Shown: in pieces, positions 1 through 64,000 of the stretch
How positions within the stretch are numbered: the stretch's first letter is position 1
Layout of the letters: every line of letters starts with the position of its first letter
Assembly (NCBI RefSeq): GCF_054482525.1
Contig: NZ_CM137006.1
Reading direction: 5' to 3' (one strand)
Length of the DNA stretch: 64,000 nucleotides
The notes under the pieces: model-generated
Databases searched by the model: none
Seen by the model: the letters and a program-made list of their open reading frames with translations, nothing else
What the model was told of the DNA's origin: nothing
Program-made: the position numbers and the translations under genes

Positions 1-1
1 C

Positions 2-268
2 AATACTCAGAAAATTTTCCGCTGGGTGGAGAAAGACACCCCTGATGCGGTTAAAAAAATTCAGGCGTTGTTACCAGCTATCGAAAAAGCAATGCCACCT
101 CTGCTGGTGGCCCGAATGCGCAGTCATAGCTCAGCCTATTTTCGGGAACTAGTGGAGACGCGGGAACGACTGGTGAGAGACGCTGATGATTTTGTCGCAG
201 TGGCGATCGCTGGTTTCAACCAGATGAATCGTGGTGGCCCTGCAGGAAATATTGTGGCTGTGCATTGA
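2..268 (+). CDS. 3' end of a phage gene that is open at the window start; unknown function
   Basis: Reading frame is open from base 2 with no upstream stop; first in-frame start in window is GTG at 26. Confidence 0.3.
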   Translation, partial: NTQKIFRWVEKDTPDAVKKIQALLPAIEKAMPPLLVARMRSHSSAYFRELVETRERLVRDADDFVAVAIAGFNQMNRGGPAGNIVAVH

Positions 269-333
269 CTCGCAATATTCATACCGGATCACTTCCGGCA
301 ATTTGTGAGTAAAAAGATTCGGTATCAAAAGAG

Positions 334-1410
334 GTGAGTATGGCTAACGCCTGGCTCAGATTATGGCATGACATGCCAAATGACCCTAAGTGGCGAACAA
401 TTGCCAGGGTGTCAGGGCAGCCAATTGCAACAGTGATGGCAGTGTATATCCACCTCCTGGTGAGCGCGTCACGAAATGTCACGCGAGGTCACATTGATGT
501 CACGACAGAAGATTTGGCAAGTGCGCTCGACGTGACAGAAGAGGTAATTGATTCAATTTTGCAGACGATGCAGGGGCGGGTACTTGATGGTGATTTAATC
601 ACTGGATGGGAAAAACGCCAGGTGCTTAAAGAGGACAACGGCAATATTTCGCAAACCGCAAAATCTCCTGCAGAGCGCAAGAGGGCGCAGCGAGAGAGGG
701 AAAGAAAGCGGGAACAAAATGGCGATTGTCACGGCGCGTCACGAAATGTCACGCACATGTCACGACGAGTCACGACAGATAAAGATACAGATAAAGATAC
801 AGATCAAGAAGATCAAAACACTATGGTCCATGGCGTAAAAAACGCCACGAACCAGGCAGGGGATGTTCAGACCGTCAATCCTGGTCAGCCAGCAGGCACG
901 ACACCGGAAGCCGATTCAGCGTATGCGCTGAAAGCCGATTCGGGCGCTGTGCAGCAGGTGATGACCGCAAGGCCGGAGCAATCACACCAACTGCAGCAGC
1001 CTGAAGCCGATTCCGCCATTCAGCGGGAAGCCGATCGGGTAGTCCCGGAAAGCACCGGGCAGTCTGTGGGACGAGTGGATTATCCGGATGTGTTCGAACA
1101 GGTCTGGCGGGAGTACCCGTTGCGTGCTGGGGCAAACCCGAAGAAATCCGCTTTCAGTGCTTGGAAGGCCAGATTACGCGAGGGGGTGCCACCAGAGGCC
1201 ATGCTGGATGGCGTGAGGCGTTACGCAAGATACTTGGCGGCTACCGGGAAAACGGGAACGGAATTTGTTCAGCGAGCGACGACGTTTTTTGGACCGGATC
1301 GGAATTTTGAGAACCCCTGGTTGCTCCCGGTAAGCGGCACGAACAACCAGCGTTGTGTGAATCATATTTCTGAACCGGATAACGAAATTCCGCCGGGCTT
1401 CAGGGGGTAA
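334..1410 (+). CDS. Putative phage replication protein with DnaT-like C-terminal domain
   Basis: 358 aa; C-terminus ...SEPDNEIPPGFRG resembles the E. coli DnaT C-terminus as recalled; acidic DKDTDKDTDQEDQ linker; two clusters of GTCACG direct repeats inside the ORF. Confidence 0.5.
   Translation: MSMANAWLRLWHDMPNDPKWRTIARVSGQPIATVMAVYIHLLVSASRNVTRGHIDVTTEDLASALDVTEEVIDSILQTMQGRVLDGDLITGWEKRQVLKEDNGNISQTAKSPAERKRAQRERERKREQNGDCHGASRNVTHMSRRVTTDKDTDKDTDQEDQNTMVHGVKNATNQAGDVQTVNPGQPAGTTPEADSAYALKADSGAVQQVMTARPEQSHQLQQPEADSAIQREADRVVPESTGQSVGRVDYPDVFEQVWREYPLRAGANPKKSAFSAWKARLREGVPPEAMLDGVRRYARYLAATGKTGTEFVQRATTFFGPDRNFENPWLLPVSGTNNQRCVNHISEPDNEIPPGFRG
466..780. repeat. Two clusters of iteron-like direct repeats (GTCACG x4 each), candidate phage origin inside the replication gene
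   Basis: gcgcgtcacgaaatgtcacgc...gtcac..gtcacgacag occurs at about 466-510 and again at about 735-780. Confidence 0.5.
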
Positions 1411-1450
1411 GTGTTAATTTCTGGTCATGAGGTAATTTTCAGGAGGGCTT

Positions 1451-1876
1451 GTGGCAAAAGTTTTTACACAAGAAGAGCGGGAAAAAATTAAAGGGCAGGT
1501 TGTTGAACTTGTACGTCTGAGCGGTCGCGAGACGTTGCGGCAACTGGAAGCCAGGACAGGTGCGACAAGATATCTGATGAGTGTTCTCGCCAGAGAGCTG
1601 GTTGCCAGTGGCGATGTATACAACTCTGGTTACGGGTTATTCCCGTCTGAACAGGCGCGTAAGGACTGGCAAAATGCTCGCAAAAAACTCTCAAGGGCAA
1701 AGGTGAAGAAACCTGCAGTGGTTGATCCGGACCTTATCTGGTCGTTACCAGACGGCGAAATACGCCGCTACGACAGGCGCCTGAATATAATCTGTCGCGA
1801 GTGCCGGAAGAGCGAAGCTATGCAGCGTGTACTGGCATTTTATCAAGGAAATGTTAGGTATTTTAGACGTTACTAG
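1451..1876 (+). CDS. Hypothetical phage early protein
   Basis: 141-aa ORF directly downstream of the replication gene, same strand; no family recognised. Confidence 0.4.
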   Translation: MAKVFTQEEREKIKGQVVELVRLSGRETLRQLEARTGATRYLMSVLARELVASGDVYNSGYGLFPSEQARKDWQNARKKLSRAKVKKPAVVDPDLIWSLPDGEIRRYDRRLNIICRECRKSEAMQRVLAFYQGNVRYFRRY

Positions 1877-2029
1877 ATTAAAGAGCATTAGTTCAGATGT
1901 GAATTGACATTTTCATGGCGCAGGGTAGAGCCAGCGTGGTTGTCCGCTTTGCGTCAAAACCAGATATTACCAGATTTAGACATATATTCCCGATAGACCT
2001 GCTCTGATGCTACACTCTGTGCTATTTTC

Positions 2030-2716
2030 ATGACCCCAATAAAAATATTTATGACTATTGCTGATTTCAAACGGCCTAAATTGGAGCTCCCAAACGGGGC
2101 AAACAAACTACTACTGCACTCTTGCTGTGCTCCATGTTCCGGTGAAGTGATGGAGGCGCTTCAGGCCTCGGGAATCGACTACACCATCTTTTTCTACAAC
2201 CCGAACATTCATCCTCAGAAAGAGTATTTAATTCGTAAGGATGAAAATATTCGCTTTGCTGAACAACACGGCGTGCCGTTTATCGATGCTGATTACGACA
2301 CCGACAACTGGTTTGAACGTGCCAAAGGAATGGAATGGGAGCCTGAGAGGGGGATCCGTTGTACCATGTGTTTTGACATGCGTTTTGAGCGGACAGCGTT
2401 GTACGCTGCTGAAAATGGTTTCAGTGTGATCAGCAGTTCACTGGGCATTTCACGCTGGAAAAATATGCAGCAGGTTAACGAGTGTGGGCGGCGAGCTGTT
2501 GCGCATTATCCGGGTATGGTGTACTGGGATTATAACTGGCGCAAGCAGGGCGGCTCGTCCCGTATGATTGAAATCAGCAAGCGCGAAAAATTCTATCAGC
2601 AGGAATATTGTGGCTGTGTGTATTCTCTGCGCGATACCAATCTACACCGCAAATCTCAGGGACGCCCTCTTATCAAAATTGGCCAACTCCACTACGGAAA
2701 AGAAGAGAAGGAGTGA
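2030..2716 (+). CDS. queH: QueH-like (DUF208) epoxyqueuosine reductase
   Basis: 228 aa with [11 protein letters not shown] near the N-terminus, [20 protein letters not shown] and C-terminal QEYCGCVYS motifs, recalled as the QueH cysteine signature; own upstream TTGACA at 1904-1909. Confidence 0.6.
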
Positions 2717-2952
2717 TTTTATGGATCACCTTTCTGATTGATTTTATATTGGCGAGGTAACGGGAGTTAAGTAGAATGGCTGCGGGTGCTTGAGGCTATC
2801 TGTCTCAGGCATGAACACCAAAGGCAGATAGAGAAAAGCCCCAGTTAACATTACGCGTCCTGCAAGACGCTTAACATTAATCTGAGGCTCAATCTATGAA
2901 CGGCAAATCTAGGTTAGCCTCTTACGTGCCGAAAGGCAAGGAGAAGCAGGCT

Positions 2953-3108
2953 ATGAAGCAGCAAAAGGCGATGTTAATCGCCCTGATCGTCATCTGTTTA
3001 ACCGTCATTGTGACGGCACTGGTAACGAGGAAAGACCTCTGCGAGGTACGAATCCGAACCGGCCAGACGGAGGTCGCTGTCTTCACAGCTTACGAACCTG
3101 AGGAGTAA
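2953..3108 (+). CDS. hokD: Hok/Gef-family type I toxin; in-frame Mok-like N-terminal extension begins at 2896
   Basis: MKQQKAMLIALIVICLTVIVTALVTRKDLCEVRIRTGQTEVAVFTAYEPEE (51 aa) matches Hok/Gef/RelF as recalled; GCTTGAGGC leader motif at about 2788-2800. Confidence 0.7.
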   Translation: MKQQKAMLIALIVICLTVIVTALVTRKDLCEVRIRTGQTEVAVFTAYEPEE

Positions 3109-3251
3109 GAGACCTGGCGGGGGAGAAATCCCTCGCCACCTCTGATGTGTCAGGCATCCTCAACGCACCCGCACTTAACCCGCTTCGGCGTTTTTTCCGT
3201 TGATTAACTCTAGTTATTAGAGAACCGAACTTTTATTGATGGGGCAGGGAG

Positions 3252-3644
3252 ATGAAGAAACTTGTTTTAGTCGCAGGTGTAATGATTGCAACAGTAATGT
3301 TGGGAGGGTGTGCAGCAAAGATCGATCCAGCGTTGAAAGCAGAAGCAATGAAGCCACTAACATGTAATGATGAAAAGCAATGTGACTTTTATTGGAAACG
3401 AGCGCAATTCTGGTTGGCTAATAATTCCTCATGGAAAATTCAAACGGCGACAGACACGCTAATTTCCACTTATAATCCCTCTCCAAATAGTCCATTCCTC
3501 GCTTATCAAGTGAGTAAAATGCCAAATGAAGATGGATCCTCAAGAATTTTCATCAAGCCTTTTTGCGATAATATGTTTGGCTGTCAACCAAACCCCTATC
3601 AGGCAGTTGTTTCCTTTAAAAACTTCGTTAAAACAGGGCAGTAG
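3252..3644 (+). CDS. Predicted lipoprotein of unknown function
   Basis: 130 aa; signal peptide with lipobox (VMLGGCAA); four further Cys; RBS ggga 7 nt upstream. Confidence 0.55.
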   Translation: MKKLVLVAGVMIATVMLGGCAAKIDPALKAEAMKPLTCNDEKQCDFYWKRAQFWLANNSSWKIQTATDTLISTYNPSPNSPFLAYQVSKMPNEDGSSRIFIKPFCDNMFGCQPNPYQAVVSFKNFVKTGQ

Positions 3645-3843
3645 TGTATAGCTTGGACGATAAATTATTAGTGAAAACGCCGTAAACCCTCACCCAATGT
3701 GGACTAAGTCTATCAAACATGACTGTGATGATTAGTCCGTAGTTGTTGTCTATGAAATCTGGATTGAGTCAGGGTTTAATCCAATAATTATTCTATCGTT
3801 CCTTTACAAGTCCGGTATATTACTTTCAGTTTGTTTTAGCATA

Positions 3844-3868
3844 CCCGCTTCGGCGGGTTTTGTTTTTT
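3844..3868 (+). terminator. Rho-independent terminator
   Basis: cccgcttcggcggg hairpin followed by a T-run. Confidence 0.5.
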
Positions 3869-3940
3869 CCTGGCATTCTGGTTTACAATTCGCACGCCAG
3901 CCTGAACAACTGGCACCTGCTGCGCCAGCAGAGACAACCG

Positions 3941-4219
3941 ATGGCGCACGATACCAAATTACACAATTCTGATGATTCTGCCGTCTTTGCCAGCAGGCAC
4001 GGGCGGCGTTCCCGCACTTTCAAATCTGACTGGTTCCAGCATGACCCATGTACTGAAGAACAGGCCGAATGGCTAATTCATAACTATCGCAGACGCGGAT
4101 ACGAGATTAAGAAAGCCCTCAGCCTCGATTATCGTCACTGGATAATCTATGTCAGGCTCCCTTATTCCGAACGCCCACCGCGCCCATCCCGCACATACCA
4201 GCAACGGATCTGGAGGTAA
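3941..4219 (+). CDS. Hypothetical nin-region protein (possibly YbcO/DUF1364-like)
   Basis: ORF 3860-4219; internal Met at 3941 (MAHDTKLHNSDD...) chosen because a terminator occupies 3844-3868. Confidence 0.35.
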   Translation: MAHDTKLHNSDDSAVFASRHGRRSRTFKSDWFQHDPCTEEQAEWLIHNYRRRGYEIKKALSLDYRHWIIYVRLPYSERPPRPSRTYQQRIWR

Positions 4220-5270
4220 CGTGCGGATATTACTTCGACCTGTTCTGGTACCGGAACTCGGGCTGGTGGTCCTTAGGCCGGGCCGTGAATCCATGCAAGT
4301 ATTTCATAACCCTCGAGTGCTGGTGGAGCCTGAACCGAAAAGCATGCGCGGTCTGCCGTCCGGAGTCGTCCCTGCCGTTCGCCAGCCGCTGGCGGAGGAT
4401 AAATCATTACTGCCATTTTTCAGCGATGAGCGGGTGATTCGTGCTGCTGGCGGCGCTGGGGCGCTGTCTGACTGGCTGTTGCGTCATGTCAAATCCTGCC
4501 AGTGGCCTCATGGTGACTATCATCACAGTGAAATCGTCATACATCGTTACGGTACCAGCGCGATGGTGTTGTGCTGGCACTGCGACAACCAGTTGCGTGA
4601 CCAGACATCCGAATCACTCGGGCAACTTGCTCATCAAAACCTGTCAGCATGGATGATTGACGTCATACGCCATGCAATGAATGGCACGCAGGAGCGGGAA
4701 TTGTCGCTGGCTGAATTATCTTGGTGGGCGGTCTGCAATCAGGTGGCGGACGCGCTTCCGGAGGCAGTATTACGTCGTTCTCTGGGGGTACGTGCGGAAA
4801 AAATCCGCTCCTTGTACCGCGAAAGCGACATCGTACCGGGAGAGCAGACCGCCACCAGCATACTGAAGCAGCGCACAAAAAATCTTGCGCCGTTGCCTCA
4901 TGCCCACCAGCAACAGAACCCACCACAGGAAAAGACGGTGGTATGCATCACCGTTGATCCGGAGTCTCCGGAATCTTTCATGAGGCGACCTAAACGTCGC
5001 CGTTGGCTAAATGAGAAATATACGCGCTGGGTGAAGACACAGCCGTGTGCGTGTTGTGGTCAGCCAGCCGACGATCCCCATCACCTGATTGGTCACGGTC
5101 AGGGAGGGATGGGAACAAAGGCCCACGATATTTTCACGCTACCGTTGTGCCGGGAACATCACAACGAACTTCATGCGGATCCGCTGGCGTTCGAAGAAAA
5201 GCATGGTTCCCAGGTTGATTTAATTTTTCGTTTTCTTGATCACGCCTTTGCAACCGGCGTGCTCGGGTAA
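4149..5270 (+). CDS. DUF968-like protein with C-terminal HNH-type zinc motif
   Basis: C-terminus CACCGQPADDPHHLIGHGQGGMGTKAHDIFTLPLCREHHNELH; same position as ydfU-type genes upstream of rusA/Q in E. coli prophages; start ambiguous (4149 or 4290). Confidence 0.5.
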   Translation: MSGSLIPNAHRAHPAHTSNGSGGNVRILLRPVLVPELGLVVLRPGRESMQVFHNPRVLVEPEPKSMRGLPSGVVPAVRQPLAEDKSLLPFFSDERVIRAAGGAGALSDWLLRHVKSCQWPHGDYHHSEIVIHRYGTSAMVLCWHCDNQLRDQTSESLGQLAHQNLSAWMIDVIRHAMNGTQERELSLAELSWWAVCNQVADALPEAVLRRSLGVRAEKIRSLYRESDIVPGEQTATSILKQRTKNLAPLPHAHQQQNPPQEKTVVCITVDPESPESFMRRPKRRRWLNEKYTRWVKTQPCACCGQPADDPHHLIGHGQGGMGTKAHDIFTLPLCREHHNELHADPLAFEEKHGSQVDLIFRFLDHAFATGVLG

Positions 5271-5282
5271 AAGAGGTTACTG

Positions 5283-5642
5283 ATGCGTATAGAGTTTGTT
5301 TTGCCTTATCCGCCGACGGTGAATACTTACTGGCGACGTCGTGGCAACACATATTTTGTATCAAAAGTCGGTGAGCGTTATCGCCGTGATGTGGCACTAA
5401 TTGTTCGCCAGCAGCGGTTGAAATTAAACCTGTCCGGAAGGCTGGCAATAAAAATTATTGCAGAGCCACCGGATAAGCGCCGCCGCGACCTGGACAATAT
5501 CCTGAAGGCACCACTGGATGCGCTGACGCATGCCGGACTTCTCATAGACGACGAGCAGTTTGATGAAATCAATATTGTGCGCGGACTGCCTGTTCCTGGT
5601 GGTCGGCTGGGGATAAAAATCACAGAACTGGAGTGCGCATGA
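5283..5642 (+). CDS. rusA: Holliday junction resolvase RusA
   Basis: 119 aa; LPYPPTVNTYW, RRRDLDNILKAPLDAL and GGRLGIKITELE align with RusA as recalled. Confidence 0.8.
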   Translation: MRIEFVLPYPPTVNTYWRRRGNTYFVSKVGERYRRDVALIVRQQRLKLNLSGRLAIKIIAEPPDKRRRDLDNILKAPLDALTHAGLLIDDEQFDEINIVRGLPVPGGRLGIKITELECA

Positions 5643-6328
5643 ATAACCAGTATTTACAGTTTGTGCGTGAGCAGCTCATTATCGCCACCGCTGATTTGAG
5701 TGGGGCAACAAAAGGTCAGCTTGAAGCCTGGCAAGAGAATGCCATGTTCGATACAGGGCGTTACAGGCGAAAAAAAATCCGGTACCGCGATGAAGTGACT
5801 GGAAAAATGATAACGCGGGATAATCCACCAATCCCGGGAAAGCAATCGCTGGCGAAGGGGACGTCAATTCCTCTGGTCAGTCCGGTTGAGTTTTCGACAT
5901 CATCGTGGCGGCGGGCTGTTTTGTCTCTTGAAGAACATCATAAAGCCTGGTTGTTGTGGTGTTACAGCGGGAGTATTTGTTGGGAATATCAGATCGCGAT
6001 AACACAGTGGGCGTGGAATGAATTTAATACTCAATCCGGTACCAGAAAAATTGCAGGGAAAACGCAGGAACGCCTGAAAAAATTAATCTGGCTGGCGGCG
6101 CAGGCAGTAAAAGCAGAACTTTTTGGTGGGGAAGGTTATGAATACCAGGAGCTGGCATTACTGGCGGGAGTGACAACTAAAAACTGGTCCAAAACATTTA
6201 CTCGTCACTGGGTTGCAATGAAACACATTTTTCACCGACTTGATAGTGAGGCTTTATTGTTTGTAATGAGAACACGTTCAAAACAAAAGGCGGCATTTTC
6301 AAAGCAAAGTATTGCAAAAGTAGATTGA
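5633..6328 (+). CDS. Putative late-gene antiterminator (Q-like)
   Basis: 231 aa directly downstream of rusA and upstream of a terminator, tRNA cluster and lysis genes; assignment by position only. Confidence 0.45.
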   Translation: MRMNNQYLQFVREQLIIATADLSGATKGQLEAWQENAMFDTGRYRRKKIRYRDEVTGKMITRDNPPIPGKQSLAKGTSIPLVSPVEFSTSSWRRAVLSLEEHHKAWLLWCYSGSICWEYQIAITQWAWNEFNTQSGTRKIAGKTQERLKKLIWLAAQAVKAELFGGEGYEYQELALLAGVTTKNWSKTFTRHWVAMKHIFHRLDSEALLFVMRTRSKQKAAFSKQSIAKVD

Positions 6329-6393
6329 AAGGCATATATTTCATGCAAATCTGATATTTTGCCGATTTTGTACGTGATGGCAAAAGCAAACAA

Positions 6394-6418
6394 AACCCGC
6401 CCACAAGCGGGTTTTTTG
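6394..6418 (+). terminator. Rho-independent terminator downstream of Q-like gene (tR'-like)
   Basis: aacccgcccacaagcgggtt hairpin followed by tttttt. Confidence 0.55.
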
Positions 6419-6484
6419 TGCCACTTATCTCGGATAGACATGGTGAATGCGCTAGTGGAGGAGATAAGGGTGATTTTTGAATGC

Positions 6485-6513
6485 TTGCAACATTGATTTC
6501 GTAACGTTATTAT
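6485..6513 (+). promoter_or_regulatory. Candidate sigma70 promoter for the tRNA cluster
   Basis: TTGCAA, 17-bp spacer, TATTAT, then GC-rich discriminator cctgcgcc just before tRNA 1. Confidence 0.4.
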
Positions 6514-6522
6514 CCTGCGCCC

Positions 6523-6598
6523 GGCCCTTTAGCTCAGTGGTGAGAGCGAGCGACTCATAATCGCCAGGTCGCTGGTTCAAATCCAGCAAGGGCCACCA
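6523..6598 (+). tRNA. tRNA with CAT anticodon (Ile2/Met-type)
   Basis: 76 nt cloverleaf ending CCA; anticodon loop CTCATAA; close to E. coli ileX as recalled. Confidence 0.7.
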
Positions 6599-6599
6599 G

Positions 6600-6676
6600 C
6601 CGCCACTAGCTCATCAGGAAAGAGCGTCAACCCTTTAAGTTGAGTGTGCGAGGTTCGAGTCCCCGGTGGCGGTCCA
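6600..6676 (+). tRNA. Atypical tRNA-like gene (anticodon loop CCTTTAA, UUU with C33); possibly non-canonical or pseudo-tRNA
   Basis: 77 nt; acceptor CCGCCAC/GTGGCGG plus T-CCA; D-arm GCTC/GAGC; T-loop TTCGAGT; one A-C mismatch in T-stem. Confidence 0.4.
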
Positions 6677-6678
6677 GT

Positions 6679-6754
<76 letters not shown>

Positions 6755-6757
6755 TAT

Positions 6758-6832
<75 letters not shown>

Positions 6833-7037
6833 GTTAGAGTCTTTCAGTCTGCGATGATGGGAAATCCCGGAGTGACTGAAAGACGTTTAAGTTATGAATG
6901 ATCGCTTTTTTTGCAAAATTGCTGTGCAGAAATACTAACCTTCGGGCAGGCGATCATTCATAAGCACTCTGCTTTTATTCCGATTAACTGTGGGTGGTTT
7001 GTTGGATAGAGTGCTTCCCTTACTGTATATATCGTTT

Positions 7038-7063
7038 CGCCCGCTTTTGCGGGTTTTTCTTTT
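7038..7063 (+). terminator. Rho-independent terminator between tRNA cluster and holin
   Basis: gcccgcttttgcggg hairpin followed by a T-run. Confidence 0.5.
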
Positions 7064-7123
7064 CAAATCCCTTTCATTTCTCAGTGTAAAACTACGCCAT
7101 CCGTTATTTGCGGAGGTGAGGCT

Positions 7124-7339
7124 ATGAAATCCATGGACAAAATTTCAACGGGCATTGCCTACGGCACCTCCGCAGGCAGTGCTGGCTACTGGTTTTTACA
7201 GTGGCTTGATCAGGTCAGTCCGTCACAGTGGGCTGCGATTGGTGTACTGGGGAGTCTGGTTCTGGGCTTCCTGACTTATCTGACAAATCTGTACTTCAAA
7301 ATCAGAGAAGACAAGCGTAAGGCTGCACGGGGAGAGTAA
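7124..7339 (+). CDS. S: Class II holin (phage 21 S-like pinholin)
   Basis: 71 aa; [26 protein letters not shown]... with dual-start MKSM; matches S21 as recalled. Confidence 0.8.
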
Positions 7340-7343
7340 TTCA

Positions 7344-7694
7344 ATGACTCAAAACTATGAACTGATTGTGAAAGGGATCCGCAATTTTGAGAATAAAGTT
7401 ACGGTAACTTTAGCGTTACGGGACAAAAAACGCTTTGACGGCGAAATTTTTGACCTGGACATCTCGCTGGACCGTGTTGAAGGTGCCGCGCTGGAGTTTT
7501 ATGAGGCAGCAGCCAGAAGGAGCATCAGACAGGTCTTCCTGGATGTTGCTGCCGGGTTATGTGAAGGGGATGAGCAGTCGCCGGAAAAGCGCCCCGTAAT
7601 TTTAGAGGCGCAGAATGTGTGGATAACCTACAAAGGAAAGCTACCAGGAAGAATTACTGGTTCTCTGAAGACTCCTCCGGAATCACAACCTTAA
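7344..7694 (+). CDS. Hypothetical protein between holin and endolysin (YdfR/DUF1327-like by position)
   Basis: 116-aa ORF 4 nt after the holin stop; Qin prophage has ydfR in the same position. Confidence 0.4.
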   Translation: MTQNYELIVKGIRNFENKVTVTLALRDKKRFDGEIFDLDISLDRVEGAALEFYEAAARRSIRQVFLDVAAGLCEGDEQSPEKRPVILEAQNVWITYKGKLPGRITGSLKTPPESQP

Positions 7695-7757
7695 GTCACT
7701 GACCGGAACAGATAAACCTGTCCGTGGGCAGAAACCGATAAATCCTGATAAATATCC

Positions 7758-8291
7758 ATGAACGCAAAAATCAGATACGGCCTGTCGGCTGCCGTTCTGG
7801 CACTGATTGCCGTCGGTGCGCCCGCGCCTGATATTCTCGACCAGTTTCTGGATGAAAAAGAAGGTAACCACACAACGGCATACCGCGATGGTTCCGGCAT
7901 CTGGACCATCTGTCGGGGTGCCACGATGGTGGATGGAAAACCCGTTTTTCCCGGTATGAAACTGTCGAAGGAAAAATGCGACCAGGTCAACGCCATTGAG
8001 CGTGATAAGGCGCTGGCATGGGTGGAGCGCAATATTAAAGTACCACTGACCGAACCACAAAAAGCGGGTATCGCGTCATTTTGTCCCTATAACATTGGCC
8101 CCGGTAAGTGTTTTCCATCGACGTTTTATAAGCGGCTGAATGCTGGTGATCGTAAGGGCGCATGCGAGGCGATTCGCTGGTGGATAAAAGATGGTGGGCG
8201 CGATTGCCGCATACGTTCAAATAACTGCTATGGACAGGTTATTCGTCGTGACCAGGAAAGCGCATTAGCCTGTTGGGGAATAGATCAGTGA
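7758..8291 (+). CDS. R: SAR endolysin (T4-lysozyme-like, GH24)
   Basis: 177 aa; N-terminal hydrophobic signal-anchor-release stretch; catalytic motif [16 protein letters not shown]. Confidence 0.8.
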
Positions 8292-8755
8292 GCAGAGTCG
8301 CCGCGATTATTTATGCTCTGGTTATCTGCATCATCGTCTGCCTGTCGTGGGCGGTCAATCATTACCGTGATAACGCCATCACCTACAAAGAACAGCGTGA
8401 TAAAAAAGTCAGTGAGCTGAAGCAGCTGACCGCCACCATCGCTGACATGCAGCAGCGTCAGCGTGATGTTGCTGCGCTCGATGCAAAGTACTCGAGAGAA
8501 TTAGCCAATGCGAAAGCTGAAAATGAAACTCTGCGCGCTGATGTTGCCGCTGGTCGTAAGCGCCTGCGGGTCAATGCCAGTTGCTCCGCAGCCGTGCGTG
8601 AAGCCACCGGACCCACCAGCGTGGATAATGCAACCAGCCCCAGACTGGCAGACACCGCTGAACGGGATTATTTCACCCTCAGAGAACGGTTGATGACGAT
8701 GCAGAAGCAACTGGAAGGGGCACAGCTATACATTCGTGAGCAATGTCTCAGATAA
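8273..8755 (+). CDS. Rz: Spanin inner-membrane subunit (Rz-like)
   Basis: N-terminal TM segment, coiled-coil body, overlaps endolysin 3' end; Rz1 ORF embedded in +1 frame. Confidence 0.6.
8508..8693 (+). CDS. Rz1: Spanin outer-membrane lipoprotein (Rz1-like), embedded in Rz
   Basis: 61 aa; lipobox LVVSAC; proline-rich mature part. Confidence 0.7.
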
Positions 8756-8910
8756 AAACCGGCCAAGGATAATCCGCTAAAGATTCGCCGGTGGCGAAAG
8801 AGAGCCAAGGTGTCAACCTACGCTATTACTTATGATAATGCAACAGACGAAGCGGGACATATTGGCGCATAACAAATCAGTGCAGGCTAACTGCAGGAAG
8901 AACTTAGGGC

Positions 8911-9177
8911 GTGAACGTAGAAAACCTAAGTAACGCACATTACATCTATAACGAGATGAAAGAGCTACAGCGACAGAAAGGTATACTGGAAAGTGGTGCA
9001 GGGCTTGGTGTGACAATCCAGTCTGCCTATCAATATAGTGCTTTTCTTGAGGCCATACGCCCGCATGCAGTTGCTGAACTTAACAGCCGTATTGAGGAAA
9101 AGAAATCCGCGCTGGTTAATTTGGGTGCTTCCTTCTCTATATACGAGCATAATAAGGCGGGTTGGAAACCCGCCTAA
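8911..9177 (+). CDS. Hypothetical protein
   Basis: 88-aa ORF after Rz; ends in a bidirectional hairpin (ggcgggtt..aacccgcc, about 9152-9176). Confidence 0.35.
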   Translation: MNVENLSNAHYIYNEMKELQRQKGILESGAGLGVTIQSAYQYSAFLEAIRPHAVAELNSRIEEKKSALVNLGASFSIYEHNKAGWKPA

Positions 9178-9182
9178 AGCAC

Positions 9183-9722
9183 TTAGAAACTGCGTGGAGC
9201 TGTGGAAAGAATGGATGCCAGTTCTTCCTTCGATAAATCCCAGCTTCGATTTACAGCGTCAATTTTCTTAAACTCATCAAGCATTGCGTTATAGAGATGT
9301 TCTGTACGTGAATGAGTATTGGCAATGGGCTGTTTCTGTTCGGGGAAGCGATCAATTTTCTGATATGCCTCAATGATACTGAAGTAATCGCATTCATTAT
9401 TACCGTCGAAACCTGGGAGCTGAATTGCCCCATCATGTATTTTTAGATGATGGTCACGGACTAATTCTTTTTGCTCGTCATCACTAAGTTTCCTGAAAGC
9501 ATTGGAAAGTCCGCGATACATATTCAAGACAGCAGTAACAAAATCACGATCTTCTTTACTTGGTTCATCAACATCCAAATGTGAATATTCGGCCTTCATA
9601 ACCCAACCATTACCAGATGACACAGCATATTTAACAAGCTGTGGATCAATATCAGTTTCGATACCTAGGTGGATGGCAATGTCACATAACAAAATGGTAT
9701 TGATTTTATCTTTAATATCCAT
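9183..9722 (-). CDS. YfbU-family (UPF0304-like) protein, antisense to phage late genes
   Basis: 179 aa; by-eye alignment to E. coli YfbU as recalled (..NMY..L, GFD, THS, LSKEELASI); only credible minus-strand gene in the prophage part. Confidence 0.5.
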   Translation of the reverse strand: MDIKDKINTILLCDIAIHLGIETDIDPQLVKYAVSSGNGWVMKAEYSHLDVDEPSKEDRDFVTAVLNMYRGLSNAFRKLSDDEQKELVRDHHLKIHDGAIQLPGFDGNNECDYFSIIEAYQKIDRFPEQKQPIANTHSRTEHLYNAMLDEFKKIDAVNRSWDLSKEELASILSTAPRSF

Positions 9723-9860
9723 GAGTTAACCCTCTGAAGTAAAAAGTAATATCTACACCCGTTAGCTCATGAAGTCTATTGATCTGGCTCATATCAGCGG
9801 CAAATCTATTTCATGGAGATACTCAATGCAGGTCACTTTTGATTTATATAAGGGCGAAAC

Positions 9861-10211
9861 ATGCCAGCACTAATCCCACGAGCCTGCCGTAAACGTGGAT
9901 GTGCAGGTACAACCACAGACAGTTCTGGTTACTGCGATAAACATCGTGGCGAAGGATGGGTACAGCATCAGCGCGGACTGAGTCGCCACCAGCGTGGCTA
10001 TGGCTCGAAATGGGATGCCATACGTGCGCGCATACTGAAGCGTGATAATGATCTGTGTCAGAACTGCCTGCGCAATGGGAGAGCCGTTGAAGCCAGAACT
10101 GTGGACCACATCATTCCGAAAGCTCATGGTGGCTCGGATGCAGACAGTAACCTGCAGAGTCTGTGCTGGCCCTGCCATAAAGCAAAAACAGCGCGCGAAC
10201 GCATCAATTGA
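9861..10211 (+). CDS. HNH endonuclease (packaging-associated)
   Basis: 116 aa; CxxC...DHIIPKAHGGSDADSNLQSLCWPCHKAK; immediately upstream of terminase small subunit. Confidence 0.75.
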   Translation: MPALIPRACRKRGCAGTTTDSSGYCDKHRGEGWVQHQRGLSRHQRGYGSKWDAIRARILKRDNDLCQNCLRNGRAVEARTVDHIIPKAHGGSDADSNLQSLCWPCHKAKTARERIN

Positions 10212-10360
10212 TAACAGTTCCCATCTGTAGGGGAGGGGTGGGTCAAATCCCTGCAGCCCTGGCTGCTCAGTACCGCCGCCTGACCCTTCCTCACATCGCC
10301 GCAGGTTCGAAAACTTTTTTTTTGGAAATGTGAACAAACGATTGATAGGTAAGACCGATT

Positions 10361-10843
10361 ATGTCAGGACCTCCGAAAACCCCGCCACGCCTGCATTTGA
10401 TTCGAGGTAACCCCTCAAAGCGCCCCGTTAAAGACCACAAAAAAACCGCTAAAAAGGATGAAAAAGGTCTTCCTAAAATTCCGCAGCATTTAGGGGCTCA
10501 GGGGAAGTACTGGTTCAGGCGAATGGCGGAAGAGCTGAATGCGGAAGGGATCATTTCTCAGCTTGATGCGCGTGCGCTCGAGCTGCTGGTGGAAGCCTAC
10601 ACCGAATATCGGCATCACTGCGAAACACTCGATGTTGAGGGGTATACCTACCGCACGGAAACGCAGAGCGGTGATGTACTGATTAAGGCGCACCCCGCGG
10701 CGGCAATGAAAGCGGATGCCTGGAAGCGGATCCGGGCAATGCTTGCAGAGTTTGGTATGTCACCGGCAAGCCGGGCTAAAGTAAATATCGCCGGACCGGA
10801 TGATGTTGATCCGCTGGCGGAGCTTTTAAAAGCGAGAGACTGA
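10361..10843 (+). CDS. Terminase small subunit (P27-type)
   Basis: 160 aa basic N-terminus; stop overlaps start of large terminase. Confidence 0.7.
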   Translation: MSGPPKTPPRLHLIRGNPSKRPVKDHKKTAKKDEKGLPKIPQHLGAQGKYWFRRMAEELNAEGIISQLDARALELLVEAYTEYRHHCETLDVEGYTYRTETQSGDVLIKAHPAAAMKADAWKRIRAMLAEFGMSPASRAKVNIAGPDDVDPLAELLKARD

Positions 10844-12600
10844 TGGCAAAAGTGGCTGACGGGATCCGCTACGCCGAACGTGTTGTTGCAGGAGAAATTG
10901 TTGCTGGCGAATTTGTCCGCCTGGCCTGCCAGCGTTTTCTTGATGATCTGAAGTACGGCGAAGAGCGGGGGATTTATTTCAGTGAACCCCGTGCGCAGCA
11001 CATCCTGAATTTCTACAAATTTGTGCCTCATGTAAAAGGGGCGCTGGCAGGCCAGCCCATTGAGTTGATGGACTGGCATGTATTTATCCTCATTAATATT
11101 TTTGGTTTTGTCATTCCGCTGGTCAATGAAGAGACCGGGGAAGTTGTCATGCGCAGCGATGGCAGCGGACGTCCGGTGATGGTGCGCCGGTTCCGGACGG
11201 CGTACAACGAAGTCGCCCGTAAAAACGCAAAATCAACTCTGTCATCGGGTATCGGCCTGTATATGACGGGGGCAGATGGTGAAGGCGGAGCTGAGGTGTA
11301 TTCAGCCGCAACCACGCGTGACCAGGCCAGAATCGTGTTTGAAGACGCCAAAAATATGGTCAGAAAAGCCCGGTCGACACTCGGGCGGTTGTTTGATTTC
11401 AACAAGCTGGCGATTTACCAGGAGCAGAGCGCATCAAAATTTGAACCGCTTTCTTCGGATGCAAACAACCTAGATGGTCTGAACATCCACTGCGCCATTA
11501 TTGATGAGCTGCATGCACATAAAACCCGTGACGTGTGGGACGTTCTGGAAACGGCAACCGGTGCCCGTCTGCAGTCCCTTTTATTTGGTATCACCACGGC
11601 AGGGTTTAACAAGGAAGGGATTTGTTACGAGCAGCGTGATTACGCCATCAAGGTATTGCGTGGCTATAACAGCGACGTGGAGGGCGCGGTAAAAGACGAC
11701 TCCTACTTTGCGATTATTTACACCCTCGATGAGGGAGATGATCCGTTTGATGAAACGGTCTGGCAGAAAGCGAATCCCGGCCTGGGCATCTGTAAACGCT
11801 GGGATGATCTGCGTCGCCTGGCGAAAAAAGCGAAAGAACAGGTCTCTGCGCGGGTGAATTTTTTTACCAAACACATGAATGTGTGGGTAACAGCAGAGTC
11901 TGCCTGGATGGACATGATTAAGTGGGAGAAGTGCGAATACATTGCCCCACGACATGAGCTGAAAACGTATCCCATGTGGGTCGGCGTTGACCTTGCTCAT
12001 AAGATTGATATCTGTGCGGCGGCAAAACTCTGGCGAACGGATAACGGGCATGTTCATGCCGATTTTAAATTCTGGCTTCCGGAAGGACGGCTGGAACGAT
12101 GCTCGCGGCAGCAGGCAGAACTTTACCGGAAGTGGGCGGAGATGGATAAGCTGATTCTGACGGATGGTGATGTTATCGATCATGCTCAGATAAAAAGTGA
12201 CTTACTGGAATGGATTGGTGGTGAAAACCTCAGGGAACTGGGATTTGACCCGTGGAGCGCGATGCAGTTCAGCCTGGCACTGGCTGAAGAAGGGATACCG
12301 CTGGTGGAGGTTCCGCAGACGGTTCGCAATCTGTCAGAGGCCATGAAGGAAACGGAATCACTGGTCTATGCCGGGCGTTTCCATCACAGCAATCATCCGG
12401 TCATGAACTGGATGATGTCTAACGTTACGGTAAAACCGGACAAAAACGACAATATCTTCCCGAATAAATCCACGCTGGAAGCCAAAATCGACGGCCCTGT
12501 TGCGATGTTTACAGCAATGAGCCGGATGCTGGTCAATGGTGGTGAACCGGAGCTGGATCTGTCTGAACATCTGGTCAGCGTGGGCATCCGCTCGCTTTAA
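10843..12600 (+). CDS. Terminase large subunit
   Basis: 585 aa; ATPase Walker-like region and nuclease C-terminal half; position before portal. Confidence 0.85.
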
Positions 12601-12611
12601 CCGAGGTCATT

Positions 12612-12794
12612 ATGTTTCTGATAATTCTCGCGCCACTGGTGGGCGTGCTGGGTGCGCTTTTGCTGGCGTATGGTGCCTGGCTGATTTATCCCCCGGCGGG
12701 TTTTGTTGTTGCCGGGGTGCTGTGCCTGTTCTGGTCGTGGCTGGTGGCGCGATATCTCGACCGTACACAGCCGTCTGTCGGCGGAGGTAAATAG
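12612..12794 (+). CDS. Small membrane protein (2 predicted TM helices)
   Basis: 60-aa hydrophobic ORF between terminase and portal; stop overlaps portal start. Confidence 0.3.
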
Positions 12795-14035
12795 TGTTCT
12801 TTTCGGGATTATTTCAACGAAAAAGTGACGCACCGGTGACCACGCCAGCAGAGCTGGCGGATGCCATCGGGTTGTCTTACGACACCTATACCGGAAAGCA
12901 GATCAGCAGTCAGCGGGCCATGCGACTGACGGCGGTTTTTTCCTGCGTCAGAGTGCTGGCAGAGTCGGTCGGGATGTTGCCCTGCAATCTGTATCACCTG
13001 AACGGCAGCCTGAAACAGAGGGCCACCGGCGAACGTCTGCATAAGCTGATCTCCACGCATCCCAATGGCTATATGACGCCGCAGGAGTTCTGGGAGCTGG
13101 TGGTCACCTGTCTGTGCCTGAGGGGAAACTTTTACGCCTACAAAGTGAAAGCATTTGGCGAAGTGGCTGAACTGCTGCCCGTCGATCCCGGTTGTGTGGT
13201 ACCGAAGCTTAACAGTCGCTGGGAGCCGGTCTATCAGGTCACATTCCCGGACGGTTCCACGGATGTACTGAGCCAGGAAGATATCTGGCATGTGCGCACG
13301 CTGACGCTGGACGGTCTGGTGGGACTGAATCCCATCGCCTATGCCCGCGAGGCAATATCGCTGGCAGCAGCGACCGAAGAGCACGGGGCCAGACTGTTCA
13401 GCAATGGTGCGGTGACGTCCGGTGTGTTGCGTACAGAACAGACGCTGTCGGATCAGGCTTATGAGCGCCTGAAGAAAGATTTTGAGGAGCGTCACACCGG
13501 GCTTGGCAATGCTCACCGCCCGATGATCCTTGAGATGGGGCTGGACTGGAAGTCGATGGCGCTGAACGCCGAGGACAGCCAGTTCCTGGAAACCCGCAAG
13601 TTTCAGCTTGAAGAAATCTGTCGTCTGTTCCGGGTGCCGTTGCACATGGTGCAGAACACCGATCGCGCCACCTTCAACAATATCGAAGAGCTGGGGCTGG
13701 GATTTATCAACTATTCACTGGTGCCGTATCTGACCCGCATCGAACAGCGGATCAACACCGGACTGGTACGAAAAAGTAAGCAGGGCGTTTATTACGCCAA
13801 ATTTAACGCCGGGGCGTTACTGCGCGGGGATATGAAGTCCCGTTTTGAAGCCTACGCCACCGGGATCAACTGGGGAATTTACTCTCCCAATGACTGCCGC
13901 GACCTGGAAGATATGAATCCGCGTCCCGGTGGTGATGTCTATCTCACACCGATGAACATGACCACAAAACCCTCCGATGGCAGTAAAGCCGGTAAGCAGA
14001 AGGATAACGCCAATGCAGACGAAACAACGTCTTGA
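12794..14035 (+). CDS. Portal protein (HK97-type)
   Basis: 413 aa; gene order and HK97-portal-like sequence. Confidence 0.8.
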   Translation: MFFSGLFQRKSDAPVTTPAELADAIGLSYDTYTGKQISSQRAMRLTAVFSCVRVLAESVGMLPCNLYHLNGSLKQRATGERLHKLISTHPNGYMTPQEFWELVVTCLCLRGNFYAYKVKAFGEVAELLPVDPGCVVPKLNSRWEPVYQVTFPDGSTDVLSQEDIWHVRTLTLDGLVGLNPIAYAREAISLAAATEEHGARLFSNGAVTSGVLRTEQTLSDQAYERLKKDFEERHTGLGNAHRPMILEMGLDWKSMALNAEDSQFLETRKFQLEEICRLFRVPLHMVQNTDRATFNNIEELGLGFINYSLVPYLTRIEQRINTGLVRKSKQGVYYAKFNAGALLRGDMKSRFEAYATGINWGIYSPNDCRDLEDMNPRPGGDVYLTPMNMTTKPSDGSKAGKQKDNANADETTS

Positions 14036-14663
14036 TGTACCGCTGAGTCTGAAATCTGTCAGTGACTCCGGTGAGTTTGAAGGGTATGGCTCCGTCTTTG
14101 GTGTAAAGGACAGCCACGATGATGTGGTGATGTCCGGGGCATTTGCTGCTTCCCTGCGGGCGTGGAGTGACAGAAAAGCGTTACCTGCGCTGCTCTGGCA
14201 GCACCGCATGGATGAACCCATCGGTGTTTACACCGAAATGAAGGAAGACGATGTCGGGCTTTACGTCAGGGGACGGTTGCTTATTGATGATGATCCCCTC
14301 GCAAAACGCGCACATGCACACATGAAGGCCGGTTCGTTAACCGGCCTTTCTATTGGGTACGTCCTGAAAGACTGGGAATACGACCGGAGCAAAGAAGCCT
14401 TTCTGCTGAAAGAAATCGACCTCTGGGAAGTCAGCCTGGTGACGTTCCCGTCTAACGACGAGGCGCGGATCAGCGACGTCAAGAACGCACTGGCCCGCGG
14501 GGAAATCCCCGAACAGAAAAAAATCGAAAGAGTCCTGCGTGATGTCGGACTCTCCCGTACCCAGGCCAAAGCATTCATGGCCGGGGGCTATGGCGCACTG
14601 TCCCTGCGCGACGCTGAGGATGTGGGCTCTGCACTGAATGCACTGAAAAATCTAAACTTCTAA
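13977..14663 (+). CDS. Prohead protease (HK97-type)
   Basis: 228 aa between portal and capsid; start may be internal. Confidence 0.7.
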   Translation: MAVKPVSRRITPMQTKQRLDVPLSLKSVSDSGEFEGYGSVFGVKDSHDDVVMSGAFAASLRAWSDRKALPALLWQHRMDEPIGVYTEMKEDDVGLYVRGRLLIDDDPLAKRAHAHMKAGSLTGLSIGYVLKDWEYDRSKEAFLLKEIDLWEVSLVTFPSNDEARISDVKNALARGEIPEQKKIERVLRDVGLSRTQAKAFMAGGYGALSLRDAEDVGSALNALKNLNF

Positions 14664-14677
14664 TCAGGAGAAATACG

Positions 14678-15883
14678 ATGGCGGTTGATATTAAAGATGT
14701 CGAACAGGTCGCGCAGGAGCTGCAGCAGAAGTTTGACGACTTCAAAGCAAAGAACGACAAGCGCGTGGATGCGATTGAGCAGGAAAAAGGCAAACTTGCC
14801 GGGCAGGTGGAAACCCTGAACGGGAAACTCAGCGAGCTGGAAAACCTCAAAAGCGATCTTGAAAAAGAGCTGCTTGAGCTGAAACGTCCGGCAGGTGGTG
14901 CGCAAAATAAACTGGCCACCGAGCATAAAGAAGCGTTTGTGGGCTTCCTGCGTAAAGGCCGTGAAGATGGTCTGCGCGATCTGGAGCGCAAGGCATTACA
15001 GGTGGGCACCGATGAAGACGGCGGCTATGCCGTGCCGGAAGCACTGGATCGCAACATTCTCACCCTGCTGAAAGATGAAGTGGTGATGCGCCAGGAAGCC
15101 ACGGTGATCAGCGTTGGTGGTTCCGACTACAAAAAACTGGTGAATCTGGGCGGCACGGCTTCCGGATGGGTTGGCGAGACTGACGCGCGCTCCCAGACTG
15201 CCACCTCAAAACTGGGCCTGATTGAACCTTTCATGGGGGAAATCTACGGTAACCCGCAGGCCACCCAGAAAATGCTGGATGATGCCTTTTTCAACGTGGA
15301 AGCATGGATCAACAGCGAGCTGGCAACCGAATTTGCCGAACAGGAAGAAATTGCCTTTACCACCGGCGATGGTACCAAGAAGCCGAAAGGGTTCCTGGCG
15401 TATGAGTCCACGGATGAAACAGACAAGGTCCGGGCGTTCGGCAAACTTCAGCATATTGTATCCGGCGAAGCGACGGCGGTGACCGCAGATGCCATTATCA
15501 AACTGATTTACACGCTGCGTAAGGCACACCGCACTGGCGCGAAGTTCATGATGAACAACAACAGTCTGTTTGCCATCCGTCTGCTGAAAGACAGTGAGGG
15601 TAACTATCTGTGGCGTCCGGGGCTGGAGCTGGGGCAGCCGTCCTCTCTGGCGGGTTACGGTATCGCTGAAAACGAACAGATGCCGGATATTGCCGCTGAT
15701 GCGAAAGCCATTGCATTTGGTAACTTCAAACGGGGTTACACCATCGTTGACCGTATCGGTACCCGCATTCTGCGTGACCCGTACACCAATAAACCGTTTG
15801 TCGGTTTTTATACCACCAAGCGCACCGGCGGCATGCTGGTCGATTCGCAGGCCATCAAACTGCTGAAGATTGCAGCGGCGTAA
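14678..15883 (+). CDS. Major capsid protein (HK97 fold) with N-terminal coiled-coil delta domain
   Basis: 401 aa; N-terminal coiled coil, then HK97-like capsid body. Confidence 0.8.
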   Translation: MAVDIKDVEQVAQELQQKFDDFKAKNDKRVDAIEQEKGKLAGQVETLNGKLSELENLKSDLEKELLELKRPAGGAQNKLATEHKEAFVGFLRKGREDGLRDLERKALQVGTDEDGGYAVPEALDRNILTLLKDEVVMRQEATVISVGGSDYKKLVNLGGTASGWVGETDARSQTATSKLGLIEPFMGEIYGNPQATQKMLDDAFFNVEAWINSELATEFAEQEEIAFTTGDGTKKPKGFLAYESTDETDKVRAFGKLQHIVSGEATAVTADAIIKLIYTLRKAHRTGAKFMMNNNSLFAIRLLKDSEGNYLWRPGLELGQPSSLAGYGIAENEQMPDIAADAKAIAFGNFKRGYTIVDRIGTRILRDPYTNKPFVGFYTTKRTGGMLVDSQAIKLLKIAAA

Positions 15884-15934
15884 TCATTCAGGGGGCGCAG
15901 AAGTGCGCCCCCTGTTCTGACAGGTGAAAGAATC

Positions 15935-16123
15935 ATGATCCTGAAACAAGATCTGAAATGGTCACCGGACGGTATGCGTGTTGAGATTATTCGGGCCGGT
16001 GAGTATGAAGATAAAGAATTACCCGAACGGGTACGCGAAATTGCCACTGCAGCTGGGATTGTCTCTGATAAGAGAACACCTGTTGCGCGGGGGGCTGATA
16101 AGTCTAAAAAACAGCATTCATAG
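15935..16123 (+). CDS. Hypothetical small head-module protein
   Basis: 62-aa ORF with RBS, between capsid and connector genes. Confidence 0.3.
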   Translation: MILKQDLKWSPDGMRVEIIRAGEYEDKELPERVREIATAAGIVSDKRTPVARGADKSKKQHS

Positions 16124-16134
16124 AGGTTGCCCAA

Positions 16135-16440
16135 ATGATGCCCACTCTGGAAGAGCTTCGTGTTCAGTGCCGGATTGATGATGACAATGAACAGGAGAAT
16201 TCTCTTCTTATGATGTATCTGGCTGCTGCCAGGGAAGAGGCTGAAAAGTTTTTAAACCGGACGCTTTACGATGAAACTGTTTCTGAGCAGGATACGACCG
16301 GGCTTGTAATAACACCTCTGATAAAACTGCGTCTTATGCAACTGGTTGGCTACTGGTACGAGAACAGGGAAATGCAGGATGCAGTGCCTGATTTTTTCTA
16401 TACCGGACTGCGGATGTATCGATTTCATCCCGGAACATAG
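16135..16440 (+). CDS. Head-tail connector protein (gp6-like)
   Basis: 101 aa; position and size. Confidence 0.55.
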   Translation: MMPTLEELRVQCRIDDDNEQENSLLMMYLAAAREEAEKFLNRTLYDETVSEQDTTGLVITPLIKLRLMQLVGYWYENREMQDAVPDFFYTGLRMYRFHPGT

Positions 16441-16448
16441 GAGGATTC

Positions 16449-16787
16449 ATGCAGGCAGGAAGATTACGTGATCGTGTGGTTATTCTGAATGCCACCACCG
16501 TTCGGTCTCCGTCAGGGCACCCTGTGGAAACAATGACGGAGGGGGCAACCATATGGGCAGAAGTTAAGGGGATCAGTGGCAGGGAGAGAATATCCGGAGG
16601 CGCAGAAACTGCTCAGGCTACAGTGAGGGTCTGGATGAGATTCCGGCGAGATGTAACAGCAACTTCATGTCTGAAAGTGCTGACTGGTGCATTCAAAGGC
16701 GCGATTCTGAGTATAGACGGTCCGCCGATACCGGATGCTCGTGCCACACGGCTTGAGATACTCTGTTCTCAGAAGGGGAATGTGTGA
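16449..16787 (+). CDS. Head-tail adaptor
   Basis: 112 aa; gene order. Confidence 0.5.
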   Translation: MQAGRLRDRVVILNATTVRSPSGHPVETMTEGATIWAEVKGISGRERISGGAETAQATVRVWMRFRRDVTATSCLKVLTGAFKGAILSIDGPPIPDARATRLEILCSQKGNV

Positions 16788-17233
16788 TGGATTTCAGTCT
16801 TGATTTTTCAGGTCTGGCGGATATTGCACGGGATCTGGAGACGCTCAGCAGGGCAGAAAATAATAAGGTACTGCGCGATGCCACCCGTGCCGGTGCTGAA
16901 GTTATGCGGGATGCAGTTGTTGAACGTGCGCCGGAGCGAACCGGGAAACTGAAGAAAAATGTGGTTGTTCTCACTCAGCGTTCAAAGCGTCGCGGGGAAA
17001 TTATCTCGGGTGTCCACATTCGTGGACGGAACCTGCGAACCGGAAACAGTGATAACAGCATGAAAGCCAGTGATCCCCGAAATGCGTTTTACTGGCGCTT
17101 TGTGGAGCTGGGAACGATAAACATGCCCGCGCATCCGTTCATTCGCCCGGCTTTCGATACGACAGAGGAACTGGCAGCACAGATTGCCATACAGCGAATG
17201 AATCAGGCTATTGATGAGGTCTTAAGTAAATGA
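16784..17233 (+). CDS. HK97 gp10-like head-tail joining protein
   Basis: 149 aa; overlapping stop/start coupling. Confidence 0.5.
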   Translation: MMDFSLDFSGLADIARDLETLSRAENNKVLRDATRAGAEVMRDAVVERAPERTGKLKKNVVVLTQRSKRRGEIISGVHIRGRNLRTGNSDNSMKASDPRNAFYWRFVELGTINMPAHPFIRPAFDTTEELAAQIAIQRMNQAIDEVLSK

Positions 17234-17574
17234 GAGAGACCACACTGTATTCCCTGCTGTCTCAACTGGCCGGAGGACAGGTTTATCCTTATGTGGTCCC
17301 GCTGACGGAGGGAAAGCCTGCGGTATCTCCGCCATGGCTGGTATTTTCTGTGGTGTCTGACACTGCGTCTGATGTGCTTGATGGTCAGGCTGAATCCAGA
17401 ATTACCGTGCAGATCGATGTCTGGGCAACAGTACCTGATGACGCAGATGATATCCGTGAGCAGGCGCTTGATGCGGTAAGGCAACTTGCACCCTCCGTTA
17501 TTTCTAAAACTCAGGGTTATGATCCTGATTCCCGTCTGAGCAGAGCCACGCTTGAATTTCAGGTAATAGCCTGA
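17230..17574 (+). CDS. Tail completion-like protein
   Basis: 114 aa; gene order. Confidence 0.45.
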   Translation: MRETTLYSLLSQLAGGQVYPYVVPLTEGKPAVSPPWLVFSVVSDTASDVLDGQAESRITVQIDVWATVPDDADDIREQALDAVRQLAPSVISKTQGYDPDSRLSRATLEFQVIA

Positions 17575-17633
17575 GGTCGTTAATGATTTTACCCACCCGC
17601 CGCTGGCGGGTTTTTTATTTTCAGGAGACGAGT

Positions 17634-18338
17634 ATGTCCTCTAATTTTGAGCGTTCGCAACTGACGAAAATTATGATTTCGTCTGCACCGGTAACAGCAG
17701 AAACCCTGGATTCTGCCAGCTATCTTGGCCTGAGCTGTACAATCAAAGAGGTGCAGTTTACCGCAGGACAAAAGCAGGATATTGATGTCACCACGCTGTG
17801 TTCTGTTGAGCAGGAAAATATTAACGGCCTTGGTGCCGCGTCAGAGATTTCCATGTCAGGCAACTTTTACCTCAATGCTGCCCAGAACGCGTTGCGCAGT
17901 GCCTATGACAATGACACCACGTATGGCTTTAAAGTTATTTTTCCGTCAGGCAACGGATTTACCTTTATGGCAGAGGTGCGTCAGCATACCTGGTCTGCAG
18001 GAACTAATGGTGTTGTGGCTGCAACGTTTTCCCTGCGCCTGAAAGGTAAACCTGTGCTGACGACAGAGCCGCTGAAAGTGAAGGTCGATTTAAACAGCAC
18101 GCTGCAGGTTTCTGCCGGAGCGAAACTCGAAATGGTGGTTGAGGCTGCCGGTGGTGTGCCGCCTTATTCTTATGTCTGGAAGAAAGGTAGTTCTCCTGTT
18201 TCCGGACAGACGGCGGCAACATTCAGTAAGGCATCAGCAGCATCAGGTGATGCCGGTGCGTATACCTGCGAGATTTCTGATTCAGCAAGCCCTGTTAACA
18301 AGGTGACCTCCACTTCCTGCACTGTTACCGTCAGTTAA
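17634..18338 (+). CDS. Major tail protein with C-terminal Ig-like domain
   Basis: ATG at 17634 with RBS aggaga; preceded by hairpin plus T-run at 17598-17620. Confidence 0.7.
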   Translation: MSSNFERSQLTKIMISSAPVTAETLDSASYLGLSCTIKEVQFTAGQKQDIDVTTLCSVEQENINGLGAASEISMSGNFYLNAAQNALRSAYDNDTTYGFKVIFPSGNGFTFMAEVRQHTWSAGTNGVVAATFSLRLKGKPVLTTEPLKVKVDLNSTLQVSAGAKLEMVVEAAGGVPPYSYVWKKGSSPVSGQTAATFSKASAASGDAGAYTCEISDSASPVNKVTSTSCTVTVS

Positions 18339-18724
18339 TGAGGATAGATGTGATGACTAAAAATATCCGCAATCTGGCACTGGCAACGATGTCGGGGTTT
18401 CGCCATAAAACTGTTGATGTGCCTGAATGGGAAGGGGCAACGGTTGTATTACGGGAACCTTCTGCAGAAGCCTGGTTGCGCTGGCAGGAGATCGTTAAAG
18501 CAAAAGATGATGAGACACCGTTATCCGTTGCGGAGCGCGCCCGCCGAAATCTGGAGGCAGATGTTGAACTGTTCATTGATGTTCTGTGTGATACCGGACT
18601 GCAACCTGTATTTTCAGAGGATGATCGTGAACAGGTGATTGCCGTGTATGGCCCGGTGCATGCGCGGCTTCTTCGGCAGTCTCTGGAACTGATCAGTGAT
18701 GCCGGCGAGGTTAAAAAAAAGTAG
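18338..18724 (+). CDS. G: Tail assembly chaperone (lambda G-like)
   Basis: 128 aa; ends in slippery GTT AAA AAA AAG TAG. Confidence 0.7.
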   Translation: MRIDVMTKNIRNLALATMSGFRHKTVDVPEWEGATVVLREPSAEAWLRWQEIVKAKDDETPLSVAERARRNLEADVELFIDVLCDTGLQPVFSEDDREQVIAVYGPVHARLLRQSLELISDAGEVKKK

Positions 18725-19026
18725 AGCTTCCGGGGATGCGTTTTCTGATGATGCTGGCGCTCAGGATGGGGCGCACATTGTCAGAGTTACGCCGGGAAAT
18801 GTCCGCATCAGAAATCATGATGTGGGCAGAATTTGACAGGTTCAGCCCGCTGGGTGACGAGCGGGCTGATATCCGGGCTGCCCAGATAGTTTCTGCGGTT
18901 TACGGTGCGCAGGGTGTCAAAGTCCCACTGAATGATGCGCTTCTTCAGTGGGAACAAGAGCAGACAGAAGGCGTCTCAGATCCATTTGCCGGACTGGAAA
19001 ACGCGCTTTTAATAGTGTCTCAGTGA
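18715..19026 (+). CDS. Tail assembly chaperone extension (T-like), expressed as G-T fusion by -1 frameshift
   Basis: A AAA AAG at 18715-18721; the -1 frame is open from 18721 through ORF 18736-19026. Confidence 0.6.
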   Translation, partial: KKVELPGMRFLMMLALRMGRTLSELRREMSASEIMMWAEFDRFSPLGDERADIRAAQIVSAVYGAQGVKVPLNDALLQWEQEQTEGVSDPFAGLENALLIVSQ

Positions 19027-19065
19027 GTCAACATAACCGCTTCGGCGGTTTTTTTCGTCCGGAGA

Positions 19066-22000
19066 ATGAGTGTGGCGACATTACGTGAACTGATTATTAA
19101 AATCTCGGCAAATTCCCGGTCATTCCAGTCAGAGATCTCCCGGGCTTCGCGTATGGGGCAGGATTACTACCGTACCATGCAGAACGGAGGCCGGCAGTCC
19201 GCTGCTGCATCCCGTGAAATGCGGCGTGCACTGGCAGAAGTGACGGATCAGATAAATACAGCTAAATCTTCGGCACTGAATATGGCGGGGGCATTTGCCG
19301 GAGCTTTTGCTACCGGTCATCTTATTTCTCTCGCCGATGAGTGGAATTCAGTAAATGCCCGTCTGAAGCAGGCTTCACAGTCCAGTGATGATTTTCAGGT
19401 ATCACAACGTGAATTAATGGCAATCAGCCAGAGAACGGGAACGGCGTTTTCTGATAACGCCAGCCTTTTTGCCCGCTCTGCAGCTTCCATGCGGGAGTAT
19501 GGCTACAGTTCTGAGGAGGTACTGAAAGTCACCGAGGCGATCTCCACGGGCCTGAAATTATCCGGTGCCAGTACAGCAGAAGCCAGTTCGGTGATCACGC
19601 AGTTCAGTCAGGCACTGGCGCAGGGAGTGCTGCGCGGTGAAGAATTTAACGCTGTGAATGAGAACGGCGATCGTGTTATTCGTGCGCTGGCTGCGGGAAT
19701 GGGTGTTGCCCGTAAGGATCTGAAGGCCATGGCGGATAACGGAAAACTGACCGCCGATAAGGTTGTTCCTGCACTGATTAGTCAGCTTGGGGCGTTGCGT
19801 GATGAATATGCAGCAATGCCTGATACTGTTTCATCCTCTGCAACCAAAGTTGAAAACGCCTTTATGGCCTGGGTTGGTGGTGCGAACGAGGCAAGCGGAG
19901 TGACAAAGACACTCACCGGGGTGTTGAATGGTGTTGCAGACAATATTGATACCGTGGCTGCTGCAGCTGGCGCACTGGTTGCCGTCGGGGTAGCCCGATA
20001 TTTTGGCAATATGGCGTCGTCTGCTGGATCTGCAACTGCCGGATTAATTACTGCATCCAGAAACGAAGTGGCTCTTGCTGAAGCGCAACTTCGGGGGACA
20101 CAGATAGCAACCGCCAGGGCGCGTGCGGCGGTTTATCGTGCGCAACAGGCGGTTGTTGCTGCTCGCGGTACCGAAAGGCAGGCCGCAGCAGAAGCGAAGC
20201 TGACAGCTGCCCAGGCGTCACTTACCCGTAATATTGCGGCCAGAACAGCGGCACAGACAACGCTGAATACTGTCACGTCAGTGGGGAGTCGTCTGTTAAG
20301 TGGTGCGCTGGGGTTGGTTGGTGGTGTGCCGGGACTCGTCATGCTGGGGGCGACGGCCTGGTACACGATGTATCAGAATCAGGAGCAGGCCAGAGAATCT
20401 GCACGCCAGTATGCCGCAACAATCGACGAAATTCGCCAGAAAACGTCGGCAATGTCGCTTCCTGAAGCGTCAGATAATGAGGAAAAGACGCGGCAGGCAC
20501 TTGATGAGCAAAACAGGTTAATTGACGAGCAGAAAAGTAAGATTAAATCCTTACAGGAAAAAATTGCTGGCTATCAGTATGTGCTGGCAAACCCGGGCTG
20601 GACAACCGATAACGGTTTTATGATTAACCACATGACGTCGGTAAAAACTGTCACAGAAGGGCTTGCAGAAGCAACAAATCAACTGGCAGTTGAACAGTCC
20701 CGTCTCACACAAATGCAGGGCAAAGCGCAATCCATTCAGGATGTGCTTGCCGGGCTGGAGGAGCGACGGGTGGCGTTGATCCGTCAACAGGCCGCGGAAC
20801 AAAACAAAGCGTATCAGTCCCTGTTGATCATGAATGGGCAGCATACCGAGTTTAATCGCCTTCTCGGGCTCGGTAATGAATTACTTCAGCAGCGACAGGG
20901 GCTGGTGAATGTACCGTTACGGCTACCACAGGCAACCCTGGATGATAAACAGCAGACCGCACTGAATAACAGCGAGCGCGAACTGGCTCTGTCCCGCCTG
21001 AAGGGGGAAGCCCGTGAGCGTGCCCGCCTGGGTTATGCTGCGGATGATCTCGGCTTTGTGGGAGAGGCGTATCAGACAGCCAGACAGAATTATATCAATA
21101 CCTCACTGGATGCCTGGCGAAATAACCAGGTAAATAAACCCAAAGCGCATAAAAAGACCGAAGCGGAAAAAACAGAAGATATTTATAAACGGCTGATTAA
21201 ACAGCAAAAAGAACAAATAGCACTGGCAGGGCAGAATACTGAACTGGCTAAGATGAAATATCAGGTCAGTCAGGGCGAATTATCAACCCTGTCAGAAGCG
21301 CAGAAAAAAACGCTTTTGCAGAATGCAGCACTTATCGACCAGAAAAAGATTCGTGAGCAGCTTGCTGCGTATGAGAGCAGTCTGGCGGACAGTAATGCCA
21401 GTGCCCGGGCATCTGACGAAGCGCAGTTGTTGGGATATGGTGAAGGCTCACGGATGCGTGAACGACTCCAGGAAATGTGGAGTATCCGGCAGGCGTTTGA
21501 GCAGAAAAATAACGAGCTACTGAGACAGTATCAGGCCGGAGAAATTGAAGAAGCCCTGTGGAAACAGGAAAAATCGCTGAATGAAAAATATCTGGAAGAG
21601 CGTCTCAGCGATCAGCAGGATTATTATGCAAAGGCTGATGCTTTACGCAGTGACTGGAATGCCGGCCTCCAGGAGGGACTGACGAACTGGGCAGACAGTG
21701 CCACCGATTATGCTTCGCAGGCGGCAGATGCTGTCGTTTCCACTATGGACGGGCTGGTATCAAATATTTCCGATGCACTGGCCGGAAATGTTGTGGACTG
21801 GCGAAACTGGGGGAGTTCAATTCTCCAGGAAGTTTCAAAAATTCTGATGAACGCTGCCATCGTTAACGGGCTGAAGTCACTTTCCAAAAGCATGTCCGGT
21901 GCCGGAGGATGGCTTGGTACGGTCGGCGACTGGCTTTCCGGTGCAGTGGCAAACGCAAAAGGTGGTGTTTATACATCTGCAAATCTGAGTGCTTACAGTA

Positions 22001-22311
22001 ACACCATTGTGGATACCCCGACGTATTTTGCTTTTGCGAAAGGTGCCGGGCTGATGGGCGAGGCCGGGCCTGAAGCTATCATGCCACTGACCCGGGCAGC
22101 GGACGGCTCTCTTGGAGTCAGAGCCATTGGCAATGTGAATGGTGGCGGGGGATTTGTTTATTCTCCCGTGTATCACATCAGTATTCAGAATAAAGGGAGC
22201 AATGGCGAGATAGATACGCAGTCAGCCAGGGGGCTGGTGGATCTGATCGACAGCAGGGTTGTGTCAATTATGCAGTCATCACGTCGGGACGGAGGATTAT
22301 ACAGTGCCTGA
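19066..22311 (+). CDS. Tail tape measure protein
   Basis: 1081 aa, alpha-helical, follows the G/T chaperones. Confidence 0.85.
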   Translation: MSVATLRELIIKISANSRSFQSEISRASRMGQDYYRTMQNGGRQSAAASREMRRALAEVTDQINTAKSSALNMAGAFAGAFATGHLISLADEWNSVNARLKQASQSSDDFQVSQRELMAISQRTGTAFSDNASLFARSAASMREYGYSSEEVLKVTEAISTGLKLSGASTAEASSVITQFSQALAQGVLRGEEFNAVNENGDRVIRALAAGMGVARKDLKAMADNGKLTADKVVPALISQLGALRDEYAAMPDTVSSSATKVENAFMAWVGGANEASGVTKTLTGVLNGVADNIDTVAAAAGALVAVGVARYFGNMASSAGSATAGLITASRNEVALAEAQLRGTQIATARARAAVYRAQQAVVAARGTERQAAAEAKLTAAQASLTRNIAARTAAQTTLNTVTSVGSRLLSGALGLVGGVPGLVMLGATAWYTMYQNQEQARESARQYAATIDEIRQKTSAMSLPEASDNEEKTRQALDEQNRLIDEQKSKIKSLQEKIAGYQYVLANPGWTTDNGFMINHMTSVKTVTEGLAEATNQLAVEQSRLTQMQGKAQSIQDVLAGLEERRVALIRQQAAEQNKAYQSLLIMNGQHTEFNRLLGLGNELLQQRQGLVNVPLRLPQATLDDKQQTALNNSERELALSRLKGEARERARLGYAADDLGFVGEAYQTARQNYINTSLDAWRNNQVNKPKAHKKTEAEKTEDIYKRLIKQQKEQIALAGQNTELAKMKYQVSQGELSTLSEAQKKTLLQNAALIDQKKIREQLAAYESSLADSNASARASDEAQLLGYGEGSRMRERLQEMWSIRQAFEQKNNELLRQYQAGEIEEALWKQEKSLNEKYLEERLSDQQDYYAKADALRSDWNAGLQEGLTNWADSATDYASQAADAVVSTMDGLVSNISDALAGNVVDWRNWGSSILQEVSKILMNAAIVNGLKSLSKSMSGAGGWLGTVGDWLSGAVANAKGGVYTSANLSAYSNTIVDTPTYFAFAKGAGLMGEAGPEAIMPLTRAADGSLGVRAIGNVNGGGGFVYSPVYHISIQNKGSNGEIDTQSARGLVDLIDSRVVSIMQSSRRDGGLYSA

Positions 22312-22645
22312 GCCTGAAGTTTTTAACTGGATCCCCCGCGAGGGGATGGAGACGACACGAAAGCCATCTGTTATTACGGTAAAGTTCGGTGACGGATATG
22401 AACAGCGGCGGGCTGGTGGTCTGAATGCGGATCTGAAAACGTTTAAACCGGTGTTTCGTGTCACAGATGAATATTCCCGTGCTGCGCTGGACAGTTTTTT
22501 ATCCCGTCATGCCGGGATACGTGCTTTTTTGTGGCGTCCGCCAAAACACAACAGAACCGTCCGGGTTGTCTGCAGGGAGTGGAGTATTTCGGATAATGCC
22601 ATGTATACCGATTTTAACTGTACCTTTGAAGAGGTCACTCACTGA
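22304..22645 (+). CDS. M: Minor tail protein M
   Basis: KFGDGYEQRRAGGLNADLKTF... aligns with lambda M as recalled; GTG start at 22304 assumed. Confidence 0.75.
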   Translation: MPEPEVFNWIPREGMETTRKPSVITVKFGDGYEQRRAGGLNADLKTFKPVFRVTDEYSRAALDSFLSRHAGIRAFLWRPPKHNRTVRVVCREWSISDNAMYTDFNCTFEEVTH

Positions 22646-23343
22646 TGCAGGATATACAGCAGGAAACACTGAATGAGTGTACAAAAGCGGAGCAATCCGC
22701 GCTGGTCGTGCTCTGGGAAGTCGATCTGACAGAAGTCGGCGGAGAGCGTTATTTTTTCTGTAATGAGCAGAACGAAAAAGGTGAGTCAGTCACCTGGCAG
22801 GGGCGACAGTATCAGGCGTACCCTATTCAGGGAAGCGGCTTTGAGATGAACGGCAAAGGAGCCAGTGCAAGACCAACGCTGAAAGTCTCTAACCTGCACG
22901 GCATGGTCACCGGGATGGCGGAAGACCTGCAAAGTCTGGTCGGCGGAACGGTGGTCAGGCGTAAGGTTTACGCCCGTTTTCTGGATGCGGTGAACTTCGT
23001 CAACGGAAACAGTGACGCCGATCCGGAGCAGGAGGTGATCAGCCGCTGGCGCATCGAGCAGTGCAGCGAACTGAGCGCGGTCAGTGCCTCCTTTGTGTTG
23101 TCCACACCGACGGAAACGGATGGTGCCGTTTTTCCGGGGCGCACCATGCTGGCCAACACCTGCACCTGGACCTATCGCGGTGATGAGTGCGGTTATAATG
23201 GTCCGGCTGTCGCGGATGAATATGACCAGCCGACGTCCGATATCACGAAGGATAAATGTAGCAAATGCCTGAGTGGCTGTAAGTTTCGCAATAACGTCGG
23301 CAACTTTGGCGGCTTCCTTTCCATTAACAAACTTTCGCAGTAA
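22645..23343 (+). CDS. L: Minor tail protein L
   Basis: 232 aa, near-identical to lambda L as recalled. Confidence 0.9.
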   Translation: MQDIQQETLNECTKAEQSALVVLWEVDLTEVGGERYFFCNEQNEKGESVTWQGRQYQAYPIQGSGFEMNGKGASARPTLKVSNLHGMVTGMAEDLQSLVGGTVVRRKVYARFLDAVNFVNGNSDADPEQEVISRWRIEQCSELSAVSASFVLSTPTETDGAVFPGRTMLANTCTWTYRGDECGYNGPAVADEYDQPTSDITKDKCSKCLSGCKFRNNVGNFGGFLSINKLSQ

Positions 23344-23348
23344 ATCCC

Positions 23349-24092
23349 ATGACAGAGACAGAATCAGCGATTCTGGCGCACGCCCGGCGATGTGCGCCAG
23401 CGGAGTCGTGCGGCTTCGTGGTGAGAACGCCGGAGGGGGAAAGATATTTTCCCTGCGTGAATATCTCCGGTGAGCCGGAGGAGTATTTCCGGATGTCGCC
23501 GGAGGACTGGCTGCAGGCAGAGATGCAGGGTGAGATTGTGGCGCTGGTCCACAGCCATCCCGGTGGTCTGTCCTGGCTGAGTGAAGCCGACCGGCGGCTG
23601 CAGGTGCAGAGTGATTTACCGTGGTGGCTGGTCTGCCGCGGGGAGATTCATAAATTCCGCTGTGTGCCGTATCTCACCGGGCGGCGCTTTGAGCACGGGG
23701 TGACGGACTGTTACACGCTGTTCCGGGACGCTTACCATCTGGCGGGGATTGAGATGCCGGATTTTCACCGCGAGGATGACTGGTGGCGTAACGGCCAGAA
23801 TCTCTATCTGGATAATCTGGAGGCCACAGGGCTGTATCAGGTGCCGTTGTCATCGGCCCAGCCGGGCGATGTGCTGCTGTGCTGTTTTGGTTCATCGGTG
23901 CCGAATCATGCCGCCATTTACTGCGGCGACGGCGAGCTGTTGCACCATATTCCTGAACAACTGAGCAAACGAGAGAGGTATACCGACAAATGGCAGCGAC
24001 GCACACACTCCCTCTGGCGTCACCAGGCATGGCACGCATCTGCCTTTACGGGGATTTGCAACGATTTGGCCGCCGCATCGACCTTCGTGTGA
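23349..24092 (+). CDS. K: Tail assembly protein K (MPN/NlpC-P60 domains)
   Basis: 247 aa, near-identical to lambda K as recalled. Confidence 0.9.
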   Translation: MTETESAILAHARRCAPAESCGFVVRTPEGERYFPCVNISGEPEEYFRMSPEDWLQAEMQGEIVALVHSHPGGLSWLSEADRRLQVQSDLPWWLVCRGEIHKFRCVPYLTGRRFEHGVTDCYTLFRDAYHLAGIEMPDFHREDDWWRNGQNLYLDNLEATGLYQVPLSSAQPGDVLLCCFGSSVPNHAAIYCGDGELLHHIPEQLSKRERYTDKWQRRTHSLWRHQAWHASAFTGICNDLAAASTFV

Positions 24093-24637
24093 AAACGGGG
24101 GCTGAAGCCATCCGGGCGCTGTCCACACAGGTCCCGGCGTTTCGTCAGAAACTGAATGACGGCTGGTATCAGGTGCGCATTGCCGGGCGTGATGCAGGTG
24201 AAACCGAATTATCTGCCCGTCTTAATGAGCCGCTGGCAAATGGTGCAGTGATCCACATCGTGCCGCGTCTGGCGGGAGCCAAAAGTGGCGGTGTTTTTCA
24301 GGCGGTGCTGGGTGCGGCGCTGATTGCGGTGGCGTGGTGGAACCCCGCAGGCTGGCTGGGTGCCGCGGCTTTATCGGGCATGTATGCGGCTGGGGCCAGT
24401 ATGATCCTGGGTGGTGTGGCGCAGATGCTGGCACCGAAAGCCCGGACGCCCACGGCAGCCAGTACAGATAACGGCAAACAGAACACGTATTTCTCGTCAC
24501 TGGATAACATGGTTGCCCAGGGCAATGTTCTGCCCGTTCTGTACGGTGAAATGCGTGTGGGGTCGCGAGTGGTATCTCAGGAGATCAGCACGGCAGATGA
24601 AGGTGATGGTGGTCAGGTTGTGGTGATTGGTCGCTGA
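23990..24637 (+). CDS. I: Tail assembly protein I
   Basis: 215 aa; MAATHTLPLASPGMARICLYGDLQRFGRRIDLRVKTGAEAIRAL as in lambda I as recalled. Confidence 0.8.
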   Translation: MAATHTLPLASPGMARICLYGDLQRFGRRIDLRVKTGAEAIRALSTQVPAFRQKLNDGWYQVRIAGRDAGETELSARLNEPLANGAVIHIVPRLAGAKSGGVFQAVLGAALIAVAWWNPAGWLGAAALSGMYAAGASMILGGVAQMLAPKARTPTAASTDNGKQNTYFSSLDNMVAQGNVLPVLYGEMRVGSRVVSQEISTADEGDGGQVVVIGR

Positions 24638-24697
24638 TGCAAAATGTTTTATGTGAAACCGCCTGCGGGCGGTTTTGTCGTTTATGGAGCGTGAAGA

Positions 24698-27600
24698 ATG
24701 GGTAAAGGCAGCAGTAAGGGGCATACCCCGCGCGAAGCGAAGGACAACCTGAAGTCCACGCAGTTGCTGAGTGTGATCGATGCCATCAGCGAAGGGCCGA
24801 TTGACGGTCCGGTGGATGGATTAAAAAGCGTGCTGCTGAACAGTACGCCAGTGCTGGACACTGAGGGGAATACCAACATCTCCGGCGTCACGGTGGTGTT
24901 CCGGGCAGGTGAGCAGGAGCAGACTCCGCCGGAGGGGTTTGAATCCTCCGGCTCCGAGACGGTGCTCGGTACAGAAGTGAAATATGACACGCCGATCACC
25001 CGGACCATCACGTCGGCAAACATTGACCGTCTGCGTTTTACTTTCGGCGTGCAGACACTGGTGGAAACCACCTCAAAGGGGGACAGGAATCCGTCGGAAG
25101 TCCGCCTGCTGGTTCAGATACAGCGTAACGGTGGCTGGGTGACGGAAAAAGACATCACCATTAAGGGCAAAACCACCTCGCAGTATCTGGCCTCGGTGGT
25201 GGTGGGTAACCTGCCGCCGCGCCCGTTTAATATCCGGATGCGCAGGATGACGCCGGACAGCACCACAGACCAGCTGCAGAACAAAACGCTCTGGTCGTCA
25301 TACACCGAAATCATCGATGTGAAACAGTGCTACCCGAACACGGCACTGGTCGGCGTGCAGGTGGACTCGGAACAGTTCGGCAGTCAGCAGGTGAGCCGTA
25401 ATTATCATCTTCGCGGGCGCATTCTGCAGGTGCCGTCGAACTATAACCCGCAGACGCGGCAATACAGCGGTATCTGGGACGGAACGTTTAAGCCAGCATA
25501 CAGCAACAACATGGCCTGGTGTCTGTGGGATATGCTGACCCATCCGCGCTACGGCATGGGGAAGCGTCTCGGTGCGGCGGATGTGGACAAATGGGCGCTG
25601 TATGTCATCGGCCAGAATTGCGACCAGTCGGTGCCGGATGGCTTTGGTGGCACGGAGCCGCGCATCACCTGTAATGCCTGGCTGACCACACAGCGTAAGG
25701 CGTGGGATGTTCTCAGTGATTTCTGCTCGGCGATGCGCTGTATGCCGGTATGGAACGGGCAGACGCTGACGTTCGTGCAGGACCGACCATCAGATAAGGT
25801 GTGGACCTATAACCGCAGTAATGTGGTGATGCCGGATGATGGCGCGCCGTTCCGCTACAGCTTCAGCGCCCTGAAGGACCGCCATAATGCCGTTGAGGTG
25901 AACTGGATTGACCCGAACAACGGCTGGGAGACGGCGACAGAGCTTGTTGAAGATACGCAGGCCATTGCCCGTTACGGTCGTAACGTCACGAAGATGGATG
26001 CCTTTGGCTGTACCAGCCGGGGGCAGGCACACCGCGCCGGGCTGTGGCTGATTAAAACGGAACTGCTGGAAACGCAGACCGTGGACTTCAGCGTGGGCGC
26101 AGAAGGGCTTCGCCATGTACCGGGCGATGTCATTGAAATCTGTGATGATGACTATGCCGGTATCAGCACCGGTGGTCGTGTGCTGGCGGTGAACAGCCAG
26201 ACCCGGACGCTGACGCTCGACCGTGAAATCACGCTGCCATCCTCCGGTACCACGCTGATAAGCCTGGTTGACGGAAGTGGCAATCCGGTCAGCGTGGAGG
26301 TTCAGTCCGTCACCGACGGCGTGAAGGTAAAAGTGAGCCGTGTTCCTGACGGTGTTGCTGAATACAGCGTATGGGGGCTGAAGCTGCCGACGCTGCGCCA
26401 GCGCCTGTTCCGCTGTGTGAGTATCCGGGAGAACGATGACGGTACGTATGCCATCACCGCCGTGCAGCATGTACCGGAAAAAGAAGCCATCGTGGATAAC
26501 GGGGCGCACTTTGACGGCGACCAGAGCGGCACGGTGAATGGTGTCACGCCGCCAGCGGTGCAGCACCTGACCGCCGAAGTCACCGCAGACAGCGGGGAAT
26601 ATCAGGTGCTGGCGCGATGGGACACGCCGAAGGTGGTGAAGGGCGTGAGCTTCCTGCTTCGCCTTACCGTGGCAGCGGACGACGGCAGTGAGCGGCTGGT
26701 CAGCATGGCCCGGACGACGGAAACCACATACCGCTTCAGGCAACTGGCGCTGGGGCGTTACACGCTGACGGTCCGGGCGGTAAATGCGTGGGGGCAGCAG
26801 GGCGATCCGGCATCGGTATCGTTCCGGATTGCGGCACCGGCAGCGCCTGTCACTATTGAACTGATACCAGGGTATTTTCAGATAACAGCGGTCCCGAAAC
26901 TGGCTGTATATGACCCGACGGTGCAGTTTGAGTTCTGGTTCTCGGAAACGCGGATTACCGATATCAGGCAGGTTGAAACCACAGCCCGCTACCTTGGCAC
27001 GGGGCTGTACTGGATAGCCGCCAGTATCAATATCAAACCGGGCCATGATTATTACTTTTATATCCGCAGTGTGAACACCGTTGGCAAATCGGCATTCGTG
27101 GAGTCCGTCGGTCGGGCGAGCGATGATGCGGAAGGTTACCTGGATTTTTTCAAAGGCAAGATAACCGAATCCCATCTCGGCAAGGAGCTGCTGGAAAAAG
27201 TCGATCTGACGGAGGATAACGCCAGCAGACTGGATGAGTTTTCGAAAGAGTGGAAGGATGCCAACGATAAATGGAATGCCATGTGGGCTGTCAAAATTGA
27301 GCAGACCAAAGACGGCAAACATTATGTCGCGGGTATTGGCCTCAGTATGGAGGACACGGAGGAAGGCAAACTGAGCCAGTTTCTGGTTGCCGCTAACCGT
27401 ATCGCGTTTATTGACCCGGCAAACGGGAATGAAACGCCGATGTTTGTGGCGCAGGGCAATCAGATATTCATGAACGACGTGTTCCTGAAACGCCTGACGG
27501 CCCCCACCATTACCAGTGGTGGAAATCCACCGGCATTTTCCCTGACACCGGATGGGCGGCTGACGGCGAAAAATGCCGATATCAGCGGTAACGTGAATGC

Positions 27601-28093
27601 GAACTCCGGGACGCTCAACAACGTCACGATTAACGAGAACTGTCGGGTTCTGGGAAAACTGTCCGCGAACCAGATTGAAGGCGATCTCGTTAAAACAGTG
27701 GGCAAAGCTTTCCCCCGGGACTCCCGTGCACCGGAACGGTGGCCATCAGGGACCATTACCGTCAGGGTTTATGACGATCAGCCGTTTGACCGGCAGATTG
27801 TTATTCCGGCGGTGGCATTCAGCGGCGCTAAACATGAGAGAGAGCATACTGATATTTACTCCTCATGCCGTCTGATAGTGCGGAAAAACGGTGCTGAAAT
27901 TTATAACCGTACCGCGCTGGATAATACGCTGATTTACAGTGGCGTTATTGATATGCCTGCCGGTCACGGTCACATGACGCTGGAGTTTTCGGTGTCAGCA
28001 TGGCTGGTAAATGACTGGTATCCCACTGCGAGCATCAGCGATTTGCTGGTTGTGGTGATGAAGAAAGCCACTGCAGGCATCACTATTAGCTGA
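24698..28093 (+). CDS. J: Host specificity / central tail fibre protein J
   Basis: 1131 aa; lambda J-like size and position. Confidence 0.9.
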
Positions 28094-28111
28094 ATTTTAT
28101 AACCCAGATAC

Positions 28112-28138
28112 GGGCGCCAGAAATGGCGCCTTTTTTAT
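28112..28138 (+). terminator. Rho-independent terminator after J
   Basis: ggcgccagaaatggcgcc hairpin followed by a T-run. Confidence 0.55.
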
Positions 28139-28160
28139 TGCAGAAAAGCGAGAGGTAATT

Positions 28161-28760
28161 ATGCGTAAATTATGTGCTGTTATTCTGTCCGCAGTAGTCT
28201 GGCTGGTTGCCGCTGGTACGCCAGCGAGCGCAGCAGAGCATCAGTCCACACTAAGCGCCGGGTATCTTCAGACCCATACTGATATGCCAGGCAGCGATGA
28301 CCTGAAGGGCATTAATGTGAAATACCGTTATGAATTTACGGACACGCTGGGGCTGGTGACGTCATTCAGTTATGCCAATGCCAAAGATGAGCAAAAAACG
28401 CATTACAGCGATACCCGCTGGCATGAAGATTCAGTGCGTAACCGCTGGTTCAGCATGATGGCGGGGCCATCTGTACGCGTGAATGAATGGTTCAGTGCTT
28501 ATGCGATGGCAGGTGTGGCTTACAGCCGTGTTTCGACTTTTTCCGGGGATTATCTCCGCGTAACTGACAGCAAGGGGAAAACGAACGATGTGCTGACCGG
28601 AAGTGATGATGATCGCCACAGCAACACGTCTCTGGCGTGGGGAACTGGCGTGCAGTTTAACCCGACCGAATCCGTGGCCGTTGATATTGCTTATGAAGGT
28701 TCCGGCAGTGGCGACTGGCGCACTGACGGTTTCATCGTGGGTGTCGGTTATAAATTCTGA
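28161..28760 (+). CDS. lom: Lom-like outer membrane protein (Ail/Lom family)
   Basis: 199 aa; signal peptide, beta-barrel pattern, C-terminal GVGYKF. Confidence 0.8.
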   Translation: MRKLCAVILSAVVWLVAAGTPASAAEHQSTLSAGYLQTHTDMPGSDDLKGINVKYRYEFTDTLGLVTSFSYANAKDEQKTHYSDTRWHEDSVRNRWFSMMAGPSVRVNEWFSAYAMAGVAYSRVSTFSGDYLRVTDSKGKTNDVLTGSDDDRHSNTSLAWGTGVQFNPTESVAVDIAYEGSGSGDWRTDGFIVGVGYKF

Positions 28761-28786
28761 TTAGCCAGGTAACACAGTGTTATGAC

Positions 28787-28815
28787 AGCCCGCCGGTTCA
28801 GGCGGGCTTTTTTGT
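28787..28815 (+). terminator. Rho-independent terminator after lom
   Basis: agcccgccggttcaggcgggct hairpin followed by a T-run. Confidence 0.55.
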
Positions 28816-28818
28816 GGA

Positions 28819-31224
28819 GTGGATATGGCAGCAGTAAAAATCTCAGGTGTGCTGAAAGATGGTGCGGGAAAACCAATACAGAACTGCACTATTCAACTGA
28901 AGGCAAAGCGTAACAGCACCACGGTACTGGTGAACACGGTGGCCTCTGAAAATCCGGATGAAGCCGGGCGTTACAGCATGGATGTTGAGTATGGCCAGTA
29001 CAGCGTCATCCTGCTGGTTGAAGGTTTTCCGCCTTCACATGCCGGGACCATTACCGTCTATGAAGGCTCCAGACCAGGTACGCTGAATGATTTTCTCGGT
29101 GCCATGACGGAAGATGATGTCATGCCGGAGGCATTGCGTCGTTTTGAGGAAATGGTGGAAGAAGCGGCACGCAACGCTGAAGCCGCCTCTCAGAGCGCAG
29201 CGGCGGCAAAGAAATCAGAAACTGCAGCGGCATCATCGAAGAACGCGGCGAAAACCTCAGAAACGAATGCAGCTAACAGCGCACAGGCGGCAGCGGCCTC
29301 ACAGACTGCATCAGCAAACTCCGCGACAGCAGCCAAAAAATCAGAAACCAACGCGAAAAATAGCGAGACAGCCGCAAAGACGAGCGAAACCAACGCAAAG
29401 TCCAGCCAGACGGCAGCGAAAACCAGCGAAACGAATGCCAAAGCCAGTGAAACTGCGGCAAAAAACAGCCAGGTTGCAGCAGCCCAAAGCGAGAGCGCGG
29501 CAGCCGGTTCTGCGACTTCAGCAGCTGGATCAGCAACTGCTGCGGCTAACAGCCAGAAAGCTGCGAAGACGAGTGAAACTAACGCAAAGTCCAGCCAGAC
29601 GGCAGCGAAGACCAGCGAAACGAATGCCAAAGCCAGCGAAACTGCGGCGAAAAACAGTCAGGATGCAGCAGCCCAAAGCGAGAGTGCTGCAGCTGGTTCT
29701 GCAAGCGCGGCGGCTGCTTCTGCCACTGCATCAGCCAACAGTCAAAAAGCAGCAAAAACCAGTGAAACCAATGCAAAGACAAGCGAGACTGCAGCGGCGA
29801 ACTCGGCGAAAGCATCGGCAGCAAGCCAGACAGCAGCTAAAGCAAGTGAAGACGCAGCCAGAGAGTATGCAAGTCAGGCAGCAGAGCCGTATAAATATGT
29901 CTTACAGCCACTGCCTGATGTGTGGATACCGTTTAACGATTCACTGGATATGATTACGGGCTTTTCGCCGTCATATAAAAAAATTGTTATTGGTGATGAT
30001 GAAATAACGATGCCTGGCGACAAGGTTGTTAAGTTTAAACGCGCATCAACTGCCACATATATCAATAAATCAGGCGTATTTAGTGTTGCTAAAATTGATG
30101 AGCCACGATTTGAAAAAGAAGGTTTATTGATTGAAGGACAGCGCACTAACTATTTTGTTAAATCCAATACTCCCGCTGAATGGACGAGTACCAGCAATAT
30201 CGATAAAACTAATAATGGTGTTGATGAATTTGGTTTTTCATATGCCAAAATGCGAACAAAAGATAATATGACAGGACAATCATCTGCACTTAGTCTGCAT
30301 ACATGCAGTGCATCCCGGGGGATTGATGTTAGTGGCGATAATAAGTATTGCACTGTTTCATGCAGGGTTAAAGCTCCTGATGGTCTTCGTTGTCGTTTGC
30401 GTTTTGAAAAATACGATGGGTCGGTTTATACATTTTTAGGAGATGCTTATTTAACTTTCGGAACTCTGATAATAGAAAAAACTGGCGGAGCAGCCAATAG
30501 AATAGCAGCTACTGCAACTAAAGATCCGGTTACAGGGTGGATTTTCTATGAGGCAACTATAGAAGCTGTTGAAGGTGAAACCTTAATTGGCGCAATGATT
30601 CAGTATGCGCCGAAAAAAGGTGGTATAACTGAAGCGGGAGATTATATTTACCTTGCAACACCACAATTTGAAAACGGCGGATGTGCTTCATCTTTTGTTA
30701 TTACGACAACTGCACCCGCAACCCGCTCCAGTGATATGGTGACGATCCCAACTGAAAATAATATCTATAATAGACCGCTTACGTGTCTTGTCGAGGTTAA
30801 TAGAAATTGGGGCGATATTCCTCCTAATGTAGCACCGCGTATTTTTGATTTTTCTGGTGTGCCACCTATTGAGTCAATTACATACGCTTTTAACACAACT
30901 GAGAAATATTACGGTCAGCTTTATATGCAGACTTATAAAGCGTCGACAAGTACTTACGTTTCTAGTGTGTTTGCTGGTCGAACTGATGTTCGAAAATTCA
31001 TTGGTGGTTTTAATATTTATTCTGATGGTACTAAACGAGTAGTTTCTAACGGTGAGGCTACTAAAACTATGAAAACGGAGTGGACGGGCGTAAAAACACG
31101 GACCTTTATTCGAATTGGAGGTCAAGCCACATCGGGAACTCGTCATCTATTCGGCCATTTGAGAAATCTTCGTCTCTGGCATAAAGAATTAACTGATGCG
31201 CAAATGGGGGAGAGTATTAAATGA
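28819..31224 (+). CDS. stf: Side tail fibre protein (Stf-like) with Ala/Ser/Thr repeat stalk
   Basis: 801 aa; N-terminus like lambda Stf as recalled; central KTSETNAKxSxTAA repeats. Confidence 0.8.
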   Translation: MDMAAVKISGVLKDGAGKPIQNCTIQLKAKRNSTTVLVNTVASENPDEAGRYSMDVEYGQYSVILLVEGFPPSHAGTITVYEGSRPGTLNDFLGAMTEDDVMPEALRRFEEMVEEAARNAEAASQSAAAAKKSETAAASSKNAAKTSETNAANSAQAAAASQTASANSATAAKKSETNAKNSETAAKTSETNAKSSQTAAKTSETNAKASETAAKNSQVAAAQSESAAAGSATSAAGSATAAANSQKAAKTSETNAKSSQTAAKTSETNAKASETAAKNSQDAAAQSESAAAGSASAAAASATASANSQKAAKTSETNAKTSETAAANSAKASAASQTAAKASEDAAREYASQAAEPYKYVLQPLPDVWIPFNDSLDMITGFSPSYKKIVIGDDEITMPGDKVVKFKRASTATYINKSGVFSVAKIDEPRFEKEGLLIEGQRTNYFVKSNTPAEWTSTSNIDKTNNGVDEFGFSYAKMRTKDNMTGQSSALSLHTCSASRGIDVSGDNKYCTVSCRVKAPDGLRCRLRFEKYDGSVYTFLGDAYLTFGTLIIEKTGGAANRIAATATKDPVTGWIFYEATIEAVEGETLIGAMIQYAPKKGGITEAGDYIYLATPQFENGGCASSFVITTTAPATRSSDMVTIPTENNIYNRPLTCLVEVNRNWGDIPPNVAPRIFDFSGVPPIESITYAFNTTEKYYGQLYMQTYKASTSTYVSSVFAGRTDVRKFIGGFNIYSDGTKRVVSNGEATKTMKTEWTGVKTRTFIRIGGQATSGTRHLFGHLRNLRLWHKELTDAQMGESIK
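29180..29860 (+). repeat. In-frame tandem repeats within stf, including a direct duplication of about 120-190 bp
   Basis: gcaaagtccagccagacggcagcgaa... occurs at about 29395 and again at about 29581; many shorter related units. Confidence 0.7.
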
Positions 31225-31502
31225 AAGATTTAACACTCAAATTTGCAGACAGGGCCGACTTTTCGGCCTTTATGGAGAGCATTGGCTATTATGATGACGA
31301 GTCGATGCAGGATGATATTCTTATTGACGTGATAGGTAATGTGTACAAAGAAACCGGAGAACTTACTGAAGATGGCGAGCCGGTATGTGTTAAGGAGGAC
31401 GGATATTTTGTAAACGTGCGCATCATTAATGATTCGCAAATATCGTCATTATTCGATGAATACGCGGTTGCTGTTGAGCATCAACTTCGTGGCTGGATGT
31501 GA
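31221..31502 (+). CDS. Hypothetical acidic protein between the two fibre genes
   Basis: 93-aa ORF whose start overlaps the stf stop. Confidence 0.35.
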   Translation: MKDLTLKFADRADFSAFMESIGYYDDESMQDDILIDVIGNVYKETGELTEDGEPVCVKEDGYFVNVRIINDSQISSLFDEYAVAVEHQLRGWM

Positions 31503-31511
31503 GGAAGGAAA

Positions 31512-32552
31512 ATGGCTACATCGACAGTAATTCCTGATGATATCAAAACGCTAAAATCCGACGTTAGCAAATTAAAAAACGATCAAGGGAGCTACGCAAC
31601 AAAATCATATGTAGACAATAAAACAACATGGAATAGTTATTGCAATGTAATCTATGATCAAAAGACATTGCCGACCACTGGAACTATATTTAGCGGTAAG
31701 ATTCACTTGTCAAATAAGACAGGAGAAACCGAAAACGCTTATAGTGAGATGTACACCAGAAAAAATATTGACGGTACAAAAGATACAATGACAAGGATTG
31801 TCACACACAATGGAACAAAAGGTATCTTTTGGGATTTTAGCGATCTTTACGGCGGAACATTAATTTTTCCAGGCAGTGATGGTTACCTTAAGATGGGGAA
31901 CTGTCTCATGTCGTATGGTGTGCGGGGAAGTAACGCGCTTATTAAGTTTGACTGCACAGACACATTACAAATCAAATATGCCAATCATGGGTCAACCATG
32001 ACATTAAACACACAGGGGACCGCTCATTCTGGCGCTACTACTAGTTTGTGGGGTAACTCTACCCGTCCGGTTGTATATGAAGTTGGTGCTGATGGTGGCG
32101 CGTATATGTTCTATGCGCAGAAAAATACCGATAACACCTATATGTTAAGCGTTAATGGTGCATGTCATGCCACCGCATTTAACCAGCATTCCGACCGGGA
32201 TCTGAAAGACAACATTCAGGTGATCGATAATGCAACCGACCGCATCCGTAAAATGAACGGCTATACATACACGCTTAAAGAAAACGGTATGCCCTATGCA
32301 GGTGTCATTGCACAGGAAGCTCTGGAAGCAATCCCAGAAGTTGTAGGTTCCGCAATGAAATATCAGGACGGTGCAAGCGGATCGGAAGGTGAAGAAGGTG
32401 AACGTTATTACACAGTAGATTATTCTGGTGTTACTGGCTTGCTTGTTCAGGTAGCCAGAGAGTCAGACGACAGAATAACAGTACTGGAAGAAGAAAACGC
32501 AGAATTAAGGCAAAGATTATCTGCAATTGAGGCGACGCTTGCGTCTAAATAA
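31512..32552 (+). CDS. Second tail fibre/spike-like protein with C-terminal intramolecular chaperone (peptidase S74-like) domain
   Basis: 346 aa; C-terminal DRDLKDNIQVID...RIRKMNGYTYTLK...GVIAQEA plus terminal coiled coil. Confidence 0.6.
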   Translation: MATSTVIPDDIKTLKSDVSKLKNDQGSYATKSYVDNKTTWNSYCNVIYDQKTLPTTGTIFSGKIHLSNKTGETENAYSEMYTRKNIDGTKDTMTRIVTHNGTKGIFWDFSDLYGGTLIFPGSDGYLKMGNCLMSYGVRGSNALIKFDCTDTLQIKYANHGSTMTLNTQGTAHSGATTSLWGNSTRPVVYEVGADGGAYMFYAQKNTDNTYMLSVNGACHATAFNQHSDRDLKDNIQVIDNATDRIRKMNGYTYTLKENGMPYAGVIAQEALEAIPEVVGSAMKYQDGASGSEGEEGERYYTVDYSGVTGLLVQVARESDDRITVLEEENAELRQRLSAIEATLASK

Positions 32553-32587
32553 TATTAAGGGCTATGCGCCCCGTTTTATTGGGTAGG

Positions 32588-32881
32588 ATGAAAATGGATA
32601 TAACACCTTTTCTTCATGCGCTTTGTGCTGTGGCTGCGCAGGTACTGGTTGGTTTTTTTACCGGAAACTGGGCTTACGGGGCGATAGCCGGTTGTACATT
32701 CTTCATTGCGCGGGAACACACCCAGGCAGAATATCGCTGGATTGAAATGTTCGGGCATGGCAAGCGGATTAACATGCCGTGGTGGGGCGGTTTTGATCCA
32801 CGTGCATGGGATGTGGCAAGCCTGATGGATTTTGCTGTGCCGGTGGTGGCGTGTCTGCTGATCTGGATGTTGATCCGTTAA
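32588..32881 (+). CDS. Hypothetical membrane protein at prophage right end
   Basis: ORF 32564-32881; two hydrophobic segments; followed by a hairpin at about 32900-32935. Confidence 0.3.
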   Translation: MKMDITPFLHALCAVAAQVLVGFFTGNWAYGAIAGCTFFIAREHTQAEYRWIEMFGHGKRINMPWWGGFDPRAWDVASLMDFAVPVVACLLIWMLIR

Positions 32882-33228
32882 ATATAAAAAGTAAAAAGCC
32901 GCAGTAACTTGTCATGATAGGATACTGCGGCTGGCTGGTTAACTTTCGATAGTGCGAGTATTGAATGATTTCCAGCCGTTACCGATTTTATATAACTGCA
33001 GTGGAATTATTCAACACACAGGCAAAACGGAATAAGCTGAGAAAAAAGCGTGCTTACCCAATCTGGGGTAAATCACGTCTGAATGACACCTGAAAACAGG
33101 TGGTGGCCTCAAGAAGGCTTGGAATATTCTTCTTTAATGTTATGTAATTTATTGATTTTTCGTGTACGATTTTAAGACATTTATTCCAAGAAAAATTTTT
33201 AACTCTTTGATTTTTCGACTCTGTATCA

Positions 33229-33290
33229 TCGGTCTCGAAAACCGGAGTAGGGGCAACTCTACCGGGGGTTCAAATCCCCCTCTCTCCGCC
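33229..33290 (+). other. Prophage right attachment site: 3' 62 nt of tRNA-Ser (serU-like), not a complete tRNA
   Basis: cggtctcgaaaaccggagtaggggcaactctaccgggggttcaaatccccctctctccgcca matches the 3' part of tRNA-Ser(CGA) as recalled; 5' half absent. Confidence 0.7.
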
Positions 33291-33960
33291 ACTTTATCAA
33301 TGACTTATCTCCCGACTTCCCGCCTTGCTTTTCCTAAACAGAACAATCGTAGAATATTCTTGAAGGGTTAGATCGTCACTGTTTTCTGTTCGATACTGTG
33401 ACATTCAGCACTTGATTCGCTATGGATCTGACAGGAAGGTCTCGAGCGAAAATCTGCAGTTATTCAGTCGTTTTCTTATCGGTCACCATTATTCTTTTAG
33501 ACATTGATCCTACGAAGCTGCCGCAAAGTTGGTGGTGGGAACTGAATTTGCGTAGAGAAGGGGTCAATAATTGAGCCAAAAAAGGAACGCGGCCGTCAGA
33601 TTAAAGCCGCGGGACAAAGTCCATAATTTCCAAGAGTTGTTGAATTTCCCAGCTTTTTTGAAAGCCTTTGTATCATACTAACAAGTAAAAAAGGTTTAAA
33701 TACCAAAATTAACCTATATTTCTGGTTAGCTTTACCATGACAGATGACTTGCTCCTGGAGACATTGGCGCAGCCAGTCTGTATTGGTGAGTTGTGTATTT
33801 ATTGTTCGCCGTTTTCTCAGTTTTTTTCTACAGACATAATAAAAAAGACACGTCTCAAGCATGAGCGTGTCTGAGTTTGTCTTATTTATTTGTCTTGGTA
33901 AATTATTGTCGTTACTACCAGGCACTGTTCTGTTAAATAATTGAAGTCAGCGCAAAAAAA

Positions 33961-34611
33961 TCAATGAGACATCATTTCCTCGACCACTTCTTCGCTACTC
34001 AACTGATATGGATAATACGTTGGCCAGTTTTCCATTTCATTTAATAAAGATTGCTGTGAATCATTACCCATAAAAATGTGAAAATGAGATGATTTTCGTG
34101 GTGCAATTATATGATCGCTAAATTGTATATATTTAGGGGCTTTGCTTTTAGGATCTTTACATTCGAATAAGTAACGAACGCCTTTCTTGCCTGATTTATA
34201 GGTGAGTATTTTGTATCCATCGTAATCATATTTACAGGATGTTGTTTCATTATTTCTATGGAATTCAACAATGCCGTCCTCAATGCCAATCATCTCGATA
34301 TCTGTCACATAACCTTTGCGATAATAATCTTTAATTTCAGCAAATGTTTTAGTTTTATCTGCATCCGCTTTCTTCTGAAAGACGGGGTCAAGTTTGCCAC
34401 TTTGCAGTAAAGGATAAACGGATTGCCAGACTCCATCCCAGTCACTGAGCGTTCGGTTTTGTACATTGGCATCATCAAAAACACCATTAGCAGCTTTTTG
34501 TTCGACCTCTGTTAAGGGTTTGCCGTGTGAGTGATGACCATGCGAAAAGGCAGGAGCGCTAACAATAAAGACACCTAAAGCAACAGCCAGTTTATGAAGA
34601 CGAATCGCCAA
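33961..34611 (-). CDS. zinT: Metal-binding protein ZinT
   Basis: 216 aa; signal peptide and His-rich HGHHSHG motif; synteny with msrQP. Confidence 0.85.
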
Positions 34612-34819
34612 AACAGTTTCCTCCAGAGTTAATGTATATGATGTGTAATGTTATATTGTAACACATAAAAAAATGCAACAACTCTTAGGAGACAAGAGAA
34701 TAGTTCTCTCAGGTGTGCTTATCTATCTTATTGAAATAAAATAAATTATGTCGATGATTTGAGGTTGATGACAAACGAAACATAACCTAATGCGATCTGT
34801 GTATGCCGGATAAGGCGCT

Positions 34820-35574
<755 letters not shown>

Positions 35575-35678
35575 ATCAGCATACTTGTCCTTAGCCTTCT
35601 GCAGTGACAGCTGGTAGTACAGCGTGCTTCTGGCCAGCCCTGCAGCCTTTAACAGGTCAGACTGGCAGTGTCCGCACC

Positions 35679-36209
35679 TCAGGCTCCGGATGACTTTCGT
35701 TTTTTCTCCAGCTCCTGGCGCTTTTTTTCCAGGAGATGCTCCTGCATGGCTTTCAGATATGCATTTTCTGCGCGAAGATAACGCAGCTCATTCTTCATCT
35801 CTTCCGGCGTCATGTTTGCCTCGTTTTCATGGGTATCATCAGAACGGGTCATGCTTTTCTCCTTCCTGCGCCTGATAAAGGCCTCATTACCAGATTTGCG
35901 GTAGCCTTTTATCCAGTTTTTAACCGTGTTGTGGCTGGGAATGTTAAACCGGGCAGCTACCCGGGGTAGAGACTCAGAATGCCCGAGAGCATAAAGAACC
36001 ACGCAAAGTTTATCTTCAGGAGAATAGCTACGCTTGTGTCTGCAATCCAGTGCCCGAGGACCGTGAAGAAGAAAAAGATTAATCCAGTGTGAGAGGCTGG
36101 TGTGAGAAAGTTGAAAGAGTTTTGCCGTAGAAATGATGCCTGCATGACCAGCCAGGTAATGATTTACAGCGGCAAGTTTTACTTCAAATGAATGTTTCAT
36201 AAACTGCAC
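35679..36209 (-). CDS. IS3-family transposase OrfA (HTH)
   Basis: 176 aa with HTH N-terminus and leucine-zipper-like C-terminus. Confidence 0.8.
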   Translation of the reverse strand: MQFMKHSFEVKLAAVNHYLAGHAGIISTAKLFQLSHTSLSHWINLFLLHGPRALDCRHKRSYSPEDKLCVVLYALGHSESLPRVAARFNIPSHNTVKNWIKGYRKSGNEAFIRRRKEKSMTRSDDTHENEANMTPEEMKNELRYLRAENAYLKAMQEHLLEKKRQELEKKRKSSGA

Positions 36210-36302
36210 CTTCAGATGTCAGATTATGTCCAACATTTGGGGTGCAGTTCAGCTCGCGCCGCATCCGGCAGGGATAACGCGTACTTTGTCGGCAATATGA
36301 AG

Positions 36303-36938
36303 TTATAGAGATAATTTGTTGTGAACCTGCTTGCGTAACCGGTTGAAAAGGGAAAGCAACTTCTTATACCGTAAGGCTAAAAGCAGTACCGCCAGCCCAG
36401 CGTAGATGAGTGGCTGCGGTGAAATAATCTTCACTGACCACAGATAATGTATTGGGGCCAGGATCACGACAAGATAGACGAAGTTATGCAACTGTTGCCA
36501 GTGTTTGCCGAGTTTTCGCTGCATCGCCTGGGTTGAAGTGAACGCTAAAGCAAGCAAAATAACCCAGCTGATAATTCCTAACGTTAAATAAGGCCGGGTA
36601 ATTAACTCCTTGCCTAATAACGCCAGATTATTCACGCCCAGCTCCAGTAATGCGTAACTGGTTAAATGCAGTGTCGCCCAGGCAAAGCACCATAAGCCTA
36701 ACAGGCGGCGAGTGCGTATCAATAACGGCTGTTTTGCGTAGCGTGCCAGAGGTGTGATTAACAAGGCCGCCAGCAAAAATTTCAGTGCAGTGCGACCAGT
36801 AAAATGCTGAATATCTTTCACCGGATCGGCACCCAATCCACCGTGATTAATCGCCCAGACCAGCCAGAGAAACGGCAACAATCCGGCAAGATGCAGGCAA
36901 ACTTTCAGCCATGTCACCTGTTTTGCTGTCAGACGCAT
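36303..36938 (-). CDS. msrQ: Methionine sulfoxide reductase haem-binding subunit MsrQ
   Basis: 211-aa polytopic membrane protein immediately downstream of msrP. Confidence 0.85.
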
Positions 36939-37949
<1,011 letters not shown>

Positions 37950-38051
37950 TCACACTTTTTTGTCTTTAGCCAGCAAGAGCCGTTTACTGTTAATCTGTCA
38001 GGGAGTGTCCTCCCTAACAGTAGCAGAGATCTGCTTTTACATATTTATGCA

Positions 38052-38465
38052 TTAACTGCCACGATAGGTTGAATACCCATATTGGCTAAGTAATAAAGGC
38101 ACATGATAATGCTCGTTCACTTTATTAATATGAAATTCAACGGGGATCTCAGGGAAGAGACTTTCAAGATTTTGTTTCTTGAAATAGTCCCCGGTTTTAA
38201 ATACGACACGGTAATCGCCCGTAGTTGCAGTTTGCTCGGGCCACAGTGCCTTAATTCGTCCATCCTTATCTGTTTTGGCGGTATTAAGTTGTAACCAGCC
38301 GTTATCCGCTTTCTTTTCAAGAGTGACTGTCACGTCGGCAGCGGGTTTTCCTGTTTGCTGGTTCAAAATATGCACGCTAAGAATGTTTTGTTGTGCAGCA
38401 TAGACCAAAGAAGGTAATGAAAATGCAGCCGTTACTACGGAGAGTACTAAATAACGCTTTAACAT
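38052..38465 (-). CDS. hiuH: 5-hydroxyisourate hydrolase (transthyretin-like)
   Basis: 137 aa; signal peptide; C-terminal YRGS motif. Confidence 0.85.
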
Positions 38466-38597
38466 GTTTATATCCTTGTCATGTGAATGAGTTTTGAGGA
38501 TAGCGAAAAAGCGTCCAGGGTAACCTTACAGAAGCATTACAATTTTGTAATGAACCAGGCTGTTTCTATAACATATGATTTATGGCATATTATTTTC

Positions 38598-39269
38598 ATG
38601 AAGATTCTACTTATTGAAGATAATCAAAGGACCCAGGAATGGGTAACGCAGGGGCTTTCAGAAGCGGGTTATGTCATTGATGCCGTTACTGATGGCAGAG
38701 ACGGGCTTTATCTTGCGCTGAAGGATGATTATGCATTGATCATTCTGGATATTATGCTTCCGGGTATGGATGGCTGGCAGATCTTACAAACGTTAAGAAC
38801 GGCAAAGCAAACTCCTGTTATTTGCCTTACTGCAAGAGATTCTGTCGATGACAGAGTCAGAGGGCTGGACAGTGGGGCAAATGATTATCTGGTAAAACCT
38901 TTTTCATTTTCTGAGTTGCTGGCAAGGGTTCGGGCACAATTAAGGCAACATTACGCTTTGAATTCAACATTAGAAATCAGCGGCTTAAGAATGGACTCTG
39001 TTAGTCAAAGTGTGAGCAGGGACAATATCAGTATTACACTGACGCGCAAGGAGTTTCAGTTACTTTGGCTACTGGCCTCCAGAGCTGGCGAAATTATACC
39101 CAGAACGGTTATTGCGAGTGAAATTTGGGGAATCAACTTTGATAGTGATACCAATACGGTGGATGTCGCCATTCGCAGGCTCCGCGCAAAAGTTGATGAT
39201 CCTTTTCCTGAAAAGCTAATCGCCACAATCCGGGGGATGGGCTATTCATTCGTAGCGGTAAAAAAATAA
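38598..39269 (+). CDS. hprR: Two-component response regulator HprR (OmpR family)
   Basis: Internal ATG at 38598 (MKILLIEDNQ...) chosen as start; receiver plus winged-helix domains. Confidence 0.85.
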   Translation: MKILLIEDNQRTQEWVTQGLSEAGYVIDAVTDGRDGLYLALKDDYALIILDIMLPGMDGWQILQTLRTAKQTPVICLTARDSVDDRVRGLDSGANDYLVKPFSFSELLARVRAQLRQHYALNSTLEISGLRMDSVSQSVSRDNISITLTRKEFQLLWLLASRAGEIIPRTVIASEIWGINFDSDTNTVDVAIRRLRAKVDDPFPEKLIATIRGMGYSFVAVKK

Positions 39270-40627
39270 TGAAAAGATTATCTATAACCGTCCGTTTAAC
39301 CTTGCTTTTTATATTGCTGCTGTCTGTTGCTGGCGCTGGAATTGTATGGACTCTCTATAATGGCCTGGCAAGTGAGTTGAAATGGCGCGATGATACAACA
39401 CTCATTAACCGGACAGCGCAGATCAAGCAGTTGTTAATTGATGGGGTAAATCCAGATACGTTACCTGTGTACTTTAACCGGATGATGGATGTTAGTCAGG
39501 ATATCTTGATCATTCATGGTGATAGCATCAACAAAATTGTTAACCGGACGAATGTCAGTGATGACATGTTAAATAACATACCTGCTACTGAGACAATCAG
39601 CGCAGCTGGCATTTACAGAAGCATTATTAATGATACAGAGATAGATGCTTTACGAATTAATATTGATGAAGTTTCGCCATCATTAACGGTTACTGTGGCT
39701 AAATTGGCTTCAGCCAGACATAACATGCTTGAACAGTATAAAATTAATAGCATTATAATTTGCATTGTCGCCATTATACTTTGCTCAGTATTAAGTCCGT
39801 TGTTAATCAGAACGGGGTTACGAGAGATCAAAAAGTTGAGTGGTGTAACGGAAGCGCTGAATTATAACGATAACCGGGAGCCTGTTGAGGTTAGCGCATT
39901 ACCGAGAGAACTAAAACCTCTTGGGCAGGCGTTGAATAAAATGCACCAAGCCTTAGTCAAAGATTTTGAACGCCTAAGTCAATTTGCTGACGATCTCGCT
40001 CATGAACTTAGAACACCAATTAATGCATTACTGGGTCAGAATCAGGTTACGCTCAGTCAAACCAGAAGTATCGCTGAATATCAAAAAACAATTGCCGGAA
40101 ACATTGAAGAGCTGGAAAATATTTCGCGGTTAACAGAGAACATACTGTTTCTTGCCAGGGCAGATAAAAACAATGTTTTGGTGAAACTGGATTCGCTTTC
40201 TCTCAATAAGGAAGTCGAAAATTTGTTGGACTATCTTGAATACCTTTCAGACGAGAAAGAGATTTACTTTAAGGTCGAGTGCAATCAGCAAATTTTTGCG
40301 GATAAAATTTTACTGCAACGAATGTTATCGAATCTTATTGTTAACGCTATTCGATATTCACCAGAAAAATCGCGCATTCAGATAACCAGTTTTCTTGATA
40401 CCAACGGTTCTCTTAATATTGATATCGCCAGTCCTGGAACGAAAATTCATGAGCCTGAAAAACTCTTCCGTAGATTTTGGCGGGGAGATAATTCGCGTCA
40501 TTCCGTAGGTCAGGGACTTGGTCTTTCTTTAGTCAAAGCGATTGCCGAATTGCATGGGGGAAGTGCTACGTATCACTATCTCAATAAGCATAATGTGTTC
40601 CGGATTACGTTACCGCAAAGAAATTAA
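39269..40627 (+). CDS. hprS: Sensor histidine kinase HprS
   Basis: 452 aa; two TM segments, H-box (LAHELRTPINAL), ATPase G-boxes. Confidence 0.85.
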   Translation: MKRLSITVRLTLLFILLLSVAGAGIVWTLYNGLASELKWRDDTTLINRTAQIKQLLIDGVNPDTLPVYFNRMMDVSQDILIIHGDSINKIVNRTNVSDDMLNNIPATETISAAGIYRSIINDTEIDALRINIDEVSPSLTVTVAKLASARHNMLEQYKINSIIICIVAIILCSVLSPLLIRTGLREIKKLSGVTEALNYNDNREPVEVSALPRELKPLGQALNKMHQALVKDFERLSQFADDLAHELRTPINALLGQNQVTLSQTRSIAEYQKTIAGNIEELENISRLTENILFLARADKNNVLVKLDSLSLNKEVENLLDYLEYLSDEKEIYFKVECNQQIFADKILLQRMLSNLIVNAIRYSPEKSRIQITSFLDTNGSLNIDIASPGTKIHEPEKLFRRFWRGDNSRHSVGQGLGLSLVKAIAELHGGSATYHYLNKHNVFRITLPQRN

Positions 40628-40733
40628 CATAGGGCTTCAGTACGCCATAAATTAACCGTGAAAAACGCAGCCACGTCGTGAGTACTAACGCGGCTGCGAT
40701 TGATTATGTGCTTACATTCAAACGTAACAGGGA

Positions 40734-41585
40734 TTAACCCGCGTAAGCTGCCAGCATTTCCTGCGCCGCCAGTTTACCCAACGCATTCGCTGCGAAAGGA
40801 CTGTCGCCGGTGAGAACTTTACGGTCCTTATGTACTCGCCCGGTGATGTCGTCATTAATAATGTTCATGCCCATTTTCTTCAGCTCTTCGCCGAAGTACC
40901 AGGTGAGATGACCCGGCATATAGCCTATCTCTGGCGTTTGTTTGTCTGCGGCGTCTGGGAATGCGCAAATGGAATAACCATTCAGTGGGTTATCGCCGTG
41001 GCGAAGCGCCAGAAATGCCGCCGGGCCGTGGCAAAGGGAGATAACAAAACGGTCATTTTTGATTGCCCACTGTAAAGCGGCAGCCACGTTCTGGCTTTCT
41101 GGTAAACCAATAAGTGCGCCATGACCACCAGGAACAAAGATTGCTGCATATTCGCTGTCAGCGTTGAGGCTGGCGACAACATCCGCGAGTTTCTTCGGAT
41201 TGCGGAACAACGATTTATGCTGCTCAAAGAATGGCATTACTTTTTCATCTTTGTGCGGCATAGCCCAGTATTCAAACTTGGTCATCAGACCGGAAATGGT
41301 CGCCACTTCGAATTCGAAACCTGCAGCGTGGAGATGATACAACGGCAGCAACGTTTCAATCGGATGGTTACCGGTCGAGAACAGTTTTCCGTTATCGGTC
41401 GGCAAATAACGTTCGTCCGCGGCGATCACCAGAATTTTATGTTTACCGCGATACGGTTTTGGATAGTCCACGCCATCAAGATCAGAGACAGGACTGGTAT
41501 ATTGGCTAAGCGAATATTCTGAAGGGAAGAATGCATTATCTTCAGCAATATCGACCTGCGGATTTTTACTTGTTTGAACAGTCAT
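40734..41585 (-). CDS. hchA: Hsp31 glyoxalase/chaperone HchA
   Basis: 283 aa, DJ-1/PfpI fold motifs. Confidence 0.9.
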   Translation of the reverse strand: MTVQTSKNPQVDIAEDNAFFPSEYSLSQYTSPVSDLDGVDYPKPYRGKHKILVIAADERYLPTDNGKLFSTGNHPIETLLPLYHLHAAGFEFEVATISGLMTKFEYWAMPHKDEKVMPFFEQHKSLFRNPKKLADVVASLNADSEYAAIFVPGGHGALIGLPESQNVAAALQWAIKNDRFVISLCHGPAAFLALRHGDNPLNGYSICAFPDAADKQTPEIGYMPGHLTWYFGEELKKMGMNIINDDITGRVHKDRKVLTGDSPFAANALGKLAAQEMLAAYAG

Positions 41586-42176
41586 AGTGTATTCCTTATT
41601 GTTGCTTAGTTAGGGTAGTCACTATATTTGCGACTGAGCTGGTCGTTATTTTTACCCAGTCTGGAAAATTGAGTCAATATATCGAAAGCGGTAGTCGGCG
41701 GGCGTAAGTATGTAATGATGATGCTGCACTGGTGTTGAATATTATTCACGCCAAATTTTCCTTATGGAGCAACGCCGTCGCAAGTGGCCTCAATGATTTT
41801 AGACCATTATCAGAGGTCCGGGGCGGCAGGGAGAGATTTAATGTTGTGGAATATTGTGGTGCTGATGAATATTTATATCGCGGATTGGTAGAGAAAAAGC
41901 TTTTTTCATGCACTATTTTTGCAAATATTTCTATATGGACGGCGGTTTTGTTGCGGATTAATTCATAAAGAAATGCATTTGGGTGTTGGCTGGAAGAGAC
42001 GCTGGTAGATTTTATTGAGCCAGGAGGGGCGGGGTAATGTGCTGTATCGATATGCTTTGGCAATTGCGTGTGCCGCAGATGGAGATGAAATGCCAATAAA
42101 AAAGCCTGAGTTCGATGAGGGACGAACTCAGGCTATTGTTAAGTTTTACAGTAACACGCCACGGCGCGTTGGCTGA

Positions 42177-43292
42177 TTAGAACTGGTAGACGATACCAAC
42201 TGCAAACTGGTCATCAGCTGCTGCGCCAGTAATGGCGGCGTCATCTTTATCCAGCATGTTGAATTTGTATGCAGTATAAACGTTCATGTTCTTATTGAAG
42301 TAGTACCAGGTACCAACTTCAATGTAGTTCACACGGTCAGCGTCAACATATCTATGTCCAGGTACACCTTTGATATCTTTACCTTTAGAATACACATAAC
42401 CTAAGGACGGACGCAGACCAAAGTCGAATTGATACTGAACAACCGCTTCAAAGTTCTGGGTTTCATTGATAAGTTGATCACGCATTATTGTATTGCCTTC
42501 TCGATCGGCAACACCTGTATCAATAGAACTCGGAGTCATATTACGAGTTTCACCGTACATTACAGCTGCGTAGACATTGTTCGCGTCATACTTTGCAGCC
42601 AATGACCACAGTTCAGCATTTGAACCGTTTCCATCGGCAACTTGATCGTTGGTGCGATCAGATTTGCTATATGCACCAACGATACCAAAACCATTGATGT
42701 TATAGTCTACAGACAACGCATAGCCGTCACCATTTTGTTTCTTAGTGCTACGGTTGCTGTTTTTGCCTTGGTACTGAATCGCAAAATCAAGACCATCAAC
42801 CAGACCAAAGAAATCAGAGTTACGGTAGGTTGCAACACCGTTGGTACGACCGTTCATGAAGTTGTCAGCGGACGCCCAGGAATCACCACCCCATTCAACT
42901 AACATATCGGTATAAGCTGCGGCATCATAAGCAACACCGTAGTTACGACCATAGTCGAAAGATCCTAACTCGTTATATTTCAAACCTGCGAAGGTTAAAC
43001 GGGTTTTTTCCTGATTAGAGCCTTCGGGCTTGCTGGCGTCGAGGTTGTATTCAAACTGACCAAAACCAGTCAGTTCGCTGGTGATTTGGGTTTCACCTTT
43101 AACACCGAAACGAGCATAGGAGGTATCTTCGTTTTCGCTGTTATTATCATCAGTATTTGACCAGATGCGTTCGCCAACCATCTTGCCGTAGAAATCAACT
43201 TTATTGCCATCTTTATTATAAATTTCAGCCGCATTTGCTGCGCCAGCAACTAATAACGCCGGGACCAGCATTGCCAGAACTTTTCTTTTCAT
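42177..43292 (-). CDS. yedS: OmpC-family general porin (yedS locus), apparently intact
   Basis: Signal peptide [21 protein letters not shown]; porin motifs; C-terminal ...VYQF; lies between hchA and yedR. Confidence 0.8.
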
Positions 43293-43839
43293 TATGTATT
43301 CCCTTGTGATTATAATCTTCATGAATATATCAATAAGTGCTGTTATCCAAAAAAAAGCACATTTGGATACTATTCTATGAAGTTCATTTTATTTTAAAGA
43401 TTACATGTAACAAATGTATTTAAAAGATTTCAAAATGTTTCCAATCTATTTAATATAATTCAGAATTATGAATTCTAAATATAAGCATTCATGAAAATTA
43501 TAAATACATATCAATATGTTATGAGTTGAGCGGAAATATAGGGGGTATCAATGATTGTTGCGCCAAACGGCTGGTGTGATCACGCGCACATTAATGAAGA
43601 CATAAAAAAAGCCGGCATCATGCCGGCCCAAAAAATATAAACAAGACGATAAAAGGCTAATAACGGAAGCATCATGACACAGAATAATAAAAAGGGATAA
43701 TTGTAATCAGTGCTAATATATTGATCGAATGAATTAATAAAGCCGATATCAAAGATAAATAAAATCGCTCAAAACGATTTTTCCTGTATTCACTGCCATT
43801 GCGCAAAAATTATCTATTTGTTCAAAAAATGATTGAGTC

Positions 43840-44223
43840 TTGACTGGCTCATCCAATGTGGAAAAATGTGACTTTTATCACATAATAGTACTAAGTCTGA
43901 ATTTTCCGGGTTATCTCAAAATGGAATACGGTTCGACAAAGATGGAAGAGAGACTCTCTCGCAGCCCTGGTGGCAAATTGGCTTTGTGGGCTTTCTATAC
44001 ATGGTGTGGCTATTTTGTCTGGGCAATGGCGCGTTACATCTGGGTGATGAGCCGGATCCCCGATGCCCCCGTGTCGGGATTTGAAAGCGATTTAGGCTCT
44101 ACCGCGGGAAAGTGGTTAGGGGCACTGGTCGGCTTTTTATTTATGGCTCTGGTCGGGGCATTGTTAGGCAGCATTGCCTGGTACACCCGACCTCGTCCCG
44201 CACGCAGCAGACGCTATGAATAA
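43840..44223 (+). CDS. yedR: Inner membrane protein YedR (start uncertain)
   Basis: 127-aa ORF with TM segments; assigned by synteny. Confidence 0.5.
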   Translation: MTGSSNVEKCDFYHIIVLSLNFPGYLKMEYGSTKMEERLSRSPGGKLALWAFYTWCGYFVWAMARYIWVMSRIPDAPVSGFESDLGSTAGKWLGALVGFLFMALVGALLGSIAWYTRPRPARSRRYE

Positions 44224-44262
44224 AAACTGCTAATGTTGCGACTCTTTGGCAACGGAGCGCGT

Positions 44263-44958
44263 ATGGACTTACAACACTGGCAGACACAGTTCGAAAACTG
44301 GTTGAAAAACCATCATCAGCACCAGGACGCGGCCCATGACGTGTGTCATTTTCGCCGCGTCTGGGCTACGGCACAGAAGCTGGCGGCAGATGACGATGTC
44401 GATATGCTGGTGATTTTAACCGCCTGTTATTTTCACGATATTGTGAGCCTGGCGAAAAATCATCCACAACGGCAGCATTCTTCAATCCTGGCGGCAGAAG
44501 AGACGCGTCGCCTGCTCCGTGAAGAGTTCGTGCAATTTCCGGCGGAGAAAATCGAGGCCGTTTGTCATGCCATTGCCGCTCACAGTTTCAGCGCGCAAAT
44601 CGCCCCCTTAACAACGGAAGCTAAAATCGTCCAGGATGCGGATCGGCTGGAAGCCCTGGGGGCGATTGGCCTGGCGCGCGTGTTTGCTGTTTCAGGGGCA
44701 TTGGGCGTGGCGCTGTTTGATGGTGAAGATCCGTTCGCACAGCATCGCCCGCTTGATGATAAACGCTACGCGCTGGATCATTTCCAGACTAAGTTGCTGA
44801 AGCTACCGCAAACCATGCAAACCGCAAGAGGCAAGCAGCTGGCGCAGCACAACGCGCAATTTTTAGTCGAGTTTATGGCGAAGCTCAGTGCCGAACTGGC
44901 GGGGGAGAATGAAGGTGTCGATCACAAGGTGATAGATGCGTTTTCACCCGCGGGCTGA
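44263..44958 (+). CDS. yedJ: HD-domain phosphohydrolase YedJ
   Basis: HD motif (CYFHDIV); synteny upstream of dcm. Confidence 0.8.
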
Positions 44959-45024
44959 GCGCGTGGCCCTAAATGGCTGTAATTATGTTAACCTGTCGGC
45001 CATCTCAGATGGCCGGTTAAATCT

Positions 45025-46443
45025 ATGCAGGAAAATATATCAGTAACCGATTCATACAGCACCGGGAATGCCGCACAGGCAATGCTGGAGAAACTGCTGC
45101 AAATTTATGATGTTAAAACGCTGGTGGCGCAGCTTAATGGTGTGGGTGAGAATCACTGGAGCGCGGCAATTTTAAAACGTGCGCTGGCGAATGACTCGGC
45201 ATGGCACCGTTTAAGTGAGAAAGAGTTCGCCCATCTGCAAACGTTGTTACCCAAACCACCGGCACATCATCCGCATTATGCGTTTCGCTTTATCGATCTA
45301 TTTGCCGGTATTGGCGGCATCCGTCGCGGTTTTGAATCGATTGGCGGACAGTGCGTGTTTACCAGCGAATGGAACAAACATGCGGTACGCACTTATAAAG
45401 CCAACCATTATTGCGACCCGGCGACGCATCATTTTAATGAAGATATCCGCGACATCACCCTCAGCCATAAAGACGGCGTGAGTGATGAGACGGCGGCGGA
45501 ACATATTCGTCAACACATTCCTGAACACGATGTATTACTGGCCGGTTTCCCATGTCAGCCATTTTCGCTGGCTGGCGTATCGAAAAAGAACTCGCTCGGG
45601 CGGGCGCACGGTTTTGCCTGCGATACCCAGGGCACGCTGTTCTTTGATGTGGTGCGCATTATCGACGCGCGTCGTCCGGCGATGTTTGTGCTCGAAAACG
45701 TCAAAAACCTGAAAAGTCACGATAAAGGAAAAACGTTCCGCATCATCATGCAGACGCTGGACGAACTGGGCTATGACGTGGCTGATGCAGAAGATAACGG
45801 GCCGGACGATCCGAAAATCATCGATGGTAAACATTTCCTGCCGCAGCACCGTGAACGCATCGTGCTGGTGGGTTTTCGTCGCGATCTGAATCTGAAAGCC
45901 GATTTTACCCTGCGTGATATCAGCGAATGTTTTCCTGCGCAGCGAGTGACGCTGGCCCAGCTGCTGGACCCGATGGTCGAGGCGAAATATATCCTGACGC
46001 CGGTGCTGTGGAAGTACCTCTATCGTTATGCGAAAAAACATCAGGCACGCGGTAACGGCTTCGGTTATGGAATGGTTTATCCGAACAATCCGCAAAGCGT
46101 CACGCGTACTCTGTCTGCGCGTTATTACAAAGATGGCGCGGAAATTTTAATCGATCGCGGCTGGGATATGGCCACGGGTGAAAAAGACTTTGACGATCCG
46201 CTGAATCAGCAACATCGTCCACGTCGGTTAACGCCTCGGGAATGCGCGCGCTTAATGGGTTTTGAAGCGCCGGGAGAAGCGAAATTCCGCATTCCGGTTT
46301 CGGACACTCAGGCCTATCGCCAGTTCGGTAACTCGGTGGTCGTGCCGGTCTTTGCCGCGGTGGCAAAACTGCTTGAGCCAAAAATCAAACAGGCGGTGGC
46401 GTTGCGTCAGCAAGAGGCACAACATGGGCGACGTTCACGATAA
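45025..46443 (+). CDS. dcm: DNA-cytosine methyltransferase Dcm
   Basis: 472 aa; motif [13 protein letters not shown], motif IV PCQPFS. Confidence 0.9.
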
Positions 46444-46894
46444 GGCCACCCGCAGCAAAAATATGCGCGCGATTGCTACGCGTGATACGGCGATTGAGAA
46501 GCGCCTCGCCAGTCTGTTAACCGGGCAGGGCCTGGCATTTCGCGTTCAGGACGCGGATCTCCCCGGACGCCCGGATTTTGTCGTTGATGAATATCGCTGC
46601 GTGATATTTACCCACGGCTGCTTCTGGCATCATCATCACTGCTATCTGTTTAAAATGCCTGCGACTCGAACCGAGTTCTGGCTGGAGAAGATAGGTAAAA
46701 ATGTTGAGCGGGATCGCCGTGATATCAGTCGCTTGCAGGAGCTTGGCTGGCGTGTACTGATTGTCTGGGAGTGTGCGTTACGTGGGCGCGAGAAGCTGAC
46801 GGATGAAGCGCTTACCGAGCGTCTGGAAGAGTGGATCTGCGGCGAAGGTGCCAGCGCGCAGATCGACACGCAGGGGATTCATTTACTCGCTTGA
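46424..46894 (+). CDS. vsr: Very-short-patch repair endonuclease Vsr
   Basis: Internal ATG at 46424 ([17 protein letters not shown]...) overlapping the dcm 3' end by 20 nt. Confidence 0.85.
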
Positions 46895-47803
46895 TGCATC
46901 CTGAATAACTGGCGCAACTACGGGTTTTGCCGGGAAGAGATATTTTCCCAACGTGACCAGTACCACCGCGAAGACAATCACGCCGAGCGCCAGCCATTCA
47001 ATCTTCGACAGCGTCTCTCCGCCCAGTCCCGTACCCAGCAAGACCGCGACCACAGGGTTAACGTAGGCGTAGCTGGTGGCGAGAGCCGGACTGACGTTGC
47101 GGATTAAATACATATAAGCGTTAATGGCGATAATCGAACCAAACAGCGCCAGATAGCCGACCGCAAGGAAGCCTGAAAGGGAAGGGAGCGCCGTCAGTTT
47201 TTCACCCGCAATCATCGACGCGATCATTAACACCACGCCTGCCGCCAGCATCTCAATCGCACCCGCCATCATCCCTACAGGTAAGGTAATGCGCGAGCCA
47301 TAAACCGAGCCAAACGCCCAGCTAATCGAGCCGATTAAAATCAGAATCGCGCCCCACGGATTGCCGCTTAAATTTCCACCGCTATTGAGCATGATGATTC
47401 CGGCAAGCTCAATGGCGATACCCACCCATTCCAGTTTGCGCGTTTTAATGCCAAACAGGCGGCTGAAGCACAGGGTAAAAAGGGGCACGGTTGCAACCAC
47501 TACGGCGGCGATGCCGGAAGGAACATTTTGATGTTCGGCAACCGTCACCATGCCATTACCGACAGCCAGCAATAACAGGCCAATCAGCGCGGCATTGAGC
47601 AGCGGACGTAGCGGGGGGAGTTTGTGTCCGCGCAGTAGCAAAAATGCCAGCAATAAAATACCGGCTGCCAGGAATCGAACGCCCGCCATCATTAACGGAG
47701 GCCAGCTTTCCACGCCAATCCGAATGACAAAATAGGTTGAGCCCCAAATGATATACAACGCAAACAACGCGCCAAAAAGCGGTAACAACTGGCGGAAACG
47801 CAT
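46883..47803 (-). CDS. yedA: EamA/DMT-family transporter YedA
   Basis: 306 aa, 10 TM pattern; synteny. Confidence 0.8.
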   Translation of the reverse strand: MRFRQLLPLFGALFALYIIWGSTYFVIRIGVESWPPLMMAGVRFLAAGILLLAFLLLRGHKLPPLRPLLNAALIGLLLLAVGNGMVTVAEHQNVPSGIAAVVVATVPLFTLCFSRLFGIKTRKLEWVGIAIELAGIIMLNSGGNLSGNPWGAILILIGSISWAFGSVYGSRITLPVGMMAGAIEMLAAGVVLMIASMIAGEKLTALPSLSGFLAVGYLALFGSIIAINAYMYLIRNVSPALATSYAYVNPVVAVLLGTGLGGETLSKIEWLALGVIVFAVVLVTLGKYLFPAKPVVAPVIQDASSE

Positions 47804-47975
47804 AATCCCTCACGGTGGAAATAAAAAGGTGGTTCATAGTAAACGTGAAAATCATTCTGCTGGCGAGAGATATAATTGCACTTGATTGTTAAAAAAATGT
47901 TGACCTGTGAAGCAAGTATCAGAGGTGCCGTTTTTGCTTCATACTTACACCCTTCAACAATAAAAATGAGAGGGA

Positions 47976-48893
47976 ATGCTTTTGGCCGGGAGTAGTTTAC
48001 TGACGTTGCTCGATGATATCGCCACACTGCTGGACGATATTTCCGTGATGGGCAAGCTGGCGGCGAAGAAAACCGCCGGTGTATTAGGGGATGACTTATC
48101 GCTCAATGCGCAACAAGTTTCAGGCGTGCGGGCCAACCGGGAACTTCCCGTGGTCTGGGGCGTGGCGAAAGGATCGCTGATCAATAAAGTGATTCTGGTG
48201 CCGCTGGCGCTGATCATCAGTGCGTTTATCCCGTGGGCGATTACGCCACTGTTGATGATTGGCGGCGCGTTTCTCTGCTTTGAAGGGGTAGAGAAAGTGC
48301 TGCATATGCTGGAGGCGCGTAAACATAAAGAAGATCCGGCGCAGAGTCAGCAGCGTCTGGAGAAGCTGGCGGCGCAGGATCCGCTGAAGTTTGAAAAAGA
48401 CAAAATAAAAGGGGCGATTCGTACCGATTTTATATTGTCTGCGGAAATCGTCGCCATCACGCTGGGGATTGTGGCAGAAGCGCCGTTGCTTAATCAGGTG
48501 CTGGTGCTTTCAGGCATCGCGCTGGTAGTGACCGTGGGCGTCTACGGTCTGGTAGGGGTTATCGTTAAGATTGATGACCTGGGGTATTGGCTGGCGGAAA
48601 AATCCAGCGCGCTGATGCAGGCATTAGGTAAAGGGTTATTGATCATTGCGCCCTGGTTGATGAAAGCGTTATCGATTGTCGGCACGCTGGCGATGTTCCT
48701 CGTCGGCGGCGGGATTGTGGTACATGGTATTGCGCCGCTGCATCACGCCATTGAACATTTCGCCGGGCAGCAAAGTGCAGTGGTGGCGATGATATTACCG
48801 ACTGTTTTAAATCTGATTCTTGGATTTATCATCGGCGGCATCGTGGTGCTGGGAGTGAAAGCAGTAGCGAAAATGCGCGGTCAGGCACATTAA
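47976..48893 (+). CDS. yedI: Inner membrane protein YedI (DUF808)
   Basis: 305 aa; synteny. Confidence 0.75.
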
Positions 48894-48971
48894 TACTCGC
48901 ACTGGCTATTATGCAAAATTCGCCATCTTCAACTAAGGTGAACAAGTTTCACTCGAAAAAAGGAGGCGAGT

Positions 48972-49154
48972 ATGAGCTTTATGGTTAGTGAGGAAGTTAC
49001 GGTTAAAGAGGGCGGCCCGCGGATGATTGTCACCGGATACTCCAGCGGTATGGTTGAGTGTCGTTGGTATGACGGTTACGGGGTCAAGCGGGAAGCTTTT
49101 CATGAAACCGAGCTTGTTCCGGGGGAGGGGAGTCGTTCTGCGGAAGAAGTTTGA
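48972..49154 (+). CDS. yodC: Small protein YodC
   Basis: 60-aa ORF with RBS aggagg; synteny. Confidence 0.7.
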   Translation: MSFMVSEEVTVKEGGPRMIVTGYSSGMVECRWYDGYGVKREAFHETELVPGEGSRSAEEV

Positions 49155-49324
49155 AAGGGTATCATTAACACCAGGCCGGATCACATCCGGCCTGGTGTGC
49201 CAATGCCTGCAATGAATGATAGTCGCGTCTTATCATGCCACCATTATAAAATTATCGCTGTTTTGCGGTACGTTATCGCCGGGTTATGCCAGAATCATAA
49301 AAAAGCAGGTTGGGAGTCGTCAGG

Positions 49325-51849
<2,525 letters not shown>

Positions 51850-52028
51850 TTACCAGGATGATTCTTAAAACAGCACAAATTATCAAAGATGATTTTTTCG
51901 GGAGCGATCCCGTTGACGCCAGAGCCACCAAGGGGTGACGCGCGTCACATTTCTATTCATAAGTAGCGTTAATCATTCATATCACGAATATTTTCTTGTC
52001 AGCGAAAAAAATTGCGGATAAGGTGATG

Positions 52029-52115
52029 AACACATCAGATTTCCTGGTGTAACGAATTTTTTAAGTGCTTCTTGCTTAAGCAAGTTTCATCCCGACCCCC
52101 TCAGGGTCGGGATTT
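52029..52115 (+). ncRNA. dsrA: DsrA small regulatory RNA
   Basis: aacacatcagatttcctggtgtaacgaattttttaagtgcttcttgcttaagcaagtttcatcccgaccccctcagggtcgggattt matches DsrA as recalled; ends in a terminator. Confidence 0.85.
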
Positions 52116-52128
52116 TTTTATTGTGCAT

Positions 52129-52356
52129 TCAACGATTCACTTCAGAGACGCTGAAGTCATGAATATCCAGTTCGAAGGCATCCGCCAATTCACGCCATGT
52201 ATGATATTCACGTCCATCGACGCTAACGTGTTCAGAATCGTTCTGGCTGCGATGAACTTCGCTTTCGCTAATTTCATTGATCGCCGCCAGCAGGGCATCG
52301 ACATCGACGCTGACCTCACGTTTTGCGGTATCGCTGTACTCTTTTGCGGTTTTCAT
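52129..52356 (-). CDS. yodD: Small stress protein YodD
   Basis: 75 aa from internal Met (MKTAKEYSD...). Confidence 0.75.
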   Translation of the reverse strand: MKTAKEYSDTAKREVSVDVDALLAAINEISESEVHRSQNDSEHVSVDGREYHTWRELADAFELDIHDFSVSEVNR

Positions 52357-52428
52357 CATCTTTCCTCGCAACCGTTACTCTGTTGTTGCCGCCAGTCGTT
52401 AAGTCCGCCTGGCATCTCTTAAGTATAG

Positions 52429-52707
<279 letters not shown>

Positions 52708-52750
52708 TCTAATTCAGCCTGACTGGTGGGAAACCACCAGTCAGAATGTG

Positions 52751-53374
52751 TTAGCGCATGTTGACAAAAATACCATTAGTCACATTATCCGTCAGTCGGA
52801 CGACATGGTAGATAACCTGTTTATTATGCGTTTTGATCTTACGTTTAATATTACCTTTATGCGATGAAACGGTCTTGGCTTTGATATTCATTTGGTCGGA
52901 GATTTGAATGGTTCCCTGACCTGCCATCCACATTCGCAACATACTCGATTCGGTTCGGCTCAATGATAACGTCGGCATATTTAAAAACGAGGTTATCGTT
53001 GTCTCTTTTTTCAGAATATCGCCAAGGATATCGTCGAGAGATTCCGGTTTAATCGATTTAGAACTGATCAATAAATTTTTTCTGACCAATAGATATTCAT
53101 CAAAATGAACATTGGCAATTGCCATAAAAACGATAAATAACGTATTGGGATGTTGATTAATGATGAGCTTGATACGCTGACTGTTAGAAGCATCGTGGAT
53201 GAAACAGTCCTCATTAATAAACACCACTGAAGGGCGCTGTGAATCACAAGCTATGGCAAGGTCATCAACGGTTTCAATGTCGTTGATTTCTCTTTTTTTA
53301 ACCCCTCTACTCAACAGATACCCGGTTAAACCTAGTCGGGTGTAACTACATAAATCCATAATAATCGTTGACAT
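52751..53374 (-). CDS. rcsA: Capsule regulator RcsA (LuxR-type HTH)
   Basis: 207 aa; C-terminal LuxR HTH. Confidence 0.85.
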
Positions 53375-53663
53375 GGCATACCCTCACTCAATGCGTAACG
53401 ATAATTCCCCTTACCTGAATATTTCATCATGACTAAACGGAACAACATGGGTCACCTAATGCGCCACTCTCGCGATTTTTCAGGCGGACTTACTATCCCG
53501 TAAAGTGTTGTATAATTTGCCTGGAATTGTCTTAAAGTAAAGTAAATGTTGCGATATGTGAGTGAGCTTAAAACAAATATTTCGCCGCAGGAGTATCCTG
53601 GAAGATGTTCGTAGGTATTATTTTTCGGATAATCCTTAGGATAACATGATAAACGTTACGGAA

Positions 53664-54449
53664 TTATATTAATGGCAATTCACTAATAATATCAGCCAGC
53701 AAATTAAACATCTCACTGAATAAATGTTCGCAAAAAGGCGCAATTAACGGCATTAATGCCGCCATTAAAGAGATACCGACAGTCAGAGTTAATGGAAATC
53801 CAATAACAAAAATGGATAATTGCGGGGCCATACGATTAAGTAAACCTAATGCCAGATTCAGGGTCAGCAGCAGAGTAATGAGCGGTAACGCCAGCATCAG
53901 CCCGTTAAGGAAAATCAAACTCCCTGCTTTGGTGAGTGCCAGAAACGCATTGCTGTTCAACGGTTCGCCACCAATTGGCAGGGTGTGAAAGGTATCGACC
54001 AGCAGTGAAATCAACCATAAATGACCGTTAAATGTCAGGAACAGCAATAATGCCAGCATATCCATGATACGCGCTAGAACGGGCATATTGAGATGGCTGG
54101 CCGGATCGACAAACGTCGCAAATGACAGCCCCATTTGCAGACCGATAATTTCGCCAGCGGTTCGTACAGCGGCAAAGGCAAATTGCATGGTAAAACCAAG
54201 CGCAATGCCGATCAGGATCTGCTGCACGGCCAGCCACAGAGCAAAGAACGAAAAAACAGGAACATCGTTGGCAGGTAATGATGGGGCAATAGCGAACGTG
54301 ATCATCATTGCCAGACCCAGTTTTACCCGTTTCGGCACGCTGCGTTCGCTCAGAATTGGCGCGGTAGAAATGAGCGCCAGCACGCGCAGTAACGGCCAGA
54401 AGTACAGACTTAGCCAGGAAAGCCATTGATCGCTTGTCACCTGCATCAT
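53664..54449 (-). CDS. fliR: Flagellar export apparatus protein FliR
   Basis: 261 aa polytopic; operon order fliLMNOPQR. Confidence 0.9.
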
Positions 54450-54457
54450 TGTACGGG

Positions 54458-54727
54458 CTACCCGATGATATACGGCAGGTTAGTGAACAAGGTGCGGACG
54501 TAATCCAGCAACAGATTGAGCATCCACGGTCCGGCAATAATAATGGCGATAAATACGGCGATGATTTTCGGAATAAACGACAGCGTCATTTCGTTAATCT
54601 GTGTGGCGGCCTGCAAAATACTGATGATAAGGCCCGTGACCAGCGCCACCAGCAACAGCGGGGCAGCCAGTGCCAGCGCGACTTTCATCGCTTCAGTCCC
54701 CATCATCATGACCGATTCAGGTGTCAT
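54458..54727 (-). CDS. fliQ: Flagellar export apparatus protein FliQ
   Basis: 89 aa, two TM helices. Confidence 0.9.
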
Positions 54728-54736
54728 TTTGCCTCT

Positions 54737-55474
54737 CTAGCTGTAAAAGCTCTGCGCCAGCGAACCGACCAGCAATTGCCAGCCATCCACCAGTACAAAC
54801 AGCATCAGTTTAAAGGGCAGAGCAATAGTGGCTGGGGGAACCATCATCATCCCCAATGCCATCAACACGCTGGCAATCACCAGGTCGATAATCAAAAAAG
54901 GAATGAAAATCGTGAAGCCTATCTGAAATGCGGTTTTCAACTCGCTGGTCACGTAAGCCGGGAGCAAAATGCGCATCGGCACGGCTTCAGGTCCCTGCAA
55001 CGGGCCAGTATTTGCCAGTCTGGCAAACAACCCTAAATCCGCCTCACGGGTCTGACGCAGCATAAACTCACGCAGCGGCTGCGCCCCTTTTTCCAGCGCC
55101 TCCTGCATTGATATTTTCTCTTCGCTGAATGGCTGGTACGCATCGACATAAATTTTGTCGATCACCGGTGACATAATAAAAAAGGTCAAAAACAGTGCCA
55201 GCCCCAGCAATACCTGGTTAGGTGGCGCGGAGGGCGTTCCCAGCGCGTTACGCAATAAACCAAAAACAATGATGATGCGGGTGAAACTGGTCATCATCAG
55301 TAAAATTGCCGGAATAAACGTCAACGAGGTGATGAATACCAGCGTCTGCACCGGGAGCGACCAGCTTTGTCCACCGCCAGGCAGCGGCTGGCTGGTGATA
55401 CCCGGCAGTTGCGCGAAGGCGAGGGGCGTAATCAGCCAGAGAAGGACAGGTGCGACAGACAACAAACGACGCAT
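54737..55474 (-). CDS. fliP: Flagellar export apparatus protein FliP
   Basis: 245 aa with signal peptide. Confidence 0.9.
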
Positions 55475-55842
55475 CAGGATCTCCCGCTACGCTTAAGCAA
55501 GTTTTTCATGACCGACTGAAAATCGGTCTGCGGTATCTCTTCCGTTGGTGCTGAAGGGGGAAGTTTATGCAGCAGATTGATTTGCCCAGCGGTAACGCCG
55601 AGCACCAGCCGTGCATCTTCCACATCGACCACCACGACCCGTTCACGCGCGCCCAGCGAAGCACTGGCGCTAATTTTCAGACCGTTAACGCCAGTGCGTT
55701 TCTGGGCAAATCCCAGCCGTTTTACCAGCCAGGCAGCAGCGAGGATCAGGGCAATAATGGCGATGAGTGCGCCGCTCACCTGCAGCAGTGGCGCAGCAGA
55801 AACCGGCGCGGAAGATTGCACAGTAGCGTGGTTATTCATCAC
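55474..55842 (-). CDS. fliO: Flagellar protein FliO
   Basis: 122 aa, single TM. Confidence 0.85.
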
Positions 55843-56255
55843 TAACGGCTCAGGCGGCGCATCCGCTCAGACGGAGTAATGATATCGGTGATCCGCACGC
55901 CATATTTATCAGCGACTACGACAACTTCGCCCTGAGCAATTAAATAACCGTTGATCAGAATATCCAGCGGTTCGCCCGCCAGACCGTCCAGCGCCACGAC
56001 TGATCCTTGCGTCAGACGCAATAACTCTTTGATGGTCATTCGTGTGCGGCCCAGCTCGACGGTCAGCTTGACCGGAATATCCATAATCAGGTCGATATCC
56101 TGTAACGTTCCGCTGACATCACCACCGCCAAATTGCTGGAACACCGCGTCGGCAGCGCTTTTGCTGCTGGTTGATTTTTGTTCGCTCAACGCTTCAGCCC
56201 ACAGATCGTCCATTGCGCCGTTGTTGTCATCGGCCGGATTATTCATGTCACTCAT
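55842..56255 (-). CDS. fliN: Flagellar motor switch protein FliN
   Basis: 137 aa. Confidence 0.9.
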   Translation of the reverse strand: MSDMNNPADDNNGAMDDLWAEALSEQKSTSSKSAADAVFQQFGGGDVSGTLQDIDLIMDIPVKLTVELGRTRMTIKELLRLTQGSVVALDGLAGEPLDILINGYLIAQGEVVVVADKYGVRITDIITPSERMRRLSR

Positions 56256-57256
56256 TTGGGCTGTTCCTCGTTCAGAGAATTTAAAATCGGGTTAATCAAA
56301 TGTTCTATCCGTAACGCATATTGACCGTTGAGTGTGCCGTACTGACTGGTCAGCACCGGGACGCCGTCAACATGGGCGATGATGCGGTCGGGTTTTTCTA
56401 TCGGCAGGACGTCGCCGGGTTTCAGTTTTAAAATCTGCGACAGGCGTAGCGAGATATCGGCAAAGTTGGCGACCAGCTCCAGCTGTGAATGCTGCACCTG
56501 GCGCACCAGGTTATCGCGCCAGTTCTGATCTTCATTACGCGAGTTTTCCAGCGGCGGGTTAACCAACAATTCCCGTAGCGGCTCGATCATGCTGAATGGC
56601 AGGCAGATATTAAATTCGCCGGTCAGGTTGCCAATCTCCACATGGAACGGCGTGTTAACCACGATGTCGTTCGGCGAGGTGGTGATATTGGTAAATTTCA
56701 CCTGCATTTCCGAACGTACGTACTCAACTTCCAGCGGATTAATCGCCTTCCAGGCATCGCTATAGCCTTCAAGCGCCAGCTTTAACATGCGGTTGATGAC
56801 GCGCTGTTCGGTATGGGTAAACTCGCGACCTTCCACTTTAGTCGGGAAGCGTCCATCGCCGCCAAACAGGTTATCCACGGCGATAAACACCAGACTCGGT
56901 GAGAACACCACCAGCCCTGTGCCGCGCAGCGGTTTCAGATGGATAAGGTTCAGGTTGGTCGGCACCGGCAGGTTGCGGGCAAATTCATGGTACGGCTGAA
57001 TGCGGATGGCCCCGACGGTTATATCCGGGCTACGGCGCAGCAGGTTGAACAGCCCCATACGAAAATGGCGAGCAAAGCGCTCATTAATGATTTCCAGCGC
57101 CTGCAAACGTTCGCGCACAACCCGTCGTTGGGTATTCGGATCGTACGGACGAATGTCACTTTCGCCGCTTACACTGGCTGTCGGTTCGTCTTTGACTTCG
57201 CTGTCACCATTCAACAGCGCATCAATTTCAGCTTGAGAAAGAATACTATCGCCCAT
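56252..57256 (-). CDS. fliM: Flagellar motor switch protein FliM
   Basis: Internal start MGDSILSQAEIDALL chosen (334 aa). Confidence 0.9.
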   Translation of the reverse strand: MGDSILSQAEIDALLNGDSEVKDEPTASVSGESDIRPYDPNTQRRVVRERLQALEIINERFARHFRMGLFNLLRRSPDITVGAIRIQPYHEFARNLPVPTNLNLIHLKPLRGTGLVVFSPSLVFIAVDNLFGGDGRFPTKVEGREFTHTEQRVINRMLKLALEGYSDAWKAINPLEVEYVRSEMQVKFTNITTSPNDIVVNTPFHVEIGNLTGEFNICLPFSMIEPLRELLVNPPLENSRNEDQNWRDNLVRQVQHSQLELVANFADISLRLSQILKLKPGDVLPIEKPDRIIAHVDGVPVLTSQYGTLNGQYALRIEHLINPILNSLNEEQPK

Positions 57257-57260
57257 GTCG

Positions 57261-57725
57261 TTATCGCAGAATAAAAGCGGTATACAGCACGTCGGTGACA
57301 TCCTGTTTCGGTTGCCCGGCAACAAGCGGGGTGGAAAGTGTGGTTTTAATCTCGGCAATCAGTTTTTTCTTGCCTTCTTCTGTCGCCAGTACGGCAGCAT
57401 CCTGACGCGAAAACAGTAACAGCAAACGGCTACGGACTTCCGGCAAATACTCACTCAGCCGCGAGCGGGTAGCTTCATCTTTCAGTCGCAGGGTTATGCC
57501 GATATAAAGCACGCGATCCGCATCGCCCAGATTGACCGTAAAGGTATCCAGCGCATAGAAGACCGGGGAGGGCACGACGCGTTGCTGTGCTTTGTCTTCA
57601 GCGGCAACCTGATGCGAATGCCAGTAGCTGTAACCTGCGCTGGCACAGGCCGCGAGGGTAATGAATACCAGAATCGGGATCCAAAGCGATCGCTTGCTTT
57701 TCTTGCTTATCGCGTAATCAGTCAT
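57261..57725 (-). CDS. fliL: Flagellar basal-body protein FliL
   Basis: 154 aa, single TM. Confidence 0.9.
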
Positions 57726-57829
57726 GTGTTGCGGTCTTCCTGTGTCGCTACTGCTTATCGGCTAATTATCCTGCGTCTTGAGCGCAACAAAGCGGGGAAA
57801 AGACGCGGATTACGGTGCTACCTCTGACG

Positions 57830-58957
57830 TTAGGCGAAAATATCAACGCCGCTGTTGCCTGTTACACGCCCTTGTAAAGAGACGGGAACCGGAAGCGTAT
57901 CGTCGTCTTCCCCCGCCAGAGGTTCATGGTTTGCTGTGCGTTGGCTTTGCTGTTGCTGGGAAGCGGCCTGCTGCTGACCACTAAAGCTTTCGCCACTAAT
58001 GTTGCTTTGCCCTAACTGAATGCCACTTTCGGCCAGCTGCGTACGCAGTACCGGAAGCGCTGCTTCCAGGGCGGCGCGTACGTGCTGATGCGGTGAAACC
58101 ATCTGGATTTGCGCCTGGTTATCATCCACTTTGAGGGAGATTTGCACTTCACCTAAATCCTGCGGGTGCAGACGCAACTCTGCACTTTGTTGCCCCTGGC
58201 GGGTTAACAGCGAAATATGCTGGCTTAATGATTGTTGCCATTCGTGAGAACCCAGCGGTGCACTCAAAACAGGCGCGGCGACGGTGGGCAGTGGCTGTGT
58301 CTGGTGTGGAGTGATTAGCGGGCTGGCGGCAGCGGTCACCGACGAAGGCGTGCTGATGACTTCCGCTTTACTCTGGGCTTCTGCTACCAGCGGTGTTAAT
58401 GGCTGAGCTGGTGTGCCGGGGGCGTCATCAGGCTGTGCTGTTGTGAGTTGCTCAGAAGTCAGTTTTGTGAAGAGCGTTGGTTTCTCTGTCGGTAATACGG
58501 TTGACGGTGCATCAGTCACTTTGGGCGTATTGTCAAAACCCGGCAACATCGCAAAAAGGGCACTCAGGCTGGCGGTGACGTCTTCATTCAGATCATCCGC
58601 TTTTTCGTCTTTTGCCGTATTGTTGTCAGCCGCCGCAGCCAACGTTATCGTCTGAGCGGTGGTTAACGGTGTTGATGTGGATTGTTCGTCGTTGATGACA
58701 GGCAGTGTTTCATCCACGGGGATCAGTAAATCCGCTTGGTGCGCGTCGGAAACAATATCGCTGACCAGCGGCTCGCCTTTTGTCGTGGGCTTATCTGTTG
58801 CCACCAGCAGCTGGGGGGCCGCTTTGTCGGTAGTTGCCTCGCCTGCTAATGCTTCGCTTAACAACGCGAGAAAATCTTGTGCAGCATCGCTGGCTTTGCC
58901 GCCAGGCAATGTGGTGGTGTCAACGTCGGCGGTAATCAAGGGCGCTAAGCGAATCAT
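57830..58957 (-). CDS. fliK: Flagellar hook-length control protein FliK
   Basis: 375 aa, Pro/Gln/Thr-rich. Confidence 0.9.
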
Positions 58958-59397
58958 TCAGGTTTCCTCATGGCGGCGCGCTGGGCGAACTCATCCATCT
59001 TTTTCTGATCGAGGCGGTTTTCTGCAAGCAGTGCCGCCGTGGATTGCCGTTCCTGCAGTGTCTGCCAGGCCTGCAAACGTTGTTTCTTTTCTCGCCAGCT
59101 GTTCAGGGCAATGTCAACTTTCTGCGTCCACTGATTAAGTTGCTGGCGATGCTGAGTAATGGCTTTTTCCAGCGTCTGGATAAACTGCTGATAGTTGATC
59201 CAGCGGTTGCTGGTCATCCCGGCACTCATATCGCTATTGAGGTTATTGCGATATTCATTCTGATAATCGATCAGCATTTTGAGCTGTTCTTCCGCCTGCT
59301 GACATCCGCGACGCATTTCACCCAGCAGGCGCGCGGCATCCTCTACCTCTTTTTCTGCCAGATCTTTCAGGGTCGCCAGCGCACCATGTTCTGCCAT
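58954..59397 (-). CDS. fliJ: Flagellar export chaperone FliJ
   Basis: 147-aa coiled coil. Confidence 0.9.
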
Positions 59398-59415
59398 CTG
59401 CCGTTATCTCCTGGG

Positions 59416-60788
59416 TTATGACACTGTCGGGAAAATACGCTCCAGCCCCTGGAGAGACGCTTCCCAGTCCGCGCGTTCAAAAATGCCTTGTTGCAAATAG
59501 CCCTCCAGCTGCGGCCACAGGGCGATGGCTTTGTCGAGCATCGGATCGCTGCCTTTGGCATACGCGCCGACGCTAACCAGATCGCGGTTACGCTGAAAAC
59601 TCGACAACAGCTGTTTGAAGGTGCGCACTCGCGCGTAATGTTGCTCACTGATCAACGCCGTCATTGCGCGGCTGATCGACGCTTCAATATCGATAGCCGG
59701 ATAGTGCCCGGCTTCCGCCAGTCGGCGAGACAGCACAATGTGACCGTCGAGGATGGCCCGCGCGGAGTCGGCAATGGGGTCCTGCTGGTCATCGCCCTCG
59801 GTGAGCACGGTATAAAACGCGGTAATCGAGCCGCCGCCGCTAATGCCATTTCCGGCACGCTCGACCAGTGCCGGTAATTTGGCAAACACCGACGGGGGAT
59901 AACCTTTGGTGGCGGGTGGTTCGCCAATCGCCAGCGCAATTTCACGCTGGGCCATCGCGTAGCGGGTGAGGGAGTCCATAATCAGCAACACATGCTGACC
60001 ACGATCGCGAAAATCTTCGGCAATGCGCGTGGCATAGGCGGCACCCTGCATTCGCAGGAGCGGAGAAACATCCGCCGGAGCGGCAATCACCACGGAGCGT
60101 GCACGTCCTTCGGCACCGAGGATATTCTCAATAAAATCTTTTACTTCGCGCCCACGTTCACCAATCAAACCCACGACAATGACATCGGCGCGGGTGTAAC
60201 GTGCCATCATCCCCAGCAGCACACTTTTACCAACGCCGGACCCGGCAAACAGCCCCATACGCTGCCCACGCCCAACGGTAAGCAGGGCATTGATTGGGCG
60301 CACGCCGGTGTCCAGCACATGTTCAATCGGTGTACGTTGCAACGGGTTAAATGGCGGGGTAATCAGCGCACCGGTTTCCGTCGTATCGGGGGAGGGGAGG
60401 CCATCGAGCGGTTTACCGCTGCCGTCCAGAACGCGACCTAATAACGCCGGACCGAGCGGCAACTGCTTGCCGCTTTGCAGCCCTTCAGCCGAAATGTTTT
60501 TGGCATAAACACGCGCGCCGGGCAGGACACCTTCCACTTCCTCCAGCGGCATTAAAAACAGCCGTTGACCGTTAAAGCCAACGACTTCGCTTTCTACTTC
60601 GTGCGTTTCGCTGCCGTTCTGGCGTTCAATGACACAGGTTGCGCCGAGCGGCAATTGTAATCCGGTGGCTTCCAGCACCAGCCCGGTAGCGCGGGTTAAT
60701 CGCCCGTAGCGACGTACCGCAGGCAACTGCGCCATTTTGGCTTCAAAGTTATCCAGCGTGGTTAGCCAGCGAGTCAGACGCGTGGTCA

Positions 60789-60789
<1 letters not shown>
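59416..60789 (-). CDS. fliI: Flagellum-specific ATPase FliI
   Basis: 457 aa; Walker A GSGVGKS. Confidence 0.95.

Positions 60790-64000
<3,211 letters not shown>

Follow-up and report, generated by a model that had tools for sequence, protein, structure and literature searches.

A phage-21-type lysis cassette in an Escherichia coli lambdoid prophage carries ydfR, a gene that may encode an accessory cytoplasmic protein

The DNA analyzed here, a stretch of 64,000 nucleotides that we call the window, contains at positions 7124 to 8755 what is almost certainly a phage-21-type lysis cassette, in which the gene ydfR lies between the holin and endolysin genes. We propose that the product of ydfR is an accessory, late-expressed cytoplasmic protein that possibly acts on RNase E or RNA, and we put the probability of this reading at roughly 60%. 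The arrangement of the cassette is already known, annotated and extremely common, being a textbook set of pinholin, SAR endolysin and spanins, and as a lysis cassette it offers nothing new. Its residual value is ydfR, which is among the most widespread uncharacterized prophage genes of E. coli and is situated inside a well-understood and easily manipulated operon.

The list of open reading frames and the raw sequence gave five genes on the plus strand, with the same coordinates as in an earlier sequence-only reading of this DNA, and each product was assigned to a Pfam family:

7124-7339, plus strand: holin, 71 aa; PF04971, Phage_holin_2_1 ('P21 holin S'), E 1.4e-35
7344-7694, plus strand: ydfR, 116 aa; PF07041 (DUF1327), E 7.5e-43
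7758-8291, plus strand: rrrQ-type endolysin (R), 177 aa; PF00959, Phage_lysozyme, E 1.4e-24
8288-8755, plus strand, GTG start: Rz i-spanin, 155 aa; PF03245, Phage_lysis (Rz), E 1.6e-49
8508-8693, plus strand, embedded in Rz: Rz1 o-spanin, 61 aa; PF06085, E 1.4e-18

The Pfam scores of all five products far exceeded the curated cut-offs, and the PHROGs assignments of the cassette genes concurred with those of Pfam. Over positions 7000-8800, many complete E. coli chromosomes, among them that of Ecol_545 (NZ_CP018976), had the same sequence as the window (100% identity), as did Escherichia phage vB_EcoS-689R5 (ON470583). RefSeq labels the identical DNA as 'class II holin family protein', 'YdfR family protein', 'rrrQ lysozyme' and 'lysis protein' (for Rz), while Rz1 is called in only some of these records and is absent from most. 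Judged by its sequence, the window represents a lambdoid prophage of E. coli. The identity of the cassette rests on the family matches, the sequence features of the products, the homology of R to the solved R21, and the way in which RefSeq annotates identical DNA. The sequence-only reading had proposed a pinholin, a SAR endolysin and an embedded spanin pair, and the family searches, the sequence features and the RefSeq annotation all agree with that proposal.

The holin matched PF04971 with 121.5 bits (cut-off 26), covering 63 of the 64 profile positions, and belonged in PHROGs to phrog_9876 and phrog_20 (holin). Its sequence opens with M-K-S-M, with Met1 at 7124 and Met4 at 7133, which is a predicted dual start for an antiholin (Met1) and a holin (Met4); an S21-type holin with such a start had been called from the letters of the DNA, and both the family match and the two methionines bear this out. 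The first transmembrane domain (TMD1, residues ~8-27) is weakly hydrophobic (KD 0.16, 60% G/A/S/T), TMD2 (residues ~36-57) is hydrophobic (KD 1.44), and the C-terminal tail is basic. We assigned this protein to the class II holins of the phage 21 S family, and it is a predicted pinholin.

The endolysin gene starts after a 63-nt spacer 3' of ydfR. The SAR stretch that had been proposed at the N-terminus of its product was found as an 18-residue, weakly hydrophobic SAR-like segment at residues 7-24 (nt 7776-7829), of which 50% is Gly, Ala or Ser, and it is preceded by the basic residues K4 and R6 in a basic N-terminus (MNAKIR). Each candidate A-x-A site in the N-terminus is followed by Pro, and the SAR-like segment is predicted to escape cleavage by signal peptidase. 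The catalytic residues have the spacing E35-x8-D44-x5-T50. The protein is homologous to the R21 structures 3HDE and 3HDF and to the RrrD structure 4ZPU (E ~1e-16); the match to R21 covers residues 31-174 (E 4e-16), and the SAR sequences of the two proteins differ.

The GTG codon at 8288 overlaps the endolysin stop (caGTGA), with a product that opens with MSRVAAII, and is likely the true Rz start, as RefSeq also annotates it; the TTG at 8273, which appeared in the ORF-finder listing, is a less likely start than this GTG. Rz (phrog_13) has an N-terminal TMD (residues 4-18, KD 3.2) and cysteines at positions 99 and 153. The start of Rz1 (phrog_3198) is offset from that of Rz by 220 nt (8508 minus 8288), which places Rz1 wholly within Rz in the +1 frame, as the earlier reading had it. 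Rz1 has a lipobox (VVSA/C) with Cys20 and a further Cys at position 30, and 11 of the 42 residues of its mature part are Pro. The embedded +1 arrangement of Rz and Rz1 is the lambda architecture (PMC6139136).

The lysis steps of this cassette can be outlined from family membership, sequence features and what is established for phages 21 and lambda. Translation from Met1 would yield the antiholin and translation from Met4 the holin; this S21-type pinholin would accumulate in the inner membrane, trigger and depolarize it. Once the membrane is depolarized, the SAR endolysin tethered in it would be let go into the periplasm, refold there and degrade the wall, and the Rz/Rz1 spanin complex would then disrupt the outer membrane. 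Pinholins operate with SAR endolysins, as is known from the phage 21 work of the Young laboratory.

Upstream of the cassette, the window contains the following elements:

5633-6328: antiterminator gene Q
6312-6340: pR'-like promoter, next after Q
~6396-6420: hairpin of a short terminated leader, after the pR'-like promoter
6523-6832: four tRNA genes, between the leader and the holin gene
7039-7054, plus strand: second, strong terminator-like hairpin (GCCCGC-TTTT-GCGGGT, then a T run), 70 nt 5' of the holin gene

This layout, running from Q through the pR'-like promoter to the terminators, makes the cassette the first protein-coding block of the Q-dependent late operon; genes for an HNH endonuclease, terminase and head proteins lie 3' of it. 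The hairpin at 7039-7054 had a predicted fold of -11.5 kcal/mol (z -3.7), with none of 200 shuffled sequences equally stable, and it is probably an intrinsic terminator that is read through by Q-modified RNA polymerase. We observed no excess of RNA stability over shuffled sequences at the holin dual start (z -0.7) or in the spacer between ydfR and R (z -0.6), and an Rfam scan returned just the tRNAs and a sub-threshold isrK match; we claim no regulatory RNA in the cassette. Two minus-strand open reading frames that run across R (7683-8060 and 7691-8032) were set aside as spurious, given that the gene in which they lie is coding and strongly conserved.

The cassette resembles those of phage 21 (S21-R21-Rz-Rz1) and DLP12 (essD-rrrD-rzpD/rzoD) in its holin family (PF04971, with MKSM), its SAR lysozyme with an E-x8-D-x5-T triad and its embedded spanin pair, but differs from them in having an rrrQ-type endolysin with a different SAR sequence and a DUF1327 gene between S and R. 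With Qin of E. coli K-12 it shares the gene order essQ-ydfR-rrrQ, including an rrrQ-type lysozyme and the 4-nt spacer that follows the holin gene, so the position that the sequence-only reading had given to the inserted gene, that of ydfR in Qin, proved correct. However, K-12 YdfR is a protein of 103 aa with another C-terminal part, and its stop codon overlaps the rrrQ start; furthermore, the Qin spanin (rzpQ/rzoQ) is of DUF2514, whereas that of the window is a lambda-type Rz/Rz1.

The product of 7344-7694 had been put forward as a candidate for DUF1327, without an assigned role. The search against this family was positive (145 bits against PF07041, cut-off 25), and DUF1327 was the sole Pfam match. 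PHROGs placed YdfR in phrog_406 and phrog_2091, both of which are listed as function unknown, NCBIfam had no model for the 116-aa protein, and the identical protein in RefSeq, WP_000193280.1, carries the name 'YdfR family protein'. The lack of an assigned role holds still, although data linking K-12 YdfR to RNase E now exist (PMC13232886).

YdfR is acidic (pI 5.6), and with a maximum 15-residue KD of 0.9 it has no transmembrane segment; lacking a hydrophobic segment, it is therefore expected to be soluble and cytoplasmic. AlphaFold2, run on a 21-sequence alignment, predicted a core at residues 1-73 (pLDDT ~90) that consists of antiparallel strands (5-14, 18-27 and 34-43) and a helix (50-73), followed by a tail at residues 76-116 that is predicted to be disordered (pLDDT <50) and holds the conserved module RPVILEAQNVWITYKGKLPGRITGSLKTPP. 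No informative fold match was found for YdfR.

DUF1327 is a tiny family, with 65 representatives, mostly fragments and fusions, among 1.84 billion proteins at E <= 0.001. YdfR was found in 101 phage records, which were coliphages without exception, and the family is essentially confined to lambdoid phages of Escherichia and Shigella. The only large match, a 3128-aa protein with six repeats (P0162) that was 32% identical over ~50 residues, was rejected, as its match looks like repeat-amplified chance similarity. Within E. coli, ydfR-like DNA was present in 4301 of the 5426 complete genomes, in 8343 copies and with up to eight per genome, and the gene is also carried by inducible, plaque-forming phages. 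Residues Y5, E6, L7, G47, Y53, E54 and A57 were kept in homologues down to 31% identity, and these conserved core residues, together with dN/dS values well below 1, argue that YdfR is a real, functional protein.

Two features describe how ydfR is fitted into the cassette:

7328-7335, plus strand: Shine-Dalgarno-like GGGGAGAG, within the last holin codons
7680-7730: variable slot, 51 nt here, between the GSLKTPP codons of ydfR and the conserved R leader

The purine-rich sequence GGGGAGAG is the only Shine-Dalgarno sequence for the gene 3' of the holin gene, which in the window is ydfR and, where ydfR is lacking, R. In such ydfR-less cassettes, for example that of the Stx2a phage P13374, R begins 5 nt past the S stop and uses GGGGAGAG, and the junction ...cggggagagtaaNNNNATG is common to the window, mEp460, YYZ-2008 and P13374. 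The spacer between the holin gene and ydfR was an invariant 4 nt (placing the ATG 5 nt past the holin stop) in every E. coli locus examined, namely the window, mEp460, YYZ-2008, Chlobot, Evi, three long-form chromosomal loci and Qin. The endolysin leader in the window, ataaatcctgataaatatcc, is AU-rich and has no Shine-Dalgarno sequence.

At the other end of ydfR, homology to a long-form locus (L010) stops at position 7679 of the window and restarts at 7731, which is 27 nt 5' of the R start. The slot in the long-form locus is 489 nt long, with a 176-aa YdfR and a small antisense open reading frame, and that in phage Chlobot is about 290 nt long. In related cassettes these larger slots (290-490 nt) hold the codons that lengthen YdfR to 176/183 aa, a small convergent gene, or both. 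YdfR is modular. Its core is found by itself in a 72-aa form, joined to the RPVILEAQ...GSLKTPP module in forms of 114/116 aa, extended further by a coiled-coil module in forms of 176/183 aa, or fitted with an unrelated tail in the K-12 protein (103 aa) and in others of 206 and 287 aa; the extra C-terminal modules of the longer variants had no Pfam annotation.

Several comparisons bear on whether YdfR is part of the lysis machinery. An S21-type holin was present in 438 phage records and YdfR in 101 (about 23%). The holin of mEp460, where ydfR is present, has 100% protein identity to the holin of mEp332, where the holin gene directly precedes an RrrD-type endolysin gene, and in P13374 an rrrQ-type SAR endolysin gene directly follows S. 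With an identical holin working without it, ydfR is accessory in S21-type cassettes. The most distant YdfR homologues, with cores 31-39% identical, are encoded among tail genes, one (L006) between I and J and the other (L007) between M and L. These tail-located homologues are just two, from one contig each; tblastn searches with them found the same E. coli phage genes only, and their contigs had no close match among phage records.

The evolutionary rates of the cassette genes also differed. The dN/dS of ydfR was 0.28-0.40, as compared to 0.06-0.11 for S and 0.02-0.09 for R, so that ydfR evolves fast and under much weaker constraint than S or R; in addition, its C-terminal modules are swapped among the length variants. 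Among the window, mEp460 and Chlobot, dS was 0.02 for the ydfR core and ~1.0 for S, which points to a recombination boundary at the S/ydfR junction and to recombination of ydfR independently of S. Based on the accessory spread, the ydfR-less S/R pairs, the tail-located homologues, and this relaxed and independent evolution, we consider that YdfR probably lies outside the lysis machinery. The strict post-holin site, the 4-nt spacer and the common Shine-Dalgarno sequence would also be explained by a role linked to lysis. If YdfR is a passenger of the cassette, lysis timing may well ignore the loss of ydfR without the gene being non-functional.

The sole functional data on K-12 YdfR come from an RNA Biol 2026 paper (PMC13232886), in which a two-hybrid screen recovered YdfR three times. 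A two-hybrid signal was obtained with RNase E 1-597, the N-terminal catalytic half of the enzyme, and the first 72 residues of YdfR sufficed for the interaction; furthermore, Rne1-598-FLAG co-eluted with Strep-YdfR, and the eluate held DNase-resistant nucleic acid, with RNA co-purifying, although in the authors' view a contaminant might have been what bound the RNA (PMC13232886). The RNase E data derive from overexpressed, tagged constructs, and full-length YdfR gave a two-hybrid signal with one Rne construct only. Overproduction of YdfR was non-toxic and altered few transcripts, and ydfR was almost unexpressed in K-12 under standard growth (PMC13232886). The RNase E-interacting segment 1-72 coincides with the confidently folded, conserved core, and this core alone is common to the K-12 and window proteins (59% identity over the aligned stretch). 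We regard RNase E or RNA as a tentative target of YdfR, with the balance of probability lying against it. That paper also refers to the envelope screen of Paradis-Bleau, which lists the ydfR Keio mutant. Because the stop codon of ydfR in Qin overlaps the start of rrrQ, polarity of the mutant's kan resistance cassette on this SAR endolysin gene would be the obvious alternative explanation for the CPRG phenotype of the mutant.

Another reading of YdfR is that it regulates lysis timing from the cytoplasm, binding the pinholin at its basic C-terminal tail or the SAR endolysin at its short, basic cytoplasmic N-terminus and thereby delaying or sharpening triggering. Such a role would fit the place of ydfR next to S, with which it is translationally coupled and co-expressed in all of the E. 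coli loci examined, and the acidic nature of YdfR in relation to the basic holin tail and the basic R N-terminus. It also has a precedent in an extra phage protein that acts on basic residues of the cytoplasmic stub for SAR endolysin release (PMC9239132). Small, extra lysis-encoded proteins comparable to such a regulator are T4 RIII, a cytoplasmic antiholin (PMC8385771), and, working in the opposite sense, the Mu releasin gp25 (DUF2730), which acts on the cytoplasmic side (PMC9239132). However, releasin has an N-terminal transmembrane domain, whereas YdfR has no membrane anchor, and we rejected YdfR as a Mu-type releasin on its lack of a hydrophobic segment and on DUF1327 being its sole Pfam match. 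Searches of Pfam, PHROGs and NCBIfam gave no sequence relationship of YdfR to releasin DUF2730 or RIII, and no match to lysis-regulator families. As the identical holin and this endolysin type serve in cassettes that lack ydfR, distant homologues are located in tail clusters, and overexpressing the K-12 gene caused no growth phenotype, we consider a regulator of lysis timing to be unlikely, though more likely than either of the two readings that follow.

One of these is that ydfR acts in cis, its insertion parting R from GGGGAGAG and so lowering endolysin translation, or uncoupling it, relative to that of the holin, with the protein itself mattering little. It is true that ydfR takes the GGGGAGAG site that R uses in ydfR-less cassettes, and leaves R with the leader ataaatcctgataaatatcc and its lack of a Shine-Dalgarno sequence. 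However, purifying selection (dN/dS 0.28-0.40) has kept the reading frame open among variants that have diverged by 60%, the YdfR core is predicted to fold confidently, and in Qin the overlap of the ydfR stop with the rrrQ start makes coupling possible, all of which render a cis effect improbable. Slightly less probable still is that ydfR is a decaying or selfish remnant, functionless for phage or host. The selection on ydfR is relaxed in comparison to its neighbors, databases hold many truncated, frameshifted and fused variants, and expression is nearly absent in K-12 under standard growth, all of which would be expected of a remnant; but its dN/dS is well below 1, it occurs, often in multiple copies, in 4301 of the 5426 complete genomes of E. 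coli, as well as in inducible, plaque-forming phages, and its core residues are conserved down to 31% identity.

We therefore return to YdfR as an accessory, late-expressed cytoplasmic protein. According to this model, ydfR would be translated from the Shine-Dalgarno sequence in the last holin codons to yield a soluble protein with a beta3-alpha core and a disordered tail. This protein would be a 'moron' with a cytoplasmic rather than an envelope role, for which the cassette serves only as a place to be expressed late. Like the lambda-type morons bor and lom, ydfR is accessory, polymorphic in its presence or absence, and located between conserved late genes, and it is found at different sites in different phages, with mosaic boundaries on its flanks. 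Unlike morons of the bor/lom type, it lies on the late-operon strand with no evident promoter of its own, so that it is probably expressed late and not from the prophage. Binding to RNase E would mean that RNA decay is modulated late in infection. A bolder proposal, which we hold to be more doubtful than RNase E or RNA as a target, is that the DUF1327 core makes up the forward half of a small mobile late-operon module, sometimes with a convergent partner and a shared hairpin terminator, whose product is an effector of RNase E or RNA decay.

The gap in the function of YdfR is genuine but modest, and either outcome, a role in RNA decay or one in lysis, would be of moderate, specialist interest. 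Should YdfR prove to set the timing of the pinholin, it would represent a cytoplasmic lysis regulator of a new type. If instead the binding of RNase E is real and relevant to infection, YdfR would offer a tractable system for a phage-encoded modulator of RNA decay. Under the mobile-module proposal, the lysis cassette would be a landing site only, and the effector would be made when the lysis genes are expressed; if this is true, a widespread coliphage modulator of RNase E, present in ~80% of E. coli genomes, would join the few that are known.

The slot from the ...GSLKTPP codons near the 3' end of ydfR to the leader of the endolysin gene R is an insertion hot spot, as seen when the window was compared with the chromosomal locus carrying a long form of ydfR (L010) and with the related cassette L004.

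Window 7680-7730: variable slot, from the ydfR ...GSLKTPP codons to the R leader (compared with L010 2837-3325 and L004 2341-2632)

The small minus-strand genes that occupy this slot vary by cassette (phrog_2572, phrog_2411 or phrog_25324), and the C-termini of YdfR likewise vary. The last of these genes accompanies DUF1327 at two loci.

L005 (phage Evi) 2001-2667: DUF1327 gene and partner
L007 (metagenome contig SRR29674549_869) 449-1152: DUF1327 gene and partner

At both, a GC-rich hairpin separates a 72-aa DUF1327 gene from the convergent gene of ~100 aa (phrog_25324) that comes after it. The partner proteins share 61% identity, whereas the DUF1327 genes of the same two loci share only 31%; part of the region upstream of phrog_25324 is also conserved between them. 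The module occupies the holin/endolysin gap in Evi and the tail gene M/L gap in L007, and the two genes together appear to make up a mobile moron. The phrog_25324 partner is absent from the window. The search for remote homologues also returned P0162, a metagenomic repeat protein of 3128 aa with six matches to YdfR residues 7-58 (32% identity, summed E 4.8e-8), which is probably a chance similarity amplified by the repeats.

The surroundings of the lysis genes contain the following features.

Window 6312-6420: pR'-like promoter and terminator hairpin (+ strand hairpin)
Window 6523-6832: four tRNA genes, between antiterminator Q and holin
Window 8911-9177: small hypothetical ORF
Window 9183-9722, minus strand: YfbU-family gene

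The promoter (TTGCAA-17-TATATT) lies at the Q 3' end, and the strong terminator downstream of it (acccgc-ccacaa-gcgggt, then TTTTTTG) would yield, with it, a leader of ~70 nt analogous to lambda 6S RNA; in this interval Rfam matched isrK weakly and below threshold (22.7 bits vs a gathering score of 50). The tRNA genes have the anticodons CAT (tRNA-Ile in RefSeq, Met according to ARAGORN), Lys-TTT, Thr-TGT and Gly-TCC, and because of their position between Q and the holin they fall within the late transcript. The YfbU-family gene and the small ORF, which lie in the gap from the spanin genes to the HNH/terminase genes, are a further moron-like late-operon insertion.

The envelope-leakiness (CPRG) hits listed in the supplements of PMC3879167 include the Keio ydfR mutant. 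In K-12 Qin (L014, 6055-6366) the stop of ydfR and the start of rrrQ, the gene for the SAR endolysin, overlap, so this hit could be due to polarity of the kan cassette.

Window 7738-7757: R leader, AU-rich, ataaatcctgataaatatcc

This leader contains no Shine-Dalgarno sequence; in cassettes that lack ydfR, R is served by GGGGAGAG within the last holin codons. Insertion of ydfR may thus shift the S:R translation ratio.

Follow-up and report, generated by a model that had tools for sequence, protein, structure and literature searches.

The minus-strand gene found between the lysis and packaging genes of this prophage encodes a YfbU-fold protein which is most likely a stand-alone defence protein, similar in kind to the Kamadhenu system of Lactococcus and expressed in the lysogen; by analogy with that system we place this reading at somewhat better than even. 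The carrier is a Qin/HK97-like lambdoid prophage, and the window referred to below is the whole stretch of 64,000 nucleotides that was analysed (contig NZ_CM137006.1 of assembly GCF_054482525.1). The observations which support a defence role are the fold of the protein, the selection acting on its gene, the autonomy of the cassette, the variability of the slot that it occupies and the defence genes found beside some of its relatives. The small ORF which converges on the gene appears to be an ordinary conserved gene of the late operon, a neighbour and not a partner.

Both ORFs are present in the ORF list and in the sequence at the coordinates and with the lengths (179 aa minus, 88 aa plus) given in the initial annotation, and the coordinates of the surrounding genes confirm its placement of the pair between Rz/Rz1 and the HNH and terminase genes. 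The features are as follows.

8273-8755, Rz, left flank of the locus
8508-8693, Rz1, embedded within Rz
8756-8910, post-Rz intergenic stretch, left edge of the variable cargo slot
8911-9177, plus strand, small ORF with a GTG start, 88 aa
9155-9175, minus strand, GC-rich hairpin AGGCGGGTT-GGA-AACCCGCCT with a 9-bp stem and a 3-nt loop
9183-9722, minus strand, YfbU-fold gene with an ATG start, 179 aa, YfbU domain only
9723-9860, minus strand, upstream region of the YfbU gene, 138 nt, divergent
9861-10211, HNH endonuclease, right flank of the locus
10361-10843, terS, small terminase of the P27 type
10843-12600, terL, large terminase

Two E. coli phages obtained by induction, vB_EcoS-689R5 and 611R1, match the locus at 99-100% identity, as does a Qin-like prophage of the E. 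coli strain W46, in which PGAP names the 179-aa gene 'YfbU family protein' and the small ORF 'hypothetical protein'. In the W46 annotation no CDS other than the YfbU gene lies on the minus strand between the replication genes and the tail fibres, which agrees with its earlier description as the only minus-strand gene. Of 5426 complete E. coli genomes, 223 contain at least 80% of the 1105-bp locus, in every case as part of the chromosome. An Rfam scan of positions 8600-10000 matched no family.

The window protein is a distant member of the YfbU (PF03887) family and not an orthologue of the E. coli protein. The family assignment, made at first by eye, was borne out by three comparisons: a match to Pfam PF03887 (E 2.1e-12, 47.8 bits) in which residues 38-172 span model positions 38-164 of 166, a match of a profile of 31 homologues to the E. 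coli YfbU structures 1WPB and 4LR3 in the PDB (E 1.1e-7), and an hhalign probability of 95.4%. The protein has the two-domain helical fold of 1WPB. A profile search was needed because the single-sequence phmmer search of the PDB with the window protein gave no YfbU match; a stathmin match returned by the single-sequence search was rejected as spurious. With BLASTP, the similarity to K-12 YfbU was insignificant (20% identity, E 0.037). Orthology to chromosomal YfbU was rejected on the score against the NCBIfam equivalog PRK05445, 35.5 bits against a cut-off of 90, and on the prophage context of the gene, which is not that of yfbV-yfbU-hxpA. Neither protein of the locus matched any family of PADLOC-DB 2.0 (2023) at E <= 1, a library older than Kamadhenu, and a BFVD search found one viral protein with the YfbU fold (TM about 0.7), with no functional information.

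Conserved residues were compared in an alignment of 151 family members, in which the window protein and E. coli YfbU have G104-F105-D106, N135, Y144 and M68 in common. Three further residues, W40, N108 and H137, are kept in 95-97% of the clade of roughly 180-aa proteins, at positions where E. coli YfbU has R, A and Q. N108 and H137 also occur in an Enterococcus plasmid protein (Lactobacillales) which is 25% identical to the window protein. The window protein is predicted to be soluble, with a pI of 5.0 and no hydrophobic segment; the last feature rules out a membrane-located exclusion function of the bor, Sie or Imm type.

A total of 517 relatives of the protein, most of them 170-190 aa long, were found at E <= 0.001 among 1.84 billion representatives at 50% clustering, and the close homologues form 42 clusters. 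The YfbU homologues have dN/dS values of 0.05-0.13, also in pairs near synonymous saturation, and homologues of 28-98% identity agree in a length of about 179 aa and in 13 invariant residues. With such dN/dS values, 42 close clusters and 517 representatives the ORF is more than a product of chance, and the gene is real and under strong purifying selection. Broken copies were also observed: an IS5 insertion interrupts the gene at about codon 87 in one carrier, and frameshifted variants of 156 aa occur. These occasional broken copies fit a gene that is dispensable to the phage itself. Together with the lack of an evident promoter upstream of the gene, they could be taken to indicate a passenger that is decaying or neutral and at present serves no function, a reading which we regard as extremely improbable, as the low dN/dS persists over divergences with saturated dS, the length and the invariant residues are maintained, and the gene is retained in the 223 E. 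coli genomes mentioned above.

The stretch between Rz and the HNH gene is a variable cargo slot, since sister phages keep Rz and HNH and swap the content between them, and the interval of about 9138-9860 is one interchangeable unit. The boundaries were obtained from DNA comparison of the window with sister prophages and distant carriers. In two distant carriers (L035 and L036) homology to the window starts exactly at the YfbU stop (9183), and in L036 it extends to 9779, covering the gene and about 57 nt upstream. In E. coli M8 homology starts at 8842, ends at 9137, where the small ORF has its final canonical codon, and resumes at 9861 with the HNH start; here a 187-aa sense-strand gene replaces the YfbU gene. 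Strain 20Ec-P-124 matches the window to 8895 and then from 9861, and its slot contains an antisense GNAT acetyltransferase. Elsewhere the slot was found to hold an antisense 157-aa gene (L093), an antisense 196-aa gene with glycosyltransferases (L109) or only a 77-aa gene (L117). Searches of PADLOC, NCBIfam and PHROGs with the alternative cargo (GNAT, 157-, 196-, 187-, 143- and 85-aa proteins) returned no defence annotation. Several of the other antisense genes in the slot, between the family of the small ORF (phrog_5415) and the HNH and terminase genes, are candidate defence genes themselves.

The GC content of the YfbU gene is 39%, compared with 52-54% in Rz, HNH and terL. The gene thus has the features of a moron, as it lies antisense between Rz/Rz1 and the packaging genes, is foreign in composition and is swapped in sister phages. 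The proposal that the lysis-packaging junction is a slot for lysogen-type cargo holds in view of this antisense placement, the low GC content, the gene's own hairpin and its replacement in sister phages. The position near the genome end (cos/pac) matches known hotspots.

The hairpin begins 7 nt past the YfbU stop codon and is followed on the YfbU strand by UUAUUAU; in the 88-aa ORF it falls within the final 7 codons. We compared 16 distinct post-stop variants, drawn from cassettes of the window type and from seven lineages of greater divergence, and found a clear GC-rich stem-loop that starts about 8-21 nt after the stop in all of them apart from L039/40 and L057-59, whose folds are the two weakest. 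Stem sequences vary between the YfbU-like lineages, and clear T-runs follow the stem in L035, L047 and L051. Compensatory stem changes were observed between the window (GGCGGGTT/AACCCGCC) and Klebsiella (GGCGGGG/CCCCGCC). A consensus terminator scan did not call the window hairpin. Judged from these sequence comparisons, the hairpin is probably a somewhat weak intrinsic terminator of the YfbU gene's own. It had been described as shared between the two ORFs; both do converge on it, but it appears to belong to the YfbU cassette, given that hairpins recur across the lineages.

The 138-nt upstream region is likewise the gene's own, as had been noted before. A Shine-Dalgarno sequence GAGGG precedes the gene (plus-strand CCCTC at 9730-9734), and an upstream block of about 75 nt is kept in homologues of 57-100% protein identity which are located in different phage backbones. 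A consensus promoter scan found no minus-strand site in this region. In a sigma-70 scan of 17 upstream variants with shuffles, the best strict match in the window was 6/12, not above the shuffles, and the 9/12 match of the Klebsiella variant was also not above them. A weak promoter-like element, GTGACC-N17-TGAAAT, occurs at 9808-9836 on the minus strand with 8/12 matches and lacks the -10 A2; in the Klebsiella variant this best candidate attains 9/12. Expression of the YfbU gene in the lysogen from its own promoter therefore stays an assumption, because neither scan revealed a credible sigma-70 promoter in front of the window copy.

The small ORF is a member of phrog_5415 (E 2e-38); this family comprises at least 276 clusters from prophages of Escherichia, Citrobacter, Salmonella and Klebsiella. 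The canonical member is 76 aa long and ends in ...LGxSFS, so that the window ORF consists of the canonical 76 aa and a read-through tail of 12 aa, IYEHNKAGWKPA, which enters the hairpin. In the Klebsiella and E. coli M8 copies a stop codon is located right after SFS. The window has TAT-ATA in place of TAA, and the frame continues for 12 codons into the hairpin, while a 1-nt indel at this point gives a 77-aa form in other E. coli copies. The tail is best read as a read-through accident and not as a selected overlap, since the stop is kept in Klebsiella and M8 and lost here and the indel alters other copies. The ORF itself is constrained, with dN/dS of 0.05-0.27 in 27 of 28 pairs; the exception (0.48) is a near-identical pair with a dS of 0.06. 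An AF2 model of the small protein is a helical hairpin. A fold search of the PDB with it found no match at E <= 0.001 and returned non-specific helical hairpins, the best of them with an E-value of 0.77. No Pfam, NCBIfam or PADLOC match to the small ORF was found.

The co-occurrence of the two genes was counted in 80 viral loci with the small ORF. The YfbU gene adjoins it in 33 of them, most of which are near-identical E. coli phages, and is absent from the other 47. Where the small ORF is at most 87% identical, YfbU is present in only 10 of 57 loci. Conversely, nine of the eleven independent YfbU-like lineages have no small ORF beside the gene (L035, L036, L039/40, L047-50, L056, L057-59, L148, L150 and L151). 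In L051-54 a 143-aa ORF adjoins YfbU and a 75-aa gene that might correspond to the small ORF is located two genes away. Only the Klebsiella type among the sampled lineages keeps the small ORF beside YfbU, and its prophages retain the trio of small ORF, YfbU and HNH. The linkage is thus common in one phage backbone and not obligate. The opposite view, that the two genes are wholly unlinked, was dropped because the Klebsiella prophages have the same junction.

These counts bear on the proposal that the small ORF and YfbU form one module, either a toxin-antitoxin pair or a two-component exclusion system, in which the small protein would neutralise the YfbU-like protein or sense for it, with expression of the two linked through the shared hairpin. 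The junction of small ORF, hairpin and YfbU is indeed conserved between E. coli and Klebsiella prophages, and it is kept although terL and the small ORF are 72% identical and YfbU 94% identical. Partners also exist somewhere in the family, as shown by plasmid YfbU operons with a gene of about 170 aa. We nevertheless consider a single module very improbable. The two genes are on opposite strands and, being convergent, cannot be co-transcribed; the small ORF lies in the late operon, each gene often occurs without the other, and small-ORF variants of 87% and 99% identity pair with the same YfbU gene (99%). The overlap with the hairpin comes from the apparently accidental tail, which a frameshift alters in other copies, and there is no match of the locus to a toxin-antitoxin or defence family and no fold match of the small protein. 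Type II toxin-antitoxin systems consist of co-transcribed, adjacent and consistently co-occurring genes, an organisation that was not found here, nor did either protein of the locus resemble a known toxin or antitoxin family. The toxin-antitoxin pair suggested in the initial annotation is accordingly unsupported by convergent genes of which one is absent from 47 of the 80 small-ORF loci and the other is missing beside the YfbU gene in 9 of the 11 YfbU lineages.

The genomic context of the YfbU-like genes was sampled in eleven independent lineages of 30-94% identity to the window protein, as listed below.

Klebsiella prophages, 94%, antisense, between the small ORF and HNH/Terminase_4
L035, 82%, antisense, between Rz/Rz1 and HNH
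L036, 75%, antisense, adjoining Rz, endolysin and holin and beside a TIR gene
L039 and L047-50, 57-58%, antisense, between the lysis genes and a lambda-type Nu1/GpA terminase
L051-54, 54%, antisense, between the lysis genes and a Nu1/GpA terminase, adjoining a KilA-N gene
L056, 34%, antisense, between LysC/DUF2570 lysis genes and Terminase_4
L057-59, 34%, antisense, between Q with a type II restriction-modification pair and the holins
L148, 30%, antisense, between DUF2514 and Terminase_2
L150, 36%, sense orientation, between the lysis genes and Terminase_2
L151, 32%, on a phage contig, beside an HTH repressor

Nine of the eleven lineages have the gene between lysis genes and terminase, and in nine of eleven it is antisense to the flanking phage genes; the carriers include phages of the P27/HNH, lambda Nu1/GpA and Terminase_2 types. 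The gene of L150 has the same orientation as the late genes, an arrangement that speaks against defence cargo. Defence genes were found as neighbours in two lineages, namely the type II restriction-modification pair in L057 and the TIR gene in L036, whose 292-aa product matches the PADLOC candidate system PDC-S66 (E 1e-113). Plasmids of Kosakonia, Raoultella, Acinetobacter and Enterococcus carry more distant YfbU members in their accessory regions, and some of the plasmid genes are in a tight operon with an unannotated gene of about 170 aa. Such a distribution is as expected of mobile-element cargo. The cassette has its own hairpin and its neighbours vary between the lineages, genomic signs that the protein may act with no partner.

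Of the exclusion, defence or toxin-antitoxin roles that had been put forward for the locus, defence is the best supported, through Kamadhenu, while the toxin-antitoxin pair is unsupported and exclusion of the membrane type was rejected. Kamadhenu is a single-gene system of Lactococcus, a 180-aa PF03887 protein with an Abi phenotype which blocks phages alone (PMC11381338), and escape mutants map to G22 of a phage Sak-like single-strand annealing protein (PMC12184496). A Kamadhenu-like role is favoured because the two proteins correspond in size, domain and fold, in being organised as single genes and in having a mobile element as carrier, and defence is the best-supported function because a single-gene Abi system with the YfbU domain has been shown experimentally (PMC11381338, PMC12184496).

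In the mechanism that we propose, positions 9138-9860 would constitute a self-contained moron, composed of the YfbU gene with an upstream region and a terminator hairpin of its own and inserted antisense in the late operon. The gene would be expressed in the lysogen, and its product would act alone as an abortive-infection type of defence against superinfecting phages, as Kamadhenu does. By analogy with the annealing protein, the trigger may be the recombination or replication machinery of the incoming phage, upon which infection would be stopped, possibly by death of the cell. On induction of the prophage, Q-antiterminated late transcription would run antisense through the YfbU gene and could silence it, and such silencing would give the phage self-immunity.

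That the gene recurs beside the terminase in different types of phage could also point to a role in the phage cycle. The YfbU-like protein might then serve the phage or the lysogen otherwise than by defence, as a viral paralogue that modulates, mimics or poisons host YfbU-dependent death upon DNA damage so that the SOS-induced prophage is not lost to host suicide, or in some other accessory role in the transition from lysis to packaging. E. coli yfbU deletion mutants survive the mazEF-dependent death triggered by DNA damage (PMC2646832), so that host yfbU acts as a 'death gene' under the same signal that induces lambdoid prophages. In addition, 1WPB is reported to form a large complex (PMC11381338), into which a divergent paralogue could co-assemble, the core of GFD, N135 and Y144 is common to host YfbU, and the gene keeps its place at the lysis-terminase junction in phages of three terminase types. 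We regard such a role as unlikely, at about one chance in a handful. Identity to host YfbU is low and W40, N108 and H137 are absent from it, plasmid relatives occur with no lysis or packaging genes, and the one relative that has been tested, Kamadhenu, is a defence gene. Moreover, the gene is missing from the majority of sister phages whose lysis and packaging genes are the same, and in one it is broken by IS5, so the phage cycle does not need it.

Two points are known already: the gene has its correct name in RefSeq, and a defence system with a YfbU domain has been published. The most that the window gene would add is therefore one more distant member, found in a new host and on a new carrier. 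What is added here is the observation that YfbU-like genes recur in antisense orientation between the lysis and packaging genes of several phage lineages, together with the autonomous anatomy of the cassette, its separation from the small ORF and the map of the cargo slot. Should the gene defend, the only known anti-phage system with the YfbU domain, Kamadhenu, would extend to enterobacterial prophages, the biochemical role of the fold would become approachable through E. coli genetics and phage panels, and a link between YfbU, phage annealing proteins and DNA-damage death would be open to test. Otherwise the gene is an ordinary moron, uncharacterised and already correctly named in RefSeq. A more far-reaching and rather doubtful possibility is that YfbU-fold proteins form a widespread class of immunity proteins of temperate phages that has so far escaped recognition, encoded antisense at the lysis-packaging junction of unrelated phages, which would sense recombination or annealing by the superinfector and lead to death, with the antisense placement as a switch for self-immunity through Q-driven silencing and chromosomal yfbU as a domesticated relative.

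Among known proteins, E. coli YfbU (b2294; 1WPB, 4LR3; UPF0304) has its fold and Pfam family in common with the window protein. The two are only 16-20% identical, the window protein is 15 residues longer, and the E. coli gene lies in a conserved chromosomal operon (yfbU-hxpA-yfbS) whereas the window gene is low in GC and carried on a mobile element. We know of no biochemical activity assigned to the YfbU fold since the structure of 2004.

The bor gene of lambda occupies the same slot, after Rz/Rz1 and before the packaging genes, and is antisense to the late operon as is the window gene. The two have no relation in sequence or fold; Bor is an outer-membrane lipoprotein, whereas the window protein is soluble and has neither a signal peptide nor a hydrophobic segment. 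The Tai genes are likewise prophage defence genes at the lysis-packaging junction, being reported to lie in phages predominantly upstream of the packaging module (PMC11364771), but Tai acts on tail assembly and is related to the window gene neither in sequence nor in fold.

The closest counterpart in organisation, and the nearest functional parallel, is Kamadhenu, which differs in its carrier, a Lactococcus plasmid (locus pUCCL624_130; PMC11381338, PMC12184496) as opposed to the late region of an Enterobacteriaceae prophage. The two proteins are likened by published description. No Lactococcus was among the matches listed in a tblastn search of PLSDB with the window protein and its Enterococcus relative, or in a protein search with the Enterococcus relative, whose matches were all enterococcal or unnamed. 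In architecture both consist of one protein of about 180 aa (179 in the window) with essentially a single YfbU/PF03887 domain, both are carried on a mobile element, the window gene apparently with no dependence on a conserved partner gene, and both are found near other defence genes in some contexts.

The slot between Rz and HNH that holds the antisense YfbU-like gene in the window was found to be occupied by other genes in four sister prophages.

Genes in the same slot as the window YfbU-like gene
L044 3679-4164, antisense, GNAT acetyltransferase gene
L093 3277-3750, antisense, 157-aa ORF
L109 3264-3854, antisense, 196-aa ORF, followed by two glycosyltransferase-like genes
L043 3375-3938, sense, 187-aa gene of family phrog_18591

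PADLOC gave no match for any of these genes, and the sole match in NCBIfam was that of the glycosyltransferase-like gene.

The YfbU-like gene itself was observed in broken form. At one locus (L041 2804-4001), an IS5 element encoding a 326-aa transposase interrupts the gene at approximately codon 87, and apart from this insertion the gene is 98% identical to the window copy. Three homologues (P0029, P0033 and P0038) are 156-aa frameshift variants separate from the IS5 case. The family of the convergent small ORF, phrog_5415, is found twice in one phage (L030; same contig as L141), the two diverged copies lying about 1.3 kb apart.

Copies of phrog_5415 in L030
4549-4809, 54% identical to the window copy
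6110-6334, 77% identical to the window copy

Plasmids of Enterococcus and Raoultella (L042 3998-5035; L153 5486-6552) carry a YfbU-family gene in a tight operon with a second gene, unannotated and about 170 aa long, which is located downstream of it in Enterococcus and upstream of it in Raoultella. Two-gene systems may exist in some branches of the family.

The YfbU/small-ORF region is 100% identical between the window and the near-identical prophage of E. coli W46, and two further genes were placed in the window from the W46 annotation.

Window features from the W46 annotation
3525-3680, hokD type I toxin gene (transferred coordinates)
28161-28760, ORF corresponding in gene order and length to the W46 Ail/Lom-family outer-membrane protein gene, with coordinates off by 717 nt

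In W46, an IS200/IS605 transposase lies between lom and the tail-fibre gene (NZ_CP163115.1 2984746-2985204). The window counterpart of this site is at about 28800-29600, and the 717-nt coordinate offset suggests that the transposase is absent there, in which case the window does not derive from W46 itself. Four tRNA genes (Met-CAT, Lys-TTT, Thr-TGT and Gly-TCC) are clustered at window 6523-6832, between the Q antiterminator and holin genes; the first is annotated as tRNA-Ile in W46 by PGAP.

Defence genes adjoin YfbU-like genes at other loci. In a metagenomic phage contig, a 75%-identical YfbU-like gene at the lysis junction has as its neighbour the gene of a 292-aa TIR-domain protein (L036 578-1456), which matches ThsB-like models as well as PADLOC's candidate system PDC-S66 (E 1e-113). 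In L057 (6385-9403), and likewise in L058 and L059, the genes of a type II cytosine methyltransferase and a 661-aa REase_II/HATPase_c_3 protein occupy the interval from the Q antiterminator to an antisense YfbU-like gene of 34% identity, directly upstream of the holins. This Q-to-holin position is a second cargo slot, the one that stx takes up in Stx phages.

What the first reader, a model, noticed from the sequence alone, without database searches (positions are those of the whole stretch)
10212..10360. Candidate cos / packaging initiation region between HNH and terminase small subunit genes
Seen: a GC-rich segment (gggaggggtgggtcaaatccctgcagccctggctgctcagtaccgccgcctgacccttcc...) in the intergenic gap upstream of terS; on the minus strand it contains GGCGGCGG-like sequence reminiscent of the lambda cohesive end. 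Established: HK97-like cos phages pair an HNH endonuclease with terminase. Inference only.
Basis: inference. Interest (0 to 1): 0.25.

Follow-up and report, generated by a model that had tools for sequence, protein, structure and literature searches.

The report
HK97/P27-type prophage cos packaging site
The gap between the HNH nuclease gene and the small terminase gene of this E. coli prophage holds an ordinary HK97/phiP27-type cohesive-end (cos) site, where the phage DNA is cut for packaging; the kind is already known.

Summary
Window 10212-10360 lies between an HNH endonuclease gene (9861-10211) and a P27-family small terminase gene (10361-10843). An HK97-like large terminase, portal, protease and capsid gene follow.

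The gap aligns without gaps to mapped or annotated cos sites:
- the HK97 and HK022 genome ends;
- the 10-nt SfI cohesive end;
- the "cos-site" feature annotated in phiP27.

From that register I predict three elements:
- a G-rich/TCAAATC box at 10230-10249;
- a 24-bp spacer of fixed length;
- a 10-nt 3' cohesive end, CGCCGCCTGA, at 10274-10283.

A conserved block follows at 10284-10323 and ends in a T9 tract. It is probably the small-terminase binding site, as at +15 to +29 in HK97.

All 78 related viral loci that extend past the HNH gene carry one such site. The block downstream of the cut switches in step with the small-terminase family. The upstream box and the cut site are shared across families.

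The resemblance to lambda is superficial: this is a 3'-overhang, HNH-assisted system. No virion ends have been mapped for this exact variant.

Interest is low. The only possibly new point is the conserved upstream box.

The parts
9861..10211 (+). HNH endonuclease gene (gp74-like packaging accessory nuclease)
   Evidence: PF01844 E 2e-16. 37% identical to HK97 gp74 over 70 aa, E 4e-12. 88% identical to phiP27 L34. RefSeq annotation 'HNH endonuclease' in the identical E. coli locus.
10230..10249 (+). G-rich/TCAAATC box (GGGGAGGGGTGGGTCAAATC), upstream cos element of unknown binding partner
   Evidence: Unique in the window. Present in the same register in HK97, phiP27, F1055 and mEp235 and in related IMG/VR loci. 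It keeps a fixed distance to the cut while the distance to the HNH gene varies from 72 to 812 bp. Mean identity to the window is 78% in divergent relatives, against 61% for the spacer.
10250..10273 (+). 24-bp spacer of fixed length and variable sequence, ending in the conserved AC
   Evidence: The length is invariant across 59-67 distinct sequences, HK97 included, while the sequence is poorly conserved. The palindrome GCAGCC-CT-GGCTGC at 10254-10267 is not conserved.
10274..10283 (+). Predicted 10-nt cohesive end CGCCGCCTGA (3' overhang). Predicted nicks: bottom strand opposite 10273|10274, top strand at 10283|10284
   Evidence: Same columns as the last 10 nt of HK97 and HK022 (CGCCGCCAAA), the phiP27 'cos-site' CGCCCGCCCC and the run-off-mapped SfI end TGCCCGCCCC. 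The HK97 numbering was checked against the published contacts T16 and G21. Homology only; no ends were mapped for this variant.
10284..10323 (+). Conserved downstream block CCCTTCCTCACATCGCCGCAGGTTCGAAAAC-T9; putative small-terminase binding site (core 10295-10323)
   Evidence: Nearly invariant up to the end of the T run, after which conservation collapses. 83% identity in relatives whose terS DNA is 66% identical. The block type matches the TerS family wherever one was assigned: 43, 25 and 2 cases, and again with the HK97 gp1 type added. HK97 TerS binds +15 to +29, C:G pairs next to a 9-bp A-tract. Binding is inferred, not shown.
10324..10360 (+). Variable linker up to the terS start codon
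   Evidence: Information content is near zero. 54% identity in divergent relatives.
10361..10843 (+). Small terminase gene (P27 family, PF05119)
10843..12600 (+). Large terminase gene (HK97-like ATPase and nuclease)
   Evidence: PF03354 and PF20441. 29% identical to HK97 gp2 over 455 aa, E 7e-41.

Best explanation
Window ~10230-10323 is the cos site of an HK97/phiP27-type lambdoid prophage of E. coli.

Proposed mechanism, by homology with HK97: after induction the concatemeric phage DNA is cut here by the large terminase with the help of the adjacent HNH nuclease. The cut leaves a 10-nt 3' cohesive end, CGCCGCCTGA (10274-10283). DNA is then packaged rightward, starting at 10284 and running through terS, terL and onward.

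The ring-shaped small terminase recognises the conserved block just inside the new left end (core 10295-10323, a GC-rich segment followed by a T9 tract). It marks the site for initiation. At the next cos it acts as a roadblock that stops the motor with the cut site in the nuclease.

The G-rich/TCAAATC box sits 24 bp upstream of the cohesive end, on the DNA that is packaged last. It is a second conserved element that does not depend on the small-terminase family. It is most likely read by the HNH nuclease, the large terminase or the portal during cutting or termination, analogous in position to lambda cosQ.

Shown here: gene identities, the ungapped homology to mapped or annotated cos sites, the conservation pattern, and the pairing of downstream block with small-terminase family. 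Inferred: the exact nick positions in this variant, small-terminase binding at 10295-10323, and any role for the box.
For: 1. Gene context is HNH, gap, P27-family TerS, HK97-like TerL, portal, S78 protease, HK97-fold capsid.
2. The gap aligns without gaps to the HK97 right end ...GGATCAAATC-N22-AC-CGCCGCCAAA|. HK97, HK022 and a third 36,661-bp genome record end exactly at the predicted top-strand cut.
3. The phiP27 'cos-site' feature and the run-off-mapped 10-nt SfI end fall in the same 10 columns.
4. In 80 IMG/VR loci chosen only for encoding an HNH relative, all 78 that extend past the gene have such a site downstream of it. The 72 found by the strict both-strand scan each have exactly one, on the HNH strand; the other 6 were found by a relaxed forward-strand scan.
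5. There are three islands of conservation: box 78%, cohesive end 89%, downstream block 83%. They are separated by a fast-evolving spacer (61%) and linker (54%), and terS coding DNA is 66% (profile).
6. The downstream block type matches the TerS family wherever one could be assigned, across four families, while the box and cut site are shared. This matches HK97, where TerS binds +15 to +29 next to a 9-bp A-tract.
7. The TerS model's best structural match is HK97 TerS bound to DNA.
8. The module is widespread and nearly identical in isolated phages (97.7% to vB_EcoM-606R7) and occurs in 1079 of 5426 complete E. coli genomes.
Against: - No phage record with the window-type downstream block starts or ends at the predicted cut, so the ends of this variant were never seen directly.
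- The raw HK97-versus-window match over 60 nt is only 33/60 and barely tops the window (the next best is 32). The case rests on the structured pattern and on intermediate sequences.
- The pairing of downstream block with TerS family could reflect simple physical linkage, since they lie 41-77 bp apart.
- My site detector used regular expressions on the cohesive end, the box composition and part of the downstream block. This inflates some conservation figures.
- The basis for the phiP27 cos annotation could not be read.
- The integrase of the 100%-identical XH992 prophage is annotated as frameshifted, so this copy may never be packaged.
Confidence: 0.87

Rival explanations
1. The sequence is a cos site by descent but is inactive here. 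It sits in a defective prophage that is never excised or packaged, so it has no current function.
For: The integrase of the 100%-identical prophage in E. coli XH992 is annotated as frameshifted. The early region resembles the cryptic Qin/Kim type, with dicA, dicB, dicC and hokD.
Against: HNH, TerS, TerL, portal, protease and capsid ORFs are all full length with full-length Pfam matches. The cos elements match those of relatives recovered as phages, 95-98% identical. No disruptive change is seen in the box, cut site or downstream block compared with relatives.
Confidence: 0.15
2. It is a cos site, but the nicks or the overhang differ from my prediction, for example by a shift of 1-2 nt or an overhang of 9-12 nt.
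For: The window's cohesive-end sequence (CGCCGCCTGA) differs in its last three bases from HK97 and from phiP27/SfI. NAR 2022 gives the HK97 overhang as 10 nt in one place and 12 nt in another. No ends were mapped for this class.
Against: The ungapped register is shared by three independently characterised sites. The window-type downstream block starts exactly at +1 in recombinants that carry a phiP27-like left part (L028-L032: CGCCCGCCAA|CCCTTC). The spacer length is invariant.
Confidence: 0.12
3. It is a lambda-like cos, with cosN giving a 12-nt 5' overhang around GGCGGCGG on the minus strand.
For: A GGCGGCG core is shared with lambda's GGGCGGCGACCT (lambda sequence as quoted in PMC12315714).
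Against: TerL belongs to PF03354/PF20441 and is homologous to HK97 gp2. TerS is P27 family, not Nu1-like. An HNH partner is present. The SfI run-off data show a 10-nt gap, as expected for 3' overhangs, and HK97 ends are 3' overhangs.
Confidence: 0.02
4. It is not a packaging site but an ordinary intergenic regulatory element (terminator, promoter, small RNA or tRNA remnant), and packaging is headful.
For: GGTTCGAAAAC followed by a T run loosely recalls a tRNA T-arm or a terminator tail.
Against: No tRNA is found there. No Rfam match appears even at E<=1. No promoter-like or terminator-like site is found in 9600-10600. Alifold gives no supported structure. The elements travel with the cut site and not with either flanking gene. 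TerL is of the HK97 cos type.
Confidence: 0.02

Closest known systems
Bacteriophage HK97 cos site (with HK022)
   Same: The order is the same: HNH gene, cos, terS, terL. A G-run/TCAAATC box lies exactly 24 bp before the cohesive end, which is preceded by AC and starts CGCCGCC (7 of 10 bases identical). A GC element plus an A/T tract follows within about 40 bp downstream. TerL is 29% and HNH 37% identical. The TerS fold is the best structural match.
   Different: TerS has no detectable sequence similarity, and the downstream block is unrelated in sequence: HK97 has GTTTGAATTTAACGCTAACCCGATTTTTTT. The window's T9 tract lies at +32 to +40, against +23 to +31 in HK97. The last three bases of the cohesive end differ. 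HNH-to-cos distance is 72 bp here and about 320 bp in HK97.
phiP27 annotated cos-site (NC_003356, 21806-21815) and the SfI/SfV/SfII/SfIV cos (TGCCCGCCCC / AGCCCGCCCC)
   Same: HNH is 88% identical to phiP27's. The upstream box and spacer are homologous (about 82% DNA identity up to the cut). The register and the 10-nt length are the same. TerS is P27 family.
   Different: The cohesive-end core is CGCCGCC rather than YGCCCGCC. The downstream block belongs to a different class (RTCRNNTTTTTAYACCCGCGAAA in phiP27/SfV). The TerS belongs to a different cluster, at most about 32% identical.
Lambda cos (cosQ-cosN-cosB)
   Same: The layout has three parts: an upstream element on the last-packaged DNA, a GC-rich nicking site, and a downstream small-terminase binding region next to the terminase genes. 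A GGCGGCG core is shared.
   Different: Lambda has a 12-nt 5' overhang, Nu1/gpA terminase, no HNH partner, and IHF-assisted cosB with R sites. There is no sequence homology beyond 7 nt. This comparison rests on established knowledge of lambda and was not tested here beyond the Pfam families.
HNH-dependent cos packaging in staphylococcal phages phi12/phiSLT and SaPIbov5
   Same: A cos site lies next to HNH and terminase genes, and packaging of cos-delimited units depends on HNH (PMC5052747).
   Different: Gram-positive hosts. No sequence comparison was made here.

Membership tests
HK97/P27-type cos site (3'-overhang, HNH-assisted) | Lies between an HNH endonuclease gene and the terS-terL pair of an HK97-like head module | tested here: met
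   HNH 9861-10211, TerS 10361-10843, TerL 10843-12600, then portal, S78 protease and HK97-fold capsid.
HK97/P27-type cos site (3'-overhang, HNH-assisted) | Large terminase and HNH homologous to HK97 gp2 and gp74 | tested here: met
   TerL 29% identity, E 7e-41. HNH 37% identity, E 4e-12.
HK97/P27-type cos site (3'-overhang, HNH-assisted) | Sequence homologous, in register, to cos sites with mapped ends | tested here: met
   Ungapped register shared with HK97 and HK022 genome ends, the SfI run-off-mapped end and the phiP27 annotation.
HK97/P27-type cos site (3'-overhang, HNH-assisted) | Virion DNA has fixed ends with a 10-nt 3' overhang at this site | not testable with these tools
   Needs virion DNA. 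No database record of this variant begins or ends at the site.
HK97/P27-type cos site (3'-overhang, HNH-assisted) | Small terminase binds a specific site about 15-30 bp downstream of the cut that includes an A-tract | tested here: inconclusive
Lambda-type cos (12-nt 5' overhang, Nu1/gpA) | Lambda-type terminase (GpA large subunit, Nu1 small subunit) | tested here: not met
   TerL matches PF03354/PF20441 and TerS matches PF05119; no GpA or Nu1 family was reported.
Headful (pac) packaging | No fixed ends; terminase of a headful clade | tested here: not met
   TerL is homologous to the cos enzyme of HK97. The site is homologous to mapped cos ends. Permutation of ends is not testable here.

The most novel reading that the evidence does not exclude
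The G-rich/TCAAATC box (10230-10249) may be a packaging signal that the literature I could search does not describe. It is held exactly 24 bp upstream of the cohesive end and is shared by phages whose small terminases belong to four families, the HK97 type sharing no detectable sequence similarity with the window's. If so, it is independent of the small terminase and is read by the HNH nuclease, the large terminase or the portal, a functional counterpart of lambda cosQ for HNH-assisted 3'-cos phages. On this reading the cos site is modular: a box and cut site matched to HNH/TerL, and a swappable downstream block matched to TerS, with recombination joints at the cohesive end itself.
Probability: 0.4. 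Interest if true: 0.45.

Novelty: new member of a known kind. Interest (0 to 1): 0.2.

Why it matters
For this window it simply places the packaging origin of a common E. coli prophage family, found in about 20% of complete genomes. It also predicts the virion ends, which helps when linearising assemblies, interpreting induced-lysate coverage and judging what DNA the phage can mobilise. More generally, the comparison gives testable coordinates for the small-terminase site of the P27 family, for which I found no solved structure and no mapped DNA site. It also points to a conserved upstream box in the HK97 model system, whose role could be tested directly in the existing HK97 in vitro packaging and cos-cleavage assays.

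Tried and rejected
- tRNA or RNA element: ARAGORN finds tRNAs only at 6523-6832. Rfam gives nothing in 9000-11500 at E<=1.
- Promoter or terminator: none in 9600-10600.
- Repeats in the gap: only 7-nt chance pairs.
- Spacer palindrome GCAGCC-CT-GGCTGC (10254-10267): not conserved. The best stems across 59 distinct relatives average 3.9 bp against 3.2 bp in shuffles, and alifold gives no structure. I rejected it as a feature.
- Direct physical ends for the window-type site: no phage record begins or ends there. mEp235 is linearised at the terS ATG, and Fraca carries an assembly overlap.
- Raw 60-nt HK97-versus-window identity as a statistic: too weak on its own, 33 against 32 for the next best. 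I replaced it with the structured pattern test.
- Literature: the phiP27 genome paper and Kala et al. 2014 are not held, so the experimental basis of the phiP27 annotation is unverified. Among papers that mention both cosQ and HK97, I searched the text of two HK97 papers (PMC10359639, PMC11331095); in both, cosQ appears only in the reference list and no upstream HK97 element is described.

Full report
**What is there.** Window 10212-10360 is the 149-bp gap between two + strand ORFs.
- The upstream ORF (9861-10211) has an HNH domain (PF01844, E 2e-16).
- The downstream ORF (10361-10843) is a Terminase_4/P27-family small terminase (PF05119, E 2e-25).
- Next come a large terminase with TerL_ATPase and TerL_nuclease domains (10843-12600), a portal, an S78 prohead protease and an HK97-fold capsid protein.

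The stretch 9861-10900 is 100% identical to chromosomal prophages of several E. coli strains. There RefSeq annotates a lambdoid prophage with a Qin-like early region, antiterminator Q, four tRNAs, a lysis cassette, this head module and lambda-like tails. The HNH-cos-terS module occurs in 1079 of 5426 complete E. coli genomes.

**Checking the observation.** The quoted sequence is at the stated coordinates.
- The first ~90 nt of the gap are 62% G+C against 50% for the window.
- CCGCCGCC sits at 10273-10280, so the minus strand reads GGCGGCGG. The octamer occurs five more times in the window and means little alone.
- The composite pattern is more than chance. A pattern taken only from the right end of the HK97 genome (TCAAATC, 22 N, ACCGCCGCC) matches the window once with no mismatches, at 10243-10280. 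Only 0.06 matches are expected even with 2 mismatches allowed.
- The G-rich box pattern matches once, at 10230-10249.

**Homology to mapped or annotated cos sites.** A search of phage records found phiP27, whose GenBank record carries a "cos-site" feature (CGCCCGCCCC) between its HNH and terS genes.

The HK97 record ends ...GGGGGGGGGATCAAATC-(22 nt)-AC-CGCCGCCAAA and restarts GTTTGAATTT. The published HK97 numbering fits the record: cleavage between -1 and +1, TerS contacts at T16 and G21, minimal TerS site at +15 to +29, and a 10-nt 3' overhang. So the record end is the top-strand cut (PMC11331095; PMC9410871).

The SfI cohesive end was mapped by run-off sequencing of virion DNA as a 10-nt gap, TGCCCGCCCC (PMC3636060).

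All of these align to the window without gaps, which gives this layout:

| Element | Window coordinates | Sequence or note |
|---|---|---|
| G-rich/TCAAATC box | 10230-10249 | GGGGAGGGGTGGGTCAAATC |
| Spacer | 10250-10273 | 24 bp, ends in AC |
| Predicted cohesive end | 10274-10283 | CGCCGCCTGA |
| Predicted nicks | 10273\|10274 (bottom), 10283\|10284 (top) | by homology only |

In a separate scan of viral contigs, the HK022 (40,751 bp) and HK97 (39,732 bp) genomes and a third 36,661-bp genome end exactly 3 nt after ACCGCCGCC.

**Family-wide test.** I collected 80 IMG/VR loci chosen only because they encode a relative of the HNH protein (73-100% identity).
- Of these, 72 contain exactly one site with this architecture in a both-strand scan, always on the HNH strand and downstream of the HNH gene.
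- Six more have a site under slightly relaxed thresholds in a forward-strand scan, and the remaining two loci end at the HNH gene.
- The distance from the HNH gene to the cut ranges from 72 to 812 bp, because some relatives carry extra genes in between. The box-to-cut spacing never changes.

So the box belongs to the cut site and not to the HNH gene.

**Modularity.** The sequence just downstream of the cut falls into discrete classes.
- The window type is CCYTTYYTCRCAYCGCCGCAGGTTMSAAAAC followed by T7-9.
- The phiP27/SfV type is RTCRNNTTTTTAYACCCGCGAAA.
- There are also an F1055 type and an HK97 type.

Each class goes with one small-terminase family: 43, 25 and 2 assigned cases in the HNH-selected set. 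The pairing holds again in a second, pattern-selected set that adds the HK97 gp1 type, 15 with a complete ORF. The box, the spacing and the CGCC(C)GCC core are shared across all classes.

Recombinants L027-L032 join a phiP27-like left part to a window-type right part, with the joint within or just before the 10-nt end. In L028, L031 and L032 the downstream block starts CCCTTC at +1 (TCCTTC in L030).

The window's TerS has no detectable sequence similarity to HK97 gp1, while HNH (37%) and TerL (29%) are homologous. This pattern is what one expects if the downstream block is the TerS site, as shown for HK97. It also fits a box and cut site read by conserved partners. Physical linkage of the block to terS could produce the same pairing, so this step remains an inference.

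**Conservation.** Within the window class, columns from the cut to the end of the T run are nearly invariant, and information then drops to about zero up to terS. The table gives mean identity to the window in 59 distinct relatives whose TerS is under 80% identical.

| Segment | Mean identity to window |
|---|---|
| Box | 78% |
| Spacer | 61% |
| Cohesive end | 89% |
| Downstream block (+1 to +40) | 83% |
| Linker | 54% |
| terS coding DNA (first 300 nt) | 66% |

My detection rules constrain parts of the box, the cohesive end and the start of the block, so those figures are somewhat inflated.

**Mechanism.** The most likely mechanism follows HK97:
1. TerS marks the site from its downstream block.
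2. TerL, with the HNH nuclease, makes staggered nicks that give a 10-nt 3' overhang.
3. DNA is packaged rightward from 10284.
4. At the next cos, TerS stalls the motor and the cut is repeated.

The upstream box lies on the DNA that is packaged last, about 35-54 bp before the top-strand cut. Its position is analogous to lambda cosQ. The HK97 papers I could read do not mention it. Its function is unknown. I favour recognition by HNH, TerL or the portal, with moderate confidence.

**Alternatives.** No tRNA, Rfam family, promoter, terminator or conserved secondary structure explains the region. The 6-bp palindrome in the window's spacer is not conserved. The lambda analogy fails on terminase families and overhang polarity. 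The main caveats are:
- no ends have been mapped for this variant;
- the basis of the phiP27 annotation could not be read;
- this prophage copy may be defective, since the integrase is frameshifted in the identical XH992 locus.

**Verdict.** Interest is low. The conserved upstream box and the modular layout are the only points that may be new.

Noticed in passing
window 6523-6832: There is a cluster of four tRNA genes (CAT anticodon, Lys-TTT, Thr-TGT, Gly-TCC) just downstream of the Q antiterminator gene. ARAGORN calls the first one Met; RefSeq annotates it as tRNA-Ile in the identical E. coli locus.
   Followed up: no
window 9183-9722 (minus strand): A YfbU-family gene (PF03887) sits in the opposite orientation between the lysis cassette and the HNH gene. 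It looks like a moron-type insertion in the late operon.
   Followed up: no
window 10254-10267: A perfect 6-bp palindrome, GCAGCC-CT-GGCTGC, lies between the box and the cut. Most relatives have GCAACC, which breaks it, and stems across the family are not longer than in shuffles.
   Followed up: yes
L027-L032 (IMG/VR), cos region: These are mosaic phages: a phiP27-like HNH end and upstream cos half joined to a window-type downstream block and TerS. The joint lies within or just before the 10-nt cohesive end; L028 and L030-L032 carry CGCCCGCCAA. The cohesive end may act as a recombination joint between packaging modules.
   Followed up: partly
L024, L025, L033-L056 and others (IMG/VR): One or more extra ORFs are inserted between the HNH gene and cos, including one with repeated CxxC...H...C zinc-knuckle-like motifs. 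These move the HNH gene up to 812 bp from the cut without changing the cos layout.
   Followed up: partly
L022 (IMG/VR), about 180 nt after the cut: An IS-type transposase-like ORF (MSRKNQRYSKEFKAEAV...) is the first long ORF after cos instead of terS. This suggests an IS insertion that disrupts the packaging module in that contig.
   Followed up: no
window 10315-10323 and relatives: The T run in the putative TerS site varies from T7 to T9 among otherwise near-identical relatives. The HK97-type run varies in a similar way, T6-T8.
   Followed up: partly
window 12612-12794: A small 60-aa hydrophobic ORF lies between terL and the portal gene, in the same position as the phiP27 L37 'membrane protein'.
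   Followed up: no
L088 1964-3014 (E. coli XH992, outside the window): The integrase of the 100%-identical prophage is annotated as frameshifted, so this copy may be unable to excise.
   Followed up: no

Follow-up and report, generated by a model that had tools for sequence, protein, structure and literature searches.

The window (the whole stretch of DNA analysed here, 64,000 nucleotides of contig NZ_CM137006.1, assembly GCF_054482525.1) contains a prophage that sits at the tRNA-Ser gene serU, with attR at 33230–33291. Positions 9861–28093 of the window encode, in order, an HNH endonuclease, TerS, TerL, portal, protease and capsid, followed by the neck, tail shaft and tail tip (listed below with position, strand and assignment; segment letters denote patches with different closest relatives, delimited further on).

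9861–10211, +, HNH endonuclease, directly 5′ of the terminase genes (Pfam HNH, E 2.3e-16)
10212–10360, no strand, HNH–terS intergenic stretch, presumed from its position to be the cos region
10361–10843, +, small terminase TerS, P27/Terminase_4 family, segment A (Pfam PF05119, E 2.3e-25)
10843–12600, +, large terminase TerL (Pfam TerL_ATPase and TerL_nuclease); residues 1–567 in segment A, the last ~14–18 following the portal cassette
12543–12600, +, TerL C-terminal tail, co-varying with portal type
12612–12794, +, hydrophobic YmfR/Sb3-like protein of 60 aa, encoded between terL and portal, segment B (90% aa to ST64B Sb3)
12794–14035, +, portal of ST64B type, segment B (Pfam Phage_portal, E 5e-108)
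14013–14663, +, prohead serine protease S78, segment B (Pfam Peptidase_S78, E 1e-31)
14678–15883, +, major capsid protein, HK97 fold, with ~114-aa delta-like N-terminal extension, segment B (Pfam Phage_capsid, residues 115–398)
15935–16123, +, 62-aa Sb7-like protein (59% aa to ST64B Sb7), inside which ST64B DNA similarity stops (~16002–16012)
16135–16440, +, gp6-like head–tail adaptor, segment B′ (Pfam Phage_connect_1)
16449–16787, +, gp7-like head-closure protein, start of segment C (Pfam Phage_HCP)
16787–17233, +, HK97 gp10-like neck/tail protein (Pfam HK97-gp10_like; 80% aa to HK97 gp10)
17230–17574, +, gp11-like tail completion protein (Pfam Tail_completion_gp17; 51% aa to HK97 gp11)
17634–18338, +, major tail tube protein, Ig-like domain at its C-terminus (71% aa to HK97 gp12 over 234 aa)
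18353–19026, +, tail assembly chaperones G (18353–18724) and G-T (Pfam Phage_TAC_1, E 2e-58; Phage_tail_T)
19072–22311, +, tape measure protein, 1079 aa (Pfam Phage_HK97_TLTM, E 6e-93; TMP_3; Tape_meas_lam_C)
22304–22645, +, minor tail protein M, with which segment C ends (Pfam Phage_min_tail)
22645–23343, +, tail tip protein L, with which segment D begins (93.5% aa to lambda L)
23349–24092, +, tail tip assembly protein K, 247 aa (Pfam Prok-JAB and NLPC_P60; 96.0% aa to lambda K across the 199 aa annotated there)
23990–24637, +, tail tip assembly protein I (78.0% aa to lambda I; divergent middle patch 24200–24400)
24698–27642, +, tip attachment protein J, residues 1 to ~981, lambda-like, segment D (Pfam J domains)
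27643–28093, +, J C-terminal receptor-binding domain, segment E (Pfam Ig_GpJ_C, residues 1001–1131)

The predicted products comprise a cos-type packaging machine (HNH, P27-type TerS and TerL), a head of HK97 fold that would be built from portal, S78 protease and a capsid protein with delta-like N-terminus and that has no separate scaffold gene, and a long, non-contractile tail of siphovirus type. A first-pass annotation of this DNA had called the HNH, P27-type TerS, TerL, portal, protease and capsid genes correctly, each being confirmed by Pfam. The HNH protein is the counterpart of HK97 gp74 (37% aa identity over 70 aa); because gp74 adjoins cos and gp1 at the right end of the HK97 genome, we presume a cos region at the analogous position here, 10212–10360. 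The delta-domain capsid that had been proposed was likewise borne out: the Phage_capsid domain begins at residue 115 here and at residue 113 in HK97 gp5, and the N-terminal extension would therefore occupy the HK97 delta-domain position (among solved structures, that of the Rhodobacter capsulatus GTA capsid, 6TB9, comes closest, E 4e-75). The 60-aa protein has no match in Pfam, and its K-12-type homologue is ymfR in RefSeq; the tube protein matches Ig_2 above the Pfam cutoff and tube families weakly. A slippery heptamer (A AAA AAG, 18715–18721), read from the sequence together with the reading frames, is intact, and G-T is probably made through a −1 frameshift at this site.

Related portal-side sequence lies next to ymfR in K-12-type chromosomes, where we take it to be the defective e14 element and the counterpart of segment B, and the block might on that comparison be a decaying cryptic-prophage remnant rather than a working virion module. 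We regard this as unlikely, since all structural ORFs are full length relative to their counterparts in the complete PhiR49_2 genome, in ST64B or in HK97, both attR and an intact G/GT slippery site are present, the same genes (HNH included) occur in the partial record of phage vB_EcoM-606R7 (ON470580, hereafter 606R7), and phage Evi (LR597642), from the temperate coliphage collection of Mathieu et al, has the same structural module.

Similarity along the region changes in steps, both in windowed nucleotide identity against lambda (J02459) and HK97 (AF069529), the check that the first-pass annotation had proposed, and in an identity table of six references. Its description as a mosaic virion module stands to that extent, with at least five joints instead of the one envisaged; the region is mosaic relative to both lambda and HK97. 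Set against named phages, the patchwork resolves on sequence into at least five to six segments with different closest relatives, the borders of which depend on which reference phages are sequenced:

10230–12542, segment A, terminase, as in coliphage PhiR49_2
12583–16002, segment B, YmfR-like protein through portal and protease to capsid, shared with Salmonella phage ST64B and the K-12 e14 element
~16010–16438, segment B′, gp6-like adaptor allele
16438–22645, segment C, neck, tube, G/GT chaperones, tape measure and M, the HK97-like part
22645–27643, segment D, L, K, I and most of J, lambda-like (92% nt)
27643–28093, segment E, J receptor-binding domain, as in O157 prophages

Gene order is the same as in HK97 throughout, and HNH, TerL, portal, protease, capsid and gp6 fall into the same Pfam families in both; at this family level the packaging and head genes are indeed HK97-like, as had been claimed, but their sequences are distant (TerL 29%, portal 32%, protease 36% and capsid 26% aa to HK97 gp2, gp3, gp4 and gp5, with no DNA match). 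TerS similarity is undetectable, BLASTP finding no match to HK97 gp1 or lambda Nu1; HK97 gp1 itself has no match in Pfam, Terminase_4 included. The near relative of the head is ST64B (AY055382; Mmolawa et al, 2003) instead of HK97, at 94.4% nt over 12583–16002 (portal 99.3% aa to Sb4, protease 98.6% to Sb5, capsid 96.3% to Sb6). ST64B shares only this portal–protease–capsid cassette: no DNA similarity to the region was found outside 12583–16002, the TerL body is 36% aa identical to Sb2, and the ST64B neck and tail genes are annotated as like the phage Mu sheath, tube and baseplate, a contractile-tail type. The terminase is closest to that of PhiR49_2 (PV340570; 96% nt, with TerS 96% aa and TerL residues 1–567 98.8% aa). 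PhiR49_2 DNA matches over 10230–12542 and again over 16438–27151 (gp7-like gene to J residue ~818, 95% nt), but not over the cassette between, where it carries another portal–protease–capsid–adaptor set (portal 29%, capsid 26% aa).

At the A/B joint, PhiR49_2 similarity stops at 12542 and ST64B similarity begins at 12583, and the intervening 12543–12582 has no close relative among named phages. The last ~14–18 residues of TerL are, judged by co-variation, inherited with the portal type and not with the TerL body: tail type equals portal type in 67 of the 68 informative loci (80 IMG/VR loci), the tail motif seen here, ...GIRSL, occurs also in ST64B and Pseudomonas phage D14E, and the PhiR49_2 tail differs (...DPDEDLLIL). 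A short C-terminal stretch of the lambda terminase gpA docks on the portal/prohead, according to work cited in PMC4856287 (Frackman, 1984; Sippy & Feiss, 1992; Yeo & Feiss, 1995). The tail described here resembles it in going with the portal type, and this co-inheritance suggests a prohead-docking role, although the TerL and portal families are not those of lambda A and B.

The head/tail junction had been placed at 16100–18300. A genuine joint between the ST64B-type head cassette and an HK97-like neck and shaft does lie in or next to that range, at 16008–16438, but the breakpoint with lambda is at 22625–22645, ~5–6 kb downstream. Within the joint, the gp6-like adaptor is 33% aa identical to ST64B Sb8 and 48% to its PhiR49_2 homologue, with no match to HK97 gp6 in BLAST amino acid comparison; among phage records its DNA occurs only in 606R7 and phi467 (LN997803), which share this cassette with the prophage. 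IMG/VR loci that share the same portal and capsid genes carry at least three adaptor alleles beside them, and segment B′ is, on this pattern, a small cassette exchanged independently.

PhiR49_2 similarity resumes at 16438, and from here the neck and tail shaft are, in sequence, the part closest to HK97. The neck, tube, chaperones and tape measure (16438–22311) have 51–80% aa and 66–76% nt identity to HK97 (gp7-like protein 63% aa to gp7 and 91% to PhiR49_2; G 64% to gp13; tape measure 56% to gp16 over its full length), and the HK97 DNA match is confined to 16556–22135. Terminator-like hairpins precede the tube and tape measure genes, at the same positions as annotated putative terminators in HK97. 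M is neither lambda-like nor HK97-like (40% aa to lambda M, 39% to HK97 gp17, 97% to PhiR49_2 M), and the HK97 M, L, K, I and J are 33–39% identical to those here. The “near-lambda tail” of the first-pass annotation thus shrinks to the tip: neck, tube and chaperones lack lambda similarity (the tube protein has no BLAST match to lambda V), the tape measure has 25% aa identity to lambda H in the C-terminal part only, and neither alignment nor windowed identity finds lambda DNA similarity anywhere in 16100–22600. By BLAST, no counterpart of lambda Nu1, A, W, B, C, Nu3, D, E, FI, FII, Z, U, V, G or T is detectable here; Pfam places the lambda capsid protein E in another family than the capsid of this prophage.

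At the C/D joint, lambda similarity climbs sharply at the TGATG in which M stops and L starts (22625–22645), and 22625–27643 matches lambda 13409–18450 at 91.9% nt, the lambda K/I overlap being kept. Near-identity to lambda, as had been asserted for L, K, I and J, describes most of these proteins (J 89.5% aa overall, and 88–100% per 50-aa window up to residue 950), but not the middle of I (61% nt over 24200–24400) or J residues ~1000–1131 (32–48% aa). The receptor-binding end of J is 97.8% nt identical to VT1-Sakai, PPompW and Stx2a phages, an O157 prophage/Stx phage allele; PhiR49_2 J (1232 aa) has a different distal part. The window also matches the 3′ end of lambda lom and the 5′ end of lambda stf, at 84% identity.

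A single joining of HK97-type head and packaging genes to a near-lambda tail at 16100–18300 would accommodate the shared head Pfam families, the 78–96% aa identity of L, K, I and J to lambda and the joint at 16008–16438. It is nevertheless very unlikely, and already refuted by the windowed identity tables: the lambda-free stretch 16100–22600, a shaft at 51–80% aa to HK97, a head cassette at 94% nt to ST64B and only 26–36% aa to HK97, and further joints at 12542–12583, 22645 and 27643 all contradict it.

The same patchwork recurs elsewhere. Phage 606R7 aligns in a single alignment at 98.1% nt over 9861–23481, with gene content and gene order unchanged from HNH to I and similarity running on to the end of its record at 24637 (K/I part 90% identical), and phi467 aligns at 97.4% nt over 10361–23427; both records are partial, ending before or inside the tip genes. 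These two and Evi carry the “phi467-type” structural module, the same as here; the phi467/Evi module has been described as “frequently encountered in prophages of E. coli”, with a neck placed beside HK97 in the classification (PMC6969025). In 265 complete E. coli genomes, at least 80% of the region is present contiguously, and four of these chromosome records, from three strains, match the whole 17.7 kb at 100%. Uniform similarity to one known phage, which the first-pass annotation had set against mosaicism, is nearly what 606R7 and these four records present. Across 5426 complete E. coli genomes, breaks recur at 12539–12542 and 12581–12582 (A/B), at 16008–16012 and 16438 (B/B′/C), at 22641 (M/L, where most matching genomes match on the L side only) and, within J, at 27432–27437.

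Such breaks bear on whether recombination is needed at all. Structural genes do differ in evolutionary rate, and M and the middle part of I have the look of simple divergence, as they might in one vertical lineage evolving unequally from ancestors common to lambda, HK97 and ST64B. Vertical descent is nonetheless hardly tenable: over a few bases at gene borders, identity rises from undetectable to >90%, one TerL body (99% aa) occurs with two portals only 29–31% identical, one portal (99% aa) occurs with TerL bodies that share only 36–38% identity, and thousands of genomes have one side of a joint without the other. Least credible is mis-joining in assembly of co-resident lambdoid prophages with common tail-tip repeats, for although a genome can contain parts of the region in more than one place (median 3, maximum 15) and several phage contigs break off at the M/L border or where I ends, or close by, the four identical chromosome records, the 265 contiguous genomes and the single 606R7 alignment across the A/B, B/C and C/D joints speak against it.

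We conclude that 9861–28093 is very probably the complete late (virion-assembly) gene block of an intact lambdoid E. coli prophage, a recombination patchwork both old and common. Mosaicism is the normal, long-known mode of evolution in lambda-family phages, and because of this the module is an ordinary one, lambdoid mosaicism of the textbook kind. Head genes and tail genes of lambdoid phages form separate modules, each co-transferred (PMC9836094). Repeated recombination among lambdoid phages and prophages with common hosts, E. coli and Salmonella, would have produced the patchwork, pairwise identities of this kind carrying neither the direction nor the order of exchanges. The positions of the joints suggest that selection keeps them at gene and domain boundaries, so that interacting parts would stay together; alternatively, short conserved sequences at gene ends could direct recombination there. 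The 606R7 match and the four identical records point to a lineage already established and widespread rather than to a new recombinant, and the arrangement would be old rather than a recent event in the source strain.

Outside the structural genes, phi467 is a Stx2f phage, described with vtx2f. The 100% identical prophage of strain 405 has no stx annotated, its Q–holin interval containing tRNA genes only, and four tRNA genes lie between Q and holin in the window.

Pfam searches confirmed every gene named in the first-pass annotation. Our analyses establish the families, order and intactness of the genes in the virion block, which are all carried on the plus strand:

Packaging and head (+): HNH endonuclease (9861–10211), Terminase_4/P27 small terminase (TerS), large terminase (TerL) with ATPase and nuclease, Phage_portal, Peptidase_S78, Phage_capsid
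Neck (+): gp6-like adaptor, head-closure protein, HK97-gp10-like protein, tail completion protein
Tail shaft (+): tube protein with Ig-like end, chaperones G and T, tape measure with HK97 tape-measure domain
Tail tip (+): M, L, K (JAB and NlpC/P60), I, J with all J domains

The block had been read as an HK97-type head joined once, around 16100–18300, to a near-lambda tail. We compared the window with lambda (J02459) and HK97 (AF069529) by DNA alignment, 200-bp windowed identity and BLASTP.

Amino acid identity of virion proteins to their HK97 and lambda counterparts
TerL: 29%, HK97 gp2
Portal: 32%, HK97 gp3
Protease: 36%, HK97 gp4
Capsid: 26%, HK97 gp5
gp7-like: 63%, HK97 gp7
gp10-like: 80%, HK97 gp10
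gp11-like: 51%, HK97 gp11
Tube: 71%, HK97 gp12
G: 64%, HK97 gp13
Tape measure: 56%, HK97 gp16
M: 40%, lambda M; 39%, HK97 gp17
L: 93.5%, lambda L
K: 96.0%, lambda K
I: 78.0%, lambda I
J: 89.5%, lambda J

These identities indicate that sequence likeness to HK97 is greatest in the neck and tail shaft rather than in the head, and that the tail tip alone is near-lambda. The DNA comparison divides the block in the same manner: within it, lambda matches only 22625–27643 (lambda 13409–18450, 91.9%; its other matches are the Rz region, the lom/stf border and a short element near attR), while HK97 matches the structural genes only at 16556–22135 (66–76%), with no match in 10361–16555 or 22136–28093, and neither phage matches from terS to the capsid gene. 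A tail that is near-lambda as a whole is thus not what we observe; the shaft gives no DNA match to lambda, BLASTP found no match for lambda Z, U, V, G or T, and lambda H aligns at 25% identity through its C-terminal part only. Neither does the breakpoint lie at 16100–18300, since the joint to lambda sits about 5–6 kb downstream, at the TGATG formed by the M stop and L start codons (22642–22646), where the alignment passes from near-random to about 90%. Assignment of the prophage as a close relative of HK97 itself (Byrnievirus-level) was rejected on the restricted extent of the HK97 DNA match.

The packaging and head genes are HK97-like in their Pfam families and gene order, but at 26–36% amino acid identity, without DNA match and with a TerS lacking gp1 similarity. 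The capsid protein matches Phage_capsid (PF05065, E 2e-79, residues 115–398), as does HK97 gp5, and its N-terminal extension of 114 aa (112 aa in HK97) ends at a near-equal domain start (residue 115 vs 113), placing it where the HK97 delta domain sits. The Peptidase_S78 gene (E 1e-31) lies directly upstream, with no extra ORF between protease and capsid genes; the portal matches PF04860 (E 5e-108), and HK97 gp4 and gp3 fall in the same families as the window's protease and portal. An HNH endonuclease (Pfam HNH, E 2e-16; 37% identical to HK97 gp74) is encoded beside the terminase genes, as in HK97. TerS gave no BLASTP match to HK97 gp1, which itself matches no Pfam family. Among solved structures, the nearest to the capsid protein is that of the gene transfer agent of Rhodobacter capsulatus (capsid 6TB9, E 4e-75), whose alignment takes in most of the N-terminal extension; HK97 gp5 follows far behind (E 0.009). 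"HK97-type" is correct for this head only as a label of fold and architecture.

A translated search with the capsid protein instead retrieved the Salmonella phage ST64B (AY055382), whose DNA matches the window at 12583–16002 (94.4% over 3420 bp) and whose portal, protease and capsid are 99, 99 and 96% identical to those of the window. Together with a YmfR-like small protein these genes keep the order of the ST64B/e14-type head cassette. The portal side alone also matches K-12-type chromosomes next to ymfR, the locus of the e14 element. The body of the ST64B TerL is only 36–38% identical to that of the window, and the tail genes of this phage are annotated as like the sheath, tube and baseplate genes of phage Mu. 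The small protein (60 aa, 12612–12794, +, between terL and the portal gene, where lambda has the head–tail joining gene W) is very hydrophobic, with two apparent membrane helices; it belongs to no Pfam family, is 90% identical to ST64B Sb3, and its K-12-type homologue carries the RefSeq label ymfR.

On both sides of this cassette the DNA matches that of the coliphage PhiR49_2 (PV340570), in the terminase (10230–12542, 96%) and then in the stretch from neck to J (16438–27151, 95%); between these two matches PhiR49_2 carries an unrelated cassette (portal 29%, capsid 26% identical). The ~430 bp that separate the ST64B match from the second PhiR49_2 match comprise the 3′ portion of an ORF of 62 aa together with the gp6-like adaptor, and among phage records occur only in vB_EcoM-606R7 (606R7; ON470580, partial) and the Stx2f phage phi467 (LN997803, partial). 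At least three alleles of the adaptor are found beside the same portal and capsid genes in IMG/VR loci, indicating that it is exchanged independently.

To place the joints in the wider population, queries spanning each were run against 5426 complete E. coli genomes, a match being taken as spanning where it covered at least 80% of the query.

Matches to joint-spanning queries in complete E. coli genomes
terL/portal: 1947 genomes with any match, 289 spanning; listed partial matches stop at 12539–12542 or start at 12581–12582
Capsid/neck: 1609 with any match, 244 spanning; listed partial matches stop at 16008–16012 or start at 16438
M/L: 4268 with any match, 1239 spanning; listed L-side-only matches start at 22641
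J body/J end: 4551 with any match, 800 spanning; many listed partial matches start at 27432–27437

The joint coordinates are thus exact and recurrent across the E. coli population.

The terminase/head joint falls inside terL. PhiR49_2 TerL is 98.8% identical to that of the window over residues 1–567 and then ends ...FLSTLDPDEDLLIL, whereas the TerL of ST64B ends ...LSDHIESYGIRSL and that of Pseudomonas phage D14E (38% identical to the window in the TerL body, 58% in the portal) ends ...LSDHIVKHGIRKL; the last 14–18 residues of the window's TerL follow the motif ...LS[ED]H[LI]xSxGIRSL. We surveyed 80 IMG/VR loci with TerL bodies at least 99% identical (the loci not being independent events), and of the informative ones, 43 of the 44 with the GIRSL tail had it beside an ST64B-type portal and all 24 with the DLLIL tail had it beside a PhiR49_2-type portal. 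This co-inheritance fits a portal-docking function at the very C-terminus like that known for lambda gpA, which no longer binds proheads once its last five codons are lost, according to the passage of PMC4856287 that cites Sippy & Feiss (1992) and Yeo & Feiss (1995). In the structure paper on the HK97 motor the nuclease domain of TerL sits beneath the portal clip, and a C-terminal tail is not mentioned, such that the docking idea rests on the gpA analogy and on co-inheritance. We give even chances to the proposal that these last 14–18 residues act as a portable portal-docking peptide, swapped with the portal–protease–capsid cassette independently of the ATPase/nuclease body; if so, it would explain both why the joint falls within terL and not at the end of the gene, at the stop codon, and how one terminase body could serve two portals only ~30% identical. 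One TerL body with two tails and two portals offers a clean natural test case for terminase–portal specificity in HK97-type motors.

At the other end of the block, the tip proteins L, K, I and J are close to those of a lambda-type tail, unlike the shaft and completion proteins, and the claim that they are near-identical to lambda holds (78.0–96.0% identity) except in the middle of I (24200–24400, 61% nt identity) and at the end of J. Residues 1–950 of J are 88–100% identical to lambda J per 50-aa window, but residues 1001–1131, the Pfam receptor-binding domain, are only 32–48% identical; judged by sequence, J is itself chimeric and its receptor-binding domain is not lambda-like. The corresponding DNA (27643–28093) is 97.8% identical to J of VT1-Sakai, PPompW and Stx2a phages, an O157-prophage allele. 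The C-terminal receptor-binding domain of lambda J is specific for LamB; with another allele here, this phage should not be credited with lambda's host range. K (23349–24092, +) is encoded by an ORF of 247 aa that contains NlpC/P60 and the whole JAB domain, whereas in J02459 (14133–14290) the first 47 codons (ATG at 14133) are out of frame, lambda being without one base near 14266 relative to the window; hence lambda K is annotated from 14276, with 199 aa. Either the reference strain of lambda carries a true frameshift, or the difference stems from an old error of sequence or annotation.

The region is therefore mosaic, as had been proposed, but in several parts rather than across a single joint, and the arrangement is already known from hundreds of sequenced E. 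coli genomes and from deposited phage records. Since the HK97/HK022 genome comparison, textbooks have pictured the late operons of lambdoid phages as mosaics joined at gene boundaries. Similarity to one known phage, which if uniform would have spoken against the proposed mosaic, is in fact nearly so: 606R7 aligns to 9861–23481 at 98.1% in a single alignment of 13.6 kb that crosses all the internal joints it covers, continuing at 90% to the end of its record (window 24637), and phi467 matches 10361–23427 at 97.4%, so that the window carries the contiguous structural module of these two phages. The mosaic relation to lambda, HK97 and ST64B stands all the same; what the match shows is that the mosaic is an old, common lineage. 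Vertical divergence, an assembly artefact and a cryptic remnant were each rejected or down-weighted. Phi467 is a vtx2f-carrying phage (Grande et al., PMC5189129), the module that it shares with phage Evi (LR597642) has been described as common among E. coli prophages, with a neck classed next to HK97 (PMC6969025), and a 2022 study of 95 lambdoid phages found head and tail genes to be separate co-transferred modules (PMC9836094); our literature search found no paper on 606R7 or PhiR49_2. The block is accordingly of little importance as a discovery and of practical use as a corrected map, with a lambda-like tip, an HK97-like shaft and an ST64B/e14-like head whose nearest solved capsid structure is that of the Rhodobacter gene transfer agent.

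From the families present, HNH, TerS and TerL would cut at a cos site, presumably within 10212–10360, and package DNA through the portal into a shell whose capsid protein would assemble with its own N-terminal domain as scaffold, followed by trimming by the S78 protease. The gp6-like and gp7-like proteins would close the head, and the gp10-like and gp11-like proteins would complete neck and tail. G and G-T, the latter arising by a predicted −1 slip at the slippery A AAA AAG that lies directly before the G stop codon (18715–18721), would chaperone the 1079-aa tape measure, and M, L, K, I and J would build the tip, with the J C-terminal domain binding the receptor. The block most likely originated by recombination among co-resident or co-infecting lambdoid phages, and its surviving joints fall where genes or domains meet.

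The window is part of an E. coli chromosome that contains a lambdoid prophage, and strains W46, 405 and XH992 carry 10361–28093 on their chromosomes at 100% identity. Some part of this region is matched in 4997 of the 5426 complete genomes, and at least 80% of it in one place in 265. RefSeq annotates the neighborhood in strain 405 as a prophage running from a DicB/YdfC-type early region through Q, four tRNA genes and lysis genes to HNH, terminase, head, tail, Lom and side fibers, then zinT. Its right end lies at ~33291, where a 62-nt repeat of the 3′ portion of tRNA-Ser (33230–33291; 97% identical to the tRNA-Ser beside the 606R7 integrase) marks attR and thereby places the integration at serU; zinT follows beyond it, at 33961.

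Promoter-like and terminator-like sites in 9000–28900 are not enriched over shuffles (10 vs 15.0±3.1 and 25 vs 19.7±4.0, respectively), and only four strong intergenic hairpins merit note. Two terminator-like ones (28112–28131 and 28787–28808) enclose lom (28161–28760), as expected for a moron; the others precede the tube gene (17595–17611) and the tape measure gene (19035–19050), positions at which HK97 has annotated putative terminators. Long antisense ORFs of 510, 278 and 200 aa, within J, the portal gene and terL, respectively, match no Pfam family. That in J (25790–27322, −) lies within a 651-aa stop-free stretch, shorter than the 705 aa of lambda J. All three are most likely composition artefacts, that of J a by-product of codon composition.

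The four tRNA genes (6523–6832, between the Q antiterminator and the holin gene) are CAT (Met by ARAGORN, Ile in RefSeq), Lys-TTT, Thr-TGT and Gly-TCC. The vtx2f genes of phi467 are described near Q and S (PMC5189129); no toxin gene is annotated around the window's Q/tRNA/holin stretch, going by the strain 405 annotation. Between the lysis genes and HNH, an 88-aa ORF without Pfam family (8911–9177) and a YfbU-family gene (9183–9722, −) likely occupy an accessory (moron) slot; 606R7 has no gene annotated between Rz and the homing endonuclease. Just within the right prophage end, a 66–70-bp element (32925–32994) is 97% identical to HK97 20974–21039, immediately left of the sib site, and 89% identical to lambda 24190–24259 in the b region, lambda and HK97 sharing it at 90% over 95 bp. 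In the host DNA to the right (39300–41300), an IS1 copy interrupts hchA, according to the strain 405 annotation of the identical region.

Follow-up and report, generated by a model that had tools for sequence, protein, structure and literature searches.

A small gene for a predicted membrane hairpin, co-inherited with the portal gene in an Escherichia coli lambdoid prophage

The portal protein of phage T4 (gp20) assembles on the inner membrane together with phage gp40 and the host protein YidC (PMC4493910; PMC9026906). This system is typified by a phage factor that links portal assembly to the cytoplasmic membrane, and the analogy that we draw with it below is offered as a hypothesis, not as a finding. 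PHROG and Pfam scans gave no sequence relation between gp40 and the protein described here, which also matched no head-assembly chaperone family and no PDB entry. T4 gene 40 is larger than our gene and is not known to lie next to gene 20.

Very small membrane proteins tied to a DNA-packaging portal are also found in phage PRD1, where P20 and P22 are small integral membrane proteins of the packaging vertex. In this respect they resemble the arrangement proposed here; PRD1, however, possesses an internal lipid membrane, which the HK97-type tailed phages do not, and no homology is expected. The class II holins and pinholins, such as S21 of phage 21, share with our protein small size, two predicted transmembrane (TM) helices, an N-in/C-in arrangement, glycine-zipper-like faces and late expression. 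In contrast to the holins, our gene is situated outside the lysis cassette and its product has no holin Pfam or PHROG match, while its C-terminal tail is short and weakly charged. With gpW of phage λ, a soluble head-completion protein, only the position between the large terminase and portal genes is held in common, our protein being a predicted hydrophobic hairpin. The λ gpW label attached by automated annotation to the corresponding gene in vB_EcoM-606R7, 720R4, 689R6 and As1 is a positional misannotation, no gpW Pfam match having been obtained at E ≤ 1; because the resemblance is one of position only, the label “head-tail joining protein W” is wrong.

The small gene and its product

The DNA analyzed here (the window) is a single stretch of 64,000 nt. 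The element that hosts the small gene is an apparently complete E. coli lambdoid prophage, the late operon of which encodes, in order, an HNH endonuclease, a P27-type small terminase, the large terminase (TerL), the small ORF, the portal, an HK97-type protease, the major capsid protein and a siphovirus tail. In a near-identical reference prophage, to which the window shows 93-99% similarity across most of this stretch, the region upstream of the HNH gene holds a complete lysis cassette that comprises a class II holin, a lysozyme and an Rz-type lysis protein. The small ORF lies on the same strand as its neighbors, 3′ of TerL and directly 5′ of the portal gene (Table 1). According to the sequence and the ORF list it runs for 60 codons from an ATG to a TAG without disruption, and a gap of 11 nt separates it from the TAA of TerL (12598-12600). 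It is located exactly where the initial annotation had placed a 60-aa hydrophobic ORF between terminase and portal, and a GRAVY of 1.26 bears out the hydrophobic character.

Table 1. Features of the terminase-portal region in window coordinates
Feature	Position	Strand	Evidence
TerL gene (585 aa), upstream neighbor	10843..12600	+	Pfam TerL_ATPase E=1.9e-27, TerL_nuclease E=4e-52
Region of recombination (mosaic) breakpoints, final 20-60 nt of TerL	12539..12582	.	Match breaks in E. coli records
Shine-Dalgarno GAGGT of the small gene	12603..12607	+	4 nt before ATG, read from sequence
ymfR-family gene, 60-aa membrane protein (predicted)	12612..12794 incl. stop	+	ORF, PHROG 502, dN/dS
Helix 1, residues 2-25 (predicted); conserved P8, G11, G14, G21, W23	12615..12686	+	AlphaFold2, alignments A1/A2, hydropathy
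Tight turn Y26-P-P-A-G30, predicted periplasm-facing	12687..12701	+	Alignments A1-A3, K+R counts
Helix 2, membrane part, residues 31-46 (predicted); invariant G35, C38, W41, S42 in A1	12702..12749	+	AlphaFold2, A1
Variable basic C-terminal tail, residues 47-60, predicted cytoplasmic	12750..12791	+	dN/dS, A1, charge count
Portal Shine-Dalgarno GGAGG, inside small-ORF codons 58-59	12783..12787	+	Read from sequence
Stop/start overlap TAGTG; small-gene TAG and portal GTG (12794-12796) share base 12794	12792..12796	+	Sequence
Portal gene (413 aa), downstream neighbor	12794..14035	+	Pfam Phage_portal PF04860 E=5e-108; PHROG 12

The translational coupling to the portal gene claimed in the initial annotation is upheld, as far as can be read from the DNA, by the TAGTG overlap at 12794 and the GGAGG embedded in the small ORF. 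A purine-rich stretch equivalent to this GGAGG precedes the portal start in distant loci too, and a translational chain leading from TerL through the small protein to the portal is strongly predicted. A scan of the locus for promoters and terminators gave none above chance that would belong to the small gene, the three promoter-like matches around it comparing with 3.9 expected. The sole match on the + strand (12597-12625) could not drive the ORF because its −10 hexamer falls inside it. No Rfam element was matched at the gene.

The frame is intact in all 92 related loci for which the region is complete. The check covered 95 loci, the remaining three being two that end at a contig edge by the ORF and HK97, which does not have the gene. 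The scan of viral contigs yielded only near-identical enterobacterial loci and so informs on the integrity of the frame, not on diversity. Conservation in relatives had been suggested as a check when the ORF was first noted, and neither loss nor disruption was seen among these 92.

Across 36 distinct close nucleotide variants the dN/dS ratio is 0.41 in the frame of the ORF, the lowest of the six frames, the other five giving 0.72-1.8. Within this close set the ratio is 0.35 for codons 1-46 and 0.97 for codons 47-60; in divergent enterobacterial pairs (pS 0.5-0.77) it falls to 0.1-0.25 for codons 1-46. Three overlapping ORFs, at 12536-12790 (+), 12597-12833 (−) and 12610-12768 (−), were rejected as coding sequences, since the ratios in their frames (about 0.7-1.8) are those of non-coding DNA. 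Several complete E. coli genomes contain the 801 nt around the small ORF without a single difference, and PGAP annotates the ORF in them as a hypothetical protein; the product is 100% identical to RefSeq WP_000478567.1. An alignment of 29 enterobacterial proteins with identities down to 58% (A1) reveals 15 invariant positions: M1, L6, P8, G11, G14, L18, G21, W23, Y26, G30, G35, C38, L39, W41 and S42. In a wider alignment of 59 sequences, with identities down to 24% (A2), G11, G14, G21 and G35 are still invariant or nearly so. Because the frame is kept, purifying selection acts on it and residues are invariant across bacterial classes, the ORF is not spurious; it is a late phage gene that codes for a conserved protein. 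Of the two options originally left open, a real cargo gene or a spurious ORF, the latter is thus dismissed by the evidence of selection.

The protein has two hydrophobic stretches, split by IYPPAG, and AlphaFold2, supplied with the alignment of 59 sequences, predicts helices at residues 2-25 and 27-52 with a mean pLDDT of 78.5. The model is congruent with the two-helix membrane protein of the initial annotation. Within the family, conservation is highest in the motif YGAWxIYxPAG[FY], at residues 20-31 of our protein. Among 231 family proteins the mean number of Lys and Arg residues is 0.92 in the N-terminal tail and 2.57 in the C-terminal tail, compared with 0.08 in the loop of six residues, a distribution which by the positive-inside rule argues for an N-in/C-in topology with the conserved turn facing outward. 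The sequence thus strongly predicts a hairpin in the membrane whose two ends lie in the cytoplasm. The C-terminal tail is variable, with the exception of its final GG[K/E/D], which is conserved because the embedded ribosome-binding site of the portal gene dictates the codons.

Both helices carry stripes of small residues (G11/G14-A15/G21-A22 and G30/A34-G35/C38/S42). Natural tandem duplications (P0158, P0176, P0192 and P0212) place two hairpins in one chain, from which we surmise that hairpins pack against each other. No fusion to either the portal protein or TerL was found among the best 150 of 418 representative family members.

Family, earlier annotation and distribution

The protein matches PHROG 502, annotated as “membrane protein,” with an E-value of 1.6e-27, residues 1-55 aligning with positions 3-57 of the 58 in the profile. 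The only other families returned by the PHROG scan were 7105, which is related and is discussed below, and 33409 and 12448, which are noise. PHROG 502 is placed in the category “moron, auxiliary metabolic gene and host takeover.” Among the homologues are L37 of phage phiP27 (“putative integral membrane protein”), Sb3 of ST64B and YmfR of E. coli K-12, and others, unnamed or described as “membrane protein,” occur in SfI, SfII, SfIV, PY54, Klebsiella phages and Azospirillum phage Cd. Many E. coli genomes carry the annotation ymfR for this gene. Our gene shares family and position with YmfR, L37, Sb3 and PHROG 502, without material difference; it is a member of the already annotated YmfR family and not new. 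The gene is in this sense an ordinary one, and the window adds no new gene to those described. The earlier remark that a membrane protein is unexpected inside the packaging module was accordingly overstated, since this one had been annotated in phiP27, ST64B, K-12 and PHROG 502.

Searches of Pfam, NCBIfam and PDB sequences produced no meaningful match and no solved relative; with PADLOC included, they revealed no similarity to any characterized protein. PADLOC itself gave no anti-phage defense family for our protein and noise only for three relatives.

The K-12 protein (b1150), encoded by the cryptic prophage e14, is likewise 60 aa in length, differs from ours at 5 of 60 residues and scores 94.6 bits against the family profile. 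In e14, ymfR is flanked by the remnant of a terminase gene and by a truncated portal gene, and thus has the position of our gene; e14, however, is a deleted remnant, whereas the prophage that carries our gene is lambdoid, has a siphovirus-type tail and appears to be complete. No functional study of the family was found in the literature mentioning ymfR, the homologue phages, the accessions or the PHROG identifier. The K-12 gene has served as a neutral integration site, its deletion having no phenotype (PMC9145139), but e14 is a defective prophage. Under an SOS-inducing compound its mRNA rises, with a log2 fold change of 4.52, alongside those of the remaining e14 genes (PMC10012262). In other work ymfR is listed among the deletions of one study and appears in a first-round overexpression screen in another.

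A profile built from the enterobacterial alignment and run against 1.84 billion representative proteins recovered 418 representatives at E ≤ 1e-3. Nearly all of the best 150 of these are 50-70 aa in length. Common to the family proteins are the turn motif, which ends in [FY]I..G, and a basic residue that follows helix 2; members occur in the alpha-, beta- and gamma-proteobacteria as well as in several metagenome-assembled genomes (MAGs). When one genome per species was scanned with a narrower alignment (A3), 36 loci emerged, the hosts including Enterobacterales, Neptuniibacter, Massilia, Nitrosomonas, Acidovorax, Reyranella, Bradyrhizobium, Rhizobium, Sulfitobacter and Rhodopila. Others of the 36 fell in MAGs assigned to Ruminococcaceae, Oscillospiraceae, Phycisphaerales and Dehalococcoidia, assignments to be read with caution because one “Bacillota” contig (L095) carries an E. 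coli-like copy.

Of 135 family loci, 127 could be evaluated for an adjacent portal gene, and in 124 of them jackhmmer identified a portal homologue that begins at the stop codon of the small gene; Pfam adds a portal for two of the three exceptions, bringing the total to 126 of 127. One of the two (L089) has a PF04860 portal, and the other (L128) a portal of the λ family (PF05136) together with a gpA-type terminase, the overlap (ATGA) being kept. The third exception (L121) is the only locus in which another gene, an ORF of 109 aa, separates the small gene from the portal. Inserted genes in four other loci (L109, L111, L119 and L120) fall between TerL and the small gene. In all seven distant representatives that were inspected, TerL, the small gene and a PF04860 portal follow in this order with overlaps at both ends, in contexts which include S78 or S49 proteases and, in one case, a Tara Oceans contig. 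Of 21 distinct loci, 16 show a 1-nt overlap between stop codon and portal start (TAATG, TGATG or TAGTG) and two others an ATGA overlap. The family occurs with siphovirus tails, as in our prophage, and in records named as myoviruses (vB_EcoM-...). The small gene is, in other words, independent of the type of tail and of the type of protease (S78 or S49).

We also considered whether the gene is a moron or cargo gene, and rejected this. It shows no promoter or terminator of its own, the K-12 copy is co-induced with the e14 genes, and it is not variably present in close relatives but fixed in position across bacterial classes. The cargo half of the initial proposal therefore fails on the fixed, portal-adjacent position seen in about 135 loci, while its other half, that the gene is real, is retained.

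Inheritance with the portal

A query of 2.2 kb comprising TerL, the small gene and the portal gene was compared with 5,426 complete E. coli genomes and gave 1,961 matching records, of which 60, evenly spread, are listed. In 25 of the listed matches, similarity begins at query position 982-983 (window 12581-12582) and extends through ymfR and the portal gene; in 16 others it covers TerL alone, ending at 940-943 (window 12539-12542). No breakpoint between ymfR and the portal gene was seen in the 60 listed of the 1,961 records. Since the junctions sit in the 3′-end of TerL, the small gene travels with the portal, and the inherited block consists of the C-terminal tail of TerL, the hairpin and the portal. 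The C-terminus of the λ terminase is the element that specifies binding to the portal. If it plays a like role here, TerL tail, hairpin and portal would form a co-adapted unit; the HK97 motor paper was found to hold no statement on the terminase C-terminal tail or on portal binding that could be used on this point.

E. coli 14EC020 provides an example of such an exchange. Its TerL is 98.9% identical to ours over residues 1-567, similarity being lost from about 12541 onward. What follows is a different hairpin gene, of 53 aa, and then a portal gene whose product is only 29% identical to the window portal. This hairpin belongs to PHROG 7105, members of which (53-54 aa) are also encoded by vB_EcoS-813R8 and Ralstonia phage YO102_2. 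Like our protein they are hydrophobic two-helix hairpins encoded between TerL and portal, the gene overlapping both; unlike it they have no W..IY.PAG turn, possessing GVYLYAGLPASL or GVHLQFGPGPAL instead. They cross-match both PHROG 502, with E about 1e-6, and, at about 1e-10 to 1e-11, the profile of the family. The joint replacement of hairpin and portal in 14EC020 indicates that each portal type has its own hairpin. These records make it evident that the small gene is co-inherited with the portal gene; in view of this and of its fidelity of position, the assignment to the “moron” category in the database is doubtful.

A hairpin ORF was looked for in about 18 records of phages that have related portals. 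It is present in about eight of these: vB_EcoM-606R7, vB_YenS-P840 (ORF03), Azospirillum phage Cd, Vibrio K265, vB_EcoS-813R8 and Ralstonia YO102_2, probably YeP1 and, weakly, Vibrio Her. Ten inspected records have none (HK97, NatCom_3357, a Lachnospiraceae phage, Javan255, Providencia PSTRCR_117lys, Mcat13, phi3626, KpF5, z1a and BR178a), and it was found in none of the sampled phages of Gram-positive hosts. The absences are confined to the more distant portal lineages, the close relatives all carrying an intact gene. In HK97, TerL overlaps the portal gene directly, by the same single base and with no ORF between. As HK97 and nine other sampled phages do without it, the small protein cannot be a general requirement of portals. 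A motif at the N-terminus of the portal protein (MFF.GLF.K / MG[IL][LF]..LF) was considered as a docking site and dropped, being present in NatCom_3357, the Lachnospiraceae phage and Javan255, none of which has the gene.

A possible role with the portal, and its alternatives

Our leading suggestion, to which we give a probability of roughly 0.3, is that a YmfR-family protein and its cognate portal cooperate at the inner membrane, with an outcome resembling that of T4 gp40. The protein would be made late, within the translational chain from TerL to portal, and would insert into the cytoplasmic membrane as a helical hairpin with the W-x-I-Y-x-P-A-G turn at the outer face. The stripes of small residues could allow hairpins to pack into dimers or higher oligomers, and these may provide a site of attachment or nucleation on the membrane for the portal ring as it forms, or for the complex that initiates the procapsid. 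The conserved membrane core would then perform a generic membrane task, with the tail, short, variable and basic, turned toward the portal. Presumably YmfR would improve assembly in the lineages that carry it, without portals of the same type being universally dependent on it. This reading draws on the adjacency of the two genes, the rarity of insertions that split the pair, the positions of the junctions and the hairpins specific to portal types. Several observations count against it: HK97 and nine other sampled phages with related portals lack the gene; its deletion from K-12 has no phenotype, albeit in a defective prophage; no fusion to portal or TerL was found among the best 150 representatives, and no similarity to any characterized protein; the best-conserved parts of the protein are the membrane core and the outward turn rather than the cytoplasmic tail; and this tail, which would have to make the contact with the portal, has few residues and a nearly neutral rate of evolution (dN/dS 0.97). 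In the literature on actinophages and SPP1, we found no relevant parallel among the genes between terminase and portal.

Coupling is general in this operon, as the TerL/portal overlap of HK97 indicates, so that coupling and adjacency may reflect only the upkeep of portal translation, and adjacency alone would also lead to co-inheritance with the portal. Alternatively, the protein may act in the membrane independently of the portal, as a small oligomeric pore or by binding a conserved host inner-membrane protein, and so tune the timing of lysis, dissipate the membrane potential or exclude superinfecting DNA, either late in the infection cycle or during lysogeny; its position would be a historical accident, kept for the sake of the portal's translation start signals. 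We regard this as the main alternative, somewhat less likely than the role with the portal. It agrees with the category to which PHROG 502 has been assigned (moron / host takeover), with the location of the most conserved surfaces in the membrane or outward and not toward the cytoplasm, and with the patchy presence of the gene among phages with related portals; the small-residue stripes and tandem duplications, moreover, suggest oligomers such as those of pore-forming peptides. Membrane proteins within structural operons also have precedent, gp15 of HK97, a superinfection exclusion protein, being one. Against it stands the expression of the gene, which has no promoter or terminator signal of its own and in K-12 is induced with the lytic genes and not constitutively (PMC10012262). 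Its motif and position are conserved across bacterial classes and tail types, unlike the fast-evolving exclusion genes that are specific for receptors or tails, and the gene co-varies with the type of portal. Our prophage and related loci already have a complete lysis cassette, holin included, and the protein has no match in PADLOC or among the holin families of Pfam and PHROG.

Two further explanations appear weaker. Several phages have pilot proteins that insert into membranes, and a virion-borne YmfR, bound to the portal or held in the head, might be released at infection and enter the inner membrane of the new host for DNA entry. Small size and hydrophobicity, as in pilot proteins, and a linkage to the portal that is independent of tail type would suit such a role; but a protein with a GRAVY of 1.26 and no soluble domain would be hard to keep in a soluble capsid, no virion proteome reporting the family was found in the literature, and related phages such as HK97 manage without the gene. 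We consider a virion protein very unlikely. Less credible still is a mere translational relay from TerL to portal, in which the ORF carries the portal Shine-Dalgarno sequence and its peptide is an inert by-product, or in which the ORF is spurious. The ribosome-binding site and start of the portal gene do lie within or overlap the ORF, the C-terminal GGx is set by that site and the tail evolves neutrally. A relay, however, would do with any peptide, whereas purifying selection acts on codons 1-46 (dN/dS 0.1-0.35) and the motif persists in proteins of different bacterial classes whose overall identity is 24-40%; HK97, furthermore, couples TerL to the portal with no ORF of this kind. The rest of the probability falls to functions other than those considered here.

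The hairpins of PHROG 502 and PHROG 7105 might, more broadly, constitute an unrecognized and widespread class of portal co-factors, small proteins of the inner membrane that are each inherited along with the cognate portal and the TerL C-terminal tail. At the cytoplasmic membrane they would tether or nucleate the packaging motor, or portal rings and procapsids in the course of assembly. This extension is speculative, and we would not favor it over its negation. If it were true, ordinary temperate phages would join the T4-like and jumbo phages, for which head assembly initiated at the membrane has so far been documented, and the class of co-factors would span a large clade of HK97-type and some λ-type phages. 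Should the role prove to be independent of the portal, the interest of the family would be modest. The strict linkage to the portal is in any event a lead on whether head assembly or packaging in temperate phages of the HK97 type involves the inner membrane. Few small genes of the packaging module keep their position as faithfully as the one for this 60-aa protein, which is found directly in front of portals from the enterobacteria to the rhizobia, in marine contigs and in rumen MAGs.

Mosaicism at the junction of the terminase and portal genes

The 60-aa membrane hairpin gene lies between the genes for the large terminase subunit (TerL) and the portal protein. The final 20-60 nt of the TerL gene contain an abrupt mosaic junction (window 12539-12582; L138 3940-4160), as is evident from the corresponding locus of E. 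coli 14EC020 (L138). The 14EC020 TerL is 98.9% identical to that of the window as far as residue 567, after which its tail is unrelated. Beyond this tail are found a different hairpin of 53 aa and then a portal protein which is only 29% identical. The association of a nearly identical TerL with a different tail, hairpin and portal suggests that the "TerL tail + hairpin + portal" is a swappable cassette. A further example of this junction as an insertion hot spot is Streptococcus phage Javan255 (L134 1-2030), where inserted genes between TerL and portal, including one resembling a toxin-antitoxin gene, split the large terminase annotation.

The start of the small ORF also carries a promoter-like match, which is not above the chance expectation for this region, and the -10 hexamer of which falls within the small ORF itself. 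Its position is listed below together with those of the other features discussed in the following sections.

Features of the window and of locus L128, the latter from a Phycisphaerales MAG contig
Feature	Position	Strand	Remarks
179-aa ORF	window 9183-9722	minus	YfbU domain (Pfam E=1.4e-12)
Weak sigma-70-like match	window 12597-12625	+	TTAACC / 17 nt / GATAAT, 9 of 12; spans TerL stop and small ORF start
62-aa ORF	window 15935-16123	+	between major capsid gene and head-tail connector gene
Hairpin family member	L128 3384-3647 (JAKSDK010001243.1)		directly before lambda-family portal (PF05136)

Unusual members of the hairpin family and their database records

Among the loci compared, L128 is the only case seen in which the hairpin accompanies a portal other than the HK97-type. 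The two genes are joined by an ATGA overlap. The module possesses a gpA-type terminase, and its gpW position, ahead of the hairpin gene, is occupied by an ORF of 90 aa. The L128 hairpin has an N-terminal extension of approximately 45 aa, predicted to be cytoplasmic. Natural tandem duplications of the hairpin are found in four of the representative proteins from the profile search (P0158, P0176, P0192 and P0212), each chain of 102-122 aa containing two YGAW..PAG units.

Homologues of the hairpin in the phage records ON470580, ON470603, ON470584 and PQ793804 are labeled "head-tail joining protein W," apparently by positional transfer from lambda; the small membrane protein shows no similarity to gpW. 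Copies approximately 92% identical to the E. coli hairpin gene occur in a 1764-nt record assigned to "Enterococcus phage Efm 3-10" (OR844959.1) and in a 5.6-kb MAG contig assigned to a "Bacillota bacterium" (L095). Both are most likely the result of contamination or mis-binning rather than indications of Gram-positive hosts for this gene.

Other variation in and around the head module

The related SC516 prophage (L001) is 93-99% similar to the window elsewhere, yet a region of about 1.1 kb (window 8725-9861) between the lysis genes and HNH, which contains the YfbU-domain ORF, does not align to it. In contrast to the small ORF between TerL and portal, this region looks like a genuine moron-type insertion. 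Where the SC516 prophage has approximately 450 nt (L001 26690-27137), the window has a stretch of 46 nt (18989-19035). Absent from the window is the zinc-ribbon-domain gene found in SC516 between the gene for tail assembly protein T and that for the tape measure.

The 62-aa ORF of the head module specifies a hydrophilic product, which is named a hypothetical protein by PGAP in the related prophage and gave no match in a Pfam search. Small ORFs (69-74 aa) are found at the matching position in two distant loci (L084 and L088). Many portal proteins of this subfamily (e.g., window 12794-12830; L131, L132 and L134) begin with a short hydrophobic/aromatic motif, with variants such as MFFSGLFQRK, MGILSGLF and MGLFSRLRG, and this is true with or without the hairpin gene.
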